A stretch of DNA of 64,000 nucleotides. Source: an uncultured Candidatus Saccharibacteria bacterium (lineage in GTDB: Bacteria > Patescibacteriota > Minisyncoccia > Phycocordibacterales > DATDWN01). The notes beneath the pieces were generated by a model. That model made no database searches. It was not told where the DNA came from and saw only the letters and a program-made list of their open reading frames with translations. The position numbers were made by a program, and so were the translations under genes. Numbering within the stretch: position 1 is the first letter of the stretch; every line of letters starts with the position of its first letter. Positions 1 through 64,000 of this stretch are shown here, piece after piece. The stretch covers positions 232,246 through 296,245 of the forward strand of contig CAYXWL010000001.1 in NCBI GenBank assembly GCA_964468795.1, read 5' to 3'.

Positions 1-524
1 GGAGAAAACATGTCGAACAAGTCAGCATTTTCAATATAGCCTTTTATATAAAAGAAAAGACCAAGCTTAATTACGCTCAGAGCTATAAATGCATAAACAA
101 AGCTATTTGGTATGACCTTGTGCCTTATATCGTAAACAACTATGACGAGGAGAATTGAAAAAACGATTGCATAGTAAAAGAAAAACAGCACTGAATATAA
201 CATGCCATGCTGAAACTGCCCGTATATTGACCACAAGGACAGCTGTCTTAGATATATCCCAACAAATATTAAACCTGTTATAAATTCAATTACTGGATAC
301 TGTGCTGAAATCGGACTCTTGCAGGTAGCGCATTTCCCCCTTAATGACAGGTAGCTGAAAAGAGGAATAAGCTCGTACCACTTTAAAGGAGAATTGCATG
401 TCGGACACCTTGATCTATCGTTATATATTGATAAGCCGGTGTTGTACCTTAATGCTACAACATTTAAAAAACTTCCAATGATTATTCCAATAATGAAAAT
501 AAATGCTATAGAAATGATATCCAT
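1..524 (-). CDS. pilD: prepilin peptidase (A24 family), C-terminus cut by window edge
   Basis: Own translation from ATG at 524: [60 protein letters not shown]-rich with paired CxxC motifs. Absent from the ORF track because it runs off the edge. Confidence 0.8.
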
Positions 525-560
525 AAAATAATTATATCAGAGCGATCAGCCTTATAGCTA

Positions 561-980
561 TTAACAAGGTATGGTAGCACCAACTCCAGGGTCGTTATCC
601 AAGATTTTCACATTTCCTGAAGTGTCTGTGCAAAGCCAATCAACTCCTGATGTTGAATTGAATTGATTTTGAACTTTTAACTGTACTTTTACCTTATAAC
701 CCAATGCCGCGTTATAGCATAAATTAGTTATGCCTGAATATATATCTTGAAAATGAGTAGTCGGGTTGGTGTCATTACATATACCGCCATAGCTACCCTG
801 ATTTTCATAATAAAGTAAAGCAGCGCCTGCAAGATTTCTAAACGCAGCTTTTGCTGCAGCATCGGAAGCGCTTTTCCTAGCCGAATTAAGCTGTGACATA
901 ACTATAGAAGACAAAACGCCAATTATAGCAATAACCACAAGCAGTTCAATAAGAGTGAAACCTTTCTTATAAGAGTTCAT
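561..980 (-). CDS. type IV pilin-like protein
   Basis: N-terminus KKGFTLIELLVVIAIIGVLSS is a class III signal/N-methylation motif; C-terminal Cys pair. Confidence 0.8.
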   Translation of the reverse strand: MNSYKKGFTLIELLVVIAIIGVLSSIVMSQLNSARKSASDAAAKAAFRNLAGAALLYYENQGSYGGICNDTNPTTHFQDIYSGITNLCYNAALGYKVKVQLKVQNQFNSTSGVDWLCTDTSGNVKILDNDPGVGATIPC

Positions 981-1046
981 AAATTGTGTAATTATAATTA
1001 TATCAATCCATTGTCTTTATACAATAAAAACATGGTGATAACTCAT

Positions 1047-1074
1047 TAAAAAAACGCCATACGGCGTTTTTTTA
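1047..1074 (-). terminator. intrinsic terminator hairpin (A-run/T-run flanked, works on both strands)
   Basis: aaaaaaAACGCCatacGGCGTTttttt, located just downstream of the pilin gene ending at 1095. Confidence 0.55.
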
Positions 1075-1094
1075 ATGATATAAACTTAAATATA

Positions 1095-1511
1095 CTAGCA
1101 ACTTGTTGCGGCTCCTACGCCAGCAGCCTTTTCAGTTGATGTTCCTGTTGAGTCAACACACCAGAATTTTGTTGTGTCACTCTTTAGCTGAGCTGACATT
1201 GCCCATGCAGTATTTGCACCTCCCGTATCATTACATACAACTGCTGCTGAACCTGCATTTGTAGCACCATTCTTCATGTTTAGGATACCTGCTGTATCAG
1301 TACATACGTTTTGGTATGAATTTGAGTGTCCATCGTAGTATAGCTCAGCCTGTGCTCGTGCGTTTGCCAAGCTAGCCTTGATTGCAGCATCTGAACCCTT
1401 TCCTCGTGCTGTGTTAAGAGATGCCAAAACTACTGATGATAGAATACCGATAATTGCAATAACCACTAGAAGCTCGATAAGTGTAAAACCTCGATTGAAC
1501 TTGTCTTTCAT
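1095..1511 (-). CDS. type IV pilin-like protein
   Basis: Start moved to MKDKFNRGFTLIELLVVIAIIGILSS (ATG at 1511). Prepilin motif; four Cys in the C-terminal half. Confidence 0.8.
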   Translation of the reverse strand: MKDKFNRGFTLIELLVVIAIIGILSSVVLASLNTARGKGSDAAIKASLANARAQAELYYDGHSNSYQNVCTDTAGILNMKNGATNAGSAAVVCNDTGGANTAWAMSAQLKSDTTKFWCVDSTGTSTEKAAGVGAATSC

Positions 1512-1667
1512 ATTTAAATTAATTTTAATTATTACTATTTTCTTATAATCAAATTTATTTTTCCGTTCTCTCGACCGCCCAATCTCCTTATAGAGACGCC
1601 CGTTTTCCAAACGAATAACTACATTATAGAACCGAAAACAAAGACTGAAAAGGCACTATGTGGATAA

Positions 1668-2879
1668 TTATGCCGTTCCTGCCGCAATGTTATATATAGG
1701 CATAAGTACGGCAGATAGCAGGATTCCCACTCCCAAGCCCAGTCCCACTATCATCACAGGCTCAATAAGGCTCACCAAAGTATCCACAGCCGTACTAACT
1801 TCCCTTTCGTAGAACTTGGCTAGCGAGTTTAAAATATTGCCCAATTCTCCTGTTTCCTCTCCGACTTTTGTCATTTGAGTAAGGAGGTTTGGAATTTCTT
1901 TGTGTAGAGAAAGTGCATCTGAAAGCGAAGTACCTTCCCTTACCCTCATCAATGTATCGTCTAGAATCTTCTTGTAAACTCTGTTATCAACTACGCTTGA
2001 TGTAATATCCAGCGCTCTCAATATAGGGATACCGCTGATTATCATAGTGTGCAAGTTGTCGGCGATTCGAGAAAGATAGAGCTTCTTGTACAGATCTCCG
2101 ATATAAGGCAATTCTAGCTTTAAAGTGTCAAAGTAAAGTCCCCCCTCGTCTGTTCTTGAGTATCTCCAAGTAAAGAAACCTGCGACAACCAAAGTAACAC
2201 CCATGTAAAGACCATAGTCCGTAAACAGCTTGCTAATCCACAAAACGATCTGGGTATATATAGGAACTTGCTGTCCAGAGTCAGTAATCATTAGAGCAAT
2301 TTTCGGAATAATAACCGTAAGCATAAGAATCATCACGCTAATGAAAGTGAATACCACGAAAGCAGGATAAATAAGGGCGCTTTTTGCCTTTGAAGTAACC
2401 TCGTAAGTTCTATCCATATAGTCAGCTAGGTAGATGAATATATCCTCAAGTTTTCCAGACTCTTCTCCTGATCTAACCATGTTTACATAAAAAGAAGAGA
2501 ATGCGTCAGGATACTTGCTCATTGCCACCGATATAGGGCTTCCGCCTTGAATATCATCAGCAATTGCTGTGAGGTACTTTCGCAATACAGCATTATCTAT
2601 CTGATTACCAAGAAGCCTGAAGATTCTCAATGCTGGAACTTTTGCTGAAAAAAGCGTTGACATCTGCCTCGAAAGAATCACGATGTCCTTGTTAGAAACT
2701 CCATTAAACAAGGAAATCATGAGAGGGAAATTTCCAGGAGCATCCTCCTGCATGTGGATCTGGGAAATGACTAGACCCTTTTTTTGAAGAGTATTTATGG
2801 CGATATCAACATTAAAAGCCTCGATTGTTCCTTGTGTTTCTTGTCCTGTGCTTGTTATAGCCTTGTAGTTGAAAATCAT
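1668..2879 (-). CDS. pilC: type IV pilus platform protein (GspF/PilC family)
   Basis: 403 aa polytopic membrane protein with duplicated T2SS-F-like halves, inside the pilB/pilT cluster. Confidence 0.9.
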   Translation of the reverse strand: MIFNYKAITSTGQETQGTIEAFNVDIAINTLQKKGLVISQIHMQEDAPGNFPLMISLFNGVSNKDIVILSRQMSTLFSAKVPALRIFRLLGNQIDNAVLRKYLTAIADDIQGGSPISVAMSKYPDAFSSFYVNMVRSGEESGKLEDIFIYLADYMDRTYEVTSKAKSALIYPAFVVFTFISVMILMLTVIIPKIALMITDSGQQVPIYTQIVLWISKLFTDYGLYMGVTLVVAGFFTWRYSRTDEGGLYFDTLKLELPYIGDLYKKLYLSRIADNLHTMIISGIPILRALDITSSVVDNRVYKKILDDTLMRVREGTSLSDALSLHKEIPNLLTQMTKVGEETGELGNILNSLAKFYEREVSTAVDTLVSLIEPVMIVGLGLGVGILLSAVLMPIYNIAAGTA

Positions 2880-2883
2880 ATTT

Positions 2884-3948
2884 TTATTTTAACATCCTAT
2901 CCAGACCCTTTGCATTATTACTGTATTGATATGCACTCTCGATAGTAATCTCGCCATTTCTAACAAGCTCACTTAAGTACCTGTTTAGATCAATCATGCC
3001 TTCTCCTGAAGATGTTTCTATTATCGAATTAATCTCATGAACCCTGTTCTCTCTGATAAGGTTGGCCACTGCGCTGTTATTTATTAAAAGCTCTACAGCA
3101 GGAATAAGTCCGCCTGATATCCTAGGAATGAGCCTTTGTGACAAAATTCCAATCAAGCTTCCAGAAAGCTGAGTCCTTATCTGCTCCTGCTGGATAGCAT
3201 CAAAGGAATCAAGAATTCTTTCGATGCTTCTGGCTGCATCGTTGGTGTGCAGAGTTGAAAAGACCAAATGTCCTGTTTCCGCGGCAGTAACAGCTGTTGA
3301 CATATCTTCAGGTGAACGCATTTCTCCAATCATGATAACGTCAACGTCTTGCCTGAATGTTCCCCTGAGGCCAGCGTGGAAATCTGGCGTGTCCTGCAAG
3401 ACTTCTCGCTGATCAATGATTGATTTTTTTGATTCAAAAATATATTCGATCGGATCTTCAATTGTAATAATATGCTCGAATCTGTCTTGATTGATCCTTT
3501 CAATCATGGAGGCGAGAGTAGTGCTTTTGCCCTGTCCTGTAGGACCTACAACCAAAAAGAATCCCTGCTGTTTGGCTGTAAATGTTTCGATAATAGAAGG
3601 CAGGTTAAGCTCTGCAAAAGTCTTTATCTGCTTAGGAATGAGCCTCAAGGCTACGCTCATTTTCCCTACTTGAAAATATGCATTTCCTCTGAATCTCGTG
3701 CCGGTCTGATCATAAGCAAAATCCACCTCTTTCTTATCAATAAAAATTTCCTTTTTGGAATCGTCGAGCAAAACATCTAAAATGCCTTTCATGTCCTGCT
3801 TTGTCAGGACATGGCTGTTCGTCATAGGAATAAGTGTGCCGGATACTCGAATAATAGGCTGTCTGCCTTCAGACAAATGAAGGTCGGATGCATTTTCAGA
3901 AATCAAAATTGAAATCAGGCTTTCGATTGTTTTTTTGTAATCCGACAT
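2884..3948 (-). CDS. pilT: twitching-motility retraction ATPase
   Basis: 354 aa. Walker A GPTGQGKST, Asp box and His box (TLHTNDA) typical of PilT. Confidence 0.9.
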   Translation of the reverse strand: MSDYKKTIESLISILISENASDLHLSEGRQPIIRVSGTLIPMTNSHVLTKQDMKGILDVLLDDSKKEIFIDKKEVDFAYDQTGTRFRGNAYFQVGKMSVALRLIPKQIKTFAELNLPSIIETFTAKQQGFFLVVGPTGQGKSTTLASMIERINQDRFEHIITIEDPIEYIFESKKSIIDQREVLQDTPDFHAGLRGTFRQDVDVIMIGEMRSPEDMSTAVTAAETGHLVFSTLHTNDAARSIERILDSFDAIQQEQIRTQLSGSLIGILSQRLIPRISGGLIPAVELLINNSAVANLIRENRVHEINSIIETSSGEGMIDLNRYLSELVRNGEITIESAYQYSNNAKGLDRMLK

Positions 3949-4340
3949 TATTTTTTCTTATTCTTATAAATGTTCAGCACCTGATCTACAACTTCAGACG
4001 GAATGGTCATGGCTTTTATAATATATCCGTCAACTCCCATACTTTTTGCTTTATCCAGATCGTCTGCTTGGTTTGTGAGCATTATTATGGCTGCTTGCGG
4101 TGCAAGATTTTCAGTTCTAATAAATTTAAGGAGTTCTAAGCCATCAATGCCAGGCATAATTATATCCAAAACAATGATGTCAAAAGACTTGTCGTTTCTC
4201 AGCTTATCTAGGGCATTTTGACTGCTTGATGACGTATCAATTTCTAATCCGCTTTTTTTGAACTTCAAAGAATACATATCTAGCAGAAACTTGTCATCAT
4301 CAACCAACAGAATTTTTAATGCCTTTTTTTCTTGTATCAT
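3948..4340 (-). CDS. stand-alone response-regulator receiver (CheY-like)
   Basis: 130 aa. LVDDD .. DIIVLDIIMPGIDG .. K motif pattern of REC domains. Confidence 0.85.
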   Translation of the reverse strand: MIQEKKALKILLVDDDKFLLDMYSLKFKKSGLEIDTSSSSQNALDKLRNDKSFDIIVLDIIMPGIDGLELLKFIRTENLAPQAAIIMLTNQADDLDKAKSMGVDGYIIKAMTIPSEVVDQVLNIYKNKKK

Positions 4341-4349
4341 GTTTGTAAA

Positions 4350-6065
4350 TTATACCATGTTAACTTCTTCGAAAGGAATTACTTGATTCATTGATTTGAT
4401 AATTGCATCTTCTTTCATAGACAACATTCCTTTTGATCTTGCTATCTTGGCTATTTCTATCTCATCGAGATTTTTTAGAATTGCAGTTTCAATATCCTTA
4501 TCCATTTCAAGCACTTCCATAACCGCAATTCTCCCTCGAGTTCCGTTAGGACAATCCTGCGTTTGTCCTGCTTTGTAAACTTTGTCTGTAAACTCAAGAT
4601 CTTTTTTGTATTGAGGAGGAAGATCGCTGAACTGCTTGTCTATCATAGCCTTGATGCTTCCTTCTACCTCTACAGGCACTCCGGCATTAGGACAGAGTTT
4701 TGATGCAAGTCTTTGAGCAATCGCCAATACCAAAGTCGGAGCAATAAGATACGGATCAACACCCATATCCAAAAGCCTTGGTATCACTCCTACGGCTCCG
4801 TTGGTGTGGATAGTTGAAAACACCAAGTGTCCAGTAAGGGCAGCTTGAATAGCCAGCTGAGCTGTTTCCTTGTCTCGAATCTCACCCACCATGATAATGT
4901 CCGGGTCCTGCCTCAATGTTGTTCTAAGACCTGAAGCAAAGGTGTAACCTATATCAGGCTGAACTTGAGACTGTGAAAGTCCTTCGATGTTGTATTCGAT
5001 AGGGTCTTCAAGCGAAAGCACGTTTTGATGTTCCCTATCAAGCTCGTTGAGCATAGAATACAAAGTCGTGGTTTTTCCCGATCCAGTAGGACCAGAGATT
5101 AGGACTAGGCCGTATGGCTTCTTGATAGCTTCCTTGATGAGCTTTAGATTTCGCTTGCTCAAGCCAAGCTCATCCAGCTTCTTAACGCCTTTCTCCTGAT
5201 CCAAAAGTCGCATCACAACCTTTTCTCCGAAATAAGTTGGAAATGTGGAGACTCGAAAGTCGATTTTTCTGTCCTCCACCTTTGTCGTAAATCTTCCGTC
5301 CTGAGGCTTCCTTTTTTCGTCTAACCTCATGTTAGAAAGAATTTTAATTCTGGCTACCACAGCAGCATGCACTCTCGAAGGAAGTGTGAGGCTGGTGTTC
5401 ATTTCACCATCAACTCGGAATCTCACTTTGACCTGCTCTCTCCATGGTTCAATATGGATGTCTGAGGCATTGCCGTCAGTAGCATATCGCAAAATTGTTG
5501 CTACGATTTTTGTTACGGGAGCATCCTCGGAAATCTGATTTCCTTGTATAACCTCCTGCTCAAGCTCAGCCTGTTCAGCCTTGTCTTTTTCCGACTTAAG
5601 CTCAACTTCAAGTTCGGAAAGGGATTTTGAGACTTCAGCTGTAAGACCTTTGTATAGTGAAAAAACTTTTGTAAAATCATCTTCGCTGACCAGATATATC
5701 TTAAAAGGCATCTGAACCTTTGAAGCAATAAAGTTCAAAGCGTCTCTCGCTTCCATGTCATCTGGATCAACCATGCCAACCTCCAGCACGCCCTTTTTTA
5801 CTCCGATCGGAACAAACTTGTAGTGGGAAGCGGAATCTTCTGGAATATAGTGCAATATCTTGTCGCCAATCTCATGCTCATTGACTGTTCTAGTTGGTAT
5901 GTCGAAATATTCGCCCTTGGCTAGCAAAATTTCCTGAGGAGATACTCCTTTTTTAATTAAAGCCTCTTCAATAGTTACATTAGACGAAACAGACTCATTT
6001 GTAATAAGCTCTGCTGTTTTTTGATCTATTATTCCTTTTTCTGCCAGTATCTTTAATATATCCAT
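4350..6065 (-). CDS. pilB: type IV pilus assembly ATPase (GspE/PilB family)
   Basis: 571 aa. Walker A GPTGSGKTTT, T2SS-E N-terminal domain, C-terminal tetracysteine-like region. Confidence 0.9.
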   Translation of the reverse strand: MDILKILAEKGIIDQKTAELITNESVSSNVTIEEALIKKGVSPQEILLAKGEYFDIPTRTVNEHEIGDKILHYIPEDSASHYKFVPIGVKKGVLEVGMVDPDDMEARDALNFIASKVQMPFKIYLVSEDDFTKVFSLYKGLTAEVSKSLSELEVELKSEKDKAEQAELEQEVIQGNQISEDAPVTKIVATILRYATDGNASDIHIEPWREQVKVRFRVDGEMNTSLTLPSRVHAAVVARIKILSNMRLDEKRKPQDGRFTTKVEDRKIDFRVSTFPTYFGEKVVMRLLDQEKGVKKLDELGLSKRNLKLIKEAIKKPYGLVLISGPTGSGKTTTLYSMLNELDREHQNVLSLEDPIEYNIEGLSQSQVQPDIGYTFASGLRTTLRQDPDIIMVGEIRDKETAQLAIQAALTGHLVFSTIHTNGAVGVIPRLLDMGVDPYLIAPTLVLAIAQRLASKLCPNAGVPVEVEGSIKAMIDKQFSDLPPQYKKDLEFTDKVYKAGQTQDCPNGTRGRIAVMEVLEMDKDIETAILKNLDEIEIAKIARSKGMLSMKEDAIIKSMNQVIPFEEVNMV

Positions 6066-6084
6066 ATGTTCTTTCGGAAATTAC

Positions 6085-6414
6085 CTATCTTTTAGATTGC
6101 GATGAATTTGAGTTAGAAGTTGGTTTAGGATAATTTTGGAAAGGATTCGTCTTTCCCTGCTCTTCAGTAGATAGAACTACGCTATAATCCACCAAACTCT
6201 GAAAGACAGTGGATGTAAATACAGATTTATCAATTGAAATATTTTCAAGCTTATTTATCAGTCCAGTTATCTCCTGTCCAACAGCATCGCCCTGTGAAGT
6301 CATCGTTAGGCCGTCTGGAGTAGGTTCAGTATTTACGAGCCTATAGCCAAGGTACACTATTAGAAGTGCGACGCTCAGGTATATAAGAATTTTTTGTACT
6401 GATTGTGGCAACAT
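6085..6414 (-). CDS. small membrane-anchored protein in the pilMNO cluster (PilP-like position)
   Basis: Start moved to MLPQSVQKILIYLSVALLIVYLGY. Single N-terminal TM; directly follows the pilO-like stop. Confidence 0.45.
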   Translation of the reverse strand: MLPQSVQKILIYLSVALLIVYLGYRLVNTEPTPDGLTMTSQGDAVGQEITGLINKLENISIDKSVFTSTVFQSLVDYSVVLSTEEQGKTNPFQNYPKPTSNSNSSQSKR

Positions 6415-6415
6415 G

Positions 6416-6967
6416 TTATTGAAGTGAATAAGTTTGTATTTGAATGCTGTAATCAAGCGTATCCCCCGTCGATCCGGTCGGCTTTGATATTGTGACTTTT
6501 ACAACATCTAGAAGCTGAAGGCTGTTCTCTATGTCGGAAAGGAAATTTATAAAATTTCCATACTGGCCTGTAACTTTAAAGCTGATTGTGTTTGTCTTGT
6601 ATCCTGTTTCTCCAGTCTGTGTATCATCTTGGTTTTTGTTCGCATAGTCAGCAACGTCAAATTTATAATCTGACATGCTCAAGGCGTTTCTCGCAGAAAG
6701 ATTATAAAGGTCGTTCATAAGAGGTATAGGATTGAACTTGGTAGGAACCAATTTCTGAAGTTTGGAAACTTCTTCCTCGCTCAAGCTGTTGTATTCGCTT
6801 AAAGCCTTGTCTCTTTTTGCGGCTATATCCTGAGTGCTGTTCAAAAGACTTACATACTTTGAGTTTTCAGCAATCATGTTCTTTACCACCAAAGTCTGAG
6901 GAGAAATGTACATTGTGTACATTGCGATTGAGAGCAGTATTAACAATATTGGTATGAGTACTTTCAT
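6416..6967 (-). CDS. PilO-like pilus assembly protein
   Basis: 183 aa with an N-terminal TM and a coiled-coil region; called from position between the pilN-like gene and downstream genes. Confidence 0.55.
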   Translation of the reverse strand: MKVLIPILLILLSIAMYTMYISPQTLVVKNMIAENSKYVSLLNSTQDIAAKRDKALSEYNSLSEEEVSKLQKLVPTKFNPIPLMNDLYNLSARNALSMSDYKFDVADYANKNQDDTQTGETGYKTNTISFKVTGQYGNFINFLSDIENSLQLLDVVKVTISKPTGSTGDTLDYSIQIQTYSLQ

Positions 6968-6969
6968 GT

Positions 6970-7653
6970 TTAATTTGTATTATTGGAAGTGGTGGTGCTG
7001 TTTTCTGTAACTGGTTGCTCACCTTCTGCAGTGCTGTTGCTCTTATCTTTTCCTTCTATAAATCTCCTATACGAAGTAAGTACAGGCATTATTTCAGCAG
7101 TAAGCGTATACCCGACCCCGCCGTTTTTTGTAACTGCAACATCCGTAATTAGTGGGTTTTTTATGTATTCTGTGCTTTCAAATATTTCCTGCTGTTTTAC
7201 CAAAGCATTAAAGGACTGAGTCTCTCCTTTTATGATAATCTGAGGCTTGTTTGTTTTCTTTGTGAACTCAAAGTTGTCGAACTGAGACTTTTTTACGATA
7301 GACTGTTCAAGTAAAGCCAAGACTCTGGAAGAAGCTATATGGTTTTCAAGCAAATTCTTTGTTAGCTCGATTTTCTTATCAGCAAGTATAAGTTCATTTA
7401 TTTTTTCAACATCAAATGCCTTCTTGGCATCATCCAAGTTTGCAACAGACTGCTTAATTTGGTTTTTTAGATAATACTCGTATCCAAAAAGCCCCCCCAT
7501 AGCAAAAAGAGCGACCACAAAAAGAGTTATGGCAACGACTGAAAACAGATCAACGTTCTGGATAGCGACAGGATTTATCGGAATCGAACTAGGAGTATAT
7601 ATTCCCGTATCTGATTTCTTTGGAATGAACGATGTTTGAAACTTTGGTTCCAT
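6970..7653 (-). CDS. PilN-like pilus assembly protein
   Basis: 227 aa with a single TM (FSVVAITLFVVALFAMGGLFGY), downstream of pilM. Confidence 0.55.
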   Translation of the reverse strand: MEPKFQTSFIPKKSDTGIYTPSSIPINPVAIQNVDLFSVVAITLFVVALFAMGGLFGYEYYLKNQIKQSVANLDDAKKAFDVEKINELILADKKIELTKNLLENHIASSRVLALLEQSIVKKSQFDNFEFTKKTNKPQIIIKGETQSFNALVKQQEIFESTEYIKNPLITDVAVTKNGGVGYTLTAEIMPVLTSYRRFIEGKDKSNSTAEGEQPVTENSTTTSNNTN

Positions 7654-7745
7654 AATATATGCATAAATTATATTACAGATAAAAATAAAAAACTATTTAT
7701 TATGTGTAAAACTTTTTTACTATCTTCTAAAACAAAATAATCTTC

Positions 7746-8864
7746 TTAAGAGAATTCCTGAAGCTTTCTTAGAGCTACTCCTACAGCTACAGCAAACTCT
7801 GGTCCAGTTTCCTTTAGGACTTTTTCTAGAAACGCAGGAGAAACCACCTTGCCGAAAGGATCACCAGCTACAACTTCTGTTTGAAAATTCTTTTTTGCCA
7901 CATCAACTACCCCTTTTAAGGCACTGCCTCCTCCAACAAGTACTACCTTGGCAACATTTTTGGCATATTTTTTCTGATAAGCCAATAGAACCTTGCTAGC
8001 TTCTGAGAAAATGTAGCTTAGGGTAAATGTTCCAACGTCACTGAGCTTTATTCCGTTTATTTCTCCTAACAAGCCCTGTTCTCTTTTTAAGTATTCGGCA
8101 TCTTCCATTGAAATGCCTAGAGATTTTGAAATTTCGTCTGTAACTTTGTGTGCGCCTTTTTCAATAAGATGAGTTGATCTTAGTATGCCTTTTTCAACAA
8201 TATACAGCTTTGTGCTGGCAGCCCCCATATCAACTATCATAATAGGAGCAACTTCCTGATCAAGGATTGATCTTATTGTGCTGAATATTTCGATTTCAAA
8301 GAAACTAGCGTCAAGGTTTGTCTTTGTAACAATGTCCTTGTAGCGATTGATAGTGTCATTATGCAGTGCAACCATAAGAACCTCTATTTTCTCAAAAGGA
8401 TTGCTGGTATTGGCAACTGGAGACGGCTCCGTATCGCTGTTTTTATCTTTGGGAATAATGTACCAATCGAGAGTAACTTCTGAAATTGGAACTGGAACAT
8501 ATTTTCTAGCTTCTAGAGGGACCATCTCCGCCAATTGCTTCTTGCCGACGACAGGAAGCTCGATTACAGCCATGAGGCTAGATGAAAACGGTATTGCCAC
8601 ACCGCAAGACCTAGTTGTAATATTTACCTCTTTCTCTGAAAGCATGTCGTTCAGAGCCTCAACTATTTTTTCTATAGGCAGATTTGTTGCCTCTCCTACC
8701 CCTTTTCCTGCATACGGACCTAAAGCAAGCTCTCCATAAGTTTCAAGCACAGGATGTTCGTTTTTTTGACTAAGCTGTACTAATTTTATAGAAGAAGAGC
8801 CAATATCTATTCCAACAACGCTAGGAATCTGCTTATTTAGTAATCTGGTAAGAAAATTAGCCAT
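7746..8864 (-). CDS. pilM: type IV pilus assembly ATPase-fold protein PilM
   Basis: 372 aa actin/HSP70-like fold. VVGIDIGSSSIKLVQL near the N-terminus and LVGGGSALKG near the C-terminus. Confidence 0.8.
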   Translation of the reverse strand: MANFLTRLLNKQIPSVVGIDIGSSSIKLVQLSQKNEHPVLETYGELALGPYAGKGVGEATNLPIEKIVEALNDMLSEKEVNITTRSCGVAIPFSSSLMAVIELPVVGKKQLAEMVPLEARKYVPVPISEVTLDWYIIPKDKNSDTEPSPVANTSNPFEKIEVLMVALHNDTINRYKDIVTKTNLDASFFEIEIFSTIRSILDQEVAPIMIVDMGAASTKLYIVEKGILRSTHLIEKGAHKVTDEISKSLGISMEDAEYLKREQGLLGEINGIKLSDVGTFTLSYIFSEASKVLLAYQKKYAKNVAKVVLVGGGSALKGVVDVAKKNFQTEVVAGDPFGKVVSPAFLEKVLKETGPEFAVAVGVALRKLQEFS

Positions 8865-8918
8865 AACTATGTAAGTTGTTAATTAGTATAACACAGCGCC
8901 AATTTATATAATATATCT

Positions 8919-9575
8919 ATGTTGAAAAGTTTATTGGATTTTCTGAAAAAAATAGCGGATGAAATTGCTCCAAAAAGGAAGGATTTTGAAATTGTAAAAA
9001 ATTTATCAGAAAATGAAATCGAAAATCTGCCTAAAAGCCCTTCGCCTCTTGGAATGGACTGGATAAAACCTTTATTTAAGTACAAAAATAGAATTGTCCA
9101 AGCCATTATTTGGGAACTTAAATACAAAGAAAATACATTGCCATTAGGTGTTATTGGAAAAATGATGTATGAGGAAATAATTGAGCTGATGTCAGAAATC
9201 ATGATGTTTGACAGCGATGCTGAGTTTTTGTTAATACCGATACCTATTACGCCCGAGAGAAGAAGCGAAAGGGGCTACAACCAAAGCGAATATATTGCCA
9301 AAGCCATATTGGAAAATGATTCCGGTCATTTCCTACTATACGCTCCGCAATGGTTTGAAAAAATAAAAGAGACTCATAGGCAAAGCCACAGCCGAAACAA
9401 GGAGGAAAGAATGCATAACCTGATGGATTGCTTTAGGGCTGATAACAGAGTCTCCGGAAAATATGTTATTTTAATTGACGACGTTACCACAACCGGAAGC
9501 ACTCTGTATGAAGCAAAGAAATCTATTATTTCTGGAGGAGCAAAAAATGTCTACGCATTTACCATTGCTCATTAA
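8919..9575 (+). CDS. comFC: ComF-family phosphoribosyltransferase-domain protein
   Basis: C-terminal PRTase motif VILIDDVTTTGSTL and RGYNQSE motif. Confidence 0.75.
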   Translation: MLKSLLDFLKKIADEIAPKRKDFEIVKNLSENEIENLPKSPSPLGMDWIKPLFKYKNRIVQAIIWELKYKENTLPLGVIGKMMYEEIIELMSEIMMFDSDAEFLLIPIPITPERRSERGYNQSEYIAKAILENDSGHFLLYAPQWFEKIKETHRQSHSRNKEERMHNLMDCFRADNRVSGKYVILIDDVTTTGSTLYEAKKSIISGGAKNVYAFTIAH

Positions 9576-9576
9576 A

Positions 9577-10134
9577 TTAAAAAGCCTTGAAGTTGCTTTT
9601 ATCCTGCAATATCCGATCCACCTCCTCATAGCCCTTAAGGTATGAAAAATTGTACCTTGCAGGAAGAGCAAAAACATAATTTGCATTTCTTCCGAGCTCA
9701 GAAGGATTCACGGGTGCTGCCCCAATATGGAATTTATCAGCTTTCATTTCGTTCCACTGATCAGTTGTAAATACCATGACTGGAATATCTTGTCGTGGAG
9801 TAGTAGTACTCCATTCTGGATGCCTTATTGAAATCATAGGGCCGGACACTGTTCCCAAAACCAGATTCCCCTTCGAGTTCAAGCTATCTCCAGACCACTT
9901 ATTTTCCACTACCGAGTACCCCGACCAGCTTTTCGGCACATCAATGCTAAATCCATACTTTTCATTTCGATATGTTATGGAATTTGAATTCTGAGTTGTT
10001 GTACCTGCTGATCCATTATTACCAGTAATAGTACCAGGAGACGGTATCTGCCTACTTCCTAAAAAGTAATACATTAGCCCGCCAACAAAAGCTACTGCAA
10101 TAATTATTACAGCTATTTTTGATGAATTTTTCAT
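9577..10134 (-). CDS. hypothetical exported protein
   Basis: N-terminal TM/signal anchor KIAVIIIAVAFVGGLMYYF. No recognisable domain. Confidence 0.55.
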   Translation of the reverse strand: MKNSSKIAVIIIAVAFVGGLMYYFLGSRQIPSPGTITGNNGSAGTTTQNSNSITYRNEKYGFSIDVPKSWSGYSVVENKWSGDSLNSKGNLVLGTVSGPMISIRHPEWSTTTPRQDIPVMVFTTDQWNEMKADKFHIGAAPVNPSELGRNANYVFALPARYNFSYLKGYEEVDRILQDKSNFKAF

Positions 10135-10204
10135 ATATTTAATTATACCACTTACTTTAAGCTACAACCTTAATATGAAAGAGAGATTAAGAGCATTGAA
10201 AAGT

Positions 10205-10445
10205 GTTTAGTATAGGGAGTAGGAAGTGCTACTTCCACATCTCAAAACTCGCCGTCGCTCGTTTTGGTAGTGTCAGTAGCTCGCGACCCATTCTGCTGAA
10301 TGGGTACACCGCTTCGTTTTTTGAATCCGCACGAAAGCTGTCCCACAGCTTTCTCCTAAAACCAAACTTCGTTAGATTTTCTCCTGCGGGCTAGTCGGGT
10401 TAAGTACCCGTGAGGTGAGACCCCATAAGGGTATTTTAGCACATT
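10205..10445. other. GC-elevated, hairpin-rich intergenic segment (possible ncRNA; strand unknown)
   Basis: Several perfect hairpins: GGAAGTgctACTTCC, ACCCATTctgctgAATGGGT, GAAAGCTGTcccACAGCTTTC. Track ORF 10203..10394 has no RBS. Confidence 0.25.
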
Positions 10446-10646
10446 CTCCACTCTCAATTTGAGGTACTCGGGTCGGGGTCAAAAAGCCAAAAAATGCCAA
10501 AATTTTAATAAGCGAGATTTCTCAATAACTTTACAAAAAAGTAAATCTATTGTCTGGTATGTAAAATTAGGGTTTATCCACACCCTTACTATACTGCACA
10601 CGCTTGCCGTGTGTGGTATACTTTATCCATATTAAAAAATATAAAA

Positions 10647-10997
10647 ATGAAAATAAACAATAAATTAAATAATGTAATAAAAGATATTAGAGAAGATAAA
10701 AAAATGACACAAGAACAATTAGCAAAAGAGTCAAAATTAACAAGAGGATACATATCCCGCTTGGAAAATGGTGACTACCCTGAGGATTCACCTTCAATTA
10801 AGACATTGAAGAAAATCGCAGAAGGATTGAAGGAACCACTTGAGCTTCTACTCGCTAAAGCAGGTATTACTCAAGAGGATTACATCAATTCAGCAACACC
10901 CCAGACATTCTTTCGAGCACAATACAACTTGAATGAAAGTCAGATCCAGGCAGTCGAATCATTTATCCAGGGCGTTAAGAAACAAATTAAAAATTAA
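10647..10997 (+). CDS. XRE-family HTH transcriptional regulator
   Basis: MTQEQLAKESKLTRGYISRLENG helix-turn-helix. Paired with the downstream ImmA-like peptidase. Confidence 0.8.
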   Translation: MKINNKLNNVIKDIREDKKMTQEQLAKESKLTRGYISRLENGDYPEDSPSIKTLKKIAEGLKEPLELLLAKAGITQEDYINSATPQTFFRAQYNLNESQIQAVESFIQGVKKQIKN

Positions 10998-11008
10998 CAA
11001 ACAAACAT

Positions 11009-11545
11009 ATGAGACCCTCTCCCGAATGGCAGGCCAAGGCCAAATACAAGGCAAATGCGATTTTAAAAGAGTACTTTGAGATTCATTCTCTAGTACTACC
11101 GATACCAATTCAAGATGTCATTGAATTTTACATGCAAGATGTAAATTTCATCACAAGCGATGACTACGATTTTCCAGAAGGCGTATCGGCATTGGCGAGA
11201 AGAGATATATCTATTGGGTGGATGGTTATTGTAAATGGAAATGAATGTAAGGAAAGACAGAGATTTTCTTCAGCTCACGAGTTTGGGCATATGGCTCTCA
11301 TGACGAACACCTCCAAAGAGGTACATTGTTCAACTGATAAAGGAAGTTGGGAAGAAAAACTCTGTGATATGTTTGCGGGGCATCTTCTCATGCCTGAAGC
11401 ATTTGTGAGGTCATACTACGAGCTTCACCCTTCTCCATACGTTGAGGATATTGCAAGAGCGTTTAAGGTTAGTCAGCAAGTCGCAGAAATTGAACTTGAG
11501 TATTTGGGACTTCCGGTAAAAAGCAAGTTTTCAGTTGAATTTTAA
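11009..11545 (+). CDS. ImmA/IrrE-family metallopeptidase
   Basis: HExxH motif (SAHEFGHMAL) and downstream LMPE. Classic XRE/ImmA pair of mobile elements. Confidence 0.8.
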   Translation: MRPSPEWQAKAKYKANAILKEYFEIHSLVLPIPIQDVIEFYMQDVNFITSDDYDFPEGVSALARRDISIGWMVIVNGNECKERQRFSSAHEFGHMALMTNTSKEVHCSTDKGSWEEKLCDMFAGHLLMPEAFVRSYYELHPSPYVEDIARAFKVSQQVAEIELEYLGLPVKSKFSVEF

Positions 11546-11589
11546 TACATAAATTTTTTTATCAAAAATAGTTACTATACATTACATAT

Positions 11590-12873
11590 ATGATAACCAC
11601 AGGAAACAACATAAAAATAGAGCAAGTGAAAATATCGGAGTTAAGACCATCTGTATACAATCCGAGGAAATGGGATGATAAAATCATTTCCGATATGACC
11701 GAGAGTATCAATCGTTTCGGACTTTGCGACCCTCTCCTTGTAAATGGAGCACCGGAAAGAAAAAATATTCTCATCGGCGGTCACTTGAGACTGAAAGTCG
11801 CAACAAACTTAGGATTTACAGAAGTTCCAGTTGTGTATCTCAACATTCCAGACATTGAAAAAGAGAAGGAATTAAACTTGAGACTTAATAAAAATCTGGG
11901 CAACTGGGATGAGGAGTTACTTAAGGCATTTGATGTGGATTTACTCTTAGATGTTGGCTTTACGCCAGATGAATTGAACTTTCATTTTGATGATGTGCTT
12001 AGCATTACTGACGATGATTTCAATGTAAAAGAAGAACTGGAGAAAATCACTACTCCTACCACTAAACCAGGTGACCTATTTCAACTTGGAGATCACAGAT
12101 TACTTTGTGGAGACTCTCTCAAACCAGATGATGTGAAGAAACTCATGGGTTCTGAGAAAGCTCATATGATTTACTGTGATCCTCCATACAACATTGGACT
12201 TGATTATAGGAAAGGTATCGGGACAAAGGGAAAATATACTCAGGAGAAGTTGATAAATGACAGTAAGAAACTTGGTGAGTATGAAAAGTTTTTAGAAAAG
12301 TCTTTGCAAAATGCTTTAAGTGTAAGTAGAGAGAATGTTCATGTCTTCTACTGGTGTGATGAGAAATATGTCTGGCTTGTTCAGAAGCTATACAATCAAC
12401 ATGGAGTTACCAACAGACGTATTTGCTTTTGGATAAAGAACAATTTTGATCCAACACCGCAAGTTGCATTCAATAAAGTGATCGAGCCGTGTGTATATGG
12501 AACTCTTGGTAGTCCAAAACTCAATCCAAGTTTGCAGAATATATCCGAGATTCTAAACATGGATGTTAATTCCATCGGCTCATACGATGACATCATGTCT
12601 ATTGTCCAGATGTGGTTAGTCAAAAGAGACAACACACTTGAATACGAACATCCAACACAGAAACCAATCACTCTAAACGAAAAACCTATGAAGCGCTGCT
12701 CTTCCCCAGGAGAGATTATTCTCGACTTATTCGGCGGAAGCGGATCGACTTTAATCGCCGCAGAACAATTAAAGCGCCGTGCATTCCTAATGGAAATTGA
12801 TCCAACATTTTGCGATTTAATTATTAAACGATATGAACACTTCACAGGAAACCATGTCAAAAAACTCAACTAA
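11590..12873 (+). CDS. ParB-like nuclease domain fused to N6/N4 DNA methyltransferase
   Basis: N-terminal ELRPSVYNPRKW (ParB/Srx-like). CDPPYNIG (motif IV) and LDLFGGSGSTLIAAE (motif I). Confidence 0.8.
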   Translation: MITTGNNIKIEQVKISELRPSVYNPRKWDDKIISDMTESINRFGLCDPLLVNGAPERKNILIGGHLRLKVATNLGFTEVPVVYLNIPDIEKEKELNLRLNKNLGNWDEELLKAFDVDLLLDVGFTPDELNFHFDDVLSITDDDFNVKEELEKITTPTTKPGDLFQLGDHRLLCGDSLKPDDVKKLMGSEKAHMIYCDPPYNIGLDYRKGIGTKGKYTQEKLINDSKKLGEYEKFLEKSLQNALSVSRENVHVFYWCDEKYVWLVQKLYNQHGVTNRRICFWIKNNFDPTPQVAFNKVIEPCVYGTLGSPKLNPSLQNISEILNMDVNSIGSYDDIMSIVQMWLVKRDNTLEYEHPTQKPITLNEKPMKRCSSPGEIILDLFGGSGSTLIAAEQLKRRAFLMEIDPTFCDLIIKRYEHFTGNHVKKLN

Positions 12874-13621
12874 AATCTGGGAACTTGGAAATCATAGACT
12901 GCTTTTAGGTGACTCCACTCTAAAAGCAGATATCAATTTGCTTGTTGGTAAAGACAAGGCAAATCTTCTTTTAACTGACCCTCCATATGGAGTCGGATAT
13001 GTTGAAAACAAAGAAGAATTTCTGGAAGCAATCAATGGGAAAAGTAATCCTCAGAAATTTTCTTCCATAAAAGGAGACGGAATCAAAGAAGATTATTACG
13101 ATTTCTCTAAAAAGTGGCTTGGGATACTCAAACCGCATCTCGCAGATAAGAATTCCTTCTATATTTTCAATGGTGACGCAAAACTCAGAGAGTTCCTCAA
13201 TTCTTTGCACGATCTTAGTTACACTAAATCAGCTATTTTAATCTGGATCAAAAATCACGCAGTCATCGGTCGCAAAGACTATCACCCACAGCATGAACTC
13301 ATCATATACGGTTGGCTAGGCAAACATGAATTCTTTGGGAATAAGGGCAAAACTACTTTGTTTTATCCTAAACCCAACAAAAACAAACTTCACCCCACCA
13401 TGAAACCACCGATGCTTTTGCGTAGACTCATCTATCACAGCACAAAGCCCGGCGATGTTGTACTTGATCCGTTTGGTGGATCAGGTTCAACACTAATCGC
13501 TTGTGAGGAACTAGGTCGAAAATGTCTCATGATCGAGAGTGACGAGAAATATTGCGAGACAATCATTGAAAGATGGCAGAAACTTACAGGAAAAACTGCG
13601 AAGTTAATTAATCATGCGTAA
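12833..13621 (+). CDS. DNA methyltransferase (N6/N4 type)
   Basis: TDPPYGVGY and LDPFGGSGSTLIACE. The start may be the internal ATG at 12854. Confidence 0.8.
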   Translation: MNTSQETMSKNSTKIWELGNHRLLLGDSTLKADINLLVGKDKANLLLTDPPYGVGYVENKEEFLEAINGKSNPQKFSSIKGDGIKEDYYDFSKKWLGILKPHLADKNSFYIFNGDAKLREFLNSLHDLSYTKSAILIWIKNHAVIGRKDYHPQHELIIYGWLGKHEFFGNKGKTTLFYPKPNKNKLHPTMKPPMLLRRLIYHSTKPGDVVLDPFGGSGSTLIACEELGRKCLMIESDEKYCETIIERWQKLTGKTAKLINHA

Positions 13622-13627
13622 GAAAAT

Positions 13628-14017
13628 ATGGACAATGATGCCGACAAATCACAAACAATTTCTGTCTATAAGCGACAAGAGTTCGAGTCGTATGTTCTTT
13701 GGAGATCTATGCCATCAATTCTCCGAGGCCAACCGAGACACGTCATTGAAAAACTTGGTGTCGATGATGAATTGGCTATGTCACTTTTGGAAATCAAAAA
13801 TCAAACAGAATTTGCCAAACGTTTCGGCATCAAAGACCTCGGCACACTTACAGAGTGGAATAAAAAGATTGAAAAAGAAGGAGGACTTCTCAAGCACATC
13901 AACTCTTGGGCACGAAAACTTACACCAAATGTTGTCTCTGCTTTGTATCGAGAAGCCACAAAGACTGGCAAAGCAGCCGAGGTGAAAGCATGGATGGAGA
14001 TAGTTGAAGGAATGTAA
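13628..14017 (+). CDS. hypothetical protein (possible HTH)
   Basis: 129-aa ORF in a co-directional array. EFAKRFGIKDLGTLTEWNKK resembles an HTH. The alternative frame 13614..13985 was rejected. Confidence 0.45.
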   Translation: MDNDADKSQTISVYKRQEFESYVLWRSMPSILRGQPRHVIEKLGVDDELAMSLLEIKNQTEFAKRFGIKDLGTLTEWNKKIEKEGGLLKHINSWARKLTPNVVSALYREATKTGKAAEVKAWMEIVEGM

Positions 14018-14026
14018 AACAAATAT

Positions 14027-14233
14027 ATGAACAATGAGAAAAAATATCTAACAACAGAAGAAGCAACCATTATCTTGTCGGAGGCTCTTCAAGATGTGGC
14101 TCAAAGAAAAACAACACTTAAGCGAGCCCTCGTAATTTCTCGTTTAGCTTTGGCCTTATCGAAAATGATTGAAGTAAATGACCTCAAAGATCGAGTCGAG
14201 TTTCTTGAACAGACCTTAAAGAAAAGAAAATAA
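14027..14233 (+). CDS. hypothetical small protein
   Basis: 68 aa, tightly coupled to the neighbouring genes. Confidence 0.45.
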   Translation: MNNEKKYLTTEEATIILSEALQDVAQRKTTLKRALVISRLALALSKMIEVNDLKDRVEFLEQTLKKRK

Positions 14234-14234
14234 T

Positions 14235-16073
14235 ATGAAACAAGTTACAAGCAACATGCTACTAAAAGGAAACCTTACTCCGACAGAGAAATTCATTCTC
14301 CTTATTCAAGATGAGGTAAATAGAATCAAAACTGGAAAAGAAATACTGACTCCTGCCGACAGAGATGCGTTAGAAAATTGGAAAGCACAGACTAATAAAG
14401 AAGCTCATGAGTGGAACAGATTAAATGATGGATTTAAACAGACAGCAAAGATGAACGTTGAAGTGGAGTTTACTTACAAAGATGCTCAAGTAGCATACCT
14501 GGCCCAACTACCAATTACTTCACAGCTTCTATTCTATCCATACTATAGGGAGATGCGAGGTTGTATTAAAACCCTCAAAAATATCAAGAAAGCAACTCCA
14601 AAAGAAGTAATGGAGGCCGCAGAAAAACAAAAACAAGTCAAACTAAAGGAAGGAATGGATTTTGACTATGCAATATATCAACTAGCTTTCGAACTTCTAT
14701 CTGAGAAAGACAAGAAACAAATGAAAGATCTGTATGAGGAAATAGAATATGAACACCAATATTTAGACCAAGAAGAAATCATCGCTAATTTGTTTAATGG
14801 GAAAGAAACTCTAACTCAGAAAGCTAAAGAAAAGCTAGCGACTCTTGTTGCTGAAAGAAGCTACAATGTATTTGCTAAAGAGTACCAGTTCTTCCATTAT
14901 TTTGCCTGTATCCCAATAGCTGAAGTAGCGCGATATTTCCTCAAATCCAAAGGAGTGGAAGTTAAAGGAAAAAATTTATCCAAAAATCAGGAATCAGATG
15001 ACGAGGACTCAGTTACGCATGATAAAATCGATGATGTTGTAAAGAAATATGCGCAAGAAAATAAAATTTCTGTTGAAACACTACTTAAAGAAGGGTGTTT
15101 ACAGTGGTTAGATGACGGGCTCTTGGATGAATACACCCCTCTTGTCATTAGCACTAGTGCAGAGTTATTTGAAAGATGGCTTAAGACAAAAGTAAAAGCT
15201 AAGAGTATTTTACTTAAACACATAGAGAATAAGGAATTAACTCTTAGAAAAAGAAGTGAAAACGAGACATTCAAACACAAACTGCGCAGTAAAGACTTAT
15301 ATGATATTGAGCTAAATGTCGCCCGAAAAGTACTAGAAAATCTTGATCTGGAACTGAGAGTAGAAAAAGCAGAAGGAGATGAAAGAGTTGCTTTTGAGGA
15401 ATTCAATGAATCAATAATTACAGGAGAAAGTTTGTATACCTTTAAAGGAGAATATGGATTTGTTAAGAAATTCAAAGAAAGAGCAGATGAATATGATGCC
15501 AACCTTGGTATTGTATATGCAGATGATGACCCAGAACATACAGGAGAGCACTTGGATCAAGAATTCATTGTCTGTAGCCAAAACGGTAAAGGTGACGCTA
15601 GCTTCTTTAGCTTGTATGGGATGTCAATTTCAATGCTCTCCTCTTTCTTTGATGGAAAACTGCTTTTCAAAGAAAAAGTTAAAGATAAGAAGACATATAT
15701 TGAATTCAAAGATCCAATGATAGAAGCAATTTTTAAAGAAAGAAGAAAACTAATGATTGATGGGTATGCAAAACTTCTAGCTTTTGAGAAACTTTTTAAG
15801 AAGCTGGGTAGGATATACCAATCAGATCTGGAGTGGAACGTCAGAGAAAGAATTAAAAGGATGAAAGAACATATTGATCAATTTAACGAAACGATTAGAG
15901 TGGCAACAAATACGAGTGAAGAAGAGAGAAAATATAAAGAAGGGATATTTAGGAGAAAGGAGGTTCTGTATTTCGAGGAAGAGCAAATAATCGACACAGA
16001 AAAGATCCTGCCAGATGAAACAGTGATTGAGGAATACAGAAAGAAATTTGAGGATTTGTTTGAGGAGTTTTGA
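14235..16073 (+). CDS. hypothetical large acidic/coiled-coil protein
   Basis: 612 aa, K/E-rich, no motif recognised. Confidence 0.6.
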   Translation: MKQVTSNMLLKGNLTPTEKFILLIQDEVNRIKTGKEILTPADRDALENWKAQTNKEAHEWNRLNDGFKQTAKMNVEVEFTYKDAQVAYLAQLPITSQLLFYPYYREMRGCIKTLKNIKKATPKEVMEAAEKQKQVKLKEGMDFDYAIYQLAFELLSEKDKKQMKDLYEEIEYEHQYLDQEEIIANLFNGKETLTQKAKEKLATLVAERSYNVFAKEYQFFHYFACIPIAEVARYFLKSKGVEVKGKNLSKNQESDDEDSVTHDKIDDVVKKYAQENKISVETLLKEGCLQWLDDGLLDEYTPLVISTSAELFERWLKTKVKAKSILLKHIENKELTLRKRSENETFKHKLRSKDLYDIELNVARKVLENLDLELRVEKAEGDERVAFEEFNESIITGESLYTFKGEYGFVKKFKERADEYDANLGIVYADDDPEHTGEHLDQEFIVCSQNGKGDASFFSLYGMSISMLSSFFDGKLLFKEKVKDKKTYIEFKDPMIEAIFKERRKLMIDGYAKLLAFEKLFKKLGRIYQSDLEWNVRERIKRMKEHIDQFNETIRVATNTSEEERKYKEGIFRRKEVLYFEEEQIIDTEKILPDETVIEEYRKKFEDLFEEF

Positions 16074-16115
16074 GAGGATTGATACATTACAAGGTAAGAG
16101 ATACTATATACATCA

Positions 16116-16508
16116 ATGAAAAAAGATTTTAAAAAGTGGCACACAAAGAAAGAGTTTCTGCACAATGAGAAGGATATTTCAAATATATTCTTCAAAGAGC
16201 GAGAAGTCTGGTGGGTAGCACTTGGAGCAAATATAGGATTTGAACAAGATGGTAAAGGTGAAGAGTTCAGAAGACCAGTTTTGATTTTGAAGAAGTTTAA
16301 CCAATTTGTACTCTTGACTGTGCCTCTCACTACCAAGATTAAGAAGAATAAATACTATGTTCCTCTTGATATTGGAGATGGAACACCACGTATGGCTATC
16401 ATTTCTCAAATAAGGCTTATAGATACGAAAAGACTTATCGACAAACTGGCAACTCTTGAAGAGGATTCTTTTACTCAAATCAAAAACGCAATCAAAGCTA
16501 TGCTCTAA
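16116..16508 (+). CDS. MazF/PemK-like toxin-fold protein (no adjacent antitoxin seen)
   Basis: REVWWVALGANIGFEQDGKGEEFRRPVLILKK..TVPLTTK pattern typical of PemK/MazF. Confidence 0.65.
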   Translation: MKKDFKKWHTKKEFLHNEKDISNIFFKEREVWWVALGANIGFEQDGKGEEFRRPVLILKKFNQFVLLTVPLTTKIKKNKYYVPLDIGDGTPRMAIISQIRLIDTKRLIDKLATLEEDSFTQIKNAIKAML

Positions 16509-16628
16509 TTGCGTCTTTGCTTGTCTGCTCCCTTGCGAGAGCGAGCCCGAAGGCCATTTGTACCTACAGTATATATCGATTTAAGTGAAAGTCAAATGAA
16601 GTTATCTACAGTATAATATAAGAAAAAT

Positions 16629-17651
16629 ATGCAAATAAAATCCCAATTTGACCACAGAGGAAAAACTTACAAAGTTACATATACTGATGGAGTTCCGGAA
16701 GTAGAAAATCTTGAAACTCAAGATGGTGTTCATTCGTATTGTTTCTATGGAGATAAATTAGTTATCGTTGGACATGGAGCAGACAACAATTGGACTCCTC
16801 CAGGTGGAGCTATCGAAAAAGGAGAAACTTACACTGAAGCAGCTATACGAGAAATCAAGGAAGAATCAAATATGAAAGTCCTTCATATTGAATGTATTGG
16901 ATATCAAGATGTAGAAGTATCATACGGTACTGGAATGGTTAGACAATTCAGAATGATGGCTATTGTTAAACCATATGGAGAATTTGAAAAAGACCCAGAT
17001 GGAGATATTTTGGAGATAAAGCTGATTGATCCAAAAGATTACAAAGAATATATAAAATGGGGAGAGATCGGAGATTACTTAATGAAAAGAGCCTTGGAGA
17101 TGAAGGAGTATAACTTTGAAGATGTCACCAAAGATGCAGTTGTAAATCCAATTGAACTAGCAAAAAGATTTGCGAGTAAAAAGTTTGCAGAGATACAAAC
17201 AGGAAATCACTTTCTAGATGTATATAGAATTCTTAAAGAAGAGTTTGGGGTTAATGATGAAGAAGTTTTAATCGCTGGACTATTGCACGATACACTTGAA
17301 GATACTTCTGCTACATATGATCAAATTGAAAGAATTTTTGGGAAGAGAGTTGCGGATTTAGTAGAGGAAGTGTCTCATCCAAAAAATTACAATAATGAAC
17401 AGAAGAAAGAATACTATGAGAAACTAAAGCATATTTCTGATGGAGGGAAAATGATAAAACTAGCTGATTTTAAATCACACTTAGTTAATTTCATCGGAGC
17501 TTTTACAGGAAAAAACAATTTGAAGAAATTTACATACACAGAGTACACAGATAATATTCTTAGTTTTCTAGAAAATTATCCTGAATCAGCAGCAAAAAAT
17601 ACTGTATATAATTTATCAAAAGAGTTAGAAGGTCATATTTTAGGAAAATAG
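16629..17651 (+). CDS. Nudix hydrolase fused to an HD (SpoT/RelA-type) phosphohydrolase domain
   Basis: Nudix box GGAIEKGETYTEAAIREIKEESN. C-terminal AGLLHDTLEDT HD motif. Confidence 0.75.
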   Translation: MQIKSQFDHRGKTYKVTYTDGVPEVENLETQDGVHSYCFYGDKLVIVGHGADNNWTPPGGAIEKGETYTEAAIREIKEESNMKVLHIECIGYQDVEVSYGTGMVRQFRMMAIVKPYGEFEKDPDGDILEIKLIDPKDYKEYIKWGEIGDYLMKRALEMKEYNFEDVTKDAVVNPIELAKRFASKKFAEIQTGNHFLDVYRILKEEFGVNDEEVLIAGLLHDTLEDTSATYDQIERIFGKRVADLVEEVSHPKNYNNEQKKEYYEKLKHISDGGKMIKLADFKSHLVNFIGAFTGKNNLKKFTYTEYTDNILSFLENYPESAAKNTVYNLSKELEGHILGK

Positions 17652-17652
17652 T

Positions 17653-18414
17653 ATGAAATTAATTACCTTAAATGCGTGGGGTGGAAAAATATATGAACCA
17701 CTCATTTCTTTCCTTAAGGAACACTCAAAAGATGTGGATATTTTTTGCTTTCAAGATGTATTATTCGGGTCAAAACCAGAGTTTACTCCAATTCAAAAAG
17801 GAAGAGTAAACTTATTTTCAGAAATTGAAAATATTTTAAGTGATTTTAATTCATTTATCTTTAGAGATAAAAATGAGTCATTTATTCATGGCGAGATGTT
17901 GCCTCTCGAGGTGGGGTGCGGGCAAGCTATTTTTGTAAGAAAAAATTTAAAAGTTCTAGATAACGGCGCATTTCGTGCTTTAGACAGAGAAACAGACGAT
18001 GACATTGCTCCTGGAAGATGCCAGTGGATTAAAATTAAATTACATAACGAAGAAAACCTGGTTGTTATGAATTTACATGGAATGTGGCAAAAAGGTTCTC
18101 AAAAGAAAGACACTCCAGAAAGAATAGTACAATCACAAAAAGTTAAGGAGTTTTTCTCTCAACACAATTCCAAGCAAATAATATGTGGTGATTTTAATAT
18201 GGTAAAAGATGGGAATGCAATGAGTATGTTGGAAGAAGGAATGGTAAATTTAGTGAAAGAATACGGCATTCAATCAACCCGAAGCAGCCATTACCCAAAA
18301 GAAGAAAAATTTGCAGACTATATACTCGTATCAAAAGATATAAAAGTAAATGATTTTAAAGTTTTGCAGAATGAGGTATCAGACCATTTGCCTTTATTTG
18401 TGGATTTTGAATAA
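17653..18414 (+). CDS. endonuclease/exonuclease/phosphatase (EEP) family protein
   Basis: MKLITLNAWGG .. CFQD .. GDFN .. SDHLPL motif series. Confidence 0.7.
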   Translation: MKLITLNAWGGKIYEPLISFLKEHSKDVDIFCFQDVLFGSKPEFTPIQKGRVNLFSEIENILSDFNSFIFRDKNESFIHGEMLPLEVGCGQAIFVRKNLKVLDNGAFRALDRETDDDIAPGRCQWIKIKLHNEENLVVMNLHGMWQKGSQKKDTPERIVQSQKVKEFFSQHNSKQIICGDFNMVKDGNAMSMLEEGMVNLVKEYGIQSTRSSHYPKEEKFADYILVSKDIKVNDFKVLQNEVSDHLPLFVDFE

Positions 18415-18420
18415 AGAAAA

Positions 18421-18442
18421 GCACCACGATTTTTTGTGGTGC
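18421..18442 (-). terminator. hairpin terminator at the AT/GC composition boundary
   Basis: GCACCACgattttttGTGGTGC, followed by a T-run on the minus strand. Ends the minus-strand GC-rich operon. Confidence 0.55.
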
Positions 18443-18575
18443 TGGAAGTGGTGTGCAGTCCAGATCTTTAGCATTGCGAGCGTTGGCCACCTCCTTGGTT
18501 TTCAACTTAGCCGCTCGCGTAGCGATCTGGTTACGGCTTGTGCCGTCATCCGTTCCCACTTAGGGAACGACTCAA

Positions 18576-18695
18576 TTAGTCCTCTGGCCTCTGCACATGC
18601 CTGGACCGCGATATGTTGGGAACTCCATGCAACATGAGTGCGCACTCCGCCTTTGTTACAGCGCCCTCCGCTAGAGGGTAACGTGCCGTCTTCAT
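18576..18695 (-). CDS. candidate 39-aa ORF (last gene of the GC-rich operon)
   Basis: Own translation MKTARYPLAEGAVTKAECALMLHGVPNISRSRHVQRPED, placed just after IR copy a. Below the track cutoff. Confidence 0.25.
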   Translation of the reverse strand: MKTARYPLAEGAVTKAECALMLHGVPNISRSRHVQRPED

Positions 18696-18703
18696 GGTGG
18701 AGC

Positions 18704-18745
18704 TCCCATCAAAAGTTTCAAATTATTTTAAAATCTTTGATGGGA
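18704..18745 (-). repeat. IR family copy a: TCCCATCAAA - AT-rich spacer - TTTGATGGGA
   Basis: 10-bp perfect inverted arms read directly; gene orientation is minus. Confidence 0.7.
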
Positions 18746-18885
18746 GGGCGAACAAATTTCGTTGCTCACCCATTGCACTGCGGTCTCGCCCTGCCTTATC
18801 AGCAAACGAAGTGTCTAGCTTCGTTGCTCGCTTAAGTCATTTCTGACATCAGCGAATTCGCGCAGGATCCCCGCTCAAGTTTGTG

Positions 18886-19386
18886 CTAACTCAGTCGACC
18901 CAATAAGGTTTGCCCTGTCGATACCAATCTGGCGTATGACCACCACTGACTGTAATCAGTGAGGATTTCCATACGCCAATGGCTGTCGACTCTGCCGGGA
19001 ATGGGCGGACACAATTCGATGAACGGAGATTGCTGATTGCGCAACTCCTCGTCCCTCGAAACGCGCCTCGCACACACCGGCAAAGTGACACCACTCGCAT
19101 CTTTGACGAATGCGACATTGGCACTGAGCCTCGACGAAAGTTTCCCACTGCATACTCGACCGTCTTTCTTTGGCGCAAGTAAGTTGAGAAAACTGTCGAT
19201 CGAGATAGGGCGATACCTCGTCAGGATCCGCTGCGCGTCGACGTATGTCCCGAGGTCCCAGAGAAGCAAATTGCTCTTCTCTTCGTTCCGGCGCACTTCC
19301 ATATTGCTAAAGTGACGCTCGAAAGTCTCACAAACCTCGAGGACGTTGACACTCACAAGGCGATCCCGAACGATGTAGTTTTCCAT
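18886..19386 (-). CDS. hypothetical protein (166 aa)
   Basis: Start set at MENYIVRDRL, preceded by AAAGGAGGG. GC-rich module. Confidence 0.55.
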   Translation of the reverse strand: MENYIVRDRLVSVNVLEVCETFERHFSNMEVRRNEEKSNLLLWDLGTYVDAQRILTRYRPISIDSFLNLLAPKKDGRVCSGKLSSRLSANVAFVKDASGVTLPVCARRVSRDEELRNQQSPFIELCPPIPGRVDSHWRMEILTDYSQWWSYARLVSTGQTLLGRLS

Positions 19387-19420
19387 GAGCCCTCCTTTGG
19401 GCAAAATACAGACTATTTTT

Positions 19421-19534
19421 AAAGAACTTTGGAACAATTTTGTTCCTTCAGAATACTTAACCTAGGTTAAACCCTCTGAAGGAAGTCCGAGGATATATGA
19501 CTTCCTCGGACGATACCGGGCTGACGCGCCGATA
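19421..19534 (-). promoter_or_regulatory. conserved structured leader, copy B (the homolog is at 26174..26288 on the plus strand)
   Basis: ~75 nt nearly identical to copy A: ATCGGCGCGTCAGCCCGgTATCGTCCGAGGAAGTCATATATCCTCGGACTTCCTTCAGAG. Covarying hairpins and GTTCTTT follow. Confidence 0.5.
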
Positions 19535-19544
19535 GACGTTATTG

Positions 19545-20093
19545 CTAGACTTCTCCCGAGAGATCGTTCGGATCTTCGTGGCCGTCCCACTCGGTGTCGA
19601 CATCTTCTCGCTTCCACTTGAGCCGATGGAGGACGTACTCGATCCTGCCCCTGGATTGTTTGGACAGCTTCCACTTCAACCAGCCGAACTCCTTCTCGAG
19701 CTGAGCAAGATTCTCGATCTGCCAACGCTTCAGGCAAGAAACGAGTCTTGGACTGAAGATGGATTTCGTCGAGATCTCCTCCCGAGGCCGATCTTTCAGC
19801 GAGTCGACGATGGCGTTGAAAGCCATCTCGAACTTCTGTTGCTCTACGGGCGGAGGCGGGAGTGGCTTCGGCGGTTTGCCGGCGTTCTTTCGTGCGGTGC
19901 GAACCTTACGAACTGCCTTGCGGGCAATCTGCATGATTCGCTCCTTCGTGACGGCAAACTCCTGGCCGATGTCGTTGTAGCTCATCCCTTGCGCGAGTAA
20001 GGTCAGGATTCTCTCCTCGCGGGGAGTCGTCCTCATGCGCTCGACTGGTGTGATCTCCGAAATGACAATGCCGAACAAAGTTTTTTTCTGCAA
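19545..20093 (-). CDS. sigma70 region-4-like HTH protein with an extra C-terminal domain
   Basis: TTG start after GGAG. TPREERILTLLAQGMSYNDIGQEFAVTKERIMQIARKAVRKV resembles sigma region 4. FSPRLVSCLKRWQIENLAQL weakly resembles an RpoA-CTD helix-hairpin-helix. Confidence 0.55.
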   Translation of the reverse strand: MQKKTLFGIVISEITPVERMRTTPREERILTLLAQGMSYNDIGQEFAVTKERIMQIARKAVRKVRTARKNAGKPPKPLPPPPVEQQKFEMAFNAIVDSLKDRPREEISTKSIFSPRLVSCLKRWQIENLAQLEKEFGWLKWKLSKQSRGRIEYVLHRLKWKREDVDTEWDGHEDPNDLSGEV

Positions 20094-20128
20094 TGTTTTT
20101 CTCCAAAGAACAAAGGGAAATTATTTTC

Positions 20129-20165
20129 CCGTCAAAACTCTGAAATAAATTCAAAACTTTGACGG
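20129..20165 (-). repeat. IR family copy f (variant arms CCGTCAAA / TTTGACGG)
   Basis: Preceded on the minus strand by hairpin GCCGAACttcgGTTCGGC. Followed by GGGAAAataaTTTCCC, GTTCTTT, GGAG and the start of 19545..20093. Confidence 0.6.
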
Positions 20166-20421
20166 AAGCCGAACCGAAGTTCGGCAAGTGTGATGGTAAA
20201 CTCGGAGTAGTTGTAGCCACTCTTTGCTCTTTAGGTAACTTGCGCCCTTAGCGAATACCCTGATTCCATCGCCAGACAGAATCACGGGAGAGTGGTTAAA
20301 GCTACAACTTCTAACCAACTACTCGCTCAATATGTATCACGGGCCATCACGCTCCACGACACGTCGCAACATTTTTCCTGCTCAAAAAATTCTACGATGT
20401 ACCGTGGAACTTTACAAAGAA

Positions 20422-20474
20422 CTTCTGTTTCGTCGTTTCCGACTCATCAGGTGAGACATACATCTCACGACAGG
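20422..20474 (-). ncRNA. hammerhead ribozyme, type III (HHR1)
   Basis: Minus strand: cCUGUC|GUGAGA-UGUAUG-UCUCAC-CUGAUGA-GUCG-GAAA-CGAC-GAAAC-AG. Full catalytic core, GUC cleavage site. Confidence 0.8.
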
Positions 20475-20558
20475 TGCCTTGGGTGCTAATCAAGACAAAT
20501 GATTTTTGGCCCTACTGCCCCTTGCGGGTACTCGGACCTTCTGTTGCCAAGCCGGTCA

Positions 20559-20939
20559 TTACTCCGGCTCCGTCTCCTCAAGCTGCTCTTCAGCAAGCTC
20601 GAGTTTTCTGCAGGCCTCTTCGAAGGCAACCAAGGCAGGAATGTTTCCCTTGCCCAGCTCTGGCAGCACTACGATTGGGAAGATTTCATCTCCCGTCTCG
20701 AGGTACAACCGAGAACCTTCTCCGTCGTGATGGGCGGCCCGCGAGAACTGGCGATGGCAGGAACGGCACTCGAAATAATCCAAGTCGTTCACTTCCACCG
20801 TGCAAGCTCCACAGGACGGACACCCATAACAAAGGAGTCGGCGTTGCGATTCTTCGTAGGCGAGCATTGGACACGAAGACAAGTGCTCGGACACTGACTC
20901 GTGGCAGTGTCGGCACTTTACCGTCAGTCGCAGTCTCAT
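20559..20939 (-). CDS. Cys-rich zinc-ribbon-like protein (126 aa)
   Basis: ATG at 20939, 5 nt after AGGAGG. CRHC..C..CYGCPSCGAC..CRSC motifs. Confidence 0.55.
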   Translation of the reverse strand: MRLRLTVKCRHCHESVSEHLSSCPMLAYEESQRRLLCYGCPSCGACTVEVNDLDYFECRSCHRQFSRAAHHDGEGSRLYLETGDEIFPIVVLPELGKGNIPALVAFEEACRKLELAEEQLEETEPE

Positions 20940-21315
20940 ACTCACCTCCTATTAAAGAACTTGAGACAAACCATTTGCCTCGTCATAATAATCAAAATCT
21001 TGATTTCTCTGACGAGACCCCGACTGATATTTTAGTCGGGATGTTGTGGTGGTGACTGTAAGCGATTGCAGTCACTTACAACCTTGAGATGTTCGGCGAA
21101 TTCCGAGCACCTCTTAGTGAATGTTTGGCTCCACCCGTATCCGAAATAGATACGGGAATCTGGCGCAAGCGCTGGGTGAGAATCTGCAACTCTCACGCTC
21201 TAAGCACCATTCACTCCCTCATGTATCATGGGCCACCACAGCTCCACGACACCTTGCACAACATTTTTTAGAAAAATTCTGTGCGAGATGTCGTGGATAG
21301 ATCAAAAGAACAGTT

Positions 21316-21366
21316 TCTGTTTCGTCCTTTCGGACTCTTCAGGGAGAATACACATTCTCCGACAGA
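21316..21366 (-). ncRNA. hammerhead ribozyme, type III (HHR2)
   Basis: Minus strand: CUGUC|GGAGAA-UGUGUA-UUCUCC-CUGAAGA-GUCC-GAAA-GGAC-GAAAC-AGA. Only the variable N7 differs from the other copies. Begins 6 nt after the stop codon of 21373..21651. Confidence 0.8.
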
Positions 21367-21372
21367 GCCGGA

Positions 21373-21651
21373 CTAACGTGCCGGCAACGAATAATTTTTT
21401 CTTCTCCACCTCCAAGGTTCATTTGAACCGACTCGGAACACGTAGCGGCCACACCGTGAGGTGTACCAGCCACGCGACTCGTCGGCCTTCCGCATTTTTG
21501 TGCGGAAGAAGTTACGAAGGCGACTCACATCACGCGACGTGAGCGGGCGGCCCTTGAGGACCTTTGCCCAGCTGAAGTACCCGTCTTCACGAGTGATCTC
21601 CAGCAACCGACCACCGAACCGATACTGGCCTCTTGACCACTCGCTTCCCAT
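21373..21651 (-). CDS. hypothetical basic protein (92 aa)
   Basis: ATG preceded by CTAGGAGGTATC. R/W-rich. Confidence 0.45.
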   Translation of the reverse strand: MGSEWSRGQYRFGGRLLEITREDGYFSWAKVLKGRPLTSRDVSRLRNFFRTKMRKADESRGWYTSRCGRYVFRVGSNEPWRWRRKNYSLPAR

Positions 21652-22032
21652 GATACCTCCTAGTTTTGAAAGAATAGTGGGTGTTTGCAGGATCCTCTCT
21701 GACTTTAATAGTCCGTGGCTTATCCACAGCTATTTCCTAGTGGTAACTTACCCACAAGGTCGTCTTTGATTAATCACCGCTAACATTGCACACCCGCGCA
21801 ACGCCAAGATGCCGGCAAGCATCTGGTGGATCGGAGCAAAGTTGCCTGGCCTCAGTTCTGTACGATTGCAGCCACTTTGGACTGCAATCTACCTCTCAGG
21901 CTGCCATGCCTTCGAAACACAGAAGTGTACCTTTGGCTCTGCTCCTAACGAAGATCCATCGGACTCCGGAATTTACCAAACTATTTGTCGAGCAAATTCC
22001 GAAATCCGTGAACCATTTTATTTTAAAGAACT

Positions 22033-22083
22033 TCTGTTTCGTCCTTTCGGACTCATCAGGCGAGACACTCATCTCACGACAGA
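22033..22083 (-). ncRNA. hammerhead ribozyme, type III (HHR3)
   Basis: Minus strand: UCUGUC|GUGAGA-UGAGUG-UCUCGC-CUGAUGA-GUCC-GAAA-GGAC-GAAAC-AGA. 5-bp open stem III. Confidence 0.85.
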
Positions 22084-22133
22084 CCAGGATGACGCTCTGG
22101 TAGACGTTTAGGAGATTCTGTTGCCGAGCTCTC

Positions 22134-22352
22134 CTAGTGCTCCGAGGCTGAGTCAGTGAGGATCAGCGTGGTAACCTCGGCGTAAAACGCCTCGACCTCT
22201 GGTCCACCGAACAGGGGTTTGTAAGACCCGTCGGAGTTCCGAGGCCAGATGCCTATGATGGCATCGAGCGTCGCCTTCGAGAGGTTGAATCTCTCGAAAG
22301 TCTTCCGCGCGAGTTCCTCCGAGATCCCCGTGATCTGATAGACTCTTTTCAT
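22134..22352 (-). CDS. hypothetical protein (72 aa)
   Basis: Start MKRVYQITGISEELARK after GAGGAGAGTGAC. Confidence 0.45.
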   Translation of the reverse strand: MKRVYQITGISEELARKTFERFNLSKATLDAIIGIWPRNSDGSYKPLFGGPEVEAFYAEVTTLILTDSASEH

Positions 22353-22388
22353 GTCACTCTCCTCAAAGAACTCGGAACGAACCATTCG

Positions 22389-22460
22389 TCCCATCAAAGA
22401 AATCAAGCTTTATTATTTTCTTGAAAGTAAACTTTCAAGTTGTTAATTGCTTTGATGGGA
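22389..22460 (-). repeat. IR family copy b: TCCCATCAAAG - 50-nt AT-rich spacer - CTTTGATGGGA
   Basis: 11-bp perfect arms. The spacer contains hairpin CTTGAAAgtttacTTTCAAG. Confidence 0.7.
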
Positions 22461-22566
22461 GGGCAAACGATGTTTTGTCGCTCACCCATGTTTACCCATG
22501 CTTTTACGCGGAAGGATTTTTCCACAACTTCGGTGCCTTGGCCGAAGGTTGACGCACCCAGTCGGA

Positions 22567-22743
22567 TTACTTCTTCCGATAGCCAGGCTTCCCGCCACAG
22601 GGAACGGAAACTGCTTTCACAGATTCCCGTTTTGCGGTTTTCAGCCTGCCGTCGTAGAAGTAACCAGCCCGAGCGAGGATCTTGTTGGCTTGCGCCTCCA
22701 AAGTCCTCTGATGGTTTGTGGCCACCATTGTGATTGTTGTCAT
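22567..22743 (-). CDS. hypothetical protein (58 aa)
   Basis: MTTITMVATNHQRTLEAQ.. preceded by GAGGAGGATC. First ORF after a ~370-nt leader. Confidence 0.4.
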   Translation of the reverse strand: MTTITMVATNHQRTLEAQANKILARAGYFYDGRLKTAKRESVKAVSVPCGGKPGYRKK

Positions 22744-23116
22744 GATCCTCCTCAGGATTGACTGGTTGTTAATGTAAAGAACATCGCGGGGGATGAGTTC
22801 GGGCTGGGGCCTAGTACACCGTGCAGCAACACGGGACTTCAGGCGAAAAGTGACCCCATATTGGTTTGCCTTACGCGAGATTCTTGCTCGCGCCTGGCTC
22901 CGCACACTTCCCTTGCTGAAGGGGAAGACTCCCTATGCGGTATTGAATGCCACCCTACACACCCCCACCTCAAAAGACTTGTATCTTCTGAAGCGGAGGA
23001 ATGTGTCCTCCATTTGTAAAGAAATGCACTTTGAAGTTAATTTTGATTGCGGGTCCGTGATATTTATCTGGACGGTTGCCATTCGCTAATAAAACTTAAC
23101 TTCAAGGTACACTGGT

Positions 23117-23145
23117 AGTATATACTAAACGTATATTTTTGTCAA
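23117..23145 (-). promoter_or_regulatory. sigma70-type promoter for the minus-strand GC-rich operon
   Basis: Minus strand TTGACA - 17 nt - TATACT. Confidence 0.55.
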
Positions 23146-23280
23146 GCAGTTTTGACATTTTCTTTTTATAAATCTAAAAATAGCTATAAATATAGCCATT
23201 ATATAGAATATAGATTTAATTTAACCTGACTAAACTAGTATTAAATTGACATACTAAATAAATAATTTTGTTATTTATAT

Positions 23281-23309
23281 TTGACAAATAAAATGAATGG
23301 GTATATACT
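23281..23309 (+). promoter_or_regulatory. sigma70-type promoter for the candidate ncRNA
   Basis: TTGACA (23281-86) - 17 nt - TATACT (23304-09). Confidence 0.6.
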
Positions 23310-23314
23310 TATAG

Positions 23315-23658
23315 GCAGACGAGTACCCAGGGTGTTCTTGGGGAAAGGAGGGTTCCATGCACGACTAGTGCGGGCTGGGGAACCGGGGGTTGTTAACCCC
23401 CGGTGTGGCCTCCAGTTTGGCTAGTCATAGATTGTGGAGGAAGCAAAAGTGGACGACTAGCACATAGGTGGTTCCAGTTCCATGCGTCCGACCACCAGAT
23501 AGTCAGAGGACGCGAGACAGATCATCTTCGTTCAGTTCAAGGTGGAAAATCCACCAGACAAAGAGAGAAGTGTGATTCCGTCAATCGTTCCCGGCGATTA
23601 GTCTTCGGGAACAACATGCCGTGGCGACAACTTACCGTCGCCACGGCATTTCTTATTT
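23315..23658 (+). ncRNA. candidate novel structured RNA (~340 nt) with its own promoter and intrinsic terminator
   Basis: GC-rich island between a consensus promoter and terminator ATGCCGTGGCGACaacttaccGTCGCCACGGCAT+TTTCTTATTT. Many helices, e.g. CCGGGGGUUguuAACCCCCGG and GGUGGAaaaUCCACC. Confidence 0.5.
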
Positions 23659-24393
23659 ATGATCAAAGATATATTTAATTAGGCTTTTGAGAGTGTCTGC
23701 AAACTCTTTGCTTTTTATTAAAATACCAGATGGTCTCTTTCCCAGAATAGATATTCTCACTTGGTCACCATAAACAGTAATATCGCTACTTAAAGGATAC
23801 TTCTCTGAATTTATTTTTAGCCTCTCTCCCATTTCATCTGATGGTTTATCTATATTTTTTGAAGTGTATATAGATCTAGATTTAATTCCTCTTGAAATCC
23901 TACGATCTTTTAGTCTACTTGTTTCTTTATCATCGAAAATATCCTTAACTAGATCTAAAGGATAAACTATATAAACAGGTTCATCAGGAAGTATTTTTAT
24001 AAAAGTATCATCATTTGAGCTAAGCACCCCTTCTTTACCATCAAAAAACTGAACCATTGGTTTTTCCCCTTGTTCTCTTTGGATACCTTTTAATTGTGGG
24101 ACGATAATATCTAGACCTTTTTTATTCTCTTCTAATAAGTGGATCTGTCTTTCTACGAACAAGCCAAGTTTTTCTGGAGGTTCAGCAATATAAAAAGTCT
24201 TTTTTCCAATATTTGATTCACTAACTAAACCCTTCTTCTGTAAAGATTCCAGGATCACGTATGCAGTAGGACGCTTTATCGTTGCTTTTTCGGCAATTTC
24301 AGTTACAAGAGCTTTATCAAAGGAAAGAAGAGCTAAATAAACTGCTGCTTCCTTATCACTAAGCCCAATATCTTTAAGGTATTTTTCAAACAT
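23653..24393 (-). CDS. TrmB-family transcriptional regulator
   Basis: N-terminal LGLSDKEAAVYLALLSFDKALVTEIAEKATIKRPTAYVILESLQKKGLV winged HTH. AT-rich like the host. Confidence 0.75.
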   Translation of the reverse strand: MFEKYLKDIGLSDKEAAVYLALLSFDKALVTEIAEKATIKRPTAYVILESLQKKGLVSESNIGKKTFYIAEPPEKLGLFVERQIHLLEENKKGLDIIVPQLKGIQREQGEKPMVQFFDGKEGVLSSNDDTFIKILPDEPVYIVYPLDLVKDIFDDKETSRLKDRRISRGIKSRSIYTSKNIDKPSDEMGERLKINSEKYPLSSDITVYGDQVRISILGKRPSGILIKSKEFADTLKSLIKYIFDHK

Positions 24394-24481
24394 ATGATTG
24401 TGATGATTTTGATTATTATAACATAGATTTTTTATTTTTTAAAAACAAAATCCGCCCTCCAACGGATTTCGTTGTGGGCGG

Positions 24482-24979
24482 TTAGGATTTACGATACTTC
24501 TCCTCCATTTCTCGGATAGCTTCCTCCAGAGTTCCGAGTCCCATTGCATGTCTTCTCTCATCAACATGCTCAGGATCCTCGATTTCTTTCGGAATAAACT
24601 TTCCGTCGACTTCAGTAAATTGTGTACCGAAGATTTGTGGACGATCCGTGTTCACTCTCACACGATCTGCGAGGTATGCCAGATCTTCTTTGATGATTTC
24701 CTCGAGAGGGCAATCCATCATAGAGTGTAGGCACAACTGTTGGAACGTGGGGTCATGGTCAGCGTGTTGAACGATGAGCCATGCAGAATGTGATGCTTCT
24801 CTGCCCACCATAGAAATCGTAGGCCATCTGTGATGTAACCAGATCCTCATCATCTTCACAGTGTTCTGAAAATCAACTGTCTCATCCCAGAAATCAGGAT
24901 CAAGAAGATTCTTGGAGCGCATTTCCTGGTCAACACGCCCCATCTCAAGTAGCTGTTCTGCCAACTCAGGGAAGAGCAT
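24482..24979 (-). CDS. hypothetical protein (165 aa)
   Basis: ATG preceded by AAAAAGGAGGTCAC. GC-rich. Ends at terminator CCGCCC..GGGCGG+T-run. Confidence 0.55.
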   Translation of the reverse strand: MLFPELAEQLLEMGRVDQEMRSKNLLDPDFWDETVDFQNTVKMMRIWLHHRWPTISMVGREASHSAWLIVQHADHDPTFQQLCLHSMMDCPLEEIIKEDLAYLADRVRVNTDRPQIFGTQFTEVDGKFIPKEIEDPEHVDERRHAMGLGTLEEAIREMEEKYRKS

Positions 24980-24994
24980 GTGACCTCCTTTTTC

Positions 24995-25222
24995 TCACAC
25001 GGGTTGAGTCCATTCTTTCAGAACTCGCACAGTCTTGACCCAGCTTTTCTGATAGACAAGCGGATCATCACTTGGAGCGTCCACCAGAGCCTTGGCAATC
25101 ACTTCTGCTTTGGCGTCGTCTTCAGCTTCAAATGGGATGAACTTCCAACCTCCGCTGGTTAGCCATCTACTATTCGAAGCTGTGTAACGCATTTCTGCAT
25201 ACCAGACTTCGTATTTCGACAT
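24995..25222 (-). CDS. hypothetical protein (75 aa)
   Basis: Start MSKYEVWYAEMRY after AAACGGAGGTTTT. The track ORF was trimmed. Confidence 0.45.
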   Translation of the reverse strand: MSKYEVWYAEMRYTASNSRWLTSGGWKFIPFEAEDDAKAEVIAKALVDAPSDDPLVYQKSWVKTVRVLKEWTQPV

Positions 25223-25238
25223 AAAACCTCCGTTTCTA

Positions 25239-25284
25239 AATATACCATTTTGTGCTTGACAAGTCAAGTAAAGTATGCTAGGAT
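25239..25284. promoter_or_regulatory. back-to-back divergent promoters with adjacent -35 boxes that together form a palindrome
   Basis: Plus: TTGACA(25256-61)-17-TAGGAT. Minus: TTGACT(25267-62)-17-TATATT. The -35 boxes lie in CTTGACaaGTCAAG. Confidence 0.5.
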
Positions 25285-25353
25285 AGAGGTAGTAATTCCT
25301 GTATGTATGTACAGGTCGCCCGAGAAGGGTAGGACAGAAAAAGGATGTGTCGT

Positions 25354-25662
25354 ATGACGCAGAATGCATATGATTTGAAGAAGATCGTGAACGGTCCGAG
25401 CAAGATGGACCTCATGCTGGCGATGTTCGACAGCAGCTTCCCGAATCACCGTTCAGTTGTCTTCAACTTTGAGAATGAGGGAGCGAGCAACTTCAAAGCT
25501 AGTGCTCCCTGTCACATCTCGATGGTTGAGAAGGAAGACGGTTCTGGCGAAAGCTTTAACTTCGAAGGAACTCTCTCCTACGACAACTTCCGGACAGGTA
25601 AGAGGGTGCGTGGTTGCTATAACACCATGCGCCGGACTGGCTTCTTCCACTTCGTGCAGTAG
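25354..25662 (+). CDS. hypothetical protein (102 aa)
   Basis: MTQNAYDLKKIVNG.. after AAAAAGGA. Confidence 0.45.
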   Translation: MTQNAYDLKKIVNGPSKMDLMLAMFDSSFPNHRSVVFNFENEGASNFKASAPCHISMVEKEDGSGESFNFEGTLSYDNFRTGKRVRGCYNTMRRTGFFHFVQ

Positions 25663-25690
25663 TTCTTCTGGGCGAGTTGTTAACTCGCCC

Positions 25691-25730
25691 TCCCATCAAA
25701 GTAATTAAATTTTTGATTTCTTTGATGGGA
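25691..25730 (+). repeat. IR family copy c
   Basis: GGGCGAGTTgttAACTCGCCC hairpin, then TCCCATCAAAG-18 nt-CTTTGATGGGA. Confidence 0.7.
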
Positions 25731-25782
25731 CAATTTGGTCCCGATTTGTTCATTTCAATTTTCAGTGCCCAAAGGAGGGCCC

Positions 25783-26154
25783 ATGATCAACGAACGTGGT
25801 GAGTTTATTCGCGAGACGGCAGCTCCTTCTACCAAGGAAGTCACCACGAAGAATTACATGGTCAACGTGGTCACTTCATCGCTCAAGGATATTCTCAGTG
25901 GACACAACCTGATCAGCGACATGAACCAGGTTATCCTTCTCCAGTTCGGACCTTGCTCGGAAGAGGAAGGTGACGCTCTGGCGGATCGGATCAACGCGTG
26001 GGTTCGTGGGGGTGAAGGTCGTGGTCCTGCTGAGGCATTCCGGATTCTGGGACTGCACCAGAAGACGGGAGATGTGTGGGCGTCTTGCGACCCGATCCCG
26101 ACGGCTGGCATCTCGGAACTTCTCCAAAAGTTCCAGGTGAAAACCACTGTTTGA
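25783..26154 (+). CDS. hypothetical protein (123 aa)
   Basis: MINERGEFIRE.. after AAAGGAGGGCCC. Confidence 0.5.
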   Translation: MINERGEFIRETAAPSTKEVTTKNYMVNVVTSSLKDILSGHNLISDMNQVILLQFGPCSEEEGDALADRINAWVRGGEGRGPAEAFRILGLHQKTGDVWASCDPIPTAGISELLQKFQVKTTV

Positions 26155-26173
26155 TCAACATAAAGATCCGTCC

Positions 26174-26288
26174 ATCGGCGCGTCAGCCCGATATCGTCCG
26201 AGGAAGTCATATTATCCTCGGACTTCCTTCAGAGAGTTCAACTTTGTTTGAAAATTCTGAAGGAACGAATAGTTCGTTCTGGTTCTTT
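26174..26288 (+). promoter_or_regulatory. conserved structured leader, copy A
   Basis: ATCGGCGCGTCAGCCCGATATCGTCCGAGGAAGTCATATTATCCTCGGACTTCCTTCAGAG ... TTCTGAAGGAACGAAtagTTCGTTCtgGTTCTTT, then GGGGAGG and ATG at 26302. Confidence 0.5.
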
Positions 26289-26301
26289 GGGGAGGTACAC
26301 C

Positions 26302-26520
26302 ATGTTCGTCAGCAATACCACGATTTTTCACTGCCCGATGTTCGGGTGCGGTCACGAAAACGAACGTTCGAACCGCACGAAGCCGGAAGACATCGTTTGC
26401 GAAGGATGTCACGCACCTTGGTGGCCGATGGAACTCGGTTTCATTGGAAATGATCCGAAAGAAAACATCGAGTTCGCACGGACTCATGATCGGAAAGGAA
26501 ATCTTCGTGAGCTGGCGTAA
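26302..26520 (+). CDS. zinc-ribbon-like small protein (72 aa)
   Basis: MFVSNTTIFHCPMFGCGHENE..CEGCHAPWW. Confidence 0.45.
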   Translation: MFVSNTTIFHCPMFGCGHENERSNRTKPEDIVCEGCHAPWWPMELGFIGNDPKENIEFARTHDRKGNLRELA

Positions 26521-26550
26521 TTCTTCTGGGCGAACGTAATTTGTTCGCCC

Positions 26551-34063: not shown

Positions 34064-34194
34064 ACAGCCAAGGTTATCATAAAAGCTATATTTTTGAAAT
34101 GCAAAGAAGTTGCATCAAATAAGCTAATTAAATATTTCTTACACAAGAAAAGGGGCAACGGACATACGCCGCGCCCCCTATGTGTGTTCGCAAG

Positions 34195-34359
34195 CTAGTG
34201 GATATTCAGCTTGCGTTCTCGCTTCAGCAACTCATCGAAGGTTGCGGAAGCTTCGGTACCGGTCTTCTGGACAGGTACAGCAGAACCCCTTTTCGGGGAT
34301 TTCCTAAGGCAAATTTTCTGCCAGTCGGGAAAGTCATCCGGCCAAACGACAACTCTCAT
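34195..34359 (-). CDS. candidate 54-aa ORF in a small GC-rich cassette (coding status doubtful)
   Basis: Cassette has TTGACC-16-TATAAT and a GGAGG. The GGAGG-proximal ATG gives only 13 aa; the 54-aa frame starts 21 nt later. Confidence 0.2.
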   Translation of the reverse strand: MRVVVWPDDFPDWQKICLRKSPKRGSAVPVQKTGTEASATFDELLKRERKLNIH

Positions 34360-34496
34360 CTGCCGCATCCGGCATTAACCTCCAATTTTTAATTATACCA
34401 CCCATTGAGATTTGGTCAATAGAGGATGTTAATAACTCCTTGCAATTCGCAAGCCAAAGAAATTCCAAACTGTAAGTTAATTGGTATAATTTAAAT

Positions 34497-34901
34497 ATGA
34501 AAATAAACATTATTTCTTTCCTTGCTACCATAGTTCCCTTTATCGTGATTGATGCATTGTGGCTCACAACTATGTCAAAAAAATTGTATGCTCCCTATTT
34601 GTCTCATATATTGTCTGACAGCCCTAAATTAACTCCTGCACTACTTTTTTATATTATCTATTCTGTCGGATTAGTGGTATTTGTATCAAACCCTTCTATG
34701 AGCCAGCATGCGAGTACTGTAAAAATTTTACTGCTCGGATCATTTTTTGGCGCAGTAGCCTATGCAACATACGATCTCACAAACCACGCAACACTAAATG
34801 ACTGGCCGGTAATCATCACGCTTGTAGATATATTATGGGGAGCTTTTGCGACAGGAATTGTAAGTCTGATTTCAATTCACATTACAAAGTATTTTATATA
34901 A
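34497..34901 (+). CDS. small integral membrane protein
   Basis: 134 aa, ~4 predicted TM segments. Confidence 0.65.
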   Translation: MKINIISFLATIVPFIVIDALWLTTMSKKLYAPYLSHILSDSPKLTPALLFYIIYSVGLVVFVSNPSMSQHASTVKILLLGSFFGAVAYATYDLTNHATLNDWPVIITLVDILWGAFATGIVSLISIHITKYFI

Positions 34902-34904
34902 ATC

Positions 34905-35366
34905 ATGGATACGCAATTTATAGATGCTGTGGGATTGTTTGCGATGATAGCTGGATTTGTTATTGGTCTGGGGTCAGTAATAGTTATTGATATACACGGA
35001 TTTTTAGGAAGAAAATCCCATTATTGGACCGAAGCTACCACAAGAACTCACAAGGTTACTAAACCAATGATTTGGGTTGGCATCTTTCTTTTGACTATTG
35101 GCGCTTTGGTTGTATATAGGAGTAATTATTTTAATGGAATACCTTTTTATCATTTCTTAATTACCTTAGCACTCATTGCAAATGGTTTTTTTCTTTCATT
35201 TAAGGTTAGCCCGTATATGTTAAACCGAGAAAAAGAAGGCAGACAGGCAGAGTTATTCCCAAAAGAATGGCAGGCTAAAATTGCACTCGGCCTTATTGTT
35301 TCGGATTTAGGCTGGTGGAGCCTGATTGGAATGTTTGTGTATTATCTAGCATATCTCAGGACTTAA
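34905..35366 (+). CDS. integral membrane protein
   Basis: 153 aa, ~4 TM segments. Confidence 0.65.
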   Translation: MDTQFIDAVGLFAMIAGFVIGLGSVIVIDIHGFLGRKSHYWTEATTRTHKVTKPMIWVGIFLLTIGALVVYRSNYFNGIPFYHFLITLALIANGFFLSFKVSPYMLNREKEGRQAELFPKEWQAKIALGLIVSDLGWWSLIGMFVYYLAYLRT

Positions 35367-36597
35367 AAATCTCATCGGGCCGACTACCTTTTTCATAGCA
35401 AACAAAATGCGAGGTGTGCATTTTATTTAAGATAGGAGTGATGTATTTCCACTCCGCCATAACTTCCCTAGTGCTTATAAACACAGTCTGATCGCCAACC
35501 ATGCAATCACGCAGAATTTTTTGGTATGCCCTGCCCGAATCCTCGCTTGGCACCGGAATTGTGAGCGTAGTTTTATTTTTAAAATAAATTGAAATTTGGC
35601 TATTTTTTTCGGAAAGAGCTTTGCCGTATCTGAGAACGAATGGCACCTTCCTGAAATTTTGCTTGTCTAAAAACAAAGTCACCTCAAAAAGCGTCTCTGT
35701 GCGGGACGAATTTTCCACCCCTGGCTCAAGCAAATATCCGTCATACTGGCCGAATTTCATTTTTTCCAAATCATCTTCTGAAGGAGGAACAATCTTCTCG
35801 AGCACCTCTGCCCGATTATTCTGAATTTGAGAAGGATCTTTGTTTACAGGCAAATCCATTGCAATAAGCGCCACCATTTGAAGCATGTGATTTTGGCCGA
35901 CATCTCGCAAGGCACCGATACCATCATAAAAGGTTCCTCTCAATCCGACTGTAGCTGTCTCAAAAATATCTATTTCAACCTTTTCAATATTTTCACTATT
36001 CCATATGTTGCCATGCTGTTCTGAAACCCTGTGAACCTTCAAAATATCAATCAGAGAATCCTTTGCAAGATAATGGTCAATTCTGTATATCTGCTCTTCT
36101 TTGAATAATTTTCCCAGAAGAGAATCCAAGCGTATAGCTGTATCCAAGTCCTTGCCGAACGGCTTCTCTATAAGCACTCGAGCGAATCCTTGGTCGCCTC
36201 CGCATGGAACAGAAAGTCCAGAAATTGAAATATTTGTGCATATGCTCTCATACATGCTGGGAGGAGTTGCCAGAAAAAAAAGCTTGTTACTGCATTCCCC
36301 CAGCTCCTTGTCTATTTTATCGAGCAGATAATGCGAGAGATTTTTATATGCAGAAACTTCGTCAAAATTACCGCTTACATAAGAAATTATGTTCAAAAAT
36401 GATTCAGTTGATGATGGCAAATTTTCCTTGATAAAGCTTCTTATTTCACTTTCTGAAAATTGCCTTCTTGAAAAACCTACTATTCGAGTATTTGGGAGTT
36501 CTCCACGCCCATGCATCAGAAGGAGTGCTGGCAAAAGCTTTTTTAAAGAAAGATCCCCCGTAATCCCAAACAATATGCAGACAGTCGGTCGGTTCAT
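35356..36597 (-). CDS. zwf: glucose-6-phosphate dehydrogenase (short form)
   Basis: N-terminal FGITGDLSLKKLLPAL and active-site RIDHYLAKD. Confidence 0.8.
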   Translation of the reverse strand: MNRPTVCILFGITGDLSLKKLLPALLLMHGRGELPNTRIVGFSRRQFSESEIRSFIKENLPSSTESFLNIISYVSGNFDEVSAYKNLSHYLLDKIDKELGECSNKLFFLATPPSMYESICTNISISGLSVPCGGDQGFARVLIEKPFGKDLDTAIRLDSLLGKLFKEEQIYRIDHYLAKDSLIDILKVHRVSEQHGNIWNSENIEKVEIDIFETATVGLRGTFYDGIGALRDVGQNHMLQMVALIAMDLPVNKDPSQIQNNRAEVLEKIVPPSEDDLEKMKFGQYDGYLLEPGVENSSRTETLFEVTLFLDKQNFRKVPFVLRYGKALSEKNSQISIYFKNKTTLTIPVPSEDSGRAYQKILRDCMVGDQTVFISTREVMAEWKYITPILNKMHTSHFVCYEKGSRPDEIFKS

Positions 36598-36656
36598 GGT
36601 ATGATGATTATATCACTAATGAAAATAATTATTCACTTGGCTGATACCAACCAATT

Positions 36657-37124
36657 ATGAGAGGATTTACACTTATCGAAGTACTTGTAGTAATAGCAAT
36701 CATCGGAGTCATGTCGGCAATAATCCTTCCGAACCTGCACACTGTCCGGGACAGAGGTTTTCTAAGTACAACTCTCATGCAGATGAGAGAAATAGCCAAA
36801 GCTGCACAGATATATCAGATAGATAAAGGCTCATATCCGATTGGCTCTGGATTAATAAAAGATCGGCGTCCACTAAGTACCTTACCTGCCGAATTCTCAA
36901 AATATATCGCCGTTCCTACTCCTCAGTGCCACTACTGGGGTTACGGAATTGTCCTAATCAATCAATCAACATTGGTCACGCTCAGAAAAATAATACCTCT
37001 ACAAGGAGGGTTTCAGAATGTTGATATCGCATACTATTGCCTTGACGGGGGGGTAAACTGTATCGACGTTCCTAATTTCGCTTTATATGATATCACTAAA
37101 ATGACAAGCCTTGTTTGCCAGTAA
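36657..37124 (+). CDS. type IV pilin-like protein
   Basis: MRGFTLIEVLVVIAIIGVMSAIILPNL prepilin motif. Confidence 0.75.
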   Translation: MRGFTLIEVLVVIAIIGVMSAIILPNLHTVRDRGFLSTTLMQMREIAKAAQIYQIDKGSYPIGSGLIKDRRPLSTLPAEFSKYIAVPTPQCHYWGYGIVLINQSTLVTLRKIIPLQGGFQNVDIAYYCLDGGVNCIDVPNFALYDITKMTSLVCQ

Positions 37125-37365
37125 AGCCTGGACAACTGGTAGTTTAATTATTACAGTATTGCTACAATATGAAATAAAAGCGGACTTTAATTATCTTCAT
37201 AAGGTATTAATAGCAGAAAGTTCCTCAAATACAACTAGCGACAATGCCATAAAAAGACAAAGGAAAATTTCTAGATTCAGATAGCTCTACTCGAATCATC
37301 TAAATAATAAATTAAAAGACCACAATCAAAGGTGGTTTTTTAATTGTGGTATCATTCATTTAATT

Positions 37366-39522
37366 ATGGAACTAAAAGACAAGCTGTCGGCACACTTTAG
37401 ACTATCAGAACCGCATAAAAAAGCCCTCTCAAAACTTGGCTTAACAACAATTGAAGACATTCTATACCACTTCCCTGCACGCTATGGCGATACGAACCAA
37501 ATTAAAAATATTTCTTCTCTGATCAAGGGAGATGAGGCTGTCATATTTGGAAGGATTTCAAATTTAAAAACTAGCAAGGCGTTTATAAAAAAAATACCTA
37601 TGTCAGAGGGAGCAGTAGCAGACGAAACCGGATCCCTAAAGCTTGTATGGTTCAACCAACCTTACATTGCAAAAATGATATTTGAAAATTCGCTAGTGAG
37701 AGTAGAAGGCAAAGTGGTAGAAAGAAAAGGAGAGCTATATATGAGCAATCCAAAAATTGAAATGACCAAATCCGTTCCGACCGGAGTTGGCAATTCATTG
37801 TTTGGAGAAAGCGCTGATGACCCCACGCTCTATCCAGTTTATCCGGAAAGCAAAGGCGTATCTTCAGAGTGGATTTATTACACCATACAGAAAATATTTT
37901 CTTCAGGAATACTCGATAAGATTCAAGATCCGATTCCTGAAACAATACTTGAAAAATATAAATTGCCTGGAATTCGGACAGCCTTAATATGGATCCACAC
38001 TCCAAAAAAGCAGGAAAATGCCTTGTCAGCAAGAAAGAGATTTGCTTTTGAAGAGATATTTTTTATTCAGCTGGAAAAGCAGAGAGAAAGAAAACTGTGG
38101 TCAATGCAGAGTTCTTTCTGCATTGATACGAAAGAAAAAGATATAAAAGAGTTCATTTCAAATTTTCCTTTCAAGCCCACCCAATACCAGCTTTCAGCAA
38201 TTGACTCAATAACTTCTGACTTGAAGCGTGGCTACCCAATGTCGAGACTGCTCGAAGGCGACGTGGGATCAGGAAAGACGGCTGTTGCTGCCACCATTAT
38301 ATATGCCGTTACTAACACGAGACCTTTTGGAAAGGATTTTGGGAACTTGCAATGCGCGTACATGGTGCCTACAGAAATTTTGGCAAAACAGCATTACGAA
38401 AATTTTATCTCCTTCTTTAGGCACTTGCCAATAAAAATAGGCTTGGTTACTGGAAGCGAATGCAGAATATTTCCTTCAAAGCTGAATCCGGCAAAATCTA
38501 CTCACATTTCAAAAAATCAGCTTTTAAAATGGGTTGCTAACGGCGAAGTGCCAATACTTATCGGTACGCACACTTTGATACAAAAGTCAGTAACATGGAA
38601 GCATCTGGCGTTTGTGGTGATAGACGAACAGCACAGATTTGGCACTCTCCAAAGACAGAAGCTTACAAGCAAAAGCGGTGTAACCCCACATCTTCTTTCA
38701 ATGACAGCTACTCCTATTCCAAGAACGTTGGCGCTTACGCTTTATGGAGACTTGGACCTTACTGTTCTGGAAGGCATGCCTCATGGAAGAAAGCCTATCA
38801 TTACAAGGATAATTTTGCCTAACGAAAGAGAAAATACATATAACGAAATCAAAAAAGAAATGGCACAAGGCAGACAACTGTATGTCATATGTCCTCGAAT
38901 AGATGAGCCGGACCCAACAAAAGAAATGGCTGTCCTTGCCAAATCTGTAACCTTGGAAGCTGAAAGGCTGAAAAAAGAAGTCTTTAGGGATGCGAAAATA
39001 GCCATCCTCCACTCAAAAATGACTCCCGCAGAAAAAGAATCGGTCATGAGCAAATTTGCCAGCGGAGAAACTGACATACTGGTAGCAACCAGCGTGGTTG
39101 AAGTTGGAGTAAACGTGCCAAACGCTACAATGATAATTATAGAGGGTGCCGAGAGATTTGGACTTTCACAACTGCATCAGCTCAGAGGACGAGTAATAAG
39201 GTCAAACCATCAGGCATACTGCTATGTATTCAGCGAATCTAACAGCCAGAAAACTCGCGATAGGTTAAAAGCCTTAACTACTGCAAAAAATGGATTTGAA
39301 TTGGCTGAGTTTGATCTGGCCCAAAGAGGGGCTGGAGAACTTTACGGCAGAAAGCAGTGGGGCATTTCAGATATTGCCATGGATGCAATTAAAAATATAA
39401 AGCTTGTAGAAGCTTCAAGAGAAGAAGCTGTGAGAATTCTGGAGAAAGATCCGGAATTTAGGAATTATCCTTTAATCCGAGAATATTTTAAGAACAGGAC
39501 TGAAAAAATTCACTTCGAATAG
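37366..39522 (+). CDS. recG: ATP-dependent DNA helicase RecG
   Basis: 718 aa. Wedge domain plus helicase motifs GDVGSGKTAVA, DEQHRFG, QLHQLRGRVIR. Confidence 0.9.
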   Translation: MELKDKLSAHFRLSEPHKKALSKLGLTTIEDILYHFPARYGDTNQIKNISSLIKGDEAVIFGRISNLKTSKAFIKKIPMSEGAVADETGSLKLVWFNQPYIAKMIFENSLVRVEGKVVERKGELYMSNPKIEMTKSVPTGVGNSLFGESADDPTLYPVYPESKGVSSEWIYYTIQKIFSSGILDKIQDPIPETILEKYKLPGIRTALIWIHTPKKQENALSARKRFAFEEIFFIQLEKQRERKLWSMQSSFCIDTKEKDIKEFISNFPFKPTQYQLSAIDSITSDLKRGYPMSRLLEGDVGSGKTAVAATIIYAVTNTRPFGKDFGNLQCAYMVPTEILAKQHYENFISFFRHLPIKIGLVTGSECRIFPSKLNPAKSTHISKNQLLKWVANGEVPILIGTHTLIQKSVTWKHLAFVVIDEQHRFGTLQRQKLTSKSGVTPHLLSMTATPIPRTLALTLYGDLDLTVLEGMPHGRKPIITRIILPNERENTYNEIKKEMAQGRQLYVICPRIDEPDPTKEMAVLAKSVTLEAERLKKEVFRDAKIAILHSKMTPAEKESVMSKFASGETDILVATSVVEVGVNVPNATMIIIEGAERFGLSQLHQLRGRVIRSNHQAYCYVFSESNSQKTRDRLKALTTAKNGFELAEFDLAQRGAGELYGRKQWGISDIAMDAIKNIKLVEASREEAVRILEKDPEFRNYPLIREYFKNRTEKIHFE

Positions 39523-39777
39523 CTATTTCCCCCACCTCCACCTTGGTCTTTCGCCTTTGGCATAGCAAATAATCAATAGGAAAATTGTGTTTATTACGAA
39601 AGGCAAAGAAAAATTAATTAGGGTATCGCTAATAGAATGAGTAAGCCTGTCTACGTTTATAAAATTCAGAACTGTGCCCAACAAATACATGGCCAAAATC
39701 AGATAACCTTCCCAAGATACCGGATACCAGCCCCATCCGAACATTTTTGCTTTGAACCAAAGTTTTCCTTTTTTCAT
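39523..39777 (-). CDS. small membrane protein
   Basis: 84 aa, 2 TM segments. Confidence 0.5.
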   Translation of the reverse strand: MKKGKLWFKAKMFGWGWYPVSWEGYLILAMYLLGTVLNFINVDRLTHSISDTLINFSLPFVINTIFLLIICYAKGERPRWRWGK

Positions 39778-39805
39778 AAAAATATTTTGCTTTTATTTAT
39801 AAATG

Positions 39806-39879
39806 TGCGCCTGCCTGGACTCGAACCAGGGACCCCAGAGGTATAAGCTCTGTGCTCTAACCAACTGAGCTACAGGCGC
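39806..39879 (-). tRNA. tRNA-Ile with anticodon UAU
   Basis: GCGCCUG-UA-GCUC..GAGC-A-CAGAG-CUUAUAC-CUCUG-..CCUGG-UUCGAGU-CCAGG-CAGGCGC-A. No encoded CCA. Confidence 0.8.
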
Positions 39880-39965
39880 AGTGGATGATTTCTATAAATT
39901 AGCATATTTCTTGAAAAATAGAAATTGAAAGGTATTACAAAGGCCGGAGAATAAATCTCCGGCCT

Positions 39966-40175
39966 TCATGCAGCATCCTTCTTGCGAAGGGTGTAGGTGC
40001 CGGTCTTGGCGTCATGCGATAAAACTTCATATCGCCTTCCGCATATTGCACAGGAGAATTCTTTTCTAAAGCCAGAAGCAAGAACTGGCAAAAGTTTCCC
40101 TTTGCACCATAACTCCTTGCCACCTTTGAGAATTTTCCCCGTGCACAGCTCGCTAGCGGTAGTCGTGTTCGACAT
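39966..40175 (-). CDS. small zinc-ribbon-like ORF (69 aa; start uncertain)
   Basis: C..C...CAIC pattern. Overlaps the upstream ORF by 23 nt. GC-rich cassette ending in terminator GGCCGGAGaataaatCTCCGGCC. Confidence 0.35.
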   Translation of the reverse strand: MSNTTTASELCTGKILKGGKELWCKGKLLPVLASGFRKEFSCAICGRRYEVLSHDAKTGTYTLRKKDAA

Positions 40176-40380
40176 GGCCAAGCTGTCTGAAAACTCCGGC
40201 ATCAGCCCCGATACGCATGAGCTCCGCCTCGCAAACCTCCGGATCGCCATTTACGCGATCTTTCAGCCTGCTGAGCACAGCATCTACCAGTGCAACTTTC
40301 GGATCCTGTGCTCCGTTCTTTCGACAAATCTGGTCCCTGATCCCCGCCCCCAGACTTTCAACCATGTGATGCGAGACCAT
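40153..40380 (-). CDS. small hypothetical ORF (75 aa)
   Basis: MVSHHMVESLGAG.. after ACAGGAGGAGCCAA. Own promoter TTGAAT-16-TAGAAT (40427-40400) right after the ftsH stop. Confidence 0.4.
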   Translation of the reverse strand: MVSHHMVESLGAGIRDQICRKNGAQDPKVALVDAVLSRLKDRVNGDPEVCEAELMRIGADAGVFRQLGHVEHDYR

Positions 40381-40429
40381 TTGGCTCCTCCTGTCCTGCA
40401 TTCTACAACAAATGGAAATAAATTCAATA

Positions 40430-42367
40430 CTAGGCTTGATGCTCAATGTCCAGCTTCTGCTTTGGAGTAACTCCATGAGCTACAAGTATATTTTCAAATT
40501 CTGCCCTCTCAATTGTTTCGACTTCCATAAGCCTTCTTGCAATTGCTTCTAGCAAATTCATGTTTTGAGAAATAGTAGCCTCGGCTCTCTGCATTGCTTC
40601 GTTCATTATCCGAGAAACTTCTCCATCAACTTCGGCCGCTACCCTTTCAGATATTTCTGTTTCTTCAACACCTCTGCCAAATAAAACTTTTCCTCCTTGG
40701 CCCTCAAGAGCAATAGGTCCGAGCTTATCTGACATTCCGTATTTTGTAACCATGTCTCTAGCTAAAGCTGTCGAAACCTGCAAATCATTTGATGGGCCAG
40801 TAGTCAGATCGCCAAACTTCATTTTTTCAGTAACATATCCGCCAAGCGAAACAACAATATCATCCAAAAATTCCTTCTTTGACTGTAGCTTTTTATCCTC
40901 CAGTGGAAGATGCAGAACGTATCCCGCTGCCCTGCCTCGGGAAATGATAGAAATCTTGTGAACAGGATCTGCATACGAAAGAAGCGACGCTAGGACTGCA
41001 TGGCCAGCTTCGTGATAAGCAGTAATCTCTTTTTCCTTCTTTGAAAGCACATGGCTCTTTCTCTCTGGACCGAGCATAACTTTTTCAATAGAGCGTATAA
41101 GATCGTACTGAGAAACTTTTGTCCTATTTTCTCGCGCAGCCAAGATAGCTCCTTCATTCATGAGAGAATAAAGATCTGCTCCGGAAAAACCCGGCGTTCT
41201 TTCAGCAATAACTTTCAAATTAACATCTTCGGCAAAAGGCTTTCTGTTGCTGTGGACTTTAAGTATCTCTTCTCTGTCTTTCCTATCTGGAAGTTCAAGA
41301 GTTACCCTCCTATCAAACCTGCCTGGTCGCAAAAGAGCAGGGTCTAGAACGTCTGGCCTGTTCGTTGCCGCCATGACAATCACCTTTTCATTCGGCTCGA
41401 AGCCATCCATCTCAACCAAGATCTGATTTAAAGTCTGTTCTCGCTCATCGTTTCCTCCTCCAGCACCAACTCCTCGCACTCGTCCAACCGCATCTATTTC
41501 ATCCACGAAAATAATGGACGGAGAATTCCTCTTTGCCATTGTAAACAAATCTCGCACTCGAGAAGCACCGACTCCGACAAACATCTCGACGAATTCCGAA
41601 CCGGAAATGGAGAAGAAAGCTACCCCCGCCTCACCAGCAACTGCTCTGGCCAGCAAAGTTTTTCCAGTTCCAGGTGCACCCATGAGCAATATTCCTTTTG
41701 GAATTCGAGCACCAATGTCCAAAAACTTCCTCGGGTTTCGAAGAAAATCTACAATTTCAGTCAATTCTTCTTTTGCTTCTTTTGCACCTGCAACATCCTT
41801 GAAGGTTACTCTCTGATTTTTGTCATTTGGATCAATCATCCTAGCCTTCGATTGTCCAAAAGTTAAAGCCTGCATGCCCGCTCCCTTTACCTGCCTTGTA
41901 ATGAACCAGATGAAAACCAAAATGAAAAGTATCGGGAAAATAATCGGAGAAAGATTTATAAACCAGTATCCAAGCCCCGTCTCGTTTTTTATATCAACCT
42001 CGATTGCTGACAACTGCTCTTTTGTAACTCCATAGTTCACCAGCGTCTGTGAAAGTGCTTCGCCAGCTTCTTTCTTTGACGTTTTCTTGTCGCCCGACTT
42101 GTATTCTATATCCAAGCTTTCGCCTCTGACTACGATATTTTTTACAAGACCGCCTTTGATGTCAGAAGATAGAGTAGAGATAGGTATGTCTACTGTCTTA
42201 TCGTTTTTTAAGCCAGTCAAAGCTGAGTAAGCGAAAGAAAGTATGAGAAAAATGGCCAAAACAGAAACTACGTATCCGATAATAGAATTATCCTCCGGGC
42301 CCTTGCCTCCCTTTGGTCTTTTCTTGATTATTATTTTTGTTTTTTCTGGCTGTTCTGGTTTGTTCAT
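40430..42367 (-). CDS. ftsH: ATP-dependent zinc metalloprotease FtsH
   Basis: Start trimmed to MNKPEQPEK. Walker [22 protein letters not shown] region, HEAGHA zinc site. Confidence 0.9.
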
Positions 42368-42492
42368 AGCTACGCACAGTATACATGAAAGCATACAAAA
42401 TAAAAGATGAAGATTAATGGAATAGACATGAAGAGTCATCCTCCTAAATTTGCCTTTTTATGTTAGTCTGTGGTTCTGCTACAATAAAACAG

Positions 42493-42936
42493 ATGTCGCT
42501 TATCACCAACCGAAAAGCCGGCTTTAATTACGAATTCCTAGAAAAATATACTGCAGGTATAGAGCTTTTTGGTTATGAAGTAAAATCGTTGAAAGAAAGC
42601 CATGGGTCTATCGAGGGTGCGCACATAACAGTGAGGGGTGGTGAAGCCTTTATTGTGGGCATGTTTATACCACCATACCAGCAAAACAACACACCAAAAG
42701 ATTACGACCCTTACAGAACTCGAAGATTACTTCTCAATAAAGAAGAAATCGTAAAAATAGCTAAAACCGAAGCCACAAAAGGCTTGACAATTGTCCCTAT
42801 TTCGGTGTATAATAGTAATGGTAAAATTAAGCTCGAGATAGCAGAAGTGCGTGGAAAGAAAAAGTTCGACAAAAGAGAGACTCTGAAGAAAAAGGATTCT
42901 CTCCGCGATGTTGCACGAGAGCTTAAAGATCGATAG
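42493..42936 (+). CDS. smpB: SsrA-binding protein
   Basis: NRKAGFNYEFLEKYTAGIELFGYEVKSLK.. Directly upstream of the tmRNA. Confidence 0.9.
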   Translation: MSLITNRKAGFNYEFLEKYTAGIELFGYEVKSLKESHGSIEGAHITVRGGEAFIVGMFIPPYQQNNTPKDYDPYRTRRLLLNKEEIVKIAKTEATKGLTIVPISVYNSNGKIKLEIAEVRGKKKFDKRETLKKKDSLRDVARELKDR

Positions 42937-42985
42937 TTTTTTGAAATCACAAACCTGCCTCAATAAGAGAGATTAAACCTTGTTT

Positions 42986-43120
42986 GAGGATTTTATTTTT
43001 TAGAGCATACGCAGGCTTCTAGCATGGGTTCGTCAAGGTACCCTGCCTTGACGAATAGAAGCCGAGGACCGAGCAAACTTTTCGCAGGAAAAGCGAGCGT
43101 CTCTAAGAAATAAGATCCTC
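42986..43120 (+). repeat. structured intergenic element, copy A (62-nt conserved core inside a 20-bp inverted repeat)
   Basis: Core 43006-43067 is ~95% identical to the reverse complement of 51674-51735. Outer arms GAGGATTTTATTTTTTAGAG / CTCTAAGAAATAAGATCCTC. Confidence 0.7.
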
Positions 43121-43146
43121 AATAAAAAGGTTTATACTTCCCTATT

Positions 43147-43533
43147 GGGGATGACAGGTTTTGACATAAGGACGACATTGATTCGTGCAATGCGGAGCTT
43201 CGATAACTCCTGAAACTGTCGAAAACAATAAGTGTAAAAAACTTATCTAAGGGCATTGCGTCTCCTTTTGGAAACGCATTCGCTTTCTCACCAGCACTAG
43301 CATAAGCTAACTCGGTAAGACGGTCATTTCCATGATACCTCTATATGGAAAATGATTGATATAAAACGAGGTTAGGATAAAAGACTGTTCCGACTCTTGT
43401 CCGAAAAATAGGAACTCGATCACAATGTATTTTGTTTGTTCCAAGCATTGTGGTTTAACACACTAAACAATCTACGCACTGTAGAAACGCTTCAATTCTC
43501 TTTATGGACGTGGTTTCGATACCACCATCTCCA
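43147..43533 (+). ncRNA. ssrA: tmRNA (ssrA)
   Basis: 5' GGGGATGACAGGTTTTGAC. 3' tRNA-like GGACGTGGTTTCGATACCACCATCTCCAC. Tag frame ..GCATTCGCTTTCTCACCAGCACTAGCATAA (..AFAFSPALA*). Confidence 0.85.
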
Positions 43534-43594
43534 CAAAAAAACAGAACGCCATTTATGGCATTCATCAAAAAACTCCCGTTCGGGAGTTTTTTGA

Positions 43595-44158
43595 TTAGTT
43601 AAAATTTACGTAACTTGGCTTCTGCAAAAGCGAAGCGTCTTTTGCCCATGGGTGGCAGATCCAGCTTGCGCTGTTTGTCCCTGACCCTAATACAGTTCCG
43701 TTTGTGAAATCCTTTGGAACGATTGCAGGGAAATCTGAAATTGATTTTGGCACTGAAAGAGTTCCTGTGCCTCGTCCTTCAGTCCAAATATACATATATC
43801 GTCCGTCATAGACCATGATATTTGATGATCCCCCCAAAGTCCTAAACTCCCCTCTCATTTTTCCATCAGCAAAGAAAATTGTATTTGTCGTTCGCTTTGA
43901 TGGCGTAACCTCTTCGTATGTACATTCATAACTTCCCTTCTGCGGGAAAATATTTGTAAATACATCTGTCTTTACCGTATTTGCAACTTTTGCAGAATTC
44001 TTTTTTTGCTGTGAGTTATTTACAGCTGACTTAGAAGTTGAAGTGCTTGTGGAAGGATAGTTTGTCTCGTTTGATCGAGGCAAGAGTGCAAATACCACAA
44101 GGATGACCCCGACGGCGATGGCAGCTCCATATACCCACATTGGGTGTTTTAATTTCAT
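43595..44158 (-). CDS. hypothetical exported protein
   Basis: 187 aa with an N-terminal TM anchor. Confidence 0.55.
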   Translation of the reverse strand: MKLKHPMWVYGAAIAVGVILVVFALLPRSNETNYPSTSTSTSKSAVNNSQQKKNSAKVANTVKTDVFTNIFPQKGSYECTYEEVTPSKRTTNTIFFADGKMRGEFRTLGGSSNIMVYDGRYMYIWTEGRGTGTLSVPKSISDFPAIVPKDFTNGTVLGSGTNSASWICHPWAKDASLLQKPSYVNFN

Positions 44159-44237
44159 CTTATTTTAAAAATAATCTAATAGTATATTAATTATAAGGAC
44201 ATGCCTTTATAAAAACAACAAGTCCTGATATACTTAG

Positions 44238-44888
44238 GTGGATAAAAAAATGAAAAAAACTCTTGCTCTCATATTGGTCATACTGGTTGCATCACTCGGC
44301 TACTTTTATTTTATAAAAAAGGAAAAAGCTCCTGCCCCTAGCAACACAAAGACATATAGGAACAGCACGCTCGGCCTATCTTTCATCTACCCCAACATGC
44401 TAACAGCAAGCACTACTGGGTCTTCCGTCGTAGTGCACCACGAAGTTCCGTTCGAGCATCCTGATTACTGTGATTTTCGTGGAGACAATGCCGGCACACA
44501 GAAAAATCTTACTGATTTCAATATTGCTATCAGTCTTTCTGACAAGGATATTGTTGAAACAATAAAACAAAAAAGCCCATATATATCTCCGGAAAACTTC
44601 GTGAATGGAAAAGTAGTAACATCTCCCGGCTTTATTGACGAAGTTGTGATTGGCAATCTTTCCGGATACAAAATAATTGAGGGTGTAGAAGGTTGTGGTC
44701 ATACCACTTACTTTTTCAAAATATCCGACAACAAAACTCTTGTGGTTGTGAGCGATATGATAACCATATTTACAGGCGCTATCCCAGAAGAAACAGCAAG
44801 CAGGGCCAAGGCTGTACCAGGCATTATTACAAGCGAGGAGGCAGACCAGATACTGAAATCTATTATTAGCACATTAAAGGCCAGCTAG
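44238..44888 (+). CDS. hypothetical exported protein
   Basis: 216 aa. Signal-anchor KKTLALILVILVASLGYFYF. Confidence 0.55.
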   Translation: MDKKMKKTLALILVILVASLGYFYFIKKEKAPAPSNTKTYRNSTLGLSFIYPNMLTASTTGSSVVVHHEVPFEHPDYCDFRGDNAGTQKNLTDFNIAISLSDKDIVETIKQKSPYISPENFVNGKVVTSPGFIDEVVIGNLSGYKIIEGVEGCGHTTYFFKISDNKTLVVVSDMITIFTGAIPEETASRAKAVPGIITSEEADQILKSIISTLKAS

Positions 44889-44950
44889 CTTTGCAAAATC
44901 CATAAAATGTGCTATATTTTTACTACTTTTAGAAGTTATCAATAAATTAT

Positions 44951-45460
44951 TTGTCACAAAGCATACGAATAAACAACCAGATAACAGCGCCTGAACTTCG
45001 GGTGATTATGGAAAACGGCGATAATCTTGGTGTCCTCTCCTTTAGAGAAGCTCTGGATAAGGCCAGGGAGGCTGGTTTGGACCTCATAGAGATATCGCCA
45101 AAGGCCATGCCTCCAGTTGCAAAAATCATGGATTATGGTAAATTTCAGTATGCTGAAAACAAGAAGCTAAAAGTGGCTAAAACCAAGGCCAAAAACGTAG
45201 AAGTTAAGAACATTCAAATCAAAGTAGGCACCGGAGACCACGATCTTGAACTCAAGGCTAAAAAAGCCTCAGAATGGCTAAAGGAAGGAAACAGGATAAA
45301 AATTGACCTATTTCTACCCGGCCGAGCTAAGTTTATGGATATTAAATTCTTGGAAGAAAGGATGTCTAGGGTACTTAAGCTGATTACAGAAGAATTCAAA
45401 ATAGCAGACCCAGCCAAAAAGTCACCAAAAGGCCTTAGCATTATTATTGAGAAAGCCTAG
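44951..45460 (+). CDS. infC: translation initiation factor IF-3 (non-ATG start)
   Basis: INNQITAPELRVIMENGDNLGV..LDLIEISPKAMPPVAKIMDYGKFQY. The track start is TTG. Confidence 0.85.
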   Translation: MSQSIRINNQITAPELRVIMENGDNLGVLSFREALDKAREAGLDLIEISPKAMPPVAKIMDYGKFQYAENKKLKVAKTKAKNVEVKNIQIKVGTGDHDLELKAKKASEWLKEGNRIKIDLFLPGRAKFMDIKFLEERMSRVLKLITEEFKIADPAKKSPKGLSIIIEKA

Positions 45461-45478
45461 AGCGGTAAGGAAAATAAC

Positions 45479-45664
45479 ATGTCAACAAAAACAAACAAAT
45501 CATTCACAAAGAGACTGAAAGTCAGCAAGAATGGCAAAATAAAGGCCCGAAAGACTGGTCAGAACCATTTTAACGCAAAGGAGTCTCGACGATCACAGCT
45601 TTCAAAGAAGAAGGATGTTAATTTCCCTATTAGCAACAAGGACCGAGCTTTTTATATAAAGTAA
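45479..45664 (+). CDS. rpmI: 50S ribosomal protein L35
   Basis: 61 aa, basic. KRLKVSKNGKIKARKTGQNH. Confidence 0.85.
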   Translation: MSTKTNKSFTKRLKVSKNGKIKARKTGQNHFNAKESRRSQLSKKKDVNFPISNKDRAFYIK

Positions 45665-45745
45665 AGCATAGAGAAATAAGAAAAGAGGTATGAAGAATTC
45701 AAATTCATAACTCAAATCTCAAATCACATAATTCAAATCAAAATC

Positions 45746-46096
45746 ATGACAAGAGTAAAGAAAGGAGTAAATGCTCTAAAATCAAGAAAGAATATCCTAC
45801 GAAAGACAAAAGGCTTTCGACATGGACGAGGTTCAAAGGAAAGACAGGCAATGGACGCCTTGCTTCACGCTGGTGCATATGCATTTGCGCACAGACGAGA
45901 CAAGAAAAGCGATGCTCGAAAGAACTGGAATGTAATGATTTCATATGGAGCAAAGGAGCTTGGAACATCATACTCAAAGCTAATGGGAGCACTAAAGAAG
46001 AAAGGAGTGATGATAGACCGAAAGATCCTCGCGACACTTGTTGCAGAGCATCCAGAAACATTTAAGAAAGTAGTAGCCCTAACATCATCTAAATAA
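45746..46096 (+). CDS. rplT: 50S ribosomal protein L20
   Basis: MTRVKKGVNALKSRKNILRKTKGFRHGR. Confidence 0.9.
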   Translation: MTRVKKGVNALKSRKNILRKTKGFRHGRGSKERQAMDALLHAGAYAFAHRRDKKSDARKNWNVMISYGAKELGTSYSKLMGALKKKGVMIDRKILATLVAEHPETFKKVVALTSSK

Positions 46097-46128
46097 CTAA
46101 AAACTCCGGAGATTACCGGAGTTTTTAG

Positions 46129-47100
46129 TTATTTAATGAATTTTATAGCATTAAAATTACACATAGTTTTATCTCCCCCATCTATAAGTCGAGGTAGGAC
46201 TGTACCACTTAATGCTTGTTCATATAATTCATTTGCCGCGATCCTATCAGGTGTATTGATAATAATTTTTTCAATATTATCAATTATCTTATCTGCTTCT
46301 TCATTTGATCTAATATAACGAAGACAATTCCATAAGTTAACTTCAGCTATAATGTTTTTAACTTGCTTCTGTTGTGACAAACCATCCTTTAAACTTTTTT
46401 CTCTGGTAGCAACATATGACTTTATAGCAGTAATGGTGGATTCATCTTTGTAATTATCTAGAATGTACTGCTGAATATCTGAAGTTGTGGAGTTTAGGAA
46501 TTTAAAGGTTGAAAGAATTTTATAGGCTTCCTCTGTCATTACAGAAAAGCTAAACATTTTACCTGCATTTGAGGTTCTATATACATCATAACTATACATA
46601 CCAGCCATGTTATAAACATTAAAATCTACACCGTTTATTTTGGTGGTAGAAGTAGAAAGTATATAATCATATTTTGAACTATCCCTATTATCAAAAATCA
46701 TATCTACACTAACTCCATCTCCAGCAAACTCACCTTTTCTCCAAAAATCATATCTCTCTTTTGATGTAAAACTAATTTTTCCTTCGTCCACACCAACCTC
46801 TTCAACAACCCAGTCTGGAGGCATTTTTAACTCAAATCCATACTCCTCGTTGCGATATGTTTTCCATCCAGAGTGTTTATCCTGTACTTCCACCTGCTTT
46901 TCAAAAGACTTTCCTAATTTGTAGCTTTCGTATGCCTTGTATTTAAAATAACCTGCCAGAGAAAGTCCGATTAAAATTAGAACTCCGCAAAACATCAAAA
47001 ACCAAGGAGTAAAATTTTTCTTTGGATCAGTTTCAAAAAAATTAAAGGGTGGTTTAGGGACAGGAGTCTGTGGAATTTGATTTTGCTCTTGTGGTTCCAT
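46129..47100 (-). CDS. hypothetical membrane-anchored protein
   Basis: Start trimmed to MEPQEQNQ. One TM (FTPWFLMFCGVLILIGLSLAGYF). Confidence 0.55.
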   Translation of the reverse strand: MEPQEQNQIPQTPVPKPPFNFFETDPKKNFTPWFLMFCGVLILIGLSLAGYFKYKAYESYKLGKSFEKQVEVQDKHSGWKTYRNEEYGFELKMPPDWVVEEVGVDEGKISFTSKERYDFWRKGEFAGDGVSVDMIFDNRDSSKYDYILSTSTTKINGVDFNVYNMAGMYSYDVYRTSNAGKMFSFSVMTEEAYKILSTFKFLNSTTSDIQQYILDNYKDESTITAIKSYVATREKSLKDGLSQQKQVKNIIAEVNLWNCLRYIRSNEEADKIIDNIEKIIINTPDRIAANELYEQALSGTVLPRLIDGGDKTMCNFNAIKFIK

Positions 47101-47226
47101 ATGTTTATTTATTATACAACAAACTTTCATAATTGGATGCAGTTCTAGGCGGACAAAAAAATACCGCGAGCCTTATATAGATAAGGTGAGCGGTATTTTT
47201 TGAAGTCCAACAACGAAATGCGTCAA

Positions 47227-48609
47227 TTATGAAAGTTTGTAAATTTTACCACGTTCGGGGTATATAGCATCCACCTCAAGCTCATCCCTAAGCCTCTGAG
47301 TTAGATATGTTGAAGATTTTGGTTCGCCCATGACCACGAACACTTTTTTGACTTTCTTTGCAGTATTGGAAACCATGTCTACTATTCCGTTCGAATCCTT
47401 GTGGGAAGAATAGCCAGATATCATTTCTATCCTAGCTTTTACCGGAACAATTTCTCCATTGATTTCAATTTCTCTTGGCTTTTCCTGTATTCTCCTTCCC
47501 AGCGTTCCTAGAGCCTGATAGCCCATGAGCAAAATCGTGCTTTTTGGATCCGGCAGGTACCTTATTTCATGCGCTACTACCCTTCCACCAGAGGACATGC
47601 CCGAACCTGCAATGATGATTTTTGGGTTTGAAATATTTTCTATCTCGTTCGACTCTCTTGAACCATGCGTAATAGTAAGTTTTGGAAAATTGAAGATATT
47701 GTCACCGCCTTTTATCTCATCATTTACGCCCTTATTAAAATCTTTTGTTTTTTTAGCATAAACTTCTGTGACCTTGAGCCCCAAGGGAGAGTCCAGAAAA
47801 ACCGGCACGGAAGGGATCTTGCCGTCTTCTACCATATTGTTGAGTTCATACAGAATAACTTGCGTTCTTTCTATCGAAAAAGCTGGTATTACCAGAGCTC
47901 CTCTTGAAGCGATAGTCTCTTTTACAACGCTTATAAACCTTTTGTCTCTAACATCTTTTGGCTCATGATTCCTGTCCCCATATACGCTATCTACCACCAA
48001 ATAATCCGCATCGGTTATTTCCTCTGTTTGCTTGAGCAAAGGAGACGGCGAGTTTCCAGAGTCGCCAGTAAAAACTATTTTTCTGCCGTCGTATGAAAAC
48101 TCATACATTGATGAGCCTAGAATATGCCCTGCGTCTTTTAAGTAAACTGAAAGATCATCTGTAATTTTTGTATTTTCGTTATATGGGATAGTTCTCCATA
48201 GGGCGAAGGCAGTATTAGCATCGTTGGCATCATATAGAGGCGGAATCTTGAAACCGTCTTCTATCTCTTTTTCCTTGGACTTCATATCCATAACCTTTAT
48301 GGCATCCTCTATCATCAAAATGGCTAGGTCTTTTGTCTCCGGAGTTGAATATATGATTCCTCGAAAGCCGTCCTTTACCAGCTTGCCCACTCTGCCTATA
48401 TGATCCATGTGAGCATGAGTGATAAACAGAAAATCAATTGTTTTCGGATCATACGGGAAAGGCTTTGCGTTTTCTTCTTCTGCCGTTGGAGTTCCTTGAA
48501 CCAGTCCGCAATCTACCAAAAACCTTTCATCCTGAGTCTCCACCAAAAAGTTTGCCCCTGTCACAGTCCCTACTCCGCTCCAAAATGTCACTTCAAGTTT
48601 TTTTGCCAT
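47227..48609 (-). CDS. MBL-fold / beta-CASP family hydrolase (RNase J/CPSF-like)
   Basis: FITHAHMDHIGR (HxHxDH) plus downstream D/H motifs. The start may be 48630. Confidence 0.7.
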   Translation of the reverse strand: MAKKLEVTFWSGVGTVTGANFLVETQDERFLVDCGLVQGTPTAEEENAKPFPYDPKTIDFLFITHAHMDHIGRVGKLVKDGFRGIIYSTPETKDLAILMIEDAIKVMDMKSKEKEIEDGFKIPPLYDANDANTAFALWRTIPYNENTKITDDLSVYLKDAGHILGSSMYEFSYDGRKIVFTGDSGNSPSPLLKQTEEITDADYLVVDSVYGDRNHEPKDVRDKRFISVVKETIASRGALVIPAFSIERTQVILYELNNMVEDGKIPSVPVFLDSPLGLKVTEVYAKKTKDFNKGVNDEIKGGDNIFNFPKLTITHGSRESNEIENISNPKIIIAGSGMSSGGRVVAHEIRYLPDPKSTILLMGYQALGTLGRRIQEKPREIEINGEIVPVKARIEMISGYSSHKDSNGIVDMVSNTAKKVKKVFVVMGEPKSSTYLTQRLRDELEVDAIYPERGKIYKLS

Positions 48610-48611
48610 TT

Positions 48612-49010
48612 TTATTTTATTAATTTCCAAGAGTATAGTGATGCCAAAAGTCCTCCCAAAAGATCCATGGATAAATCACCCATTGTGTCTTTGTAGTAAA
48701 GCCAGCCATCAGACAAAGTGGTAATGCCAAAGTGCAGTTCGAATATTTCCCACAATATTCCGATAAGGAGCGTCCCAAGAACACCTATTATAATGACTTT
48801 TTTCTGCGAATTTTCAATTTCTGAATAGAGACAAGATACCAGCCATATTGTACCCATGCCCACGCAGGCCCCTCCCAAAAGATGCATAGGTTTATCTAAG
48901 CCCGATACAGTCCAATAGTAATAGAATTTATTGTTTATATAATCGGCTACTCCTATGAAAGCTAAAATAGCAAAGGCCCGAAAAAATAGATTTGAGTTTC
49001 TATATTGCAT
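48612..49010 (-). CDS. small integral membrane protein
   Basis: 132 aa, 4 TM. Confidence 0.5.
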   Translation of the reverse strand: MQYRNSNLFFRAFAILAFIGVADYINNKFYYYWTVSGLDKPMHLLGGACVGMGTIWLVSCLYSEIENSQKKVIIIGVLGTLLIGILWEIFELHFGITTLSDGWLYYKDTMGDLSMDLLGGLLASLYSWKLIK

Positions 49011-49337
49011 TAAATTATTGTAGCAAATTCAATTAAGTACTAAAACACCCACGAAACCGTGGGTGTTTTAGTATGGATACGCTGATATTCCCCTAGCTTA
49101 ACGCCAGGTGGGTGCCCGCAAGTGCGCAAGTCAGAACGAATGAACGCTCATCGTAGTGCAAAGATATGAGGCTCCCAAAAAATTGTTTAGGAGGAAAATA
49201 TCTAACGTATCCTGAAATCATTATACTCTCAACTGAAGGCTCTTCAACTTGTATATTTTTTAAAATGGGTTATAGGAAAGCCAAATCAAAAAACCGCCAA
49301 GTTTCAAGGCGATTTTCTTTATTTAACCTTCACAAAG

Positions 49338-49943
49338 CTACTCCATGATGCCGTCTAAATTTACGTCGTAGAGAATGGATTCTTGAATCAGCTTATAATC
49401 AATTATTTCTTCTGCTGAGAACCAATGCGCTATCTCCATTTCTGCTTCTTTTGGTGAACCTGACGCATGAACAAGGTTTCTGACAGATCTGTCGTCATTG
49501 TCTGCCATATTGTATGAATCCAAAACATAATCACCTCTAATAGTTCCGACATCTGTAGATCTCGGCTCCGTTCCTCCGGTTATTTTTCTGACAATTTCAA
49601 CAGCGTGTGCGCCTTCCAACACAATTGCGATAACAGGACCAGCTGTCATGTATTTCTTCAGCCTCTCCAAAACCACAGCAGTAATTTCGTAAGGATCTTC
49701 TGTGTGAAGCTGTTCGCCTTTTTCCTTTGCTGCCTTTATTCTTTTCTCTCCCGTAATTCTTCTCCATTCTGGATCTAGAGTATAGTGCTTTTCTACATGC
49801 TCAGGAGTTGCGACTAGCATTTTCATCGCGACAAGCTTTAGGCCTACTCTCTCGTATCTTTCAATAATCTCACCGACAAGAGTTCTCTGCACTCCGTCGG
49901 GCTTTATTATTACCAATGTTCTCTCCTTTTTTGGATGTGACAT
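49338..49943 (-). CDS. ndk: nucleoside diphosphate kinase (long form)
   Basis: RTLVIIKPDGVQRTLVGEIIERYE .. NLVHASGSPKEA. Confidence 0.85.
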   Translation of the reverse strand: MSHPKKERTLVIIKPDGVQRTLVGEIIERYERVGLKLVAMKMLVATPEHVEKHYTLDPEWRRITGEKRIKAAKEKGEQLHTEDPYEITAVVLERLKKYMTAGPVIAIVLEGAHAVEIVRKITGGTEPRSTDVGTIRGDYVLDSYNMADNDDRSVRNLVHASGSPKEAEMEIAHWFSAEEIIDYKLIQESILYDVNLDGIME

Positions 49944-50140
49944 AAAGTTTAGTTAGATAGTTAATAAGTTTAATAGTTGATGAGTTTGATAGTTTATAAG
50001 TGAAGGATATCACCATTTTAGAAGTTTTCAAATATGGATGAAGTTCAAGGCGAAATGAAAAAATGAGAGAAGCCTTACAAGTAGTAAGGTGACGAACATT
50101 TTTGAAATTTCAACGCAAAAATTCGCCAGTTTTGAAAGTT

Positions 50141-50908
50141 CTACTTAGTAAGTATGATAGGGTCCATCTCAGTAATAGCAATAGTATGTTCGCAATGAGC
50201 AGCATTTGAACCGTCTGCTGTTTTGTATGTATATCCATCTTTTGCTAAAACTATTTTGCTTGTGCCAAGGGTAATCATGGGTTCTATAGCAATAACCATG
50301 CCAGGCTTCAAAACTTCTCCTGTGCCTTTTCTGCCTTGATTTGGTACAAATGGATCCTCGTGAACTTTGTAACCAACCCCATGCCCTGCCAAACCCTCGC
50401 ACAAGCCATATCCAAGAGGCTTTATAAATGACTCGATTGCGTATCCTATATCACCTACCCGCGCCCCGCCCCTTGCTACTTTTATTCCCAAAGCCAATGC
50501 TTCCTTGCAATGCTCTATCATCTTCCTGTCTTCTTCTAAAATATTTCCAACCCCGACTGTTATCGCACTATCAGTTATCATGCCCTTATGAACAAGTCCC
50601 AAATCCAAAGTTACGACGTCGCCATCTTGTAAAATAAGTGGGTCCTCGTTTGGTATGCCGTGAACTATTTCATTGTTTACTGAAACACATAGGCTTGCCG
50701 GATAAGGCCTCTTTGCCCCTCTAGGTGTATAGTTCAAAAAAGCAGCCTTGTCTCCGCCTTCCTTTATGAGCTCTGACGCAAAGTCATCGAGTTCCTTGGT
50801 AGAAATTCCAGGTGCTACTTTCTTTGCAATTTCCTGCAAAATAAAGGCGTGGCGCTTTCCACCCTCTTTTAATATTTCTATTTCCTCCTGAGTCTTAATA
50901 TTTATCAT
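50141..50908 (-). CDS. map: type I methionine aminopeptidase
   Basis: 255 aa. Metal ligands in the DLG..D..H..E..E pattern (VVTLDLG, AHCEHT). Confidence 0.9.
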   Translation of the reverse strand: MINIKTQEEIEILKEGGKRHAFILQEIAKKVAPGISTKELDDFASELIKEGGDKAAFLNYTPRGAKRPYPASLCVSVNNEIVHGIPNEDPLILQDGDVVTLDLGLVHKGMITDSAITVGVGNILEEDRKMIEHCKEALALGIKVARGGARVGDIGYAIESFIKPLGYGLCEGLAGHGVGYKVHEDPFVPNQGRKGTGEVLKPGMVIAIEPMITLGTSKIVLAKDGYTYKTADGSNAAHCEHTIAITEMDPIILTK

Positions 50909-50909
50909 T

Positions 50910-51497
50910 TTAGAGACCGATCTCTTTCATTATATCGGCATGGACTTCTTCTATAGATTTCTCGCCGTCAATCGAGATGAAGTTATAGTATGTGTTGTTC
51001 CTAAAATATTCAAGTGCCGGCACGACATTTTCATAGTACCAAGCTATTCGCTTTTCTATGTCATGCTCATTGTCGTCTGTTCTACCTCTTCCCAAAAGCC
51101 TGTCTTTTGCCCATTCCTTGCTCACTGCCATAGAGATGACATAAGGCTTTTCTCTCTTGTAAAACTTCATTGCCGAGTCCAAAATAGGCGCTTCATGGGC
51201 TCGTCTTGAAAGTCCGTCGAGAACCATGTGTTCGTCTCCAGAAACGTGCTTTATGAGATATTCTGTCCAAATCCAAATCGGCAAAAATTCTGGCAGTAGG
51301 CCTCCTTTTGACATTATTTCCTTGGTCATCTGTGCAGTAACAGATGCTTCTGTAGAAAAATCTCTAAATCTTTGACCTGTCTCTATGTACAAAACTTCTC
51401 TATTATCTTTTTCTTTTAGCTTATCAATAAGTAGCTTTGCCTGTGTTCCCTTTCCGGCGCCTGATGGCCCGAAGAATATGAATGTTTGTGGAGTCAT
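50910..51497 (-). CDS. adk: adenylate kinase
   Basis: FFGPSGAGKGTQAKLL P-loop. Confidence 0.9.
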   Translation of the reverse strand: MTPQTFIFFGPSGAGKGTQAKLLIDKLKEKDNREVLYIETGQRFRDFSTEASVTAQMTKEIMSKGGLLPEFLPIWIWTEYLIKHVSGDEHMVLDGLSRRAHEAPILDSAMKFYKREKPYVISMAVSKEWAKDRLLGRGRTDDNEHDIEKRIAWYYENVVPALEYFRNNTYYNFISIDGEKSIEEVHADIMKEIGL

Positions 51498-51544
51498 GAA
51501 TAAAGTATACCAGATTTAACTCACATATGAATCATTTGCATACC

Positions 51545-51760
51545 AAAACCCCATTATAACTTTTTAGAAACAAAAAATTTCCCAACGGGAAATTTTTCTC
51601 TCTCCTTACAGGAGCAGTACACCTTTCGCAAAGTTTTGCTCAAGATCTTGCGAAGCAATAATATTGCTTCTCACCTCGGCTTCTATTCGTCAAGGCATGG
51701 TACCTTGACGAAACCATGCTAGAAGCCTGCGTATGTTCTAAAAAGTTATAATGGGGTTTT
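51545..51760 (-). repeat. structured intergenic element, copy B (conserved core inside a perfect 25-bp inverted repeat)
   Basis: Arms AAAACCCCATTATAACTTTTTAGAA (51545-69) / TTCTAAAAAGTTATAATGGGGTTTT (51736-60). Core 51674-51735 is the reverse complement of the copy A core. Confidence 0.7.
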
Positions 51761-53030
51761 AGTACTCGCGGATTGAAACCTGAGCGTCTATTTTCTTGAT
51801 CAGATCGATTACCACAGATACCACAATAAGGAGAGCTGTACCACCTACAGAAACAGCTGTAATTCCTGTAAAACCTCTGATAATGAGAGGAAGAACAGCA
51901 ATGAATCCTAGGAAGATGGCGCCTACCAAAGTCAATCGAGTAAGTATTCGTGAAATATGATCTGCTGTAGATTTTCCAGGTCGTACTCCAGGTATGAATG
52001 CTCCGTTTTTCTGAAGATTGGTAGAGATCTGATCTGGATCAAATGTAACTGCTGTATAGAAGTATGTGAAGATAAACACAAGCAGGAAGTATGCTATTCC
52101 GTAGAACCAGCCATTTGCCAAAATTGCTAGGATTTTTGAAGAGACTGTCTGGATCCATGCATGGCTTGAATTCTGCAAGAACCTTAGAATCATCTGAGGG
52201 AACAAAAGGATAGATAGAGCAAAGATGATTGGAATTACACCTGCTTGATTGATTCGTAGAGGAAGGTATGTAGATGTTCCTCCGTAAACTCTGTTTCCCC
52301 TTACCTGCTTTGCGTATGTTATAGGGATTGGCCTTTCAGCTTCTGTAATGACAACCACTCCAACAATAACTAAAGTGGCAATGACAATGAAAGCCAAGTA
52401 AACTGGAAGCTGAGCTGTGCTAAATGAGAATGCCAGCTGTCCTGCAGCAGATGGAAGAGCTGCTACGATACCTGAAAAGATGATAAGGCTTATTCCGTTT
52501 CCAATTCCATATTCAGTGATAAGCTCTCCGATCCACATAAGCAGAACTGAACCCGCGGTGATAACTAAAAGGTTTGTCGTAAGCTGAAGTCCTGACAAAT
52601 GAGTAATGACTCCCTGATTCTCCAAAAGTTTTATAAAGCTGAAAGCCTGTAAAAGCGCTAGAGGAACTGTAATCATTCGTCCGTACTGGGCAAATTTTCT
52701 CCTGCCCACCTCCCCGTCTTCCTGATACATTTCTTTTAGCTTTGGAGAAAGTATAGTCAAAAGTTGCATGATGATAGAACCTGTAATATAAGGTCCTACT
52801 CCAAGCATCACGATAGAAAGCTGTGAAAGGCCTCCTCCTGAGAAAATATTTAGCAATCCTAGAAATTCGTTGCTAGAAAAAAATTGTGCAAGCCTTCCAT
52901 GATCAACTCCTGGAACAGGAACAGATGCCAGCACTCGGAACAGTGCCAAAGCAAAAAGTGTAAAAAGTATTCGCTTTCGCAGGATGCTGTCCTGGAAAAC
53001 GAGTTTGAATTTGTTCATGAAGTTGCTCAT
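51759..53030 (-). CDS. secY: preprotein translocase subunit SecY
   Basis: 423 aa, 10 TM, typical SecY N-terminus. Confidence 0.9.
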   Translation of the reverse strand: MSNFMNKFKLVFQDSILRKRILFTLFALALFRVLASVPVPGVDHGRLAQFFSSNEFLGLLNIFSGGGLSQLSIVMLGVGPYITGSIIMQLLTILSPKLKEMYQEDGEVGRRKFAQYGRMITVPLALLQAFSFIKLLENQGVITHLSGLQLTTNLLVITAGSVLLMWIGELITEYGIGNGISLIIFSGIVAALPSAAGQLAFSFSTAQLPVYLAFIVIATLVIVGVVVITEAERPIPITYAKQVRGNRVYGGTSTYLPLRINQAGVIPIIFALSILLFPQMILRFLQNSSHAWIQTVSSKILAILANGWFYGIAYFLLVFIFTYFYTAVTFDPDQISTNLQKNGAFIPGVRPGKSTADHISRILTRLTLVGAIFLGFIAVLPLIIRGFTGITAVSVGGTALLIVVSVVIDLIKKIDAQVSIREY

Positions 53031-53034
53031 AGGA

Positions 53035-53475
53035 TTATTTTACTGTACCTCCGGCCTTCTCGATAATAGATTTTGCTGATGCAGAAACTAGGCAACCTTC
53101 GAATGAAAGCTTCTTGTCCAGCTCTCCTGTTCCAAGTATCTTAACTTTTGGAATCACTCCGCTCTTTGAAGTTAGAAGATTGTGCTTTATAAGCGTCTCT
53201 GGAGAAACAACATCGCCATTTTTGCAAAGCTTGTTGAAAACAGAAAGGTTGAACACTACAGGTTTATCCTTTATTGATGTGTTGATATTCTTGCCTCGTC
53301 CTCGTAGCTTTGGAATTCTCTTGATGAAATCTCTGATCTCTGGTCGCTTCTTGTGTCCGGCTCGGGCGTTCTGTCCCTTTGTTCCTCGTCCAGAAGTTTT
53401 TCCATGAGTTCCCCCTCGGCCAACTGTTTTTGGCTTCTTGTTCGGATTTTTTCTTTTTAAGTTATTGCTCTGCAT
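53035..53475 (-). CDS. rplO: 50S ribosomal protein L15
   Basis: GRGGTHGKTSGRGTKGQ motif. Confidence 0.9.
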   Translation of the reverse strand: MQSNNLKRKNPNKKPKTVGRGGTHGKTSGRGTKGQNARAGHKKRPEIRDFIKRIPKLRGRGKNINTSIKDKPVVFNLSVFNKLCKNGDVVSPETLIKHNLLTSKSGVIPKVKILGTGELDKKLSFEGCLVSASAKSIIEKAGGTVK

Positions 53476-53485
53476 GGTATTTATG

Positions 53486-54055
53486 TTACTTTGCTGCCTT
53501 CATTTTAGAAAGTGCTTTTATTGCAGCTTTTGCATTGTTTATCTTATTCTTACTTCTTGAAAAGATTTTTGATGAAACTTCCTTGATTCCTGCGAATTCA
53601 AGAACTGTTCTCACAGATGATCCAGCCAAAACTCCCTTTCCTGGAGCTCTCATTATAAGAACTCGTGAGCTAGAGTATTTTGCTTCTGCTTCGTGCGGAA
53701 CTGATGATGCCTTTGTAAGGTTCACCTTTATCATATTCTTTCGAGCGTCTCGCACTGCCTTGTCGATAGCAACAGGAGTGTCTCCGGCCTTGCCTAGTCC
53801 TACTCCAACTCTTCCCTTTCTGTCTCCGATAACTACAGCAACAGAGAAAGCAAATCGTCGTCCTCCAGTTACCACTCGTGTTACGCGCCTTATGCTGATA
53901 ATTTTCTGATCAAATTCAGGCTTTACTCTTGCTTCTCTTCGAGGAGCAGGCTTTCGAGAATTCTTTCGGAACTCCCTCTGCTGTGGCATAGAAGTAGCTG
54001 GCTGTGCTTCAGCCTCTACCGCAACATCTTCAACTTTTATTTCTTCGTTTTCCAT
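53486..54055 (-). CDS. rpsE: 30S ribosomal protein S5
   Basis: VTRVVTGGRRFAFSVAVVIGD. Followed directly by rplO, with no L30 gene between. Confidence 0.9.
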   Translation of the reverse strand: MENEEIKVEDVAVEAEAQPATSMPQQREFRKNSRKPAPRREARVKPEFDQKIISIRRVTRVVTGGRRFAFSVAVVIGDRKGRVGVGLGKAGDTPVAIDKAVRDARKNMIKVNLTKASSVPHEAEAKYSSSRVLIMRAPGKGVLAGSSVRTVLEFAGIKEVSSKIFSRSKNKINNAKAAIKALSKMKAAK

Positions 54056-54063
54056 ATGTTTGA

Positions 54064-54414
54064 TTAAAACTTAAGTCCGCCTTTTCTTGCCCCTTCTGCA
54101 AGCGCCTTTACGTTTCCTGTATAAATAAATCCTCCTCTGTCGAAAACGACCCTTGAAATCTTGCCTGCCAATGCTTTTTCAGCAATAGCTACTCCAACAT
54201 TCTCTGATTTCTCCATCATTGTCTTGCCTTTTACATCGCTTGAATGAACACCTACAATTGTAACTCCTTTTACATCGTCAATTATCTGAGCAGATATGTA
54301 TCGGTTTGATTTGAAAATAGAAAGTCGAGGCATTTCGCTTGTGCCAGAAATCTTTGCTCTTATTCGAGCATGTCGTCGTGTTCTCTTTGCAACTTTTGAT
54401 TGATTCTTTTTCAT
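54064..54414 (-). CDS. rplR: 50S ribosomal protein L18
   Basis: RRHARIRAKISGTSEMPRLSIFKSNRYISAQIIDD. Confidence 0.9.
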   Translation of the reverse strand: MKKNQSKVAKRTRRHARIRAKISGTSEMPRLSIFKSNRYISAQIIDDVKGVTIVGVHSSDVKGKTMMEKSENVGVAIAEKALAGKISRVVFDRGGFIYTGNVKALAEGARKGGLKF

Positions 54415-54425
54415 GGCCGTTTGAA

Positions 54426-54959
54426 TTATGCAGTCTTCTTACCCTGCTTTCGCTTGATAACCTCGCCTTCGTATCGCATACCCTTGCCCTTGTATGGTTC
54501 AGGCTTCTTCAAAGCTCTAACTTCAGCAGTAAACTGACCAACAAGCTCCTTGTTAGACCCGCTTACAGTAATAACGTTCTTCTCTGCAGTAACTTTTAAT
54601 CCTTCAGGAATTGCTACGTTTACTGGGTGTGAAAATCCTAGAGCCAAAACAAGGTTAGTTCCCTTTACATCTGACTTATATCCGATTCCTTCAAGAATAA
54701 GCTTCTTCTCGAAAGGCTTATTTACACCAGAAATCATGTTCATGATGTGAGATGCGTATGTCCCCCACAACGCTCTGTTCTCTAGATTAAGAACTTTTGG
54801 ATTGAGAGTTATTTCATCTCCAGCAATTTTTATTTCAATATCTTTCTTAAATGTTCGTGAAAGAGTTCCGAGAGGACCCTTTACAGTCAGAACATCCCCA
54901 GCAAGCGATACTTCTGTTTTTGGAGCGATCTTTATTATTTTTTTTCCTATTCGTGACAT
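54426..54959 (-). CDS. rplF: 50S ribosomal protein L6
   Basis: Start trimmed to MSRIGKKIIKI. Confidence 0.9.
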   Translation of the reverse strand: MSRIGKKIIKIAPKTEVSLAGDVLTVKGPLGTLSRTFKKDIEIKIAGDEITLNPKVLNLENRALWGTYASHIMNMISGVNKPFEKKLILEGIGYKSDVKGTNLVLALGFSHPVNVAIPEGLKVTAEKNVITVSGSNKELVGQFTAEVRALKKPEPYKGKGMRYEGEVIKRKQGKKTA

Positions 54960-54994
54960 GTTATTTTCCAGATTTGCTATGTAATGATTCAAAT

Positions 54995-55387
54995 TTACCA
55001 AATTTTGAATAGCGCCTCGCCTCCAATGTTAGCTTCCTTTGCTGCTTTGTCTGTCATGATTCCTTTTGGTGTTGAAAGGATTAGGCTTCCTAGTCCGTTC
55101 TTAACCTTCTTTATATCCTTTGCCTTCTGGTATACCCTCTTTGAAGTCTTTGAAACTCTGTCTACTCCAGAGATCTTTGGCATTCCGTCTGCATCGTACA
55201 AAAGTCCTACTTCGATAAACTTAGCGACCTTCTTTCCCTTCTTTCCGAAAGACTTTATAAATCCGTCTTTTAGAAGAACATCGAGAATAGCAAGCTTTAG
55301 CTTTGAATGCGGAAATACAACAGATTCCTTCTTTGAATCTGAAGCGTTCTTTATTCTCACTATCATATCTGCGATTGGATCTGTCAT
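54995..55387 (-). CDS. rpsH: 30S ribosomal protein S8
   Basis: MTDPIADMIVRIKNA. Confidence 0.9.
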   Translation of the reverse strand: MTDPIADMIVRIKNASDSKKESVVFPHSKLKLAILDVLLKDGFIKSFGKKGKKVAKFIEVGLLYDADGMPKISGVDRVSKTSKRVYQKAKDIKKVKNGLGSLILSTPKGIMTDKAAKEANIGGEALFKIW

Positions 55388-55463
55388 GTGTATTTATGAT
55401 ATCTGGACAGTATCTCTCATCTAGCGACTTGAGACTTGTCCGGACGTCTTCTGTGCTAGCAGA

Positions 55464-55649
55464 CTACCAGCTAGACTTCTTAACGCCAGGGATTTTACCC
55501 TCGTTGGCAAGCTCTCGGAAGCAGATTCTGCAGAGACCAAAATCTCGCATGAATGCCCTTCCTCGTCCACACTTAAAGCATCGGTTTGTTGCCCGAGTAG
55601 AGAATTTTGGCTTTTTAGCCGCTCTTGCTTTAACTGATGTTTTTGCCAT
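55464..55649 (-). CDS. rpsN: 30S ribosomal protein S14 (type Z, zinc-binding)
   Basis: 61 aa. [24 protein letters not shown]. Confidence 0.9.
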
Positions 55650-55717
55650 TGTTATTAAAAAAGCTTTTTCAAGCTCAAACTACACTATCAAAACTCGTGT
55701 ATAAAGTCAAACAAAAT

Positions 55718-55745
55718 GCCCGGGTCTCCTTTCGGAGACCCGGGC
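55718..55745 (-). terminator. strong intrinsic terminator inside the spc operon
   Basis: Minus strand GCCCGGGTCTCCgaaaGGAGACCCGGGC + ATTTTGTTT. Confidence 0.7.
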
Positions 55746-55755
55746 ACAGACAGAA

Positions 55756-56412
55756 CTACAAGCCCACACGAAGTACGAGTCTTGCTTCTTCGAGCTTGTG
55801 CCGAGCAGGACCATTCCCAAACTTCTCGACCTGCTCCTCGAGGTTCATGCCTGTGTTAAATGACATGACGAATGGGACATTCAGACGGGAATCCCGTTCG
55901 ACAATGTACCGGAAGGCATTGTCGAAGGTCTCGCGAGAGATCTGATTCGCACTAATCTTGGTGATCTTAAAAGCAACTTCCGCCAAGATATTACGAAGCT
56001 CATAGTCTGTTCCTGTAAATGCAGGCACCAGATCCTTGCGCTTGGAAAAAGTGAAGGTCTGATCTACCCACACTTGCGGTCGCGTTGTTTTGTATTTTGC
56101 GACCATTCCGGGTTCAGACAAATTATCCTGAATATACCGGTAAGCATCAAGAGCTTCGACAAATGCTGAGTAGAGGGTAATTGCTGTAACCCCCTTCACC
56201 TCATTCATAACGAAGAGTGGATTATGCTCGCAAGCATATCGGAACATGCGCTTCTCGAAAAGATTTTCACGCCATCTTCGAGGAAGACGACGCAAATACC
56301 TGATCCCTTTCGGAACCGCCCACATCACGGAAAGGAACAGCCCCGTGCTCCAGAAGAGCAGACCGAAGTAAATAACAAGCCAGCCAGCCCTGTACAAGTT
56401 GTAAAGGTCCAT
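55756..56412 (-). CDS. hypothetical membrane-anchored protein (218 aa) in a GC-richer cassette
   Basis: N-terminal TM pair (WLVIYFGLLFWSTGLFLSVMWAV). ATG after GATGGAGGCAGT. No motif recognised. Confidence 0.6.
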   Translation of the reverse strand: MDLYNLYRAGWLVIYFGLLFWSTGLFLSVMWAVPKGIRYLRRLPRRWRENLFEKRMFRYACEHNPLFVMNEVKGVTAITLYSAFVEALDAYRYIQDNLSEPGMVAKYKTTRPQVWVDQTFTFSKRKDLVPAFTGTDYELRNILAEVAFKITKISANQISRETFDNAFRYIVERDSRLNVPFVMSFNTGMNLEEQVEKFGNGPARHKLEEARLVLRVGL

Positions 56413-56490
56413 ACTGCCTCCATCTGTACCAATCCTAGTCCTACGCTCCTCAAAATGAGGAGTGTGGCTGGTAGTACAGATTTGTAATAT

Positions 56491-56520
56491 ATTATATCAC
56501 TATTTGTACTGTAGTGTCAA
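56491..56520 (-). promoter_or_regulatory. consensus sigma70 promoter of the cassette
   Basis: Minus strand TTGACA-18 nt-TATAAT, followed by a ~80-nt hairpin-containing leader. Confidence 0.55.
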
Positions 56521-56700
56521 TATATCCCTGATAAAGAAAAAACTCCATTTATGGAGTTTTTTCTTTACACGAGTTTGTCGTTCTGAGGATTTTTGCTAGA
56601 GTTCGAGGTGGGAGTGCGGATTGCGACCAAGCTGTACAAGTAGTATTGCGCGGGAGCAAACGCAAGCGACAAACAAAGAAATCGAGCAAAAAGACCAGAA

Positions 56701-57234
56701 CTACTTTTTGAATGGGAATCCTAGGTGCCGTAGATAGGCCTCAGTCTCTTTCTTATCCTTTATATTTGTAACAATTGTTACCGCAAGTCCGAACACATCT
56801 TTTAGTTCTTCATCTCCTGTTTCTGGGAAGATAGTGTGCTCTCTTATTCCTAAAGTGTAGTTTCCCATCTGATCAATGCCATTTGTAGAAATTCCTCTAA
56901 AGTCTTTTGTTCGTGGAAGAGCAATGTTTACAAGTCTGTCTAGAAAATCATACATTCTCTGACCTCGCAATGTTACCTGCATTCCAATAGTGTCTCCCTG
57001 TCGTACCTTGAAAGCTGCGATAGAAATCTTTGCTCCTCTTCGTGATGGCTTCTGGCCTGTAATTTTTGCAATTCTGTCTGCAACAAGTTCGATTTTCTTC
57101 TTATCAAATCTAGAACCAGTTCCAACAGAAACAACCACCTTTTGGATCTTTGGTGCCTGCATTACGTTCTTGTATCCAAAATCAGACTTTAGAACATCGA
57201 AACTCTTTTTTGTTTTTGCTTTTATTGATTCCAT
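56701..57234 (-). CDS. rplE: 50S ribosomal protein L5
   Basis: 177 aa. ..PKIQKVVVSVGTG.. and ..FRGIS..GNYTLGI.. Confidence 0.9.
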   Translation of the reverse strand: MESIKAKTKKSFDVLKSDFGYKNVMQAPKIQKVVVSVGTGSRFDKKKIELVADRIAKITGQKPSRRGAKISIAAFKVRQGDTIGMQVTLRGQRMYDFLDRLVNIALPRTKDFRGISTNGIDQMGNYTLGIREHTIFPETGDEELKDVFGLAVTIVTNIKDKKETEAYLRHLGFPFKK

Positions 57235-57244
57235 GACAGTTTTA

Positions 57245-57463
57245 TTACTTTGCCTTAGCTACATTTGAAGCGTGGATAGGCATAGTCTTCTCTATGATCT
57301 GTCCCTTCTCTCCGCCCTTTCGTGCTTTCTGGTGTACCTTTAATACATTTACTCCAGAAACAATAACCTTGTTCTCTTTTGGAAGAGCTTTAACAACAGT
57401 TCCAGACTTTCCTTTGTCCTTTCCTGTTAACACTATTACTTTGTCGTCTTTCTTTATATGCAT
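57245..57463 (-). CDS. rplX: 50S ribosomal protein L24
   Basis: Start trimmed to MHIKKDDKVIVLTGKDKGKSG (KOW motif). Confidence 0.85.
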   Translation of the reverse strand: MHIKKDDKVIVLTGKDKGKSGTVVKALPKENKVIVSGVNVLKVHQKARKGGEKGQIIEKTMPIHASNVAKAK

Positions 57464-57473
57464 ATTAGTTTTG

Positions 57474-57851
57474 TTATACAACTTCTGGTGCAAGTGAGAT
57501 TATTTTTTGGTATCCAACATCTCCAATCTCTCGTGGAATAGGACCGAATACTCTTCCCGCAACTGGCTCCTTCTTCTTTTTATCTTTCATTACTATAACA
57601 ACTGCGTTTTCATCAAATCGTACGTATGATCCGTCTTTTCTTCTGAAAGGAGCCTTTTGTCGTACAACTATTGCTCGCACAACATCCTTCTTCTTTGTTG
57701 TCTTTCGAGGCTCTGCCTTTTGTATTGAAATAACTACAAGCTCGCCGATAGATGCGTATCGCTTCTTTGATGAGCCAAGCACCTTGAATACTCGTCCGAT
57801 CTTTGCTCCGGAGTTGTCAGCTATTTTAACGATTGATCGTGGTTGTATCAT
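57474..57851 (-). CDS. rplN: 50S ribosomal protein L14
   Basis: MIQPRSIVKIADNSGAK. Confidence 0.9.
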   Translation of the reverse strand: MIQPRSIVKIADNSGAKIGRVFKVLGSSKKRYASIGELVVISIQKAEPRKTTKKKDVVRAIVVRQKAPFRRKDGSYVRFDENAVVIVMKDKKKKEPVAGRVFGPIPREIGDVGYQKIISLAPEVV

Positions 57852-57861
57852 GGCTTTTAAA

Positions 57862-58113
57862 TTATGCTATTACTTTAAATCTCTTATCCTTTGAGATAGG
57901 TGCGCACTCTTCGATAACCACCTTGTCTCCTATCTTCTTTGTATTTCCAGCATCATGTGCCTTTATCTTCTTGTCTATTGAAATGTACTTGTCGTACTTT
58001 GGATGCTTTACAAATCGAGAAACAAGAACAACAACCGTGTCCTTCATTTTGTCTGAAGTCACTGTTCCTTTCATTGTCTTTCGTGATTTCTTTGTTTCTG
58101 TTGTCTTGTTCAT
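57862..58113 (-). CDS. rpsQ: 30S ribosomal protein S17
   Basis: 83 aa. KGTVTSDKMKDTVVVLV..HPKYDKY. Confidence 0.9.
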   Translation of the reverse strand: MNKTTETKKSRKTMKGTVTSDKMKDTVVVLVSRFVKHPKYDKYISIDKKIKAHDAGNTKKIGDKVVIEECAPISKDKRFKVIA

Positions 58114-58123
58114 GGTTTATAAA

Positions 58124-58309
58124 TTATTTTGCTCGGTTGATTACTGTTAGGATCTGAGCGATATCCTTTCTTAGTGCCTTTCCCTCCTTTACGTTTCTGG
58201 CATTGCTTCCGCTTACTTGGAATCGGAAAGCTGAAAGAGCTTGTCGTTTCTCAGACAACATTGTATTTAACTCTTTTATGCTCTTGTTTGCAAGGTCTTT
58301 CATTTTCAT
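58124..58309 (-). CDS. rpmC: 50S ribosomal protein L29
   Basis: 61 aa. ELNTMLSEKRQALSAFRFQ. Confidence 0.85.
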   Translation of the reverse strand: MKMKDLANKSIKELNTMLSEKRQALSAFRFQVSGSNARNVKEGKALRKDIAQILTVINRAK

Positions 58310-58318
58310 AGCTTTTTA

Positions 58319-58744
58319 TTATGCGTGTACAGATGAAACAATCTTTGTCTTCAAAGGAAGCTTTGTTCCAGCTTTTCGAAGAGCCTCCTTTGCAACTGCC
58401 TCTGACACTCCGTCTACCTCGAACAAAACTCGTCCAGGCTTTACTGGTGCGCAATATCCAAACAGGTCTCCCTTACCTTTTCCAAGCTTTACTTCAGCAG
58501 GCTTTTTTGTAAGAGGCATGTCTGGGAAAATTCGAATCCACACTCTTCCAGTCTTTCCAACCTCTCGTGAAAGGGCCTTTCGAGCAGCTTCTATCTGGTT
58601 AGACATGATTCTTGCGCCCTGCATAGCCTTTAGACCATGTGAGCCGAAAGCAACTGTTGCACCTCGAGTAGCCACGCCGACTTTCTCTGCGTTCTTTCTC
58701 ATTGTATGCCACTTTCTGTATTTTACTTTCTTAGGTAACAGCAT
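58319..58744 (-). CDS. rplP: 50S ribosomal protein L16
   Basis: [13 protein letters not shown]. Confidence 0.9.
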
Positions 58745-58754
58745 GGTAGTTTAA

Positions 58755-59411
58755 TTACTTATTGAAAATATCTCCCTTGTATATCCAGACCTTTACGCCG
58801 ATTGTTCCGTATGGAAGTCGTGCTTCGTACTTTGTAAAATCAACATCAGCTCTGAATGTCTGAAGAGGAATTCGTCCTCGCTTCATTTTTTCCTGTCGTG
58901 CCATTGTTGCTCCTCCAAGTCGTCCTGAAAGTTCTATTTTTACTCCCTGAACATCTCGGTTAGCCATAACCTTTTCCATAACCTGCTTTGCAACTCGTCT
59001 GAAAGGAAGTCGCTTTTCAAGACCGTCAGCGATCATCTGAGCAACGATAGTTGAGTTTGATTCCGGAGACTTAACCTCCTTTATATCAACCTTGACTTCG
59101 CCTCCCATTGAAAGCTTGTTCTTTGTTAGGAACGCAATGATGTCGTTCTTTAGCTTTACAGCTCCGTCTCCAGATCGGCCGATAATTACTCCAGGTCTTG
59201 AAGTTTCGATAATGATTCGAAGAACCTTCTCTCCTCTTTCCATCTCGATATTGCTTACATACATTCCTCGGAATCTCTTCTCCAAGTACTGTCGCAAAAG
59301 TACATCGCTCTTTAGGAATTCTTTGTACTTATTCTTTACGCCGAACCATCGAGATTTCCAATCTCTTATGATGCCTAGCCTATGTGAATATGGATGGACT
59401 GTATGTGTCAT
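58755..59411 (-). CDS. rpsC: 30S ribosomal protein S3
   Basis: HTVHPYSHRLGIIRDWKSRWF. Confidence 0.9.
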   Translation of the reverse strand: MTHTVHPYSHRLGIIRDWKSRWFGVKNKYKEFLKSDVLLRQYLEKRFRGMYVSNIEMERGEKVLRIIIETSRPGVIIGRSGDGAVKLKNDIIAFLTKNKLSMGGEVKVDIKEVKSPESNSTIVAQMIADGLEKRLPFRRVAKQVMEKVMANRDVQGVKIELSGRLGGATMARQEKMKRGRIPLQTFRADVDFTKYEARLPYGTIGVKVWIYKGDIFNK

Positions 59412-59434
59412 AAATTTAGTTTGAAAGTTAAAAG

Positions 59435-59854
59435 TTATTTAGTTTTTTTAGTAACCCTTGTCTTTTTTGCTACAGTTGTTTCCTCTACTTCCTTTTTAAC
59501 TTTCGACTTTCTACTTGTTACTTCTTTTGTTCCAAGCTCAATGTAAACAGAGCTTGTTCTCTTTCGAATAGGATGAGATGAGCCTCGTGCTGCAGGTCGT
59601 CGTCGGTAGATTATAGCACCGCCATCTACTTTTATAGTTTTAATTATCAAATCCTCAGTTGGAATCTCTAGTGCCTTTGCGTTAGCAAGAGCCGAAAGGA
59701 TAAGGTTCTTTATAGGAGCTGCAGCTCTCTTTGCAACGAAATCCAAGTTGATAAGAGCCTCCTCAACCTTCTTTCCTCGTACAGAATTAGCAACCAATCG
59801 CATTTTTCGAGGTGCCTGTCTGAAATTTGAAAGTGTAGCTTTTGCTGTTGCCAT
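59435..59854 (-). CDS. rplV: 50S ribosomal protein L22
   Basis: FRQAPRKMRLVANSVRGKKV. Confidence 0.9.
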   Translation of the reverse strand: MATAKATLSNFRQAPRKMRLVANSVRGKKVEEALINLDFVAKRAAAPIKNLILSALANAKALEIPTEDLIIKTIKVDGGAIIYRRRPAARGSSHPIRKRTSSVYIELGTKEVTSRKSKVKKEVEETTVAKKTRVTKKTK

Positions 59855-59871
59855 GGTAGTTCAATAAAAAA

Positions 59872-60210
59872 TTATTTCTTATCTGCTGTAGTTTTAGCAG
59901 CCTGTGCAGCAGAAATTTCAGCCTCTTTCTTCTTCTGCTCTAGCTCCTTCTGCATCTTTCCTCCGTGCTTTATGAATTTCTTTGTTGGAGAAAATTCGCC
60001 TAGTCTGTGGCCTACCATATCTTCTGCCACCAAAACTTCTAGGTGAGTCTTTCCGTTGTGCACTCCGAATGTAAAGCCGATCATCTCTGGAGAGATAACA
60101 CATGCTCTTGACCATGTCTTAATAACCCCTGTCTCTAGAGGCTTCTTTCCTTCAATTTTCTTGAGCAATCGCTCGTCCACGTATGGACCTTTTTTTGATG
60201 ATCGTGTCAT
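59872..60210 (-). CDS. rpsS: 30S ribosomal protein S19 (extended C-terminus)
   Basis: [24 protein letters not shown]. Confidence 0.9.
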
Positions 60211-60400
60211 TTTTGTCTATTTTAATTCCCTCGCCATTTGGCAAGAAGAAAACCACTCAGTAAATTTAAATCGCGTGGTACTGACTTACTTAATAATTCA
60301 AAAAGAATGTAAATACCTCAGTGGCGTCTATACTATACAAAATGCTTAAATATGTCAACAACAAAGCTAAAGGGCGGAATACTCCGCCCTTTCCACCTCT

Positions 60401-60646
60401 CTAGGTGGGATCATAAATCCTTACAAGTGCAGTACACCGCGTACAATGCACCTCGCCTAGCCTAGTTACTGGATCTACATTTACTATCTTGTGCTCTTGA
60501 GGAGTAGACGAGCATACGGGACAGTTCTTTCCATCAATCGGAATGGCCTGCGTACCGAACTCTGTTCTCCATATGGCAACAAACCCAGCTTCACCAACTG
60601 CTCTTGCAAGAGCTTCGAGCATCCTGCCTCTCTTGGTTTCTTCCAT
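60401..60646 (-). CDS. small zinc-ribbon-like protein (81 aa) in a GC-richer cassette between rplB and rpsS
   Basis: CPVC..(22 aa)..CTRC. ATG after AATCGGAGGAATC. Flanked by terminators (60749-60797 and 60369-60392) and promoter-like TTGACT-17-TTAAAT. Confidence 0.55.
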   Translation of the reverse strand: MEETKRGRMLEALARAVGEAGFVAIWRTEFGTQAIPIDGKNCPVCSSTPQEHKIVNVDPVTRLGEVHCTRCTALVRIYDPT

Positions 60647-60832
60647 GATTCCTCCGATTATTAATTTAATTCTATTATGGAAATAAAGTCAAAGGCCATC
60701 TTGCATTCGTAAAACTTCCCAATTTGGGTGAGATACGACGGGAGAAAACAAAAAATGCACCGAGGTGTACATATAGTACATTGAGGTGCATTTTTGGTTT
60801 TTGGACCGAGTAGGTCGCCAAATTTGGAAGTT

Positions 60833-61675
60833 TTACTTGTTCTTTCCAACTCGTCGTCGTGACACAATAAATTTGTTTGAATACTTCTTTGGAGTTCGTG
60901 TCTTCTGTCCCTTTCCTGTTGGCTTTCCGTAAACTGAGATTGCTCGTCTTCGTCCTCTTCCTTGTCGTCCTTCTCCTCCTCCGTGTGGGTGATCCACTGG
61001 GTTCTGAGCTGTTCCCTTTACTGTAGGCCTGATACCCAACCATCGTGATCGTCCGGCCTTTCCTAGGTTTACTAGTCGGTTCTCATCGTTTGATACATCA
61101 CCGATAGATGCCCACGCAGTATCTTTTACCTTTCGAACTTCTGTTGAAGGGAGCTTTAGGTCAACATATCCGTTGTCCTTTGAAATAACTTCAACATAGT
61201 TTCCGGCAGATCGAGCAAGCTTTGCTCCACCGTTCGGTTTTAGTTCAACGTTGTATACAAATGTACCAATGTTGATGTTTTTTAGAGGAAGTCTGTTTCC
61301 AGGCTTCTGCTCTGCATTCTCACCTGTAACTAGAACATCTCCAACTCGTACTGCCTTTGGAAGAAGAACATATCGCTTCTCTCCGTCGTGATACTGAGCA
61401 AGACCGATAAATCCTGTTCTGTTTGGATCATACTCAACTGTCTTGATAGTGTAAGGAATATTTATTTTGTCGTATCGAAAATCAACAGCTCGGAAAAGTC
61501 TCTTGTGGCCACCTCCCTTATGTCGCGTTGTGATGATGCCTGAGTTGTTTCGGCCCATGTCTCGCTTGTAGCCATGTGTCAAAGACTTTACAGGTTCTGA
61601 TGCAGTAATGAAGTTGCCATATGAGATGGTCGTCATTCCTCGTCGTGATTTTGATGTTGGTCGGTATCGCTTCAT
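60833..61675 (-). CDS. rplB: 50S ribosomal protein L2
   Basis: 280 aa. ..RHKGGGHKR.. and ..NPVDHPHGGGEGR.. Confidence 0.9.
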   Translation of the reverse strand: MKRYRPTSKSRRGMTTISYGNFITASEPVKSLTHGYKRDMGRNNSGIITTRHKGGGHKRLFRAVDFRYDKINIPYTIKTVEYDPNRTGFIGLAQYHDGEKRYVLLPKAVRVGDVLVTGENAEQKPGNRLPLKNINIGTFVYNVELKPNGGAKLARSAGNYVEVISKDNGYVDLKLPSTEVRKVKDTAWASIGDVSNDENRLVNLGKAGRSRWLGIRPTVKGTAQNPVDHPHGGGEGRQGRGRRRAISVYGKPTGKGQKTRTPKKYSNKFIVSRRRVGKNK

Positions 61676-61684
61676 GTGTTTGTA

Positions 61685-61966
61685 TTAGATGACTTCTACC
61701 TTCTCCCCCTTCTTAAGGTATACATATGCCTTCTTGTAACCAGACTTTACACCTCGCTTGCCTCGAACAAAAACATTCTTTGCAGGAATTGTGACTGTTG
61801 AGATCTTGACCGGAGTTGCCTTGTACTTCTCTACGAATGCCTTTCGAATAGCCTGCTTTGTTGCATCCTTTGATACCTCGAATACATACACTGAAGACTC
61901 GGACTTCAAAGCTGCTTTTTCCGTTATGTGTGGCTTTACTAAAAATGTTGCAAGGTCTTTTCTCAT
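61685..61966 (-). CDS. rplW: 50S ribosomal protein L23
   Basis: 93 aa. LVKPHITEKA. Confidence 0.9.
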   Translation of the reverse strand: MRKDLATFLVKPHITEKAALKSESSVYVFEVSKDATKQAIRKAFVEKYKATPVKISTVTIPAKNVFVRGKRGVKSGYKKAYVYLKKGEKVEVI

Positions 61967-61976
61967 ATTGATTTAA

Positions 61977-62642
61977 TTACTTTGAAAGCTTCGTTGCTAT
62001 CTGAGGGAGACCCTTCTCAGGGTTTGAGATAACGACGTACTTGTACTTCATAAGGTCGACCGGATTCATGTTTCGGATCTCATCTACGACAAGATTGCCG
62101 AAATTTCGAAGACTCTTCTCAGTGTTCGCATCCTTGCTTGAAAGAGCGATCAATGCTGAGTTCTTTCGCTTGCTGACGAGGTCAGTAAAGCCCTTTACTT
62201 TTGCGAGTGTAGACAGAGCTACCTTTGCATCCTTTGTCTTTGGAGCCTTAAATGAAATATCATCAACAAAGAGCACCTTCCCATCCTTGTACTTTGCAGA
62301 CAAGATAGTATAGAGGGCCTTAGCCTTCATCTTCTTGTTTACCTTTCGAGTATAGTCCTTGTCGTTTCGAGGGCCATGTGTAATACCTCCGTGTCGCCAG
62401 AGTGGAGATCGTGTAGAACCGTGTCGCGCTCGGCCTGTTCCTTTCTGCTGCCATGGCTTCTTTCCTCCTCCAGATACTTCTCCTCGAGTCTTTGTGTGAG
62501 CAACGTTTGTTCTGCTTGATGATTCCATTGAAACAACAACCTGGTGCACCAAGTCAGCATTCCAAGGTAGTCCGAAAACAGACTCAGGTAGCTTTACTTT
62601 TCCTGCCTCCTTTCCTTGTAGATTGTAGATTACGCTTTCCAT
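61977..62642 (-). CDS. rplD: 50S ribosomal protein L4
   Basis: 221 aa. GGGKKPWQQKGTGRARHGS. Confidence 0.9.
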   Translation of the reverse strand: MESVIYNLQGKEAGKVKLPESVFGLPWNADLVHQVVVSMESSSRTNVAHTKTRGEVSGGGKKPWQQKGTGRARHGSTRSPLWRHGGITHGPRNDKDYTRKVNKKMKAKALYTILSAKYKDGKVLFVDDISFKAPKTKDAKVALSTLAKVKGFTDLVSKRKNSALIALSSKDANTEKSLRNFGNLVVDEIRNMNPVDLMKYKYVVISNPEKGLPQIATKLSK

Positions 62643-62656
62643 AGTTATGTATTTAA

Positions 62657-63268
62657 TTAGCCTCGCACTTCTACGACTGTTCCTCGTCGTCCTGGAACTG
62701 CACCTCGGATAAAGAGTTCTCCTGTCTCCTTGTTTATTGAAACAATAGTGAGATTCTTTGTGGTGATCTTCACCCCTCCCATTCGGCCGGCCATTCTCTT
62801 TCCTTTAGCAACTCGGCCTCCGTCTCGTCCAGCACCTCCAATAGATCCTGGCTCTCGCTCTGAGTGCTTCTGACCGTGCGATCGTGGTCCTCCTGCGAAA
62901 CCATGTCGCTTAACCACACCCTGGAATCCCTTTCCCTTTGAGATGCTTGAAACTGTTACCTTGTCTCCAGCAGCAAAAGCAGATAGGTCAACCTTGTCTC
63001 CAAGATTAAGGGTAGAGTCACCTTCAACTCGCATCTCCTTTAGATGAGCGAACTTTCCCTCTTTCATGTGGCCAGAAAGCGCCTTGTTGATGTTCTTAGC
63101 AGAACGAGTACCGAAACCAAACTGCACAGCAGAATAGCCATCTTTTGCAGATGTCTTCACCTGAGTCACTGTCATTGGACCAGCCTTAACGACAGTTACA
63201 GGATGCACAACTCCCTCAGCATCGAAGATCTGAGTCATGTTTACTTTTGTTCCGAGGATGAATTTCAT
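62657..63268 (-). CDS. rplC: 50S ribosomal protein L3
   Basis: 203 aa. GTKVNMTQIF..KGKGFQGVVKRHGF. Confidence 0.9.
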   Translation of the reverse strand: MKFILGTKVNMTQIFDAEGVVHPVTVVKAGPMTVTQVKTSAKDGYSAVQFGFGTRSAKNINKALSGHMKEGKFAHLKEMRVEGDSTLNLGDKVDLSAFAAGDKVTVSSISKGKGFQGVVKRHGFAGGPRSHGQKHSEREPGSIGGAGRDGGRVAKGKRMAGRMGGVKITTKNLTIVSINKETGELFIRGAVPGRRGTVVEVRG

Positions 63269-63454
63269 TGTATTTCTGGTGACGGTTTGCGGACAGTAAT
63301 GCGAGGAGAATCCTCACAACATTGCTCTTTACTAGCCACCCATTTAAAAAAGCCTTTTCGGCGTTTGCCTACTGTAGCAGATATCGTTTTTTATTTCAAG
63401 TGCTATTTGACTCAATCTGTAAAAATCTATATTGTTCTGCCAGAGGTATCGAAC

Positions 63455-63730
63455 ATGCTTGGTAATCTGTTCTTTTGGAGCTACCTTCTTTTGGGAGCTC
63501 TCATGGCTCTCGTATGCTTCTTTATCCTAAGAGATGACTTTGCCCTCCAAGAGGAGCTGGAAACGATCCGGGCTTCCAGCCTCATTGCCGGATTCAGCTT
63601 CGTTCTGGCAGGCCTTGCAATTGCATTCTGGCTCCGAAATCTAGCCTCCTTTACAGTTTGGGGGTCCGCTACCGCATGCTACTGGATGCATATCTTGCTT
63701 GTACTCAGAGCACGGGCATCGAAAAAATAA
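63455..63730 (+). CDS. small 3-TM membrane protein (91 aa) in a cassette between rplC and rpsJ, antisense to the operon
   Basis: Promoter TTGACT(63407)-17-TATTGT, AGAGG RBS, two terminators after the stop (TCGTCCGGaacgcCCGGACGA; AAACCACCgagaatGGTGGTTTTTT). Only the last third of track ORF 63044..63730 is used. Confidence 0.5.
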   Translation: MLGNLFFWSYLLLGALMALVCFFILRDDFALQEELETIRASSLIAGFSFVLAGLAIAFWLRNLASFTVWGSATACYWMHILLVLRARASKK

Positions 63731-63803
63731 ACGTTACTCAATCGTCCGGAACGCCCGGACGATTTCTCGTACAATAAAACCACCGAGAATGGTGGTTTTT
63801 TGA

Positions 63804-63848
63804 TTAGATTATCTTTACGTCGATGTTGACTCCTGACGGAAGCGATGC
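63804..63848 (-). pseudogene. rpsJ: 3'-terminal remnant of rpsJ (S10): last 14 codons only
   Basis: Own translation ASLPSGVNIDVKII* matches the conserved S10 C-terminus (..LDLPSGVDIEIKL in B. subtilis, from memory). An in-frame TAA lies immediately upstream, and no S10-like frame continues. Confidence 0.6.
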
Positions 63849-63892
63849 TTATACACACGTTCTCTATCTAAGGCAGTGTCACATAACGTCAA

Positions 63893-63921
63893 TTGACATT
63901 TATAAGTAAATAGAGTATAAT
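63893..63921 (+). promoter_or_regulatory. consensus promoter of a further cassette at the window edge
   Basis: TTGACA-17 nt-TATAAT. The AAATAGaGTATAAT segment resembles the 56491-56520 promoter (AAATAGtGaTATAAT). Confidence 0.5.
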
Positions 63922-63965
63922 TATAAAAGATAAAATTTCGATCTTTCTCAAGAAAGGAGAGAAGG

Positions 63966-64000
63966 ATGGCTCAATCTGCCCATGATTTTGACAGTCAATT
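63966..64000 (+). CDS. 5' end of an unknown ORF (runs off the window)
   Basis: AAAGGAGAGAAGG-ATG GCT CAA TCT GCC CAT GAT (MAQSAHDFDSQ..). Confidence 0.35.
   Translation, partial: MAQSAHDFDSQ

Follow-up and report, generated by a model that had tools for sequence, protein, structure and literature searches.

A GC-rich bacterial array of small genes with hammerhead ribozymes and a conserved hairpin module at its gene boundaries

Background

In the early operon of phage T7, RNase III sites in the intergenic spacers cut a polycistronic RNA into single-gene mRNAs that carry stabilising terminal hairpins. Short structured repeats such as the Correia elements of Neisseria and the enterobacterial ERIC sequences, scattered genome-wide and co-transcribed with flanking genes, have short direct repeats at their flanks and form RNA hairpins that are nuclease targets altering mRNA stability. 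Bacterial hammerhead ribozymes have been reported in clusters around single genes, mostly in prophages, and the clusters were interpreted as sites at which polycistronic RNA is processed into mRNAs of single genes (Perreault et al. 2011, PMC3088659). Tandem hammerheads of like kind cleave during in vitro transcription of native polycistronic RNAs; the formation of circular RNA was also considered, and circular or spliced products were sought and none detected (PMC3088659). The retrozymes and viroid-like circular RNAs of eukaryotes are mostly non-coding and retrotransposed, and their circles are proven (PMC4918200, PMC7761336).

Small genes punctuated by hammerheads are, in other words, already known. 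Here we document the anatomy of one such locus (island A, within the 64-kb stretch of DNA analysed, hereafter the window), the covariation of its RNA elements, the conservation of its architecture and the coding status of its genes. As in the Perreault clusters, a stretch of a few kb holds several hammerheads, each with small genes of varying identity on either side, all on one transcript (PMC3088659). What is new is not that hammerheads lie between genes but their setting: unlike those clusters, the window ribozymes occur in a family of arrays that mostly mark their gene boundaries with a different element, a conserved hairpin module, and a TrmB-like regulator and a divergent structured RNA are linked to the array.

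Results and discussion

Layout of island A

Island A is a GC-rich unit of about 4.7 kb on the minus strand, comprising a promoter, a leader, six real or plausible small genes, three hammerheads and a terminator. Much of this outline agrees with the original prediction. The consensus promoter placed at 23145 to 23117 is confirmed as a near-consensus TTGACA-17-TATACT (23117..23145, minus strand; 11 of 12 matches), and the GC-rich leader put at about 370 nt measures 373 nt (22744..23116, minus strand) and is structured (fold z = -4.7). It is part of 1705 nt over which strain L141 shows an overall identity of 93%. The hairpin at 18421-42 at which the array was thought to end is an intrinsic terminator (18420..18443, minus strand), its 8-bp stem followed by TTTTCTTTATT, so that hairpin plus T-run occupy 18443-18420. 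The predicted change in composition at the island edge is clear, with a G+C of 0.50-0.53 inside against 0.32-0.37 just outside. Likewise the spacers, described as very long (160-480 nt) and rich in hairpins, are 158-482 nt long, and on the sense strand they fold with z = -7.3 to -9.3 relative to shuffled sequence, compared with -2.1 and -4.4 for the two antisense spacers tested and 0.0 for a host gene. The presence of one promoter and one terminator, with spacers that fold on the sense strand, was counted in favour of a single transcription unit; the claim of one operon is thus supported, real hammerheads sitting between real genes on one unit.

The cassette genes and the 3'-terminal RNA element

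All seven ORFs originally listed are present exactly as described, although the seventh is non-coding. ORF1 (58 aa; 22567..22743, minus strand, as are all ORFs of the island), the first array gene, has a Shine-Dalgarno sequence, and in the L098 array the promoter is followed first by a 59%-identical homolog; this gene type therefore heads the array in two lineages. ORF2 (72 aa; 22134..22352), with a Shine-Dalgarno sequence and a hairpin module directly upstream, is a plausible gene on the basis of a single sequence without comparator. ORF3 (92 aa; 21373..21651) has a weak codon-position signal (9/9/14), but L150 retains it at full length with 87% amino-acid identity. The zinc-ribbon and sigma70-region-4-like products that had been proposed are both recovered. 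ORF4 (126 aa; 20559..20939) is a zinc-ribbon protein with four CxxC pairs and six homolog clusters at 51-94% identity, and ORF5 (182 aa, TTG start; 19545..20093) matches Sigma70_r4 (Pfam E = 1.7e-7) as well as region 4 of RpoD in the PDB, its residues 23-68 being a sigma-70 region-4-like helix-turn-helix and the remainder an unassigned C-terminal helical domain. ORF6 (166 aa; 18886..19386) is an orphan with homologs at 87%, 65% and 59% identity and a poor structure model (pLDDT 37). Third-position changes are in excess, as coding sequence predicts, in ORF4 against L142 (26/15/48), in ORF5 against a 79%-identical homolog (28/18/63) and in ORF6 (15/10/42), which supports all three as coding genes.

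Pfam and PHROG searches leave the cassette proteins as orphans, the helix-turn-helix of ORF5 excepted. Small orphan cassettes might point to the remnant of a prophage or satellite early operon, as might the free-standing sigma region-4 domain of ORF5, which also matches phage sigma-factor family phrog_351, the large serine recombinase (29426-30757) and diversity-generating retroelement nearby, and the prophage location of most published hammerhead clusters (PMC3088659). We consider such an origin quite unlikely. Structural, replication and lysis genes are absent, the PHROG search gave no matches beyond that one helix-turn-helix, a DNA comparison of island A with 50,697 phage and 72,556 plasmid records gave no match, the pattern of the hairpin module has no true match in IMG/VR, and arrays at other loci are flanked by housekeeping genes. 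Unlike the published clusters (PMC3088659), island A lies in an AT-rich, probably Patescibacteria-type chromosome without prophage context.

The 39-aa 'ORF7' (18576-18695, minus strand), which had been counted as the seventh gene, was rejected: it lacks a Shine-Dalgarno sequence, and a 1-nt indel breaks its frame in L008, yet nucleotide identity there stays at 88.6%. This region is non-coding RNA and overlaps a conserved 3'-terminal multi-stem element of 162 nt (18450..18611, minus strand) that is 81-89% identical in L008-L010 and L027, scores 192 bits with covariance model R2 and is folded by RNAalifold into 49 pairs, with compensatory change in 6 of the 49.

Hammerhead ribozymes

Three hammerheads had been claimed, and three type-III matches to Rfam RF00008 are found on the minus strand: HH1 (22031..22085; 41.5 bits, E = 1.4e-6), HH2 (21314..21368; 44.4 bits) and HH3 (20422..20476; 42.3 bits, E = 8e-7). 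The scores of 41.5-44.4 bits (E = 2e-7 to 1e-6 in a 7-kb search) are below the Rfam gathering score of 48.5, and because they fall below this curated threshold, the call rests on intact core and covariation. The core is complete (CUGANGA...GAAA, with A at variable position 7 in HH2, and a GUC cleavage triplet), and three helices are present in all copies. Across four copies, 98.3% of cells are paired, against 38-55% in slid controls, and 6 of 15 pairs have changed on both sides. In L150, whose ORF4 protein is 94% identical, the HH2 ortholog (42.2 bits) keeps stem II by a double compensatory change (GUCC/GGAC to GUUC/GAAC). Predicted cleavage falls after C22078, C21361 and C20469, which is 56, 12 and 90 nt past the stop codons of ORF2, ORF3 and ORF4 respectively; the coordinates bear out the distances of 717 nt (22078 to 21361) and 892 nt (21361 to 20469) given originally.

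Could the hammerheads be inactive, or neutral passengers of a duplicated spacer, with the array expressed as an ordinary polycistronic mRNA? The sub-threshold scores would fit, and so would the 91% identity between HH1 and HH3, which agrees with a recent duplication. Stem III is weak, with only 5 pairs, and is absent from the MFE folds of isolated 61-mers, which favour alternatives; for these the catalytic fold is 1.8-4.8 kcal/mol less stable than the MFE structure. Against this, the core is unmutated at every position in five of five copies (three in the window, that of L150 and a partial one in L013), and compensatory changes preserve stems I and II, orthologs included, and we judge the proposal improbable. 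The conserved ORFs, the single unit and the compensatory change in stem II of the HH2 ortholog therefore make self-processing the natural reading, under which the hammerheads would be expected to cleave in vivo. The self-processing array originally proposed thus stands as to its single unit, its real hammerheads between real genes and their covariation, but the arrangement is not new, having been described in 2011.

Hammerhead-cut ends have a chemistry suited to RtcB. Stem III is identical in all copies (CUGUC / GAAACAG), with stems I and II covarying, and therefore the 3' end of one cut could pair with the 5' remnant of the preceding ribozyme, so that both ends meet. In that case the 717- and 892-nt fragments might be closed into circular mRNAs of one gene each, whether RtcB or the reverse hammerhead reaction joins the ends, as was speculated originally. 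This would parallel the retrozymes and viroid-like RNAs, where direct-orientation type-III hammerheads delimit units from below 1 kb to 1 kb and where, likewise, an identical stem III would allow cut ends to re-pair; unlike them, the window units are bacterial and encode one protein each, and their circles are only putative (PMC4918200, PMC7761336). We think circle formation very unlikely here: none was detected from comparable bacterial clusters (PMC3088659), the common stem III may merely reflect recent duplication, and most arrays of the family lack a hammerhead, so circles cannot be the general mechanism.

A conserved hairpin module

A second RNA element recurs in five spacers of island A and in four of island B, a second array on the plus strand (25256..27806) with its own promoter (25256-25284), five or six small ORFs and a terminator (27777-27806). 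The core of the module is hairpin B, which is 18 bp long and has a G·U pair that hardly ever varies; in full the module runs in the order variable hairpin A, hairpin B, optional hairpin C, GUUCUUU, Shine-Dalgarno sequence, start codon. Scored with model R1, the minus-strand copies in island A are M1 (22385..22486; 49.6 bits), in which the loop of hairpin B is unusually long, the divergent M2 (20974..21043; 32.2 bits, E = 2e-5), M3 (20123..20193; 56.4 bits), M4 (19439..19510; 53.8 bits) and M5 (18700..18771; 67.4 bits), which precedes the 3' element rather than a gene. M4 shares its 5' extension with an island B copy at 95% identity (repeat I4). Island B carries plus-strand modules at 25665-25734, 26198-26269, 26525-26594 and 27153-27224 (49.6-75.4 bits) and no hammerhead. 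The same model finds no copy elsewhere in the window beyond these nine.

Across 34 distinct copies of hairpin B, 96.6% of cells are paired and compensatory change is seen at 10 of 18 pairs, values reached by none of 500 shuffles; 33 of the 34 retain the G·U pair. Some of this covariation might also arise from a palindromic DNA site that evolves symmetrically, but the strand-specific G·U pairs would not: the U-G/G-U pairs fit the sense strand only, which beats the antisense by 20-40 bits. Every module points the same way as the ORFs and lies 20-60 nt ahead of the start codon. The modules may act in RNA processing or stability. Island A in this respect resembles the T7 early operon, with one promoter, a long polycistronic RNA and conserved hairpins in the spacers, but in the module the stem is conserved in sequence and its G·U pair is fixed, in contrast to an internal-loop duplex; its role as a nuclease target is putative, and three boundaries use a protein-independent ribozyme. 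As a short, structured, co-transcribed repeat flanked by short direct repeats it also recalls the Correia and ERIC elements, but it is confined to GC-rich arrays.

A family of arrays

The module occurs in at least 26 metagenome loci, within arrays of unrelated small ORFs, and regulator-linked small-gene arrays divided by it form a wider family, apparently undescribed so far. Hammerheads are restricted to the window lineage and its close relatives. L150 and L013 also carry a hammerhead, but 16 other module-bearing loci (67.6 kb) contain no ribozyme of any Rfam class; at homologous loci the ORFs are conserved, but outside close relatives their alternation with ribozymes is not. None of the ORF4 homologs at 67%, 61% and 51% identity has a hammerhead: those at 67% and 51% follow a module and the one at 61% a plain leader. 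Upstream of ORF6 homologs lies a module in the window, L014 and L011, and a hammerhead plus leader in L013. A hammerhead thus replaces the module at the same gene junction, which suggests that the two elements are interchangeable.

Cassette order also varies among relatives (ORF5 then ORF6 in the window, ORF6 then ORF5 in L008), and this raises the alternative of exchange at the DNA level, with the module or its GTTCTTY flanks as an integron-like recombination site and the RNA fold secondary. As in integrons, co-oriented small and mostly orphan genes are separated by conserved imperfect hairpins behind one upstream promoter, and their composition is unlike that of the host, the arrays being 10-15 points higher in G+C. 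GTTCTTY often stands on both sides of the module, and one module variant, repeat I4, follows unrelated genes in islands A and B. An identical two-cassette mini-array occurs in two chromosomal contexts, bounded by 109-nt inverted repeats, with homology stopping exactly at the outer end of the right repeat, and strain L141, at 93% identity, lacks island B. We nevertheless hold this explanation to be unlikely. Island A contains no integrase or transposase, nor is there one directly next to it, and the arrays lack IntI integrase and R''/L''/L'/R' boxes; the module flanks are direct repeats, unlike the inverted R''/R' pair of attC, and GTTCTTY does not fit GTTRRRY. The 3' element meets hairpin B without an intervening GTTCTTT. 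Unlike attC, the hairpin lies in the 5' untranslated region; its spacing to the start codon is fixed and its wobble pairs fit the mRNA strand, both of which point to RNA. The same shuffling is expected from homologous recombination between repeated modules.

We regard it as moderately probable that the small genes of the locus form an accessory array under regulation, and that its transcript is split into RNAs of one gene each. A single sigma-70-type promoter would drive one GC-rich, heavily folded transcript of about 4.7 kb with an RNA element at every gene boundary, in most arrays of the family the conserved module. In the window lineage three boundaries instead carry a type-III hammerhead, then GUUCUUU and a long folded leader; in two of these leaders a module (M2, M3) forms the last part before the next gene. 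Every hammerhead would cut 12-90 nt past the stop codon of the upstream gene, leaving a 2',3'-cyclic phosphate at the 3' end of the upstream RNA and a 5'-OH on the downstream one, where the compact ribozyme body may serve as a 5' cap structure. Each single-gene RNA released from the polycistronic precursor could then have its own stability and translation.

Linked regulator and divergent RNA

The array has immediately upstream of it a gene for a TrmB-family regulator (246 aa; 23653..24393, minus strand; Pfam TrmB E = 5.9e-16). TrmB-family genes adjoin arrays in L026, L098 and L148 too, and these four loci suggest a linkage between regulator and array. The -35 hexamer of the array promoter is contained in a palindrome, TGTCAA-N6-TTGACA (23140..23157), which occurs once in the 64 kb (0.01 expected by chance) and is a candidate operator that the adjacent TrmB-like protein probably binds. 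On the plus strand a divergent structured transcript of about 335 nt (23281..23650; z = -7.2), with its own promoter (23281-23309, TTGACA-17-TATACT) and terminator (23616-23649), has no Rfam match. The original prediction did not mention this RNA or the linked regulator, nor the repeated module, island B or the non-coding nature of 'ORF7'. The layout of TrmB-like regulator, divergent RNA, palindrome over the -35 hexamer and array is shared by three lineages (the window, L098 and L026): the L098 and L026 arrays are headed by the same promoter type as island A, with equivalent palindromes at these promoters and positional equivalents of the divergent RNA under promoters of their own.

A GC-rich transcription unit of small genes

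The minus-strand array at 18420-23145 (island A) has a G+C content of 0.50-0.53, against 0.32-0.37 on both flanks, and runs from a TTGACA-17-TATACT promoter (23145->23117, minus strand) to a terminator consisting of a hairpin and a T-run (18443-18420, minus strand). On the sense strand its spacers fold at z = -7.3 to -9.3 relative to dinucleotide shuffles, whereas the controls gave z = -2.1 and -4.4 for the two antisense spacers tested and 0.0 for a neighbouring host gene. The original prediction described a GC-rich minus-strand operon here, and composition, promoter, terminator and spacer folding agree with it. Since the ORFs and hammerhead matches were likewise found, that observation is confirmed, and the locus is real and carefully built.

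All seven listed ORFs (ORF1 to ORF7, in transcript order) are present, but the last is not a gene: it lacks a Shine-Dalgarno sequence, and in the related contig L008 a 1-nt indel stops the frame after seven codons, despite 88.6% DNA identity over 254 nt in this region. For ORF4, ORF5 and ORF6, homologs of 51-94% identity differ in excess at third positions, as for coding sequence (e.g. 15/10/42, 28/18/63 and 26/15/48). ORF1 has a 59% identical homolog, likewise the first gene after the promoter, in the related locus L098; ORF3 is preserved at full length in a close strain, with a weak codon signal; ORF2 has a Shine-Dalgarno sequence and a hairpin module upstream, and no comparator sequence. 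The ORF6 coding sequence (18886-19386, minus strand) folds at z = -7.5, as strongly as the spacers, despite its protein-gene substitution pattern; for comparison, ORF5 gives z = -1.9.

The sigma70-region-4-like product that had been proposed is that of ORF5, which has a helix-turn-helix resembling sigma-70 region 4 (Pfam E = 1.7e-7; PDB match to RpoD region 4). For the proposed zinc-ribbon protein, ORF4 gave two zinc-finger/zinc-ribbon Pfam matches, both of them weak. The HMM and structure searches advised at the outset thus identified ORF5 and, weakly, ORF4, the rest being orphans in Pfam and PHROGs. An RNA polymerase alpha-CTD at the C-terminus of ORF5 was considered but gained no support from Pfam or from Foldseek, whose matches to the PDB are all at E > 0.1. 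The predicted structure of ORF6 is unusable (pLDDT 37).

Hammerheads flanking single genes

Three type III hammerheads (Rfam RF00008) were identified on the minus strand: HH1 at 22085-22031 (41.5 bits, predicted cut after C22078), HH2 at 21368-21314 (44.4 bits, after C21361) and HH3 at 20476-20422 (42.3 bits, after C20469). Their E values (2e-7 to 1e-6) are far from chance, though all lie a little under the curated Rfam gathering threshold for RF00008 of 48.5 bits. Hammerheads had been predicted at three spacers, at intervals of 717 and 892 nt, and the matches, intact cores and cut positions uphold this. Judged against the hammerhead core (C3 U4 G5 A6 N7 G8 A9 ... G12 A13 A14, an A15.1-U16.1 pair and H17 at the cleavage site), all three read CUGA(U/A)GA ... 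GAAA with GUC before the cut, the sole deviation being an A at free position 7 of HH2; in the hammerhead copies stems I and II are loop-closed and stem III is open.

A strain with a 94% identical ORF4 protein (L150) carries an ortholog of HH2; in the related locus L013 a fifth copy, truncated where the contig ends, precedes an ORF6 homolog. Across HH1-HH3 and the L150 ortholog, 98.3% of cells at 15 pairs are paired, compared with 38-55% when partner columns are slid, and 6 pairs have changed on both sides; stem II in L150 reads GUUC/GAAC in place of GUCC/GGAC. Stem III has five pairs only, invariant across the copies, and nearest-neighbour folding places the catalytic fold 1.8-4.8 kcal/mol above the minimum free energy. 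A rival explanation is that the ribozymes are inactive; judged by their sequences, HH1-HH3 look functional.

The order on the minus strand, HH1-ORF3-HH2-ORF4-HH3, places several hammerheads around single genes. Multiple hammerheads flanking single genes have been reported from bacterial prophage regions, with three such arrangements shown to cleave in vitro, and it was proposed that long transcripts are processed into single-gene mRNAs, circular or spliced products being possible but undetectable (Perreault et al. 2011, PMC3088659). Because processing by gene-flanking hammerheads was described there, the central idea of the prediction is of a known kind: as a ribozyme-punctuated operon, island A is a new variant of an established principle. 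[quoted passage not shown] Such clusters lie mostly in prophages or near an integrase. Island A has neither phage genes (PHROGs) nor a phage DNA match, but a serine recombinase is encoded 6.3 kb from its promoter, beyond island B, a second array on the plus strand.

A rival view is that island A is a prophage remnant. PHROGs and Pfam searches with 16 island proteins returned only orphans apart from the ORF5 helix-turn-helix and the weak ORF4 matches. Island A DNA showed no similarity to phage and plasmid records (50,697 / 72,556), and no terminal inverted repeats of at least 24 nt surround either island, the best being a 27-nt AT-rich match at 74%.

The most likely mechanism, as read from the sequence, is a regulated polycistronic precursor that would be cut at each hammerhead. 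The cut would fall shortly after the upstream stop codon, and the ribozyme body would remain on the downstream cistron as a structured leader with a 5'-OH end. A rival reading, production of circular RNA from the hammerhead-delimited units, is feasible, since stem III is common to all hammerhead copies, but unsupported. Retrozymes and viroid-like circular RNAs are covalently closed and of unit length; for island A the shared stem III suggests end compatibility only.

The hammerheads are a local feature of the window lineage and its close relatives. ORF4 homologs at 67%, 61% and 51% identity have no hammerhead, and across sixteen more related loci, 67.6 kb in all, ribozymes of every Rfam class are absent. 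Of the predicted alternation of ORFs and ribozymes, the ORFs are thus conserved in homologous loci, but the hammerheads vanish beyond close relatives. A literature search for hammerheads in Patescibacteria, or for such arrays, found nothing relevant.

The motif GGCAACAGAA occurs at 22115-22125 and 20538-20548 (minus strand), 50-90 nt upstream of HH1 and HH3. It repeats the stem III 3' strand of the hammerheads (GAAACAGAA) and might act as a competitor for the UCUGUC strand; it is also found after hammerhead-free ORF4 homologs in L142 (about 1322) and L148 (about 1606), both related loci.

A hairpin module at gene boundaries

A conserved RNA module is present in every non-hammerhead spacer of island A and, at the 3' end, in two of the three spacers with a hammerhead. 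It runs from a variable GC-rich hairpin A through hairpin B and an optional small hairpin C to GUUCUUU, a Shine-Dalgarno sequence and the start codon. Hairpin B has the consensus UCCCAUCAAAGUUUU - loop - AAAAUUUUGAUGGGA. In 34 distinct copies, 96.6% of cells at its 18 pairs are paired, with compensatory change at 10 pairs (0 of 500 shuffles were as good), and a G·U pair is retained in 33 of the 34. The numerous U-G/G-U pairs of the module are compatible solely with the ORF-sense strand, and a covariance model of the module (R1) scores that strand 20-40 bits above the antisense.

Within the 64-kb window R1 matches the two islands only, and a dispersed MITE was accordingly rejected. Two further readings were also discarded: a sigma-70 promoter (TTGATG as -35, GTTCTT as -10), since the spacing varies from 3 to 22 nt, and a degenerate hammerhead, since GAAA and the core positions are missing by eye. 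In GTDB genomes the strict module pattern matched only a Geobacter terminator, by chance; in IMG/VR the strict pattern matched nothing and a looser one gave chance matches.

A pattern scan of metagenome contigs left at least 26 module-bearing loci after inspection, several of them with modules in arrays; L026, for example, has five to seven copies within 3.4 kb, and L027 has four within 1.8 kb. The search for the same arrangement in metagenomes that had been suggested therefore finds related arrays, but hammerheads in close relatives only. The genes that follow the modules encode unrelated small proteins of 50-240 aa.

In most arrays the module takes a position equivalent to that of the hammerhead, and in L013 a hammerhead stands in place of the module upstream of the ORF6 homolog. 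Because of this equivalence and replacement, we infer that the module probably serves the same purpose as the hammerhead by way of a host nuclease or binding protein; the ribozyme probably does, protein-free, whatever the module does.

Elements at the 3' ends

ORF7 overlaps a 162-nt multi-stem RNA (18611-18450, minus strand), here called the 3' element, which is also the last element of the L008 and L027 arrays. In the RNAalifold prediction it has 49 pairs, and 6 of these show compensatory change. It is not a universal array end, as its covariance model (R2) matches only the window, L008 and L027. Another conserved element of 3' untranslated regions has the form GCGGGGAUCCUGC ... variable hairpin ... 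AAGGCAGGGCGAGACCGC; it lies downstream of ORF6 (18790-18880, minus strand) and in the related locus L011 (740-830 and 1770-1800), and is also found downstream of unrelated cassettes in L011, L013 and L142.

A shared control region

The window, L098 and L026 have one order in common: a TrmB-family regulator of about 250 aa, a terminator, a structured transcript, an AT-rich control region, a palindrome and the array. In all three the structured transcript is divergent, 220-340 nt long, with its own near-consensus promoter, and directed back to the regulator. The palindrome, TGTCAA-N6-TTGACA, overlaps the -35 hexamer of the array promoter (TTGACA-16/17-TATACT); in island A the candidate operator is TGTCAAAACTGCTTGACA, which occurs once in the window against 0.01 expected by chance. 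In L148 a TrmB-family gene and an array are transcribed in divergent directions.

The divergent transcripts of all three lineages start with AGGAGG-N5-7-AUG-NNN-GAC-stop, in sequence terms a conserved M-x-D mini-ORF of three codons that has a strong Shine-Dalgarno sequence: AUGCACGACUAG in the window (23345-23370, plus strand), AUGGAGGACUAA in L026 (about 9300, plus strand) and AUGUGGGACUAA in L098 (about 3590, minus strand). Homology of these RNAs across the lineages was considered and set aside, as past the short 5' motif they are too diverged for alignment.

No curated family of Rfam 15 matched the module, the 3' element or the divergent RNA. At E <= 5 nothing besides the hammerheads was found in 17500-24500, and at E <= 1 none of the three elements was matched in the whole window. 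At E <= 10, 23250-23700 gave weak chance matches only, all well under family thresholds, of which atoC RNA was the strongest (E = 0.21; 21.4 bits, where the cut-off is 50). The family of module, 3' element and regulator/divergent RNA/operator appears to be undescribed in Rfam and the searchable literature.

Island B and signs of exchange

Island B (25256-27806, plus strand) comprises five or six small ORFs and four modules, with a promoter and a terminator of its own, and contains no hammerhead. By eye, its -35 hexamer lies inside a different perfect palindrome, CTTGACAAGTCAAG (25255-25270, plus strand), so island B may have an operator of its own.

ORF5 precedes ORF6 in the window and follows it in L008, so that cassette order differs. 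One module variant, together with its 44-nt 5' extension, is found at 95% identity after unrelated genes in the two islands. The segment 24440-28680 (island B and its neighbours) is missing from L141, a 93%-identical strain, where trmB lies immediately next to the homolog of a 229-aa gene (window 28628-29317). This amounts to a 4.2-kb insertion or deletion that varies between strains and comprises island B, the DUF6624 gene, a 75-aa gene and two other ORFs. An identical two-cassette mini-array (promoter, module, 100 aa, module, 125-aa ORF4 homolog, terminator) is present in two chromosomal contexts, beside RuvA/Mur ligase in one and a tRNA and PilM cluster in the other. At its ends are 109-nt inverted repeats of 93% identity (L142 87-195 and 1518-1626; the mini-array is also in L143-L147), and homology between the contexts stops at the outer end of the right repeat. 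The mini-array looks like a non-autonomous mobile unit.

Such exchange bears on another rival, a DNA-level cassette recombination system. Integrons have inverted core sites (RYYYAAC ... GTTRRRY) and the tyrosine integrase IntI; the modules, in contrast, are flanked by direct GTTCTTY repeats, and no integrase was found in or directly beside the arrays, features that do not fit an integron cassette array. A large serine recombinase with Resolvase, Recombinase and Zn_ribbon_recom domains (29426-30757, plus strand; CcrB/XisF-like) lies 1.6 kb past island B and 6.3 kb from the island A promoter.

The arrays are consistently higher in G+C than their hosts, with a composition unlike every host flank examined. 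They occur widely in metagenomes from groundwater and sediment, and the orphan proteins they encode include a free-standing sigma region-4 domain. With this off-host composition and at least one case of long inverted repeats, the arrays may be an unrecognised mobile accessory-gene pool of bacteria with very small genomes.

Implications for bacterial hammerheads

The role of bacterial hammerheads, a question open since 2011, is one on which this locus bears: a hammerhead and a second conserved RNA element at the same position in one array family give a direct comparative handle, and the family offers testable candidates for the purpose of these ribozymes. Later self-cleaving classes were discovered by searching beside known ribozymes, so that cleavage assays have concrete candidates in the module and the 3' element. 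A bolder reading, which we consider improbable, is that in ultra-small bacteria the arrays form a new exchangeable small-gene cassette system, with each cistron insulated by RNA elements. The hammerhead-replaceable module would then either cleave itself, as a new ribozyme class, or be cut by a dedicated endoribonuclease, the 3' element would be a similar candidate, and units of hammerhead-bearing arrays might also circularise.

Other features of the window

A diversity-generating retroelement occupies 30849-33719. Its 118-nt inverted repeat is 86% identical between the variable region (30855-30972), which forms the 3' end of a GC-rich minus-strand gene (31661->30849), and the AAC-rich, plus-strand template copy (32114-32231); by eye, all differences are at adenines of the template copy. 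The reverse transcriptase (Pfam RVT_1) is split across ORFs 32629-33231 and 33171-33719. Together with composition, type IV pilus genes and the fact that related contigs come from groundwater, this retroelement suggests a Patescibacteria-like host. The window also encodes a tRNA-Ile (39805-39879, minus strand) whose anticodon, UAU, is unusual for bacteria, and a tmRNA (43147-43536, plus strand) with the tag peptide VKNLSKGIASPFGNAFAFSPALA.

Follow-up and report, generated by a model that had tools for sequence, protein, structure and literature searches.

A probable pool of RNA-insulated accessory genes in the GC-rich segments of an AT-rich Parcubacteria-type chromosome

The GC-rich segments of the 64-kb stretch of DNA analysed here (the window) are best seen as an accessory gene pool, RNA-insulated and recombining, with a composition and RNA architecture of its own, and to this reading we give a probability of about 0.6. 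The pool takes three forms: cassette arrays, a DGR target with its TR, and single promoter-ORF-terminator units. The segments are several kinds of element, not one, and a maintained property accounts for their high GC better than the unameliorated footprint of a donor does.

Composition of the segments and their edges

The chromosome is of the Parcubacteria/Minisyncoccia type. The source organism is an ultra-small groundwater bacterium with an AT-rich genome. The GC content is 0.407 for the whole window, 0.493 for the ten segments claimed in the original prediction when these are pooled, and 0.387 for the remainder. When each segment is scored against equal-length windows lying outside the claimed segments (z in Table 1), the computed profile has discontinuities in nine of them, with GC 0.46-0.55 against 0.39 outside. 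The tenth, at 63.85-64.0 kb, has a GC content of 0.325 and contains a promoter with 12/12 matches and the opening 34 nt of a gene. The pattern, proposed as genome-wide, is shown for this one 64-kb window. The predicted contrast of 50-60% against 30-45% holds at its low end only, and not for the rest of its range.

That composition switches at promoters and terminators is borne out by the promoter and terminator scan, and the small ORFs or structured RNA expected in the segments are both found. The description as insulated promoter-ORF-terminator units suits the small segments, but not the two big blocks, which are polycistronic, with hammerheads, hairpin modules and a conserved platform. Nor are these blocks autonomous cassettes, as had been proposed, since each is an operon of several cassettes that share one promoter.

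Table 1. Positions of the features in the window. Promoters and hairpins are promoter-like and terminator-like sequences; fractions after promoters are numbers of matches.
Feature	Position	Strand	Remarks
Segment	18410-23100		GC 0.508; z 8.6
Segment	23300-23660		GC 0.521; z 3.3
Segment	24400-27800		GC 0.477; z 5.4
Segment	30800-32300		GC 0.509; z 4.8
Segment	34150-34400		GC 0.514; z 2.8
Segment	39930-40430		GC 0.505; z 3.2
Segment	55700-56500		GC 0.478; z 2.8
Segment	60370-60660		GC 0.491; z 2.4
Segment	63300-63800		GC 0.457; z 1.9 (weak)
Segment	63850-64000		GC 0.325; not GC-rich
Cassette array 1	18420..23110	-	one transcription unit; GC 0.508
Array 1 promoter	23117..23145	-	TTGACA-17-TATACT, 11/12; kept in all relatives
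Leader ORF	22567..22743	-	58 aa; dN/dS 0.26
Junction module	22365..22487	-	hairpins A-B-C + GTTCTTT; B-helix covariation
Cassette ORF	22134..22352	-	72 aa; GC3 0.75
HHR3, type III	22031..22085	-	Rfam RF00008, 41.5 bits, E=1e-6; predicted cleavage 22078/22077
Cassette ORF	21373..21651	-	92 aa; AGGAGG ribosome-binding site; HHR2 starts 5 nt past stop codon
HHR2, type III	21314..21368	-	Rfam 44.4 bits, E=1.5e-7; predicted cleavage 21361/21360
Junction modules	20954-21040, 20105-20185, 19421-19510	-	hairpins A-B-C
Cassette ORF	20559..20939	-	126 aa; four CxxC motifs, zinc-ribbon-like
HHR1, type III	20422..20476	-	Rfam 42.3 bits, E=6e-7; predicted cleavage 20469/20468
Cassette ORF	19545..20093	-	182 aa; sigma-70 region 4 type helix-turn-helix (Pfam PF04545, 31 bits)
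Cassette ORF	18886..19386	-	166 aa
Junction module	18703-18771	-	A-B only
3' terminal element	18440..18612	-	structured RNA; conserved
Array 1 terminator	18420..18443	-	terminator scan; hairpin
Structured ncRNA	23316..23649	+	GC 0.545; conserved; promoter 23281-23309 (11-12/12); hairpin 23616-23649
TrmB-like winged-helix regulator	23653..24393	-	Pfam PF01978, 58.5 bits; GC 0.323
Divergent two-gene unit	24482..25222	-	promoter 25267-25239 (9-10/12); terminator 24449-24481; 75-aa ORF 24995-25222; DUF6624 24482-24979
Cassette array 2	25290..27815	+	promoter 25256-25284 (9-10/12); hairpin 27777-27806
Array 2 ORFs (six, small)	25345-25662, 25783-26154, 26302-26520, 26658-27119, 27255-27500, 27524-27778	+
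Array 2 junction modules	25662-25754, 26173-26288, 26520-26601, 27150-27241	+
Large serine recombinase	29426..30757	+	Pfam Resolvase + Recombinase + Zn_ribbon_recom; AT-rich
DGR target gene	30849..31784	-	311 aa; GC 0.554; GC3 0.70; own promoter 31829-31800 (11-12/12)
DGR variable repeat (VR)	30855-30972		within target gene
DGR template repeat (TR)	32114..32231	+
Avd, DGR accessory protein	32278-32628	-	NCBIfam DivGenRetAVD, 83.4 bits (cutoff 80)
DGR reverse transcriptase	32629-33719	+	reverse-transcriptase matches (NCBIfam)
tRNA-Ser(GCU)	33793..33883	-	at island end; probable attachment end
Single-ORF unit	34155..34419	-	promoter 34419-34392 (11-12/12); 57-aa ORF 34195-34368; hairpin 34172-34155; GC 0.546
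Two-ORF unit, ftsH stop/tRNA-Ile gap	39938..40427	-	promoter 40427-40400 (9-10/12); ORFs 40153-40380 (75 aa), 39966-40175 (69 aa, Cys-rich); terminator 39938-39965
L5/S14 unit	55716..56520	-	promoter 56520-56491 (12/12); ORF 55756-56412 (218 aa, membrane-anchored); hairpin 55747-55716
L5 terminator	56536-56562		separate from L5/S14 unit
L2/S19 unit	60369..60692	-	promoter 60692-60663 (9-10/12); ORF 60401-60646 (81 aa, Cys-rich); hairpin 60392-60369
Unit upstream of L3, opposite strand	63407..63802	+	promoter 63407-63435 (9-10/12); ORF 63455-63730 (91 aa, membrane); terminators 63743-63761, 63777-63802
Promoter	63893-63921	+	11-12/12
CxxC...CxxC ORFs	20559-20939, 26302-26520, 27255-27500, 39966-40175, 60401-60646

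Cassette arrays and the island that carries them

Array 1 is made up of eight cassettes delimited by GTTCTTT, six of them coding and two non-coding. An array junction consists of either a type III hammerhead or a module of three hairpins (A-B-C), after which come GTTCTTT and a ribosome-binding site, and the A-B-C modules are confined to the arrays. Within 7.3 kb of the arrays GTTCTTT occurs 11 times in the sense and 2 times in the antisense direction, while there are 24 occurrences in 113 kb elsewhere. All three hammerheads lie on the sense strand with Rfam E values from 1e-7 to 1e-5, their scores of 41-44 bits being below the Rfam gathering score of 48.5. Among 12 hammerhead copies, taken from the window, from relatives and from phages, every cell is paired (100%), and compensatory changes are seen at 9 of the 14 pairs. 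Pairing in the B helix amounts to 95.9%, and 8 of its 15 pairs are compensatory. In 15 of the 18 copies a G·U pair occupies one particular position, from which it follows that the helix folds in the sense strand. Support for hairpin C is weak.

Around the variable parts of array 1 stands a platform to which the TrmB-like regulator belongs, with its neighbours alike in 10 related loci. At least ten such loci retain the TrmB gene, the ncRNA, the promoter, the leader and the terminal element, and have no cassettes in common with the window. The leader ORF, with tblastn identities of 68-76% in L139, L140 and L141, is the sole array ORF that has homologues in the arrays of relatives; the 3' terminal element is kept in L131, L135, L137, L142 and L143, with compensatory changes in 11 of 37 predicted pairs. 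The ncRNA, ~330 nt long and running divergently from array 1, folds with z = -8.1 and gave no match in an Rfam search. In it a ribosome-binding site, a start codon and NNC-GAC-stop follow one another, and this series is present twice.

One cassette family, with a protein beginning DNRTVRL..., opens immediately behind GTTCTTT in two contexts, and in a third it follows the stop codon of the preceding ORF without a gap. Breakpoints are in general non-uniform: they lie in the loop of hairpin A (L135/L137), after a stop codon (L142) or at the base after GTTCTTT elsewhere. An extra cassette in L137 is flanked by an identical 22-nt stretch (hairpin C and GTTCTTT), and the cassette order is permuted in L131 for ORF 19545..20093, which has only 2 homologues and a dN/dS of 0.14.

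The cassette ORFs are under purifying selection, with dN/dS of 0.14-0.33, and are therefore real genes, their proteins being mostly orphans. Cysteine is 3.2-fold enriched in them, and where four zinc-ribbon-like ORFs had been counted from the sequence, at least five have CxxC...CxxC patterns. GC3 is 0.47-0.75 for cassette ORFs against 0.352±0.054 for the host, ATC makes up 0.67 of the Ile codons against 0.23 in the host, and for Arg CGN codons are used instead of AGA. The GC excess thus described is found mainly at third codon positions, alongside an excess of RNA structure in the sense strand, which across the arrays is more structured than the antisense strand. The mean folding z is -2.6 for cassette coding sequences and -0.03 for those of the host (p = 9.5e-6), and the units bounded by hammerheads reach -8.4 and -11.7.

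Both arrays belong to a variable island with the serine recombinase, the DGR and tRNA-Ser at its end. Patescibacteria often carry genomic islands (PMC12455944). The recombinase, which among curated models comes closest to CcrB and XisF (NCBIfam), is likely to be the integrase of the island, with tRNA-Ser(GCU) as its probable attachment end; the recombinase gene adjoins tRNA-Ser in the window, as the same gene does in L147, and in L141 the order is array, recombinase, tRNA. In the DGR, 16 of 16 core differences between TR and VR are at TR adenines. Avd and the reverse transcriptase are AT-rich (0.337), and a (GA)10 run (33185-33204) divides the latter between two reading frames.

According to the mechanism that we propose, each array would be read as a single transcript from its near-consensus promoter, and the hammerheads would cut this long RNA into gene-length pieces. 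Downstream mRNAs would then begin with a 5'-OH and a folded ribozyme body, followed by the leader with GUUCUUU and the ribosome-binding site, while the A-B-C modules may have an equivalent insulating, stabilising or processing role, so that each cassette could be expressed independently of its neighbours. Recombination at the shared junction sequences would gain, lose and reorder cassettes, and the serine recombinase would move the island as a whole. The high GC, mostly synonymous, may come from selection for stable structured transcripts, from a shared GC-richer cassette pool, or from both.

Single units between essential genes

There are five scattered units. The one beside tRNA-Ser (34155..34419) has a coding sequence with folding z = -6.4, and the two ORFs in the gap between the ftsH stop and tRNA-Ile overlap by 23 nt. 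The proposed preference for essential genes is no more than a conjecture on a sample of five such units in a streamlined genome. Three of the five lie in the ribosomal-protein cluster, which makes up ~17% of the window, giving p ~0.04 by our own rough binomial estimate. The units with ORFs at 55756, 60401 and 63455 show a modest structure excess or none (z from -1.3 to +0.3), so that a single explanation may not be enough for every segment.

The expected variability among relatives is confirmed, in that the array cassettes are entirely unalike between genomes and the ribosomal-operon inserts are present, diverged or absent. Both the L5/S14 and the L2/S19 insert are missing in L144; in L146 the former has a homologue at the same site with 30% identity, and the latter a diverged version of 140 aa. 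The ORF family of the L5/S14 insert has just 35 cluster representatives.

Alternative origins and known systems

The segments could also have been acquired recently and horizontally from a GC-richer donor (a virus, a plasmid or the symbiont's host), their composition not yet having drifted and their hairpins and ribozymes being incidental phage-type baggage. This we regard as unlikely. The foreign acquisition that had been suggested does agree with GC3 and codon usage sharply unlike those of the host, with orphan proteins, with promoter and terminator insulation, with presence and absence among relatives and with an island context of serine recombinase and tRNA-Ser; hammerhead clusters, moreover, are a typical prophage feature (PMC3088659). 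However, of the viral or host-organism origin there is no sign: a PHROG search gave no hits, no relatives were found in viral contigs, and DUF6624, the sole cassette gene that falls into a family, finds its nearest homologues among Patescibacteria. That foreign DNA keeps the GC of its donor does not explain the pattern, because the backbone genes of the island (TrmB-like regulator, recombinase, reverse transcriptase and Avd) are AT-rich and host-like. At least 10 relatives share conserved array ends and non-coding parts in syntenic positions, RNA structure exceeds what composition yields, and the L5/S14 insert has a GC3 ~0.2 above that of the host in two genomes of differing GC, a single pair consisting of the window and L146. 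The excess of sense-strand structure and the GC-rich homologous insert in L146 point to a maintained property, not to fresh import.

More doubtful is an integron-like system, in which the hairpin modules would be attC-like, GTTCTTT would be the crossover core, and a recombinase nearby or elsewhere would move the cassettes. Such a system would account for a conserved single-promoter platform with co-oriented, mostly promoterless orphan cassettes that have one structured site each, for GTTCTTT at cassette boundaries, for the permuted order in L131, for the extra cassette of L137 between identical stretches, and for a serine recombinase close to arrays in three loci. Yet among the scanned window proteins no integron-type tyrosine recombinase was found, there are three separate hairpins instead of one R''-L''/L'-R' hairpin, and the inverse core is absent. 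The arms of B co-vary freely, with G·U pairs in the sense strand and folding of the coding strand, and are therefore not sequence-specific protein sites. At some junctions hammerheads replace the modules, and the recombinases of the window and L141 are merely 33% identical.

It is very improbable that the 717- and 892-nt RNAs bounded by hammerheads are released, perhaps circularised, reverse-transcribed and re-inserted in the manner of retrozymes, even if tandem type III hammerheads do occur on the same strand at exactly these spacings, the units are extremely structured and a reverse transcriptase gene lies ~10 kb off. Boundaries are at GTTCTTT rather than at the ribozyme cleavage site, most junctions are devoid of a hammerhead, and the units have branched folds, not rods, and carry ORFs that appear to be translated. 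The reverse transcriptase belongs to a DGR, where it has a TR/VR pair of its own; it is frame-shifted, and the relatives compared lack it. In comparable bacterial clusters, Perreault et al. detected no circular products (PMC3088659).

A chimeric assembly or binning, or GC-rich non-coding RNA with spurious ORFs, is hardly credible and already largely refuted: GC-rich DNA does give many chance ORFs on both strands, and true non-coding RNA is present (23316-23649, 18440-18612 and two ORF-less cassettes), but the same AT/GC junctions recur in assemblies made independently (ENA, Logan, NCBI), with diverged versions in 10 related loci, single contigs interleave AT-rich promoters and host-type genes, and coding is shown by the dN/dS values together with strong ribosome-binding sites.

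The accessory gene pool has likenesses in two known settings. Morons are known from phages, and the single promoter-ORF-terminator units resemble these in lying between the transcription units of essential genes. The arrays resemble the clustered-hammerhead operons of phages and prophages in having hammerheads beside variable genes. The suggestion that no described system looks like this one does not stand, since prophage operons with variable genes flanked by clustered hammerheads, cleaving in vitro, are known (PMC3088659).

Composition and setting of the GC-rich segments

The window is bacterial chromosome, carrying type IV pilus genes, genes for RecG, FtsH, SecY and glucose-6-phosphate dehydrogenase, a tmRNA and an S10/spc ribosomal-protein cluster. 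The nearest homologues of its L5 protein are annotated as Minisyncoccia, Parcubacteria or Zambryskibacteria, and the relatives compared here come from 0.1-µm groundwater fractions, with L139, L141 and L143 stemming from the Hainich wells. The original prediction named ten segments as GC-richer than their flanks. When pooled, these have a GC content of 49.3%, compared with 38.7% for the remainder and 40.7% for the window, and when each is scored against windows of the same length outside the segments, six are clear outliers, two are moderate and one is weak. The tenth, 63.85-64.0 kb, drops out: it has 32.5% GC and comprises a perfect promoter and 34 nt from the start of a gene. The further claim, that composition changes at promoter-like or terminator-like sites, was borne out by scans for such sites. 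One segment, 18.4-23.1 kb, is not made up of autonomous units, as had been proposed, but is a single reverse-strand operon with one promoter and one terminator. Since this 4.7-kb block is GC-rich and poor in ORFs, an rRNA operon was also considered, and it was rejected because Rfam gave no rRNA match.

The AT/GC junctions of the window recur in independent assemblies from ENA, Logan and NCBI, and equivalent junctions, diverged in sequence, occur in ten related metagenomic loci. From this follows that the composition pattern is not an assembly artefact. As an observation, the pattern first described is largely confirmed; its interpretation, repeated acquisition of foreign genes as insulated units, is supported in part.

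Positions of the GC-rich segments and of the principal features, in window coordinates
Feature	Position	Strand	Remarks
Clear GC outlier	18.41-23.10 kb		z = 8.6
Clear GC outlier	23.30-23.66 kb		z = 3.3
Clear GC outlier	24.40-27.80 kb		z = 5.4
Clear GC outlier	30.80-32.30 kb		z = 4.8
Clear GC outlier	34.15-34.40 kb		z = 2.8
Clear GC outlier	39.93-40.43 kb		z = 3.2
Moderate GC outlier	55.7-56.5 kb		z = 2.8
Moderate GC outlier	60.37-60.66 kb		z = 2.4
Weak GC outlier	63.3-63.8 kb		z = 1.9
Array 1 promoter	23145-23117	-
Array 1 untranslated leader	22775-23110	-	~330 nt, several hairpins
Type III hammerheads	22031-22085, 21314-21368, 20422-20476	-	Sense strand of array 1; Rfam RF00008
Motif GGCAACAGAA	20539-20548, 22116-22125	-	Between stop codon and hammerhead
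3' terminal element of array 1	18440-18612	-	Multi-helix RNA, near-invariant AAGGAGGUGGCCAACGCUCGCAAUGC stretch
Array 1 terminator	18443-18420	-
Structured ncRNA	23316-23649	+	~330 nt; own promoter and terminator; divergent from array 1 promoter
Palindrome TAGCTATAAATATAGCCA	23181-23198		Between two divergent promoters
ParB-N/DNA-methyltransferase fusion	11590-12873	+
Large serine recombinase	29426-30757		tRNA end of island; Resolvase, Recombinase and zinc-ribbon recombinase domains; closest models CcrB, XisF
Reverse-transcriptase frames	32629-33231, 33171-33719		Split at (GA)10 run, 33185-33204
tRNA-Ser start and its copy	33867-33886, 34044-34063
tRNA-Ile, anticodon UAU	39805-39879	-
ftsH/tRNA-Ile unit	39966-40380	-	Two ORFs
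Longer ORFs scanned at ftsH/tRNA-Ile	39997-40470, 40153-40476	+, -
L5	56701-57234
Sequence after L5 stop	56563-56700

The arrays lie in a stretch from about 18.4 kb (possibly 10.5 kb) to a tRNA-Ser at 33.8 kb that has the features of an integrative island, namely a serine recombinase at the edge, by a tRNA, and cargo that varies between relatives. In the locus L147 of a close relative, whose DUF6624 protein is 93% identical, the recombinase adjoins the same tRNA-Ser and the cargo differs, with a three-gene array containing the same junction modules and with restriction-modification genes; in another relative (L141) the order is array, serine recombinase, tRNA. The left boundary lies somewhere within 10.5-18.4 kb, and the flanks of L147 correspond to window positions 8.4-10.5 kb. 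A search for another tRNA-Ser 3' end that could mark the island boundary found none. A perfect copy of the first 17 nt of the tRNA-Ser, together with the 3 nt before them, occurs 177 nt beyond the original; the sequence that follows this copy is not called a tRNA by ARAGORN, and integration or excision may have left the duplication behind. A gene fusing ParB-N to a DNA methyltransferase occurs both in the window and in the L147 island (3551-4873 there), and the AT-rich 10.6-18.4 kb may therefore also be part of the island.

The tRNA end also carries a diversity-generating retroelement (DGR), where all 16 differences within the 118-nt template/variable repeat pair fall at template adenines. Its Avd protein matches NCBIfam NF033474 with 83.4 bits (cutoff 80), and only its target gene and template repeat, at 30.8-32.3 kb, are GC-rich. 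Reverse-transcriptase domains are present in two overlapping frames, and their split could be due to an assembly error, to slippage or phase variation, or to a pseudogene.

Outside the arrays there are five scattered units (34.2, 40.0-40.4, 55.7-56.5, 60.4-60.7 and 63.4-63.8 kb), each with a promoter, one or two ORFs and a terminator. Three of them are inside the ribosomal-protein cluster, at L5|S14, at L2|S19 and upstream of L3, and occupy gaps where the cluster, in the lineage of the window, is already split by internal terminators and promoters. Relatives for comparison of this cluster were found through their L5 homologues. One (L144, L5 83% identical) is without the L5|S14 and L2|S19 units; in another (L146, L5 81% identical) there is a homologue with 30% identity at L5|S14, a version of 140 aa that has strongly diverged at L2|S19, and an ORF of 94 aa at S10|L3. 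Since units absent in the one have diverged in place in the other, the scattered units are fast-evolving residents of hot spots and not necessarily recent arrivals. Those within the S10/spc cluster show where a minimal genome tolerates novelty, and such orphan units in ribosomal operons may be the reason that translation genes are flagged by island predictors in Patescibacteria (PMC12455944).

The L5 protein has 177 aa in the window and 197-202 aa in most of the listed relatives, the basic C-terminal tail being missing. Beyond the L5 stop codon, the sequence is similar to the spacer between S14 and S8 in a further relative (L145), which suggests that a local rearrangement accompanied the arrival of the 218-aa unit. 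In the unit between ftsH and tRNA-Ile the two ORFs overlap by 23 nt and have one promoter and one terminator in common, a layout that resembles a toxin-antitoxin pair; the longer overlapping ORFs scanned there gave no family match.

The cassette arrays and their RNAs

Array 1 runs on the reverse strand from 23.1 to 18.4 kb and consists of eight cassettes delimited by GTTCTTT, of which six are coding (58, 72, 92, 126, 182 and 166 aa) and two non-coding. The segment at 24.4-27.8 kb is a divergent pair, with a two-gene unit on the reverse strand (a 75-aa ORF and a DUF6624 gene) and the six ORFs of array 2 on the forward strand. In array 1, GTTCTTT stands after every hammerhead and every junction module, usually with a ribosome-binding site (RBS) and a small ORF next, and within the arrays the motif occurs 11 times in sense and twice in antisense orientation, about seven-fold over background.

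The hammerheads of array 1 score 41.5-44.4 bits (E 1e-7 to 1e-5), which is below the RF00008 gathering threshold of 48.5 bits because stem III has 4 bp and loop II is short. The catalytic core CUGA(U/A)GAG...CGAAAC and a GUC or GUU triplet are kept in all three and in nine further copies from relatives and phages. When these 12 copies are aligned, 168 of 168 cells are paired (100%), compensatory changes occur in 9 of 14 pairs, and the score is reached by none of 500 shuffles. Covariation thus supports a fold with three helices round the core, where stems I and II are closed by loops and stem III is open, and on these sequence features the array hammerheads are classed as type III and predicted to self-cleave. 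As direct repeats they are spaced by 717 and 892 nt. The motif GGCAACAGAA, present in two cassettes of array 1, recurs in those cassettes of relatives that encode a protein beginning DNRTVRL. It is similar to the 3' strand of stem III in the hammerhead (GAAACAGAA) and could compete with that strand for pairing.

The alternative junction is a module where a GC-rich hairpin A is followed directly by a long hairpin B, with consensus UCCCAUCARAG...CUYUGAUGGGA and an AU-rich distal part, and then by a small hairpin C, which overlaps the 3' arm of B. Array 2 has four copies, oriented with its genes. Helix B is 95.9% paired, with compensatory changes in 8 of 15 pairs, and one position is G·U in 15 of 18 copies, from which follows that it folds in the sense strand; hairpin C is weakly supported, with covariation too weak for a claim. 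The proposal that hairpin B is an att site of a serine recombinase was rejected, because the arms co-vary and G·U pairs are present in the sense strand. Searches for GOLLD, ROOL, OLE, HEARO, twister, pistol and hatchet gave no match at E<=10 in 18.3-23.4 kb, and none at E<=0.05 in five relatives. A palindrome-pattern scan of genome contigs was discarded, as what it matched were hairpins arising by chance in genomes with no relation to this one.

A TrmB-like regulator with 71-79% identity to that of the window occurs in ten loci, and in all ten its neighbours are the ncRNA, the array promoter, a leader, hammerheads and modules set in GC-rich DNA, and the 3' terminal element. The ncRNA is conserved in relatives and matched no Rfam family; its 5' domain covaries and its folding z is -8.1. 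It contains two tandem repeats of RBS-like AGGAGG, start codon and NNC-GAC-stop, that is, three-codon mini-ORFs (M-x-D) whose GACUAG is base-paired within a covarying helix, and these could be a decoy for ribosomes or a protein, or encode a tiny leader peptide. The 3' terminal element is a structured RNA with compensatory changes in 11 of 37 predicted pairs. In one relative (L143) it stands within the array, followed by GTTCTTT and another cassette. The array 1 leader is conserved in four genomes: those of L135, L137 and L139 are of the window type, and L140-L143 carry a second, unrelated type. The palindrome TAGCTATAAATATAGCCA is kept in relatives and is likely an operator of the TrmB-like regulator encoded beside it. 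With the divergent ncRNA, the junction module and the terminal element, this locus provides at least three candidate RNA families that Rfam does not contain.

Cassettes move as units. Apart from the 58-aa leader ORF, none is common to the window and the arrays of the ten loci, and in one locus (L131) the order of the 182-aa and 166-aa genes is reversed. The cassette family beginning DNRTVRL is found in three arrays and three contexts, with homology starting right after GTTCTTT in two of them, and L137 has one cassette more than L135, with the same 22 nt of hairpin C and GTTCTTT flanking it. Breakpoints are non-uniform among the arrays compared, and a dedicated cassette recombinase was not identified.

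Since dN/dS is 0.14-0.33 in six cassette pairs and most ORFs have a strong RBS, the cassette ORFs are genes. They match no Pfam, PHROG or PADLOC family, save a sigma-70 region 4 helix-turn-helix and DUF6624. The 182-aa protein has two near-identical homologues among 5.8 billion sequences, and the 218-aa protein has 35 distant cluster representatives among 1.84 billion. A function in defence was rejected, as PADLOC was empty apart from a weak helix-turn-helix match. The viral origin that had been suggested is not borne out either: there are no PHROG matches, and no viral contig has the terminal element or the TrmB platform gene. Four phage contigs carry similar hammerheads, as single ones only.

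Base composition, transcript structure and a possible mechanism

Genomes usually have more AT in their accessory or acquired DNA than in the core. Here the bias is reversed, and the GC excess is linked to folding beyond what composition predicts. Host genes have a GC3 of 0.352±0.054 (n=65, maximum 0.459). In cassettes the excess is greatest at codon position 3 (0.57 vs 0.35), with positions 1 and 2 also raised; the Ile codon ATC is used at 0.67 vs 0.23 in the host, Arg is encoded by CGN in place of AGA, and Cys, Trp and Arg are enriched. Next to the ftsH unit is a tRNA-Ile with anticodon UAU; ATA makes up 32% of Ile codons in the host and 6% in cassette ORFs.

RNA folding was measured against dinucleotide shuffles. 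Two hammerhead-bounded units have z values of -8.4 and -11.7, and for coding parts the mean z is -2.6 in 21 cassette ORFs vs -0.03 in 23 host genes (Mann-Whitney p=9.5e-6). A scan at 150 nt likewise sets the arrays apart, with the sense strand more structured than the antisense. The GC excess does not extend to the whole island: GC is 32-37% in the genes for the TrmB-like regulator, Avd, the recombinase and the reverse transcriptase and in the three genes at 27.8-29.3 kb. Furthermore, the L5|S14 insert lies about 0.2 above its host in GC3 both in the window and in its homologue in L146, where host genes are GC-richer. From the AT-rich backbone, the excess of RNA structure and this offset in two genomes we infer that high GC is a maintained feature tied to transcript structure, and not only a stamp of import. 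In a streamlined symbiont this link suggests selection on the structure of transcripts. A rise in GC through DGR-like adenine mutagenesis was rejected, as AT skew reveals no adenine depletion in the sense strand.

To see how the parts may act together, consider a transcript of the whole array. The hammerheads would cut it, and each downstream message would then have a 5'-OH terminus and start with the folded ribozyme, followed by the uniform GUUCUUU and RBS leader. The A-B-C modules may do an equivalent job of insulating, stabilising or processing. At the DNA level, junctions held in common could supply homology for cassette exchange, and the serine recombinase would move the island. The hammerheads occupy the slot of a second junction element, always ahead of a standard leader, which makes the idea of a 5'-UTR insulator or mRNA-processing element directly testable. 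Why bacterial hammerheads cluster has been a question since 2011, and this locus is a clean comparative case.

A bolder reading, to which we give roughly one chance in ten, is an RNA-centred system, where the TrmB-like platform and its RNAs (the ncRNA with two decoy-like mini-ORFs and the 3' terminal element) would capture and express a fast-turnover library of hyper-structured, GC-rich orphans, hammerheads and A-B-C modules would be interchangeable cassette ends, and movement would depend on RNA. Cleaved, structured transcripts might be copied back into DNA, or platform RNAs might guide recombination at GTTCTTT. If true, this would be a bacterial 'RNA integron' or an equivalent of retrozymes, with no described counterpart.

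Comparison with known systems

The closest precedent is the clustered hammerheads of prophage operons, which flank variable genes and cleave in vitro (Perreault et al. 2011, PMC3088659). There too, several hammerheads on one strand within a few kb bracket single, small, non-conserved genes, a MarR/winged-helix regulator and an integrase-type recombinase are in the region, and the role proposed is the cutting of a long transcript to gene-length mRNAs. The present arrays differ in that they are in a Parcubacteria chromosome with neither phage structural genes nor PHROG matches, and in that hammerheads alternate with a non-ribozyme module and every cassette begins with GTTCTTT. Furthermore, structured RNAs are conserved at the ends of the array, which also has a partner ncRNA, and the cassettes are hyper-structured and about 12-17 GC points above the host.

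For the scattered units the match is to phage morons, reportedly described by Hendrix and colleagues as units of promoter, ORF and terminator that stand on their own, deviate in composition and are inserted between conserved genes. The scattered units fit this definition, with their own promoter, one or two small ORFs, terminator, deviant GC and presence or absence in relatives, except for location: they are in a cellular chromosome, flanked by ftsH, tRNA-Ile and ribosomal-protein genes. They are also GC-richer and not merely different, and at least two are old residents diverged in place, as seen in L146. The DGR is a textbook case of those in CPR bacteria, with target, template repeat, Avd and reverse transcriptase side by side, although here only target gene and template repeat are GC-rich and structured and the reverse transcriptase reads in two frames.

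In T4-type phages (the PeSL 'mobile regulatory cassettes') and lambdoid phages (boundary sequences), stem-loop repeats flank small orphan genes in hyperplastic regions and are thought to drive shuffling through recombination between repeats. The arrays likewise place short repeated stem-loops beside small orphan genes, but with one promoter per array and RNA-structured repeats, whereas the phage repeats bring a promoter for each gene and work at the DNA level. Chromosomal integrons, and attC clusters lacking integrase, resemble the arrays in their one-promoter conserved platform and in their small, co-oriented cassettes, which are mostly orphans, have a structured element each and vary in content from one close relative to the next. 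Membership fails on integrase and on site structure. The window proteins scanned include no tyrosine recombinase, of the IntI or any other type, the neighbouring recombinase being of the large serine type. An attC site folds in the bottom strand as one imperfect hairpin that carries R''-L''/L'-R' boxes and a GTTRRRY core, whereas the junctions here are three sense-strand hairpins or hammerheads, with a direct GTTCTTT and no inverse core (R''/R' pair), and crossover points are non-uniform. Retrozymes and viroid-like circular RNAs also have direct repeats of type III hammerheads 700-900 nt apart with highly structured RNA between; membership fails here on coding content, fold and boundaries, since the intervening RNA encodes proteins under purifying selection and is multibranched rather than rod-like, LTR, PBS and PPT are absent, and cassette boundaries are off the predicted cleavage sites.

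The literature search yielded nothing relevant on hammerheads in integrons or in CPR bacteria. The original prediction knew of no described system like this. Prophage hammerhead clusters and morons do precede it, but the junction module, the terminal RNA and the platform RNA appear undescribed, as do the link between GC content and structure and the presence of orphan units within ribosomal operons.

Follow-up and report, generated by a model that had tools for sequence, protein, structure and literature searches.

Type III hammerhead ribozymes between small orphan genes of a Saccharibacteria bacterium belong to a family linked to a TrmB-like regulator gene

Clusters of hammerhead ribozymes have been described in bacteria, and it was proposed that they divide long RNAs into mRNAs the length of a gene (Perreault et al. 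2011, PMC3088659). These clusters lie in prophage regions, as does the triple hammerhead around ardA in Agrobacterium tumefaciens; clustered hammerheads that flank single genes cleave polycistronic transcripts of ∼2 kb in vitro, and circular or spliced products of such clusters were sought but none were found (PMC3088659). A review (PMC6765202) lists as open questions what genome-encoded hammerheads do in bacteria and why they associate with particular genes. In a 64,000-nt stretch of DNA from an uncultured Candidatus Saccharibacteria bacterium (hereafter, the window), we identified three hammerheads that, like those of the described clusters, lie on the same strand and flank one gene or a short run of genes, and we propose the same role for them. 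Unlike in those clusters, the host is a member of Patescibacteria/CPR, and neither an integrase nor a phage hallmark is found among the proteins of the island in which the ribozymes lie. Further differences are the link to a TrmB-like gene, the orphan micro-genes, arrays in the wider family that reach at least six ribozymes in 8 kb, and a conserved GUUCUUU box that follows the ribozymes family-wide. Both type III hammerheads and their occurrence in arrays are thus already known, whereas a large CPR-wide hammerhead family tied to one regulator gene is apparently undescribed; our literature search found no paper linking hammerheads with Patescibacteria, CPR or Saccharibacteria. Lists of ribozyme-associated gene classes were reportedly given by Roth 2014 and Weinberg 2015.

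The three ribozymes are located as follows (RF00008, Rfam model Hammerhead_3; R1, family-specific covariance model).

22031..22084, minus strand: HHR3, type III hammerhead, 54 nt; predicted cleavage after C17 at 22078; RF00008 41.5 bits, E = 1e-6; R1 72.2 bits
21314..21367, minus strand: HHR2, type III hammerhead, 54 nt; predicted cleavage after C17 at 21361; RF00008 44.4 bits, E = 1.5e-7; R1 76.5 bits
20422..20475, minus strand: HHR1, type III hammerhead, 54 nt; predicted cleavage after C17 at 20469; RF00008 42.3 bits, E = 5.8e-7; R1 70.6 bits

These are real type III hammerhead ribozymes. The full core (C3-U4-G5-A6-N7-G8-A9, G12-A13-A14 and A15.1-U16.1) and the GUC triplet are present in all three, with A at the variable core position 7 in HHR2; loops cap stems I and II and leave stem III open. 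RF00008 aligns every copy from end to end (model positions 1–54) and has the same core, three-way junction and open stem III, although the short stem III of 4–5 bp and the characteristic loops set the window copies apart from that model. The sequences read exactly as they were quoted in the preliminary description of this DNA, and the scissile bonds predicted there (22078/22077, 21361/21360 and 20469/20468) lie directly 3' of the C17 residues; the full core and type III layout that it reported are evident both in the sequence and in the RF00008 alignment. Its stem I of 6 bp with a 6-nt loop is indeed paired and loop-closed, but a 7-bp stem with a loop of 4 nt (closing pair U-A or U-G) is the better reading. 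Stem III is not extended by the flanking sequences of the window copies, and nearest-neighbour folding, whose energy models ignore the tertiary fold, favours an alternative in which the 3' CAG pairs with the CUG of the core.

The scores deserve attention, because the match above the Rfam gathering threshold that had been put forward as a check was obtained for none of the three copies. The gathering score of RF00008 is 48.5 bits, so a default whole-window Rfam scan lists none of them, yet their E-values (1.5e-7 to 1e-6, from a 5-kb scan) have high significance, and the threshold is exceeded by some relatives. Sub-threshold scores could be taken to mean that the motifs are chance matches or decayed, inactive relics. 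However, the core pattern CTGANGAG..CGAAAC occurs three times in the 64 kb against 0.09 expected occurrences, and none of 100 shuffled sequences reached three; R1 detects the copies with E-values of ∼1e-17; their cores are intact; and they have ∼150 relatives with covariation. We therefore regard this reading as effectively refuted. The next best match to R1 in the window scores only 11 bits, which indicates that there are exactly three copies, and a search with the family model with filters off revealed no further hammerheads there, degenerate ones included. An Rfam scan of the island (E up to 10) yielded no twister, pistol or hatchet ribozyme and no hammerhead of another type, and the same ribozyme classes were also absent from 17 related loci and from 13 TrmB loci that lack hammerheads.

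The family to which the copies belong was found with ∼150 copies in the 84 loci retrieved, mostly in metagenome-assembled genomes (MAGs) of Patescibacteria, and its matches are distributed as 73 in genomes versus 11 in 2.9 million viral contigs. One match was found in a Nanosynbacter MAG (L006), a group for which cultivated, transformable relatives exist. Only six R1-detected copies (48.8–54.5 bits), in the 17 related bacterial loci, pass the gathering score of RF00008; most family members fall below it. The preliminary description argued for selection on structure from compensatory changes among the three copies, which is thin evidence by itself, but the argument is strong family-wide. In 88 aligned copies, 98.2% of the cells pair, 11 of the 16 pairs show double changes, and the covariation score is 0.628, whereas shuffles reach 0.199 and slid controls no more than 0.126; the covariation is heavy in stems I and II, and part of the set had been chosen for pairing in stem I and for a fixed 3' strand of stem III. 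Core columns are at least 95% invariant across 150 covariance-model matches. Position 17 is C in 115, U in 19, A in 13 and G in none of 147 copies, as the NUH rule demands, and the cleavage triplet is GUC in 89, GUU in 14 and GUA in 7. Loop 1 is G-N-R-U, mostly GUGU, closed by U-A, and loop 2 is GAAA or A-rich, its 3' AAA being kept even in variants with a long stem II. Both loops, whose tertiary contact in hammerheads permits fast cleavage at cellular Mg2+, are thus conserved in the family. Pairing of the GUUCUUU box with the AAAGGAC of the ribozyme (loop 2 and stem II) was considered and rejected, as it fails by inspection in the variants with CGAC, AGAC or UGAC in stem II.

The likeness to the sTRSV-type ribozyme and RiboJ noted in the preliminary description was borne out by a 457-nt contig whose core, stem II (GUCC-GAAA-GGAC) and stem III (CUGUC / GAAACAG) are identical to the window pattern. 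This contig carries a hairpin ribozyme on the other strand (RF00173, 79.4 bits) and thus represents a nepovirus-type satellite RNA. In contrast to such satellite RNAs (sTRSV / sCYMV type), the ribozymes described here lie in tandem between the genes of a DNA genome, outside a rolling-circle replicon, and differ in stem I and loop 1. The near-identical hammerhead type of satellite RNAs is a proven efficient cleaver.

The genes and other features around the ribozymes, in the order of transcription, are as follows.

23653..24393, minus strand: TrmB-family winged-helix regulator gene, immediately upstream of the operon; PF01978, E = 5.9e-16
∼23117..23145, minus strand: putative operon promoter, TTGACA-17 nt-TATACT; 11 of 12 consensus positions; conserved in loci L049 and L067
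22567..22743, minus strand: first operon gene, encoding a basic protein of 58 aa; GTTCTTT box and Shine–Dalgarno sequence (SD) upstream; homologues downstream of the TrmB-like gene in nine other loci
22134..22352, minus strand: 72-aa ORF with SD; stop codon 50 nt before HHR3; orthologue in L049 with 62% identity, free of frameshifts
21652..22030, minus strand: leader from HHR3 to the 92-aa ORF, 379 nt; long hairpins, GTTCTTT box at the 5' end; fold z = −7.3
21373..21651, minus strand: 92-aa ORF with SD AGGAGG; stop codon 6 nt before HHR2; exact protein called on independent assemblies; whole locus identical in assemblies ERZ27283008 and SRR6837549; no family match
20940..21313, minus strand: leader from HHR2 to the 126-aa ORF, 374 nt; fold z = −9.1; first ∼130 nt homologous to the leader after HHR1
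20559..20939, minus strand: 126-aa Cys-rich (zinc-ribbon-like) ORF; stop codon 85 nt before HHR1; weak zf-BED match; 126-aa gene also called in L074
20094..20421, minus strand: leader from HHR1 to the 182-aa ORF, 328 nt; fold z = −6.0
19545..20093, minus strand: 182-aa orphan ORF, helix-turn-helix (HTH) of the sigma-70 region 4 type; PF04545, E = 1.7e-7
18886..19386, minus strand: 166-aa ORF, last sizeable gene of the unit; preceded by a hairpin repeat and GTTCTTT box, with no hammerhead
18420..18443, minus strand: intrinsic-terminator-like hairpin and T-run at the end of the unit (consensus scan)

The distances of 6–85 nt between stop codons and ribozymes given in the preliminary description agree with these measurements; the leaders are structured, as it stated, but shorter than the 380–470 nt that it assigned to them. 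Each ribozyme follows a small ORF led by an SD and precedes a strongly folded leader, and for this reason the best explanation is probably that the ribozymes cleave one polycistronic transcript into single-gene mRNAs. By consensus scans, one strong promoter and one terminator bracket the genes, and the only strong promoter-like sites within 18.3–24.5 kb are a divergent pair at ∼23.1–23.3 kb; the promoter and terminator were called purely by consensus, and little work has been done on promoters of CPR bacteria. The ribozymes would thus be embedded in a single minus-strand transcript of ∼4.7 kb that runs from the near-consensus sigma-70 promoter to the terminator. As the polymerase passes, the RNA would fold into a 7-bp stem I with a GNRU-type loop, a 4-bp stem II with a GAAA loop and an open stem III of 4–5 bp, and the folded ribozyme would then cut itself after C17. 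Only ...CUGUC with a 2',3'-cyclic phosphate would be left on the mRNA of the upstream gene, and the short stem III would let this upstream piece drop off. The whole folded ribozyme would stay on the downstream piece as a cap-like structure with a 5'-OH, followed by the hairpin-rich leader, GUUCUUU box, SD and ORF. The resulting single-gene mRNAs may differ in stability and translation.

A ribozyme retained at the start of the downstream mRNA, ahead of the ribosome-binding site of the next gene, would resemble the arrangement of RiboJ, the sequence of which we take to be an sTRSV-type hammerhead close to the window ribozymes. The hammerheads might accordingly be promoter-proximal insulators, each gene having its own promoter and a hammerhead that trims the 5' UTR, with no polycistronic RNA. 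A weak promoter-like match (9/12) at 20417–20389, which overlaps the 3' end of HHR1 and runs into the leader, would fit this proposal. However, unlike RiboJ, the window ribozymes have no directly preceding promoter in consensus scans, which detected no match of ≥10/12 inside the operon; HHR2 begins 6 nt after the preceding stop codon, which leaves no room for a promoter there; and across the family, the 200 nt that precede a hammerhead show no excess of promoter-like sites (1 of 128, versus 3.9% of random windows). We consider the insulator proposal highly improbable.

The alternation of ribozymes and single genes recurs in the family. Its 55 inter-ribozyme intervals have a median length of 598 nt and typically contain one ORF each; the longest sense ORF takes up 53% of its interval and begins 55 nt past the ribozyme, and 75 nt separate a hammerhead from the next SD-led ORF (all medians). 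Together with the direct-repeat spacing of 717 and 892 nt in the window, this geometry resembles that of plant retrozymes, in which type III hammerheads form direct repeats 0.6–1 kb apart. It raises the alternative that the arrays produce RNA circles or mobile RNA cassettes: in a unit cut at both ends, the 3' ...CUGUC>p would re-pair, through the shared stem III, with the ribozyme body at the 5' end of the same unit, and the ribozyme itself or a ligase of the RtcB type would seal the circle, as in plant retrozymes and viroid-like RNAs. The circles could serve as stable translatable mRNAs and/or cassette-exchange intermediates, which would make the arrays bacterial equivalents of retrozymes. 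Circular satellite RNAs carry a closely similar ribozyme, and stem III (CUGU/ACAG) hardly varies from copy to copy, so that any two would be compatible, although this invariance is partly an artefact of the search pattern. The alternative would also explain the hypervariable orphan genes in the TrmB-linked arrays and the ribozyme flanks swapped between positions; in close relatives, the cassette content changes rapidly and the flanks of ribozymes have been exchanged. However, the interiors are SD-led ORFs, unlike the non-coding bodies of retrozymes; no LTR-like, PBS, PPT or reverse-transcriptase context was seen; and Pfam, PHROG and NCBIfam detected no integrase or reverse transcriptase among the island proteins. 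In addition, a stem III of 4–5 bp favours product release over religation, and the search by Perreault et al. (PMC3088659) found no circles for bacterial clusters. Both the formation of circles and the functions proposed for them therefore appear very unlikely.

The genes between the ribozymes are hypervariable orphans. The 58-, 72-, 92- and 166-aa proteins have no family matches in PHROG, Pfam or NCBIfam; the match of the 126-aa protein to zf-BED is weak (Pfam, E = 3e-4); and in the 182-aa protein, which has only two relatives among 5.8 billion proteins, only the HTH domain was recognised. Apart from the 58-aa gene, the cassettes of the window are common to L049 only. A prophage or mobile-element origin of the island was considered and rejected, as PHROG, Pfam and NCBIfam revealed no phage hallmarks and the family has just the 11 viral-contig matches, one of which is a satellite RNA.

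This variability could point to a role at the DNA level, in which the hammerhead repeats of ∼55–90 bp, along with the hairpin and GTTCTTT repeats, are chiefly sites of homologous recombination by which small gene cassettes are shuffled, deleted and captured, and RNA cleavage is a side effect or of secondary importance. The cassettes differ between close relatives, whereas the TrmB gene, the promoter, the 58-aa gene and a segment at the 3' end are common to them; HHR3 and its flanks are 96.5% identical to a differently placed, non-orthologous copy in L049; a 100-nt inverted repeat is common to two oppositely oriented cassette ends; and the cargo genes are orphans. Recombination repeats, however, need no catalytic core, yet each core nucleotide has been retained and position 17 obeys the NUH rule, despite free covariation of the stems. 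As this is a signature of selection on RNA, a DNA-level role may coexist with cleavage of a polycistronic transcript but cannot replace it, and we consider it unlikely to be the chief function of the repeats.

A TrmB-like gene is present in 29 of the 73 hammerhead-selected loci. Conversely, among loci chosen by TrmB homology alone, a same-strand hammerhead lies within 2.5 kb downstream of the gene in 33 of 50 but upstream in only 1 of 44, and all 95 hammerheads in 80 TrmB-homology loci are on the TrmB strand. The TrmB-like gene is therefore a conserved, directional partner of the hammerhead arrays, and its product may regulate them. No hammerhead was found in 13 of 43 related TrmB loci, and hammerhead-less cassettes also occur in the island of the window; the ribozyme is thus not obligatory for the expression of these arrays.

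The locus is probably one instance of a Patescibacteria-wide layout in which a TrmB-like gene is followed by a ribozyme-punctuated operon of small, fast-turnover orphan genes. The hammerhead family is spread across Patescibacteria, including Nanosynbacter, and is mostly missed by routine annotation at Rfam thresholds. With its coherent ribozymes, a directional TrmB-like partner and one small gene per interval, it provides a defined system for the effects of cleavage on mRNA fate.

The window carries three hammerheads on its minus strand (HHR3, HHR2 and HHR1, in order of transcription), all of which have the core, helices and topology that define type III and are predicted to be active.

22084-22031 (-): HHR3, GUCUGUC/GUGAGAU-GAGU-GUCUCGC-CUGAUGA-GUCC-GAAA-GGAC-GAAAC-AGAAG (slash, predicted cleavage site)
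21367-21314 (-): HHR2, same plan, with stem I GGAGAAU pairing with AUUCUCC and core CUGAAGA
20475-20422 (-): HHR1, with stem I GUGAGAU pairing with GUCUCAC and stem II GUCG pairing with CGAC

These sequences agree exactly with the preliminary description, which also placed the predicted scissile bonds correctly (22078/22077, 21361/21360 and 20469/20468); stem I, drawn there with 6 bp, consists of 7 bp and a 4-nt loop. Three matches to the core pattern were counted in the window, against an expectation of 0.09. The proposed check against Rfam Hammerhead_3 was borne out in part: in a 5-kb scan, each copy was aligned over its full length with a significant E-value (1e-6 to 1.5e-7), but the scores of 41.5-44.4 bits are all below the curated gathering score of 48.5 bits. 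The default scan of the whole window therefore omits them, returning only the tmRNA and two tRNAs. Of the type III features compared (core, helices, topology and score), only the score falls short in the three copies. A family covariance model built from their relatives gave 70.6-76.5 bits for HHR1-3 and nothing above 11 bits in the rest of the window.

When the pattern CTGANGAGTCNGAAANGACGAAACAG was run against 185,579 species, each represented by one genome, 73 loci were identified, 52 of which have record titles naming a Patescibacteria/CPR lineage (Saccharibacteria, Paceibacterota, Parcubacteria, Minisyncoccia and others). Twelve are titled as bacteria without a lineage name and nine bear other names; in at least one of these nine, the ribozyme and its flank are identical to those of a Wolfebacteria contig. 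The family model detected 152 copies in 84 fetched loci, with a maximum of six per 8 kb. Pairs of the hammerhead structure were counted in 88 copies aligned without gaps over 54 columns, a perfectly paired stem I being an entry condition: 98.2% of cells held standard pairs, and double compensatory changes occurred in each of the seven stem I pairs and in three of the four stem II pairs. The covariation score was 0.628; shuffles gave 0.199 ± 0.010 and slid registers no more than 0.126. Stem I was also paired in nearly every copy of the first extraction, in which it was unconstrained, whereas the scan pattern fixed the 3' strand of stem III and so accounts in part for the near-invariance of that stem. 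Across 150 hits aligned to the model, invariance reaches 95% or more in the core columns, and position 17 is C in 115, U in 19, A in 13 and G in none, which is the NUH rule imposed by cleavage chemistry. The selection on structure suggested earlier from the three copies is thus supported by family-wide covariation and a near-invariant core. Among the copies detected by the family model in 17 related bacterial loci, only six reach the Rfam gathering score; the family straddles this threshold, and most of it would escape routine annotation.

Variants with an extra ~17-nt hairpin in place of loop 2 were observed in two related loci, L034 (742-810 and 2183-2251) and L067 (536-604, 6182-6250, 6969-7038 and 7833-7901). 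The 3' AAA of the loop is retained in them, which hints at a tertiary contact between those adenines and loop 1. A third locus, L024, contains a DUF3800-IX RNA motif within its hammerhead array (4909-4977, +; RF02968, 43.1 bits, above the gathering score).

Only 11 viral contigs matched the same pattern. One of these, of 457 nt, ends in ...UACUGUC and starts with the ribozyme body, with its core, stem II (GUCC-GAAA-GGAC) and stem III all identical. On the opposite strand is a hairpin ribozyme (RF00173, 79.4 bits), a combination characteristic of nepovirus satellite RNAs of the sTRSV/sCYMV type. The previously noted likeness to sTRSV and RiboJ is borne out by this satellite-type contig.

The window resembles a small low-GC bacterial chromosome (GC 0.35-0.40), with an island of GC 0.44-0.50 at ~18-28 kb, and carries a tmRNA, tRNA-Ser and tRNA-Ile(UAU). 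The last of these (39805-39879, -) is unusual in bacteria, where AUA is mostly read via lysidine-modified CAU. The minus-strand order is the TrmB-like regulator gene, a bidirectional terminator, an AT-rich spacer, a ~360-nt leader, 58-aa and 72-aa ORFs, HHR3, a 92-aa ORF, HHR2, a 126-aa ORF, HHR1, 182-aa and 166-aa ORFs, and a terminator, with a good SD before each ORF of the unit.

24393-23653 (-): TrmB-family regulator gene (PF01978, E 5.9e-16)
AT-rich spacer: two divergent putative promoters, TTGACA-17-TATACT, each matching 11/12 consensus positions
22567-22743 (-): 58-aa basic protein that opens the operon, …LEAQANKILARAGY…PCGGKPGYRKK
before HHR1 (-): 126-aa ORF, Cys-rich
after HHR1 (-): 182-aa ORF, sigma-70 region 4 HTH
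18443-18420 (-): predicted terminator, end of the unit

The leaders that follow the ribozymes are 379, 374 and 328 nt long (380-470 nt had been estimated), consist of long, near-perfect hairpins and fold with z = -7.3, -9.1 and -6.0 against shuffles; those after HHR1 and HHR2 are homologous across their first ~130 nt. Such lengths are at the upper end for the family, where a median of 75 nt separates a ribozyme from the SD-led ORF that follows it. In 55 same-strand intervals between hammerheads (median 598 nt), the longest sense ORF occupies a median of 53% of the interval and starts a median of 55 nt after the ribozyme. A role as promoter-proximal insulators is contradicted by these surroundings: a consensus scan found no promoter match of at least 10/12 inside the unit, a mere 6 nt separates the stop codon of the 92-aa ORF from HHR2, and family-wide the 200 nt preceding ribozymes show no excess of promoter-like sites (1/128 versus 3.9% of random windows). 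The absence of enrichment is consistent with a position within operons.

The best-supported reading is that one polycistronic RNA would be self-cleaved at three sites, as the preliminary description proposed, and that this would happen co-transcriptionally. The nascent RNA would cut itself at HHR3, HHR2 and HHR1; because of the type III layout, each upstream product would retain only ...CUGUC with a cyclic phosphate, its release being eased by the short stem III. The downstream product would begin with a 5'-OH and the whole folded ribozyme, followed by the leader, GUUCUUU box, SD and ORF. Neighbouring cistrons would thereby be uncoupled, so that their stability and translation could differ. 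Retrozyme-like circularisation of the excised units via the shared stem III would suit their geometry, but their interiors are coding and no supporting enzyme context was found. Chance matching or decay of HHR1-3 was excluded. For clustered bacterial hammerheads, uncoupling of adjacent cistrons was proposed by Perreault et al. 2011 (PMC3088659), who reported in vitro cleavage of ~2-kb transcripts by such arrays; a 2019 review (PMC6765202) still regarded this function as a suggestion requiring more work. The window array matches those clusters in arrangement, but they have a prophage context, whereas it lacks one and instead consists of TrmB-linked orphan micro-genes in Patescibacteria.

The GTTCTTT box lies immediately 3' of each ribozyme and again 10-35 nt before each SD. 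Within the island, the transcribed strand is enriched for it, and the eight minus-strand boxes between 19421 and 22782 are well above background.

19421, 20105, 20416, 20954, 21305, 22025, 22365, 22776 (-): GTTCTTT 7-nt boxes
26282, 27150, 27235 (+): GTTCTTT 7-nt boxes

TTCTTT or ATCTTT is present within 30 nt downstream in half of 104 family copies, and no consistent pairing partner for the box was found. The usual family module is ribozyme, GUUCUUU box, SD and ORF; with a box on both sides of each long leader, the arrangement here resembles one in which ribozyme and SD have been separated by insertion of a hairpin-rich element.

A second repeat family consists of hairpins with the consensus GTTCGCCCTCCCATCAAAG, an AT-rich loop and then CTTTGATGGGA.

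18704-18753, 19443-19484, 20143-20168, 20972-21020, 22389-22468 (transcribed on -): second-family hairpins
25685-25733, 26212-26265, 26545-26593, 27167-27220 (+): second-family hairpins

They precede most island ORFs on the transcribed strand, including cassettes without a hammerhead, are also present in the related loci L028 and L049, and are possible RNase III, protein-binding or recombination sites. In addition, the 3' ends of two cassettes of opposite orientation, those of the 182-aa ORF (-) and a 139-aa ORF (+), carry the arms of a ~100-nt inverted repeat (19439-19538/26169-26269, 84-95% complementary), which suggests duplication or inversion of cassette-end modules.

The TrmB-like regulator is the only protein widely common to the loci (29/73), and its gene either precedes the ribozymes on the same strand, the first of them lying 1-2.3 kb past its stop codon, or is divergent from the ribozyme operon. 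In a reverse, non-circular test, 80 metagenomic loci picked by TrmB homology alone (47-79% identity) were searched with the ribozyme model, yielding 95 hits, all on the TrmB strand. Of the 50 loci whose sequence extends 2.5 kb or more downstream, 33 have a ribozyme within that distance (median distance to the first, 1205 nt); upstream, 1 of 44 has one within 2.5 kb. TrmB may control the operon. Neither a hammerhead nor any other Rfam ribozyme was found in 13 close-TrmB loci with at least 3.5 kb downstream (L092, L099, L105, L111, L116, L117, L119, L133, L150, L154, L155, L161 and L167), indicating that the ribozymes are frequent in such arrays and not obligatory. The 58-aa gene is still present in some of these 13.

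A putative short transcript (23281-23655, +) is divergent from the ribozyme operon and convergent with the TrmB gene.

23281-23309 (+): conserved putative promoter, TTGACA-17-TATACT
23357-23368 (+): mini-ORF, ATG CAC GAC TAG
23449-23460 (+): mini-ORF, GTG GAC GAC TAG
23616-23649 (+): predicted terminator

Alignment with 10 related loci revealed covarying hairpins and conservation of both SD-preceded 3-codon mini-ORFs (Met-x-Asp-stop). Since GACTAG of the first pairs with a downstream CTAGTC, this conservation could reflect RNA structure, not coding. The transcript had no match in Rfam.

Conserved among close relatives are TrmB, the promoter-bearing spacer, the leader, the 58-aa gene and a ~160-nt pre-terminator segment. 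The 58-aa gene was found downstream of a TrmB-like gene in nine other loci (45-76% identity), and its product had no family hit; unlike this gene, the cassettes between the conserved ends differ among close relatives. In L092 and L094, the sequence at the matching position shares 81-89% identity with the segment at 18451-18611 (-), just before the terminator, despite different upstream cassettes. This segment is a conserved boundary that delimits the variable array on its 3' side, and it may contain a 37-aa ORF (18694-18581). The cargo consists of orphan genes. Among 5.8 billion clusters, two relatives of the 182-aa protein were found, and the HTH of this protein gave the sole match of the cargo genes to a phage family. 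HHR3 with its flanks is 96.5% identical to a non-orthologous copy in L049, which indicates exchange between copies. That the repeats act mainly at the DNA level, shuffling cassettes, is compatible with co-transcriptional self-cleavage but by itself leaves the conservation of the core unexplained.

The literature searched, which stopped short of the main ribozyme-associated-gene lists, contained no relevant paper joining hammerheads with Patescibacteria, candidate phyla or Saccharibacteria. The ribozymes themselves are of a known type and no surprise to a specialist; the lineage-wide association with a regulator and the GUUCUUU box appear to be an undescribed context. As a clean and perhaps tractable system, the family could help to establish the function of bacterial hammerheads.

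Follow-up and report, generated by a model that had tools for sequence, protein, structure and literature searches.

Clustered hammerhead ribozymes that flank genes in prophage operons have been described as processing polycistronic RNAs (Perreault et al. 2011, PMC3088659). The locus described below lies in a window of 64,000 nucleotides (the whole stretch of DNA that was analyzed) from a Patescibacteria-like genome of the ultrasmall-bacterium type. It resembles the prophage arrangement in that several same-strand hammerheads are found between small genes, where processing of a polycistronic transcript is expected, but it differs in that the hosts are Patescibacteria and that the hammerhead + GTTCTTT signature is missing from IMG/VR; in addition, our search of the prophage study found no reference to a large, conserved RNA structure joined to its ribozymes.

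RiboJ, which consists of the sTRSV hammerhead and a 23-nt hairpin, shields downstream structured RNA (PMC8794103). The likeness lies in a hairpin placed straight after a hammerhead, with local structure preceding a structured RNA or RBS, and the RiboJ hairpin offers a good functional analogy for the hairpin that we call P1. However, RiboJ is a synthetic construct with a short, free-standing hairpin, whereas P1 has 24-25 bp and an invariant 3' arm and continues directly into the long-range helix of a 280-nt fold. Retrozymes and viroid-like RNAs are structured, non-coding and flanked by type III hammerheads (reviewed in PMC6765202), and two loci related to ours, L047 and L064, are similar in having an ORF-less structured RNA of ~300 nt between two type III hammerheads, cleavage by which would generate 5'-OH and 2',3'-cyclic phosphate termini. 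Unlike retrozymes, the RNAs considered here are operon-encoded in bacterial DNA, have no LTR-type repeats and are known from DNA sequence alone, and the copies in the window are followed by an ORF and not by a second hammerhead. The large bacterial and phage ncRNAs ROOL, GOLLD, HEARO, OLE and raiA share with our RNA an elaborate fold of many helices, with contacts over long distances and between loops, as well as mobile-element or phage-like contexts, but the RNA described here is smaller (~280 nt), tied to hammerheads, present as tandem paralogous copies and without an Rfam match. Finally, intercistronic RNase III hairpins of the T7 type are likewise long imperfect duplexes between cistrons of a phage-like operon; they differ in that P1 adjoins a putative self-cleaving ribozyme, which would already supply processing.

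The role of bacterial and phage hammerheads is largely unknown. Here, a conserved ~280-nt RNA with covariation support is physically coupled to hammerheads, and related loci hold whole arrays of hammerhead-bounded cassettes, part of them coding and part RNA only, in Patescibacteria, a huge and poorly understood lineage. Our literature search found no paper joining hammerheads with Patescibacteria, the candidate phyla radiation, Saccharibacteria or Parcubacteria. We consider it most likely that this RNA, termed the P1-P8 RNA, is a ribozyme-delimited structured RNA cassette, and the overall explanation that we favor, with a probability of about 0.6, is that this cassette forms the 5' body of hammerhead-processed transcripts.

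Hammerheads and the RNA that follows them

The features of the locus are given below in the 5' to 3' order of the minus strand.

22031..22085, minus strand: HHR3, type III hammerhead (RF00008, 41.5 bits), followed by a different structured RNA
22030-21780, minus strand: A-type structured RNA 3' of HHR3, with homologues in L059, L060 and L038
21314..21368, minus strand: HHR2, type III hammerhead directly upstream of copy B (RF00008, 44.4 bits, E 2.1e-7, full model 1-54)
21305..21311, minus strand: GUUCUUU box between HHR2 and P1 of copy B
21297-21019, minus strand: copy B of the P1-P8 RNA
21243..21297, minus strand: copy B P1, 24-bp hairpin (5' arm 21297-21272, 3' arm 21268-21243)
21233..21240, minus strand: copy B P2, 5' strand, UGUGGUGG, part of the tail in the initial annotation
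21216..21232, minus strand: copy B junction J, CCCAUGAUACAU.., conserved and unpaired
21116..21215, minus strand: copy B P3 (21215-21208 with 21123-21116), with P4 and P5 inside
21207-21169, minus strand: copy B P4, apical loop UUGCAG at 21189-21184
21156-21134, minus strand: copy B P5
21086..21113, minus strand: copy B P6, hairpin of variable length
21054..21083, minus strand: copy B P7, hairpin with loop CUGCAA at 21071-21066
21045..21052, minus strand: copy B P2, 3' strand, CCACCACA
21019..21040, minus strand: copy B P8, G+C-rich hairpin, end of the modelled RNA
20945..21016, minus strand: copy B pre-ORF module (P9 21016-20979, P10 20981-20963, second GUUCUUU, SD)
20939, minus strand: start of the 126-aa zinc-ribbon ORF downstream of copy B
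20422..20476, minus strand: HHR1, type III hammerhead directly upstream of copy C (RF00008, 42.3 bits, E 8.1e-7)
20416-20422, minus strand: GUUCUUU box, copy C
20410-20168, minus strand: copy C of the P1-P8 RNA
20351..20410, minus strand: copy C P1, 25-bp hairpin (5' arm 20410-20384, 3' arm 20377-20351)
20344..20350, minus strand: copy C P2, 5' strand GUGAUGG, pairing with CCAUCAC at 20196-20190
20328..20343, minus strand: copy C junction J, CCCGUGAUACAU..
20168..20327, minus strand: copy C remainder, P3-P8
20327-20320 with 20257-20250, minus strand: copy C P3
20317-20293, minus strand: copy C P4, loop UUGUAG at 20307-20302
20287-20258, minus strand: copy C P5
20248-20233, minus strand: copy C P6
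20222-20205, minus strand: copy C P7, loop CUACAA at 20216-20211
20185-20168, minus strand: copy C P8
20091..20165, minus strand: copy C pre-ORF module (P9, P10, GUUCUUU), then a TTG start

The ORF after copy C encodes 182 aa, is sigma-70-region-4-like and begins with this TTG. HHR1-HHR3 match Rfam RF00008 with 41.5-44.4 bits (E 2e-7 to 1.4e-6), all three copies lying below the gathering score of 48.5 bits, and we predict from their sequence that they self-cleave, in HHR2 and HHR1 after the GUC at about 21359 and 20467, respectively. The initial annotation had described a conserved ~80-nt element with pairing-preserving changes immediately 3' of HHR1 and HHR2, and such an element is indeed present: its two minus-strand copies (21298-21221 and 20410-20332) were recovered with the sequences as quoted, each 3' of a type III hammerhead (RF00008 matches). 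The quoted sequences begin 1-2 nt inside these spans. A degenerate 29-30-nt pattern covering the 3' arm of P1 and the tail matched exactly these two sites, with 0 matches in 100 shuffles.

The RF00008 matches stop at 21314 and 20422 and the module starts 15-20 nt 3' of them, outside RF00008 coverage, in agreement with the earlier view that it is not part of the hammerhead. The hairpin after HHR3 is a different one, also as annotated initially. In a search of the whole window with Rfam 15 (4227 models), only tmRNA and two tRNAs reached the gathering score. At E <= 10 in the region 18000-25000, the credible matches were the three hammerheads only, and nothing credible overlapped 21298-21018 or 20410-20168, in line with the initial annotation, which had not recognised the module as a known RNA family. 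A mir-210 match on the opposite strand (E 7.3) is at chance level. A candidate promoter inside P1 of copy C (TTGTAA-17-TAGAAT) was rejected, as it is not conserved in copy B or in L060.

Fold and covariation of the P1-P8 RNA

The P1-P8 RNA is a structured RNA of ~280 nt, present in the window as two diverged paralogous minus-strand copies, B and C, and it is a previously undescribed folded RNA. Its architecture consists of P1, then P2 closing a junction with P3(P4,P5), P6 and P7, and then P8. The ~80-nt module is the 5' third of this multi-helix RNA, since homology between the copies and their shared structure reach about 250-290 nt; nhmmer aligned B and C over ~265 nt (E 4e-7). The two copies agree at about half of their aligned positions. 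Two further parts of the initial description needed revision. The stem, given as ~10 bp, is the 24-25-bp hairpin P1, and the tail, described as single-stranded, contains in GUGRUGG the 5' strand of the long-range helix P2, so that only CCCRUGAUAC is unpaired. P2 joins GUGGUGG or GUGAUGG with CCACCAC or CCAUCAC located ~190 nt downstream, with a compensatory G:C to A:U change, and in copy B the pairing of 21233-21240 with 21052-21045 was found in both MFE and centroid structures. The linker from P1 to P2 is only 0-3 nt.

Further homologues, on which the initial annotation had made its claim depend, were found. Two of them come from Logan assemblies, L054 (95% identical) and L060 (intermediate), and were reached via look-ups of the neighboring proteins (the 126-aa ORF and a 92-aa ORF). 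Independent MFE folds of B, L054, L060 and C gave an identical architecture of P1, P2, P3(P4,P5), P6, P7 and P8, and the folding z-scores were -10.3 for B and -4.25 for C. We then trained a covariance model on B, L054 and L060, leaving out copy C. This held-out model matched copy C at full length (20409-20168, 70.7 bits, E 1.3e-18) and a distant member, L030:4051-3768 (22.5 bits, E 2e-4), found in a Patescibacteria genome just past the 3' end of a hammerhead; L073 represents the same RNA as L030. Copy C keeps 66/72 aligned pairs (92%), including 16 in which both partners differ from those of B, and L030 keeps 46/48 pairs, with 26 changed on both sides and with GUGUGCAG/CUGCACA as its P2, whereas slid controls for these counts gave 35-50% pairing. 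A long P1 followed by P2 closing a multi-helix junction was seen in the MFE folds, the covariance-model alignment and the pair counts, and a start 15-20 nt 3' of a hammerhead and GUUCUUU box is common to B, C, L054, L060 and L030/L073.

In alignment A5, 94.2% of cells were paired and 22 pairs were changed on both sides, compared with 9.2 +/- 2.2 after shuffling (0/500 shuffles reached 22) and 2-5 when the partners were slid. The covariation is strong but below R-scape grade, because the pair-count alignments were fitted to the model structure, and the strict family comprises five sequences from about four lineages. The covariation claimed initially for the outer stem held in its particulars (the 3' arm is invariant, and changes opposite it turn A-U into G.U, C-G into U.G and U.G into C-G), but the strongest covariation is found elsewhere, in P2, P3, P7, P8 and the predicted kissing loop. 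P3 is 100% paired, with 3/8 pairs changed on both sides; an alternative inner P3 pairing suggested by RNAalifold from three sequences fails in copy C, whereas AGUGAAUG/CAUUCACU holds. The apical loops of P4 and P7 have perfect 6-nt complementarity in B, L054 and L060 (UUGCAG:CUGCAA), with a compensatory change in copy C to UUGUAG:CUACAA, and this covarying match predicts a kissing interaction; the complementarity is not evident in L030. The 3' arm of P1, GUGUCGUGGA, is invariant across all 4 close homologues, as is GGCCCRUGAUAC of junction J in B, L054, L060 and C, and the unpaired invariant nucleotides in the junction are CCCRUGAUAC, UUAG and AAGRGG.

Module-specific DNA patterns gave 0 matches in viral contigs and 0 in JGI metagenomes, and a blastn search of 50,697 phage records with the complete intergenic region as query found no match, suggesting that the strict family is rare. 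Loci with proteins related to the zinc-ribbon ORF (L048-L053, L055) or to the sigma-like ORF (L056-L058) likewise lacked the P1-P8 RNA. B and L054 differ by indels of 1-2 nt, and many more indels distinguish B, D and C; these count as evidence for a non-coding element.

The island and the proposed working of the RNA

The P1-P8 RNAs lie inside a GC-rich operon of small orphan ORFs in a mobile-element-like island, with a promoter predicted at ~23145 and a terminator at ~18420 (promoter/terminator scan) and a large serine recombinase gene near the operon. Its same-strand hammerheads are spaced 0.7-0.9 kb apart between small genes. The island is a mosaic, the cassette junctions of which coincide with repeated hammerhead/GUUCUUU sequences. 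A pre-ORF P9/P10 module precedes most ORFs in both GC-rich islands, with a second GUUCUUU box just upstream of each SD; P10 plus GUUCUUU was flagged as terminator-like before four ORFs, and P9 and P10 compete for GGGA.

The combination of a hammerhead and GTTCTTT was found at 43 genome loci, nearly all of them in Patescibacteria, and had no match among 2.9 million IMG/VR viral contigs. Of 91 distinct hammerhead downstream contexts, 46 have a hairpin of 14 bp or more within 45 nt (39/84 before the final 15 loci were added), and hammerhead, GUUCUUU and long hairpin together are widespread in Patescibacteria. Among inter-hammerhead units, 5/35 lack an ORF of at least 40 aa. L047 (two copies) and L064 have a hammerhead, a P1-P2 domain and then another hammerhead, with no ORF. 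L047 scored a marginal 9-15 bits against the covariance model with filters off, and L064 gave no match in a default-filter search; these domains are architectural analogues without detectable homology, and function inferred via them is therefore an extrapolation.

According to the reading that we favor, the hammerheads would cut the operon transcript, leaving processed transcripts with the order 5'-OH, hammerhead, GUUCUUU, P1...P8, P9/P10, SD and ORF. P1 would fold locally and fast and would keep the ribozyme apart from the fold that follows, like the hairpin added in RiboJ, and the compact P2-closed domain is probably an RNA cassette in its own right. Domains of the L047/L064 type, with hammerheads on both sides and no ORF, would be released as free RNAs of ~300 nt. 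Our best guess, by analogy, is that the P1-P8 RNA may govern the stability, processing or translation of the processed transcripts of the element. When P1 was tested thermodynamically as an insulator of hammerhead folding, the native hammerhead had a probability of ~0.01 with or without P1; the test used a 2D energy model in which the hammerhead had ~1% probability in every context, and it is hence uninformative. No hammerhead lies between the P1-P8 RNA and the next ORF in the window, L030 or L060, and a purely cis-acting 5'-UTR role is thus equally compatible. As a 5' domain, the RNA would be the natural equivalent of the engineered insulator made of a hammerhead and a hairpin, and as a stand-alone product it would represent a new ncRNA class with defined biogenesis. 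The predicted P2 helix and kissing loop are open to direct test under either reading.

Alternative readings of the module

Intercistronic processing by RNase III is established in phage T7. By analogy, P1 might be chiefly an RNase III processing site that trims the hammerhead remnant and matures the 5' end, with the remaining RNA separate. We regard this as unlikely, but it deserves serious consideration, as P1 is a nearly regular duplex of 24-25 bp and near-perfect hairpins of 20-30 bp follow many hammerheads, whatever comes next. However, the invariant 3' arm of P1 runs straight into P2, suggesting that P1 belongs to the larger fold; its internal mismatches and A/U-rich tip are not diagnostic either way.

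The P1-P2 domains might be autonomous, functional, ribozyme-excised RNAs of Patescibacteria mobile elements, possibly circularized or with a catalytic junction, a proposal that we hold to be doubtful. In that case, hammerheads or twisters on either side would release RNA cassettes of a new, DNA-encoded class. P2 joins the 5' and 3' ends of the unit, so an excised RNA could be ligated into a circle. Such a circle would be the bacterial equivalent of the circular RNAs of retrozyme or viroid-like type; alternatively, the conserved junction itself might be catalytic, as new ribozyme classes have previously been discovered adjacent to hammerheads and twisters. The downstream hammerhead of L047 has GUGU/ACAC as its stem III, and the stem III sequences of neighboring hammerheads are not always compatible.

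A somewhat less probable alternative is a riboswitch-like sensor, in which the P2-closed junction would bind a ligand or protein and control P9/P10 plus GUUCUUU and hence the next ORF. A multi-way junction with invariant unpaired nucleotides is consistent with such a sensor, and P9/P10 plus GUUCUUU, with its competition for GGGA, resembles an antiterminator/terminator pair. However, P9/P10 precedes most ORFs without an upstream P1-P8 RNA, e.g. in island 2 (25.25-27.8 kb), paralogues B and C precede unrelated ORFs, and no Rfam riboswitch match was obtained. For the same reason a T-box or other riboswitch leader was rejected, the GGUGG in P2 being only superficially T-box-like.

It is improbable that an autonomous ~80-nt hairpin with a free tail modulates the adjacent hammerhead, e.g. 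its cleavage via the tail. In both copies the module directly adjoins the ribozyme, long hairpins commonly follow hammerheads in related loci, and AUACAU of the junction is complementary over 6 nt to hammerhead loop I (AUGUAU in HHR1, GUGUAU in HHR2). However, this complementarity does not covary and is weaker in L060 and L030, the GUGRUGG of the tail is paired in P2 with covariation, homology and structure reach ~280 nt, and P1 had no effect on the hammerhead fold in the thermodynamic test.

Just as improbable is a translational leader in which P1 hides an SD-like GGAG at the foot of its 3' arm and translation of a mini-ORF remodels P2, as an attenuator or a vestigial start. B, C, L054, L060 and L030 all have GGAG and, after it, AUG or GUG, with the start codon 4-5 nt past GGAG (AUG in C, GUG in B and L060), the frame GCC-CRU-GAU-ACA-stop is common to B, C and L054, and post-hammerhead hairpins of L016, L018, L037 and L065 hold the true start of the next ORF in their 3' arm. 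However, the stop is not conserved, L060 remaining open for >100 codons, no conserved peptide was found, indels shift the frames, and a spacing of 4-5 nt is short; we therefore rejected a leader peptide or upstream-ORF attenuator. In addition, the G/A of the start codon covaries with its P2 partner C/U, as an RNA helix predicts.

A DNA-level inverted repeat (recombination site, protein-binding palindrome or terminator) or neutral remnants of duplication, suggested by the 26-nt inverted repeat in the P1 region of copy B and by the mosaic island with junctions at repeated hammerhead/GUUCUUU sequences, is very improbable, because copy C is far more stable as the minus-strand RNA (-28.1 vs -17.8 kcal/mol), no U-tract follows P1, GTTCTTT is unlike the integron core GTTRRRY, and the retention of 92% of pairs with 16 double changes when only about half of the positions are shared is unlike neutral decay. 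Copy C is weaker on the plus strand because G.U pairs turn into C.A, and this asymmetry points to a minus-strand RNA. An intrinsic terminator was rejected, as the sequence after P1, GC(U)GUGRUGGCCC, contains no U run and the terminator scan does not list P1. An integron attC was also rejected, as GTTCTTT has pyrimidines where RRR is needed and both the G.U pairs, which are strand-specific, and the covariation over long distances indicate an RNA; integron integrases were sought by Pfam scans. Because we estimate that a 7-nt match to a hammerhead is expected by chance, we did not rely on a further resemblance: the 3' arm of P1 (GUGUC/GUGGAG) resembles a hammerhead substrate strand, and the tail approximates a degenerate CUGAUGA box at similar spacing.

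An RNA of about 280 nt behind two hammerheads

The initial annotation described a module of ~80 nt, comprising a ~10-bp hairpin and a single-stranded tail, on the 3' side of HHR1 and HHR2. The module sequences (21298-21221 and 20410-20332, minus strand) read as quoted there, and the adjoining hammerheads were matched by Rfam RF00008, as was a third; all three were full-model matches (41.5-44.4 bits, E 2e-7 to 1.4e-6) slightly below the gathering score of 48.5 bits.

21368-21314, minus: type III hammerhead HHR2 (RF00008), with copy B just 3'
20476-20422, minus: type III hammerhead HHR1 (RF00008), with copy C just 3'
22085-22031, minus: third hammerhead, HHR3 (RF00008)

Alignment of the three intergenic regions and an nhmmer search showed that copies B and C are homologous over ~250-290 nt, and ~80 nt is therefore too small. 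The same architecture was obtained in 4/4 sequences, each folded separately.

P1: long hairpin, 24-25 bp
P2: tail strand, separated from P1 by a 0-3 nt linker, paired with a partner ~190 nt downstream
Within P2: P3 (enclosing P4 and P5), then P6, then P7
P8: G+C-rich hairpin after P2

Thus, the stem is longer than the ~10 bp reported, and most of the tail is paired: GUGGUGG with CCACCAC in B, and GUGAUGG with CCAUCAC in C. Its sole unpaired segment, CCCRUGAUAC, is invariant in the alignment. The pairing-preserving changes reported in the outer stem proved real by copy comparison and pair counts. A degenerate 29-30-nt pattern, spanning the hairpin 3' arm and tail, occurred at two sites in the window, namely both copies, and in 0 of 100 shuffles. 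Copy C folded at -28.1 kcal/mol as minus-strand RNA versus -17.8 as the complement because several of its pairs are G.U, a difference indicating that the RNA is that of the minus strand. The P4 apical loop, UUGCAG, is fully complementary to the P7 apical loop, CUGCAA, and in copy C both are altered together (UUGUAG and CUACAA); a P4/P7 kissing interaction is therefore predicted.

Homologues, covariation and related hammerhead loci

DNA-pattern scans for the module gave no match in viral contigs, JGI metagenomes or phage records. The search for further homologues proposed in the initial annotation did find some: two were traced in Logan assemblies through contigs of neighboring small proteins, and others were matched by a covariance model trained on B, L054 and L060 only, with copy C held out (L numbers denote loci from other genomes or metagenomes).

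L054:378-661: homologue, 95% identical to B
L060:1029-1306: homologue, intermediate between B and C
Window 20409-20168: copy C, full-length model match, 70.7 bits, E 1.3e-18
L030:4051-3768: model match, 22.5 bits, E 2e-4, directly 3' of a hammerhead in a Patescibacteria genome
L073: model match, 22.5 bits, E 3.1e-5, metagenome, same RNA as L030

Relative to reference B, copy C kept 66 of 72 aligned pairs, 16 of them changed on both sides, and L030 kept 46 of 48, with 26 changed on both sides; the L030 P2 (GUGUGCAG/CUGCACA) is wholly different in sequence. When 3' partners were slid by 1-3 columns, 35-50% of cells paired. In alignment A5, containing four close sequences, 94.2% of cells were paired and 22 pairs were changed on both sides (shuffles 9.2 +/- 2.2, 0/500 as high; slid controls 2-5), counts that come from few sequences and from alignments fitted to the model's own structure. 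Close relatives are separated by 1-2 nt indels, which excludes any conserved reading frame.

A hammerhead followed by GTTCTTT was found at 43 genome loci, nearly all from Patescibacteria and many with several same-strand hammerheads, and in none of 2.9 million viral contigs. Hairpins of 14 bp or more lay within 45 nt after the hammerhead in 46/91 distinct contexts (39/84 before the last 15 loci were added). What follows this hairpin differs between loci, and in some the next ORF has its start codon within the hairpin's 3' arm. UUCAU(A)G...C(U)AUGAA hairpins of this kind follow the hammerheads of L016, L017, L018, L024, L037 and L065, and in some of them, clearly in L018, the apical region carries an SD-like sequence; start-codon sequestration after hammerheads thus looks like a recurrent arrangement.

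No ORF of at least 40 aa was present in 5/35 inter-hammerhead units. In L047 (twice) and L064, a multi-helix domain closed by P2 comes straight after a P1 hairpin and leads to the next hammerhead without an intervening ORF. Covariance-model searches detected no homology of these domains to the window RNA, and we treat them as architectural analogues. On L047:1-4500 (plus), a Saccharibacteria contig, eight type III hammerheads within 4.4 kb stand between small ORFs and two structured RNAs that contain no ORF; a twister-P1 candidate lies at 3078-3150 and scores 54.8 bits (E 1e-9), short of the 67.2-bit gathering score.

Possible role of the P1-P8 RNA

Clustered hammerheads in a mobile-element operon were already known; the attached ~280-nt structured RNA is covered by no family in Rfam 15, and neither is the module of the initial annotation, where it was not recognised as a known RNA family. 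We found no literature linking hammerheads with Patescibacteria, the candidate phyla radiation, Saccharibacteria or Parcubacteria. The P1-P8 RNA most likely controls how the transcripts of the element are processed or translated, or how stable they are. The hammerheads would cut the operon transcript, a role documented for hammerhead clusters of prophages (PMC3088659), and each P1-P8 RNA would thereby form the 5' body of a processed transcript. The P1 hairpin, which also abuts P2, would form locally and part the ribozyme from the downstream fold; in the synthetic RiboJ insulator (PMC8794103), too, a hairpin stands downstream of a hammerhead. Equilibrium folding gave the native hammerhead a probability of ~0.01 whether or not P1 was included. 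The domain closed by P2 is compact, with the predicted loop-loop contact as its lock, and probably acts as a cassette; in the analogues it would be freed by flanking ribozymes, and in the window the P9/P10-GUUCUUU-SD module that precedes ORFs would keep it joined to the next cistron. It seems unlikely that P1-P8-type RNAs are excised by ribozymes as autonomous RNAs, which might be circular or catalytic.

An RNase III site in P1 is plausible and compatible with a role in transcript fate. A riboswitch-like role is possible, but P9/P10 modules occur elsewhere without the RNA, and the ORFs after paralogues B and C are unrelated. An SD plus mini-ORF leader was suggested by the presence of GGAG and AUG/GUG; however, the ORF is not conserved, and its start-codon position covaries like a helix position. 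A DNA-level or neutral feature is disfavored by the strand-specific G.U pairs and many compensatory changes, and pairing of the tail strand in P2 contradicts an autonomous module of 80 nt whose tail is free.

Host island and neighboring structured elements

The host island (18.4-23.1 kb, minus strand) is GC-rich, with ~51% G+C versus ~38% in the surrounding genome, and its nearest DNA relatives are Minisyncoccia and Saccharibacteria genome contigs.

23145-23117, minus: strong promoter (promoter scan)
18443-18420, minus: terminator (terminator scan)
29426-30757, plus: large serine recombinase gene (Resolvase, Recombinase and Zn_ribbon_recom domains)

Only ~45% of the island is protein-coding (sum of six small ORF lengths). 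Four of the six ORFs had no Pfam match, the others giving a weak zinc-finger and a sigma-70 region 4 match; only the sigma-like ORF matched PHROG. A TrmB-family regulator gene lies just upstream, as in related loci L009 and L038, and is adjacent on the opposite strand in L055. The recombinase gene lies 1.6 kb past a second GC-rich island (25250-27790), a position that suggests an integrated mobile element spanning all of 18-31 kb. Another GC-rich stretch spans 31.0-32.0 kb. In a related small-ORF island, terminal inverted repeats of ~95 nt (L053:100-195 and 1560-1655) flank the ORFs, and sister assemblies L048-L052 carry it beside different housekeeping genes, suggesting that these cassettes are mobile. 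A tRNA-Ile with anticodon UAU (39805-39879, minus) and low G+C are consistent with a Patescibacteria-type host; a tmRNA (43147-43534, plus) has a tag ending ...AFSPALA.

The GC-rich operon leader (22744-23117, minus; ~370 nt), ahead of the first small ORF, is kept in L038 and L009 at 71-76% identity, and shorter promoter-region pieces recur in L010, L014, L021, L040 and L046. At the operon 3' end, ~450 nt (18430-18885, minus) appear non-coding and structured, with a P9-type hairpin; by eye, part resembles L060:1440-1660. A large structured RNA of another kind, termed A-type, lies 3' of HHR3 (21780-22030, minus), with a P1 of ~35 bp carrying AUGG in its 3' base, then a long-range helix, GGAGCA/UGCUCC, around several hairpins; here UUGCAG/CUGCAA forms a local hairpin, not a kissing loop. 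Homologues (L059:573-822, L060:298-549 and L038:1574-1360) show compensatory changes in P1. Divergent from the operon is a candidate stand-alone ncRNA of ~340 nt (23312-23660, plus; folding z-score -7.2) with its own promoter (23281-23309, 11/12 consensus matches) and terminator (23616-23649), kept in L038 (73% over 451 nt) and L009 and without an Rfam match.

The second island (plus) lies on the opposite strand and lacks hammerheads; each of its small orphan ORFs is preceded by the same module, namely a GC hairpin, P9 (UCCCAUCAAAG...CUUUGAUGGGA), P10 (GGGAC..GUCCC, overlapping the P9 3' end), GUUCUUU and SD, in that order. P10 plus GUUCUUU is flagged as terminator-like and lies directly upstream of four minus-strand SD sequences; the box also follows every hammerhead. 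P9 and P10 are rivals for one GGGA, and the module resembles an antiterminator/terminator pair or a translational switch before each cistron. A conserved motif, GGCAACAGAA, lies in a small hairpin straight after the stop codons of ORFs preceding hammerheads; in L053 no hammerhead follows.

22373-22393, 20963-20981, 20115-20130 and 19431-19446, minus: terminator-like P10 + GUUCUUU
22105-22133 and 20530-20558, minus; L038:1660-1685, minus; L053:1320-1345: GGCAACAGAA motif

This motif repeats ACAGAA, a sequence from the 3' strand of hammerhead stem III, and could therefore compete for the UCUGU strand.
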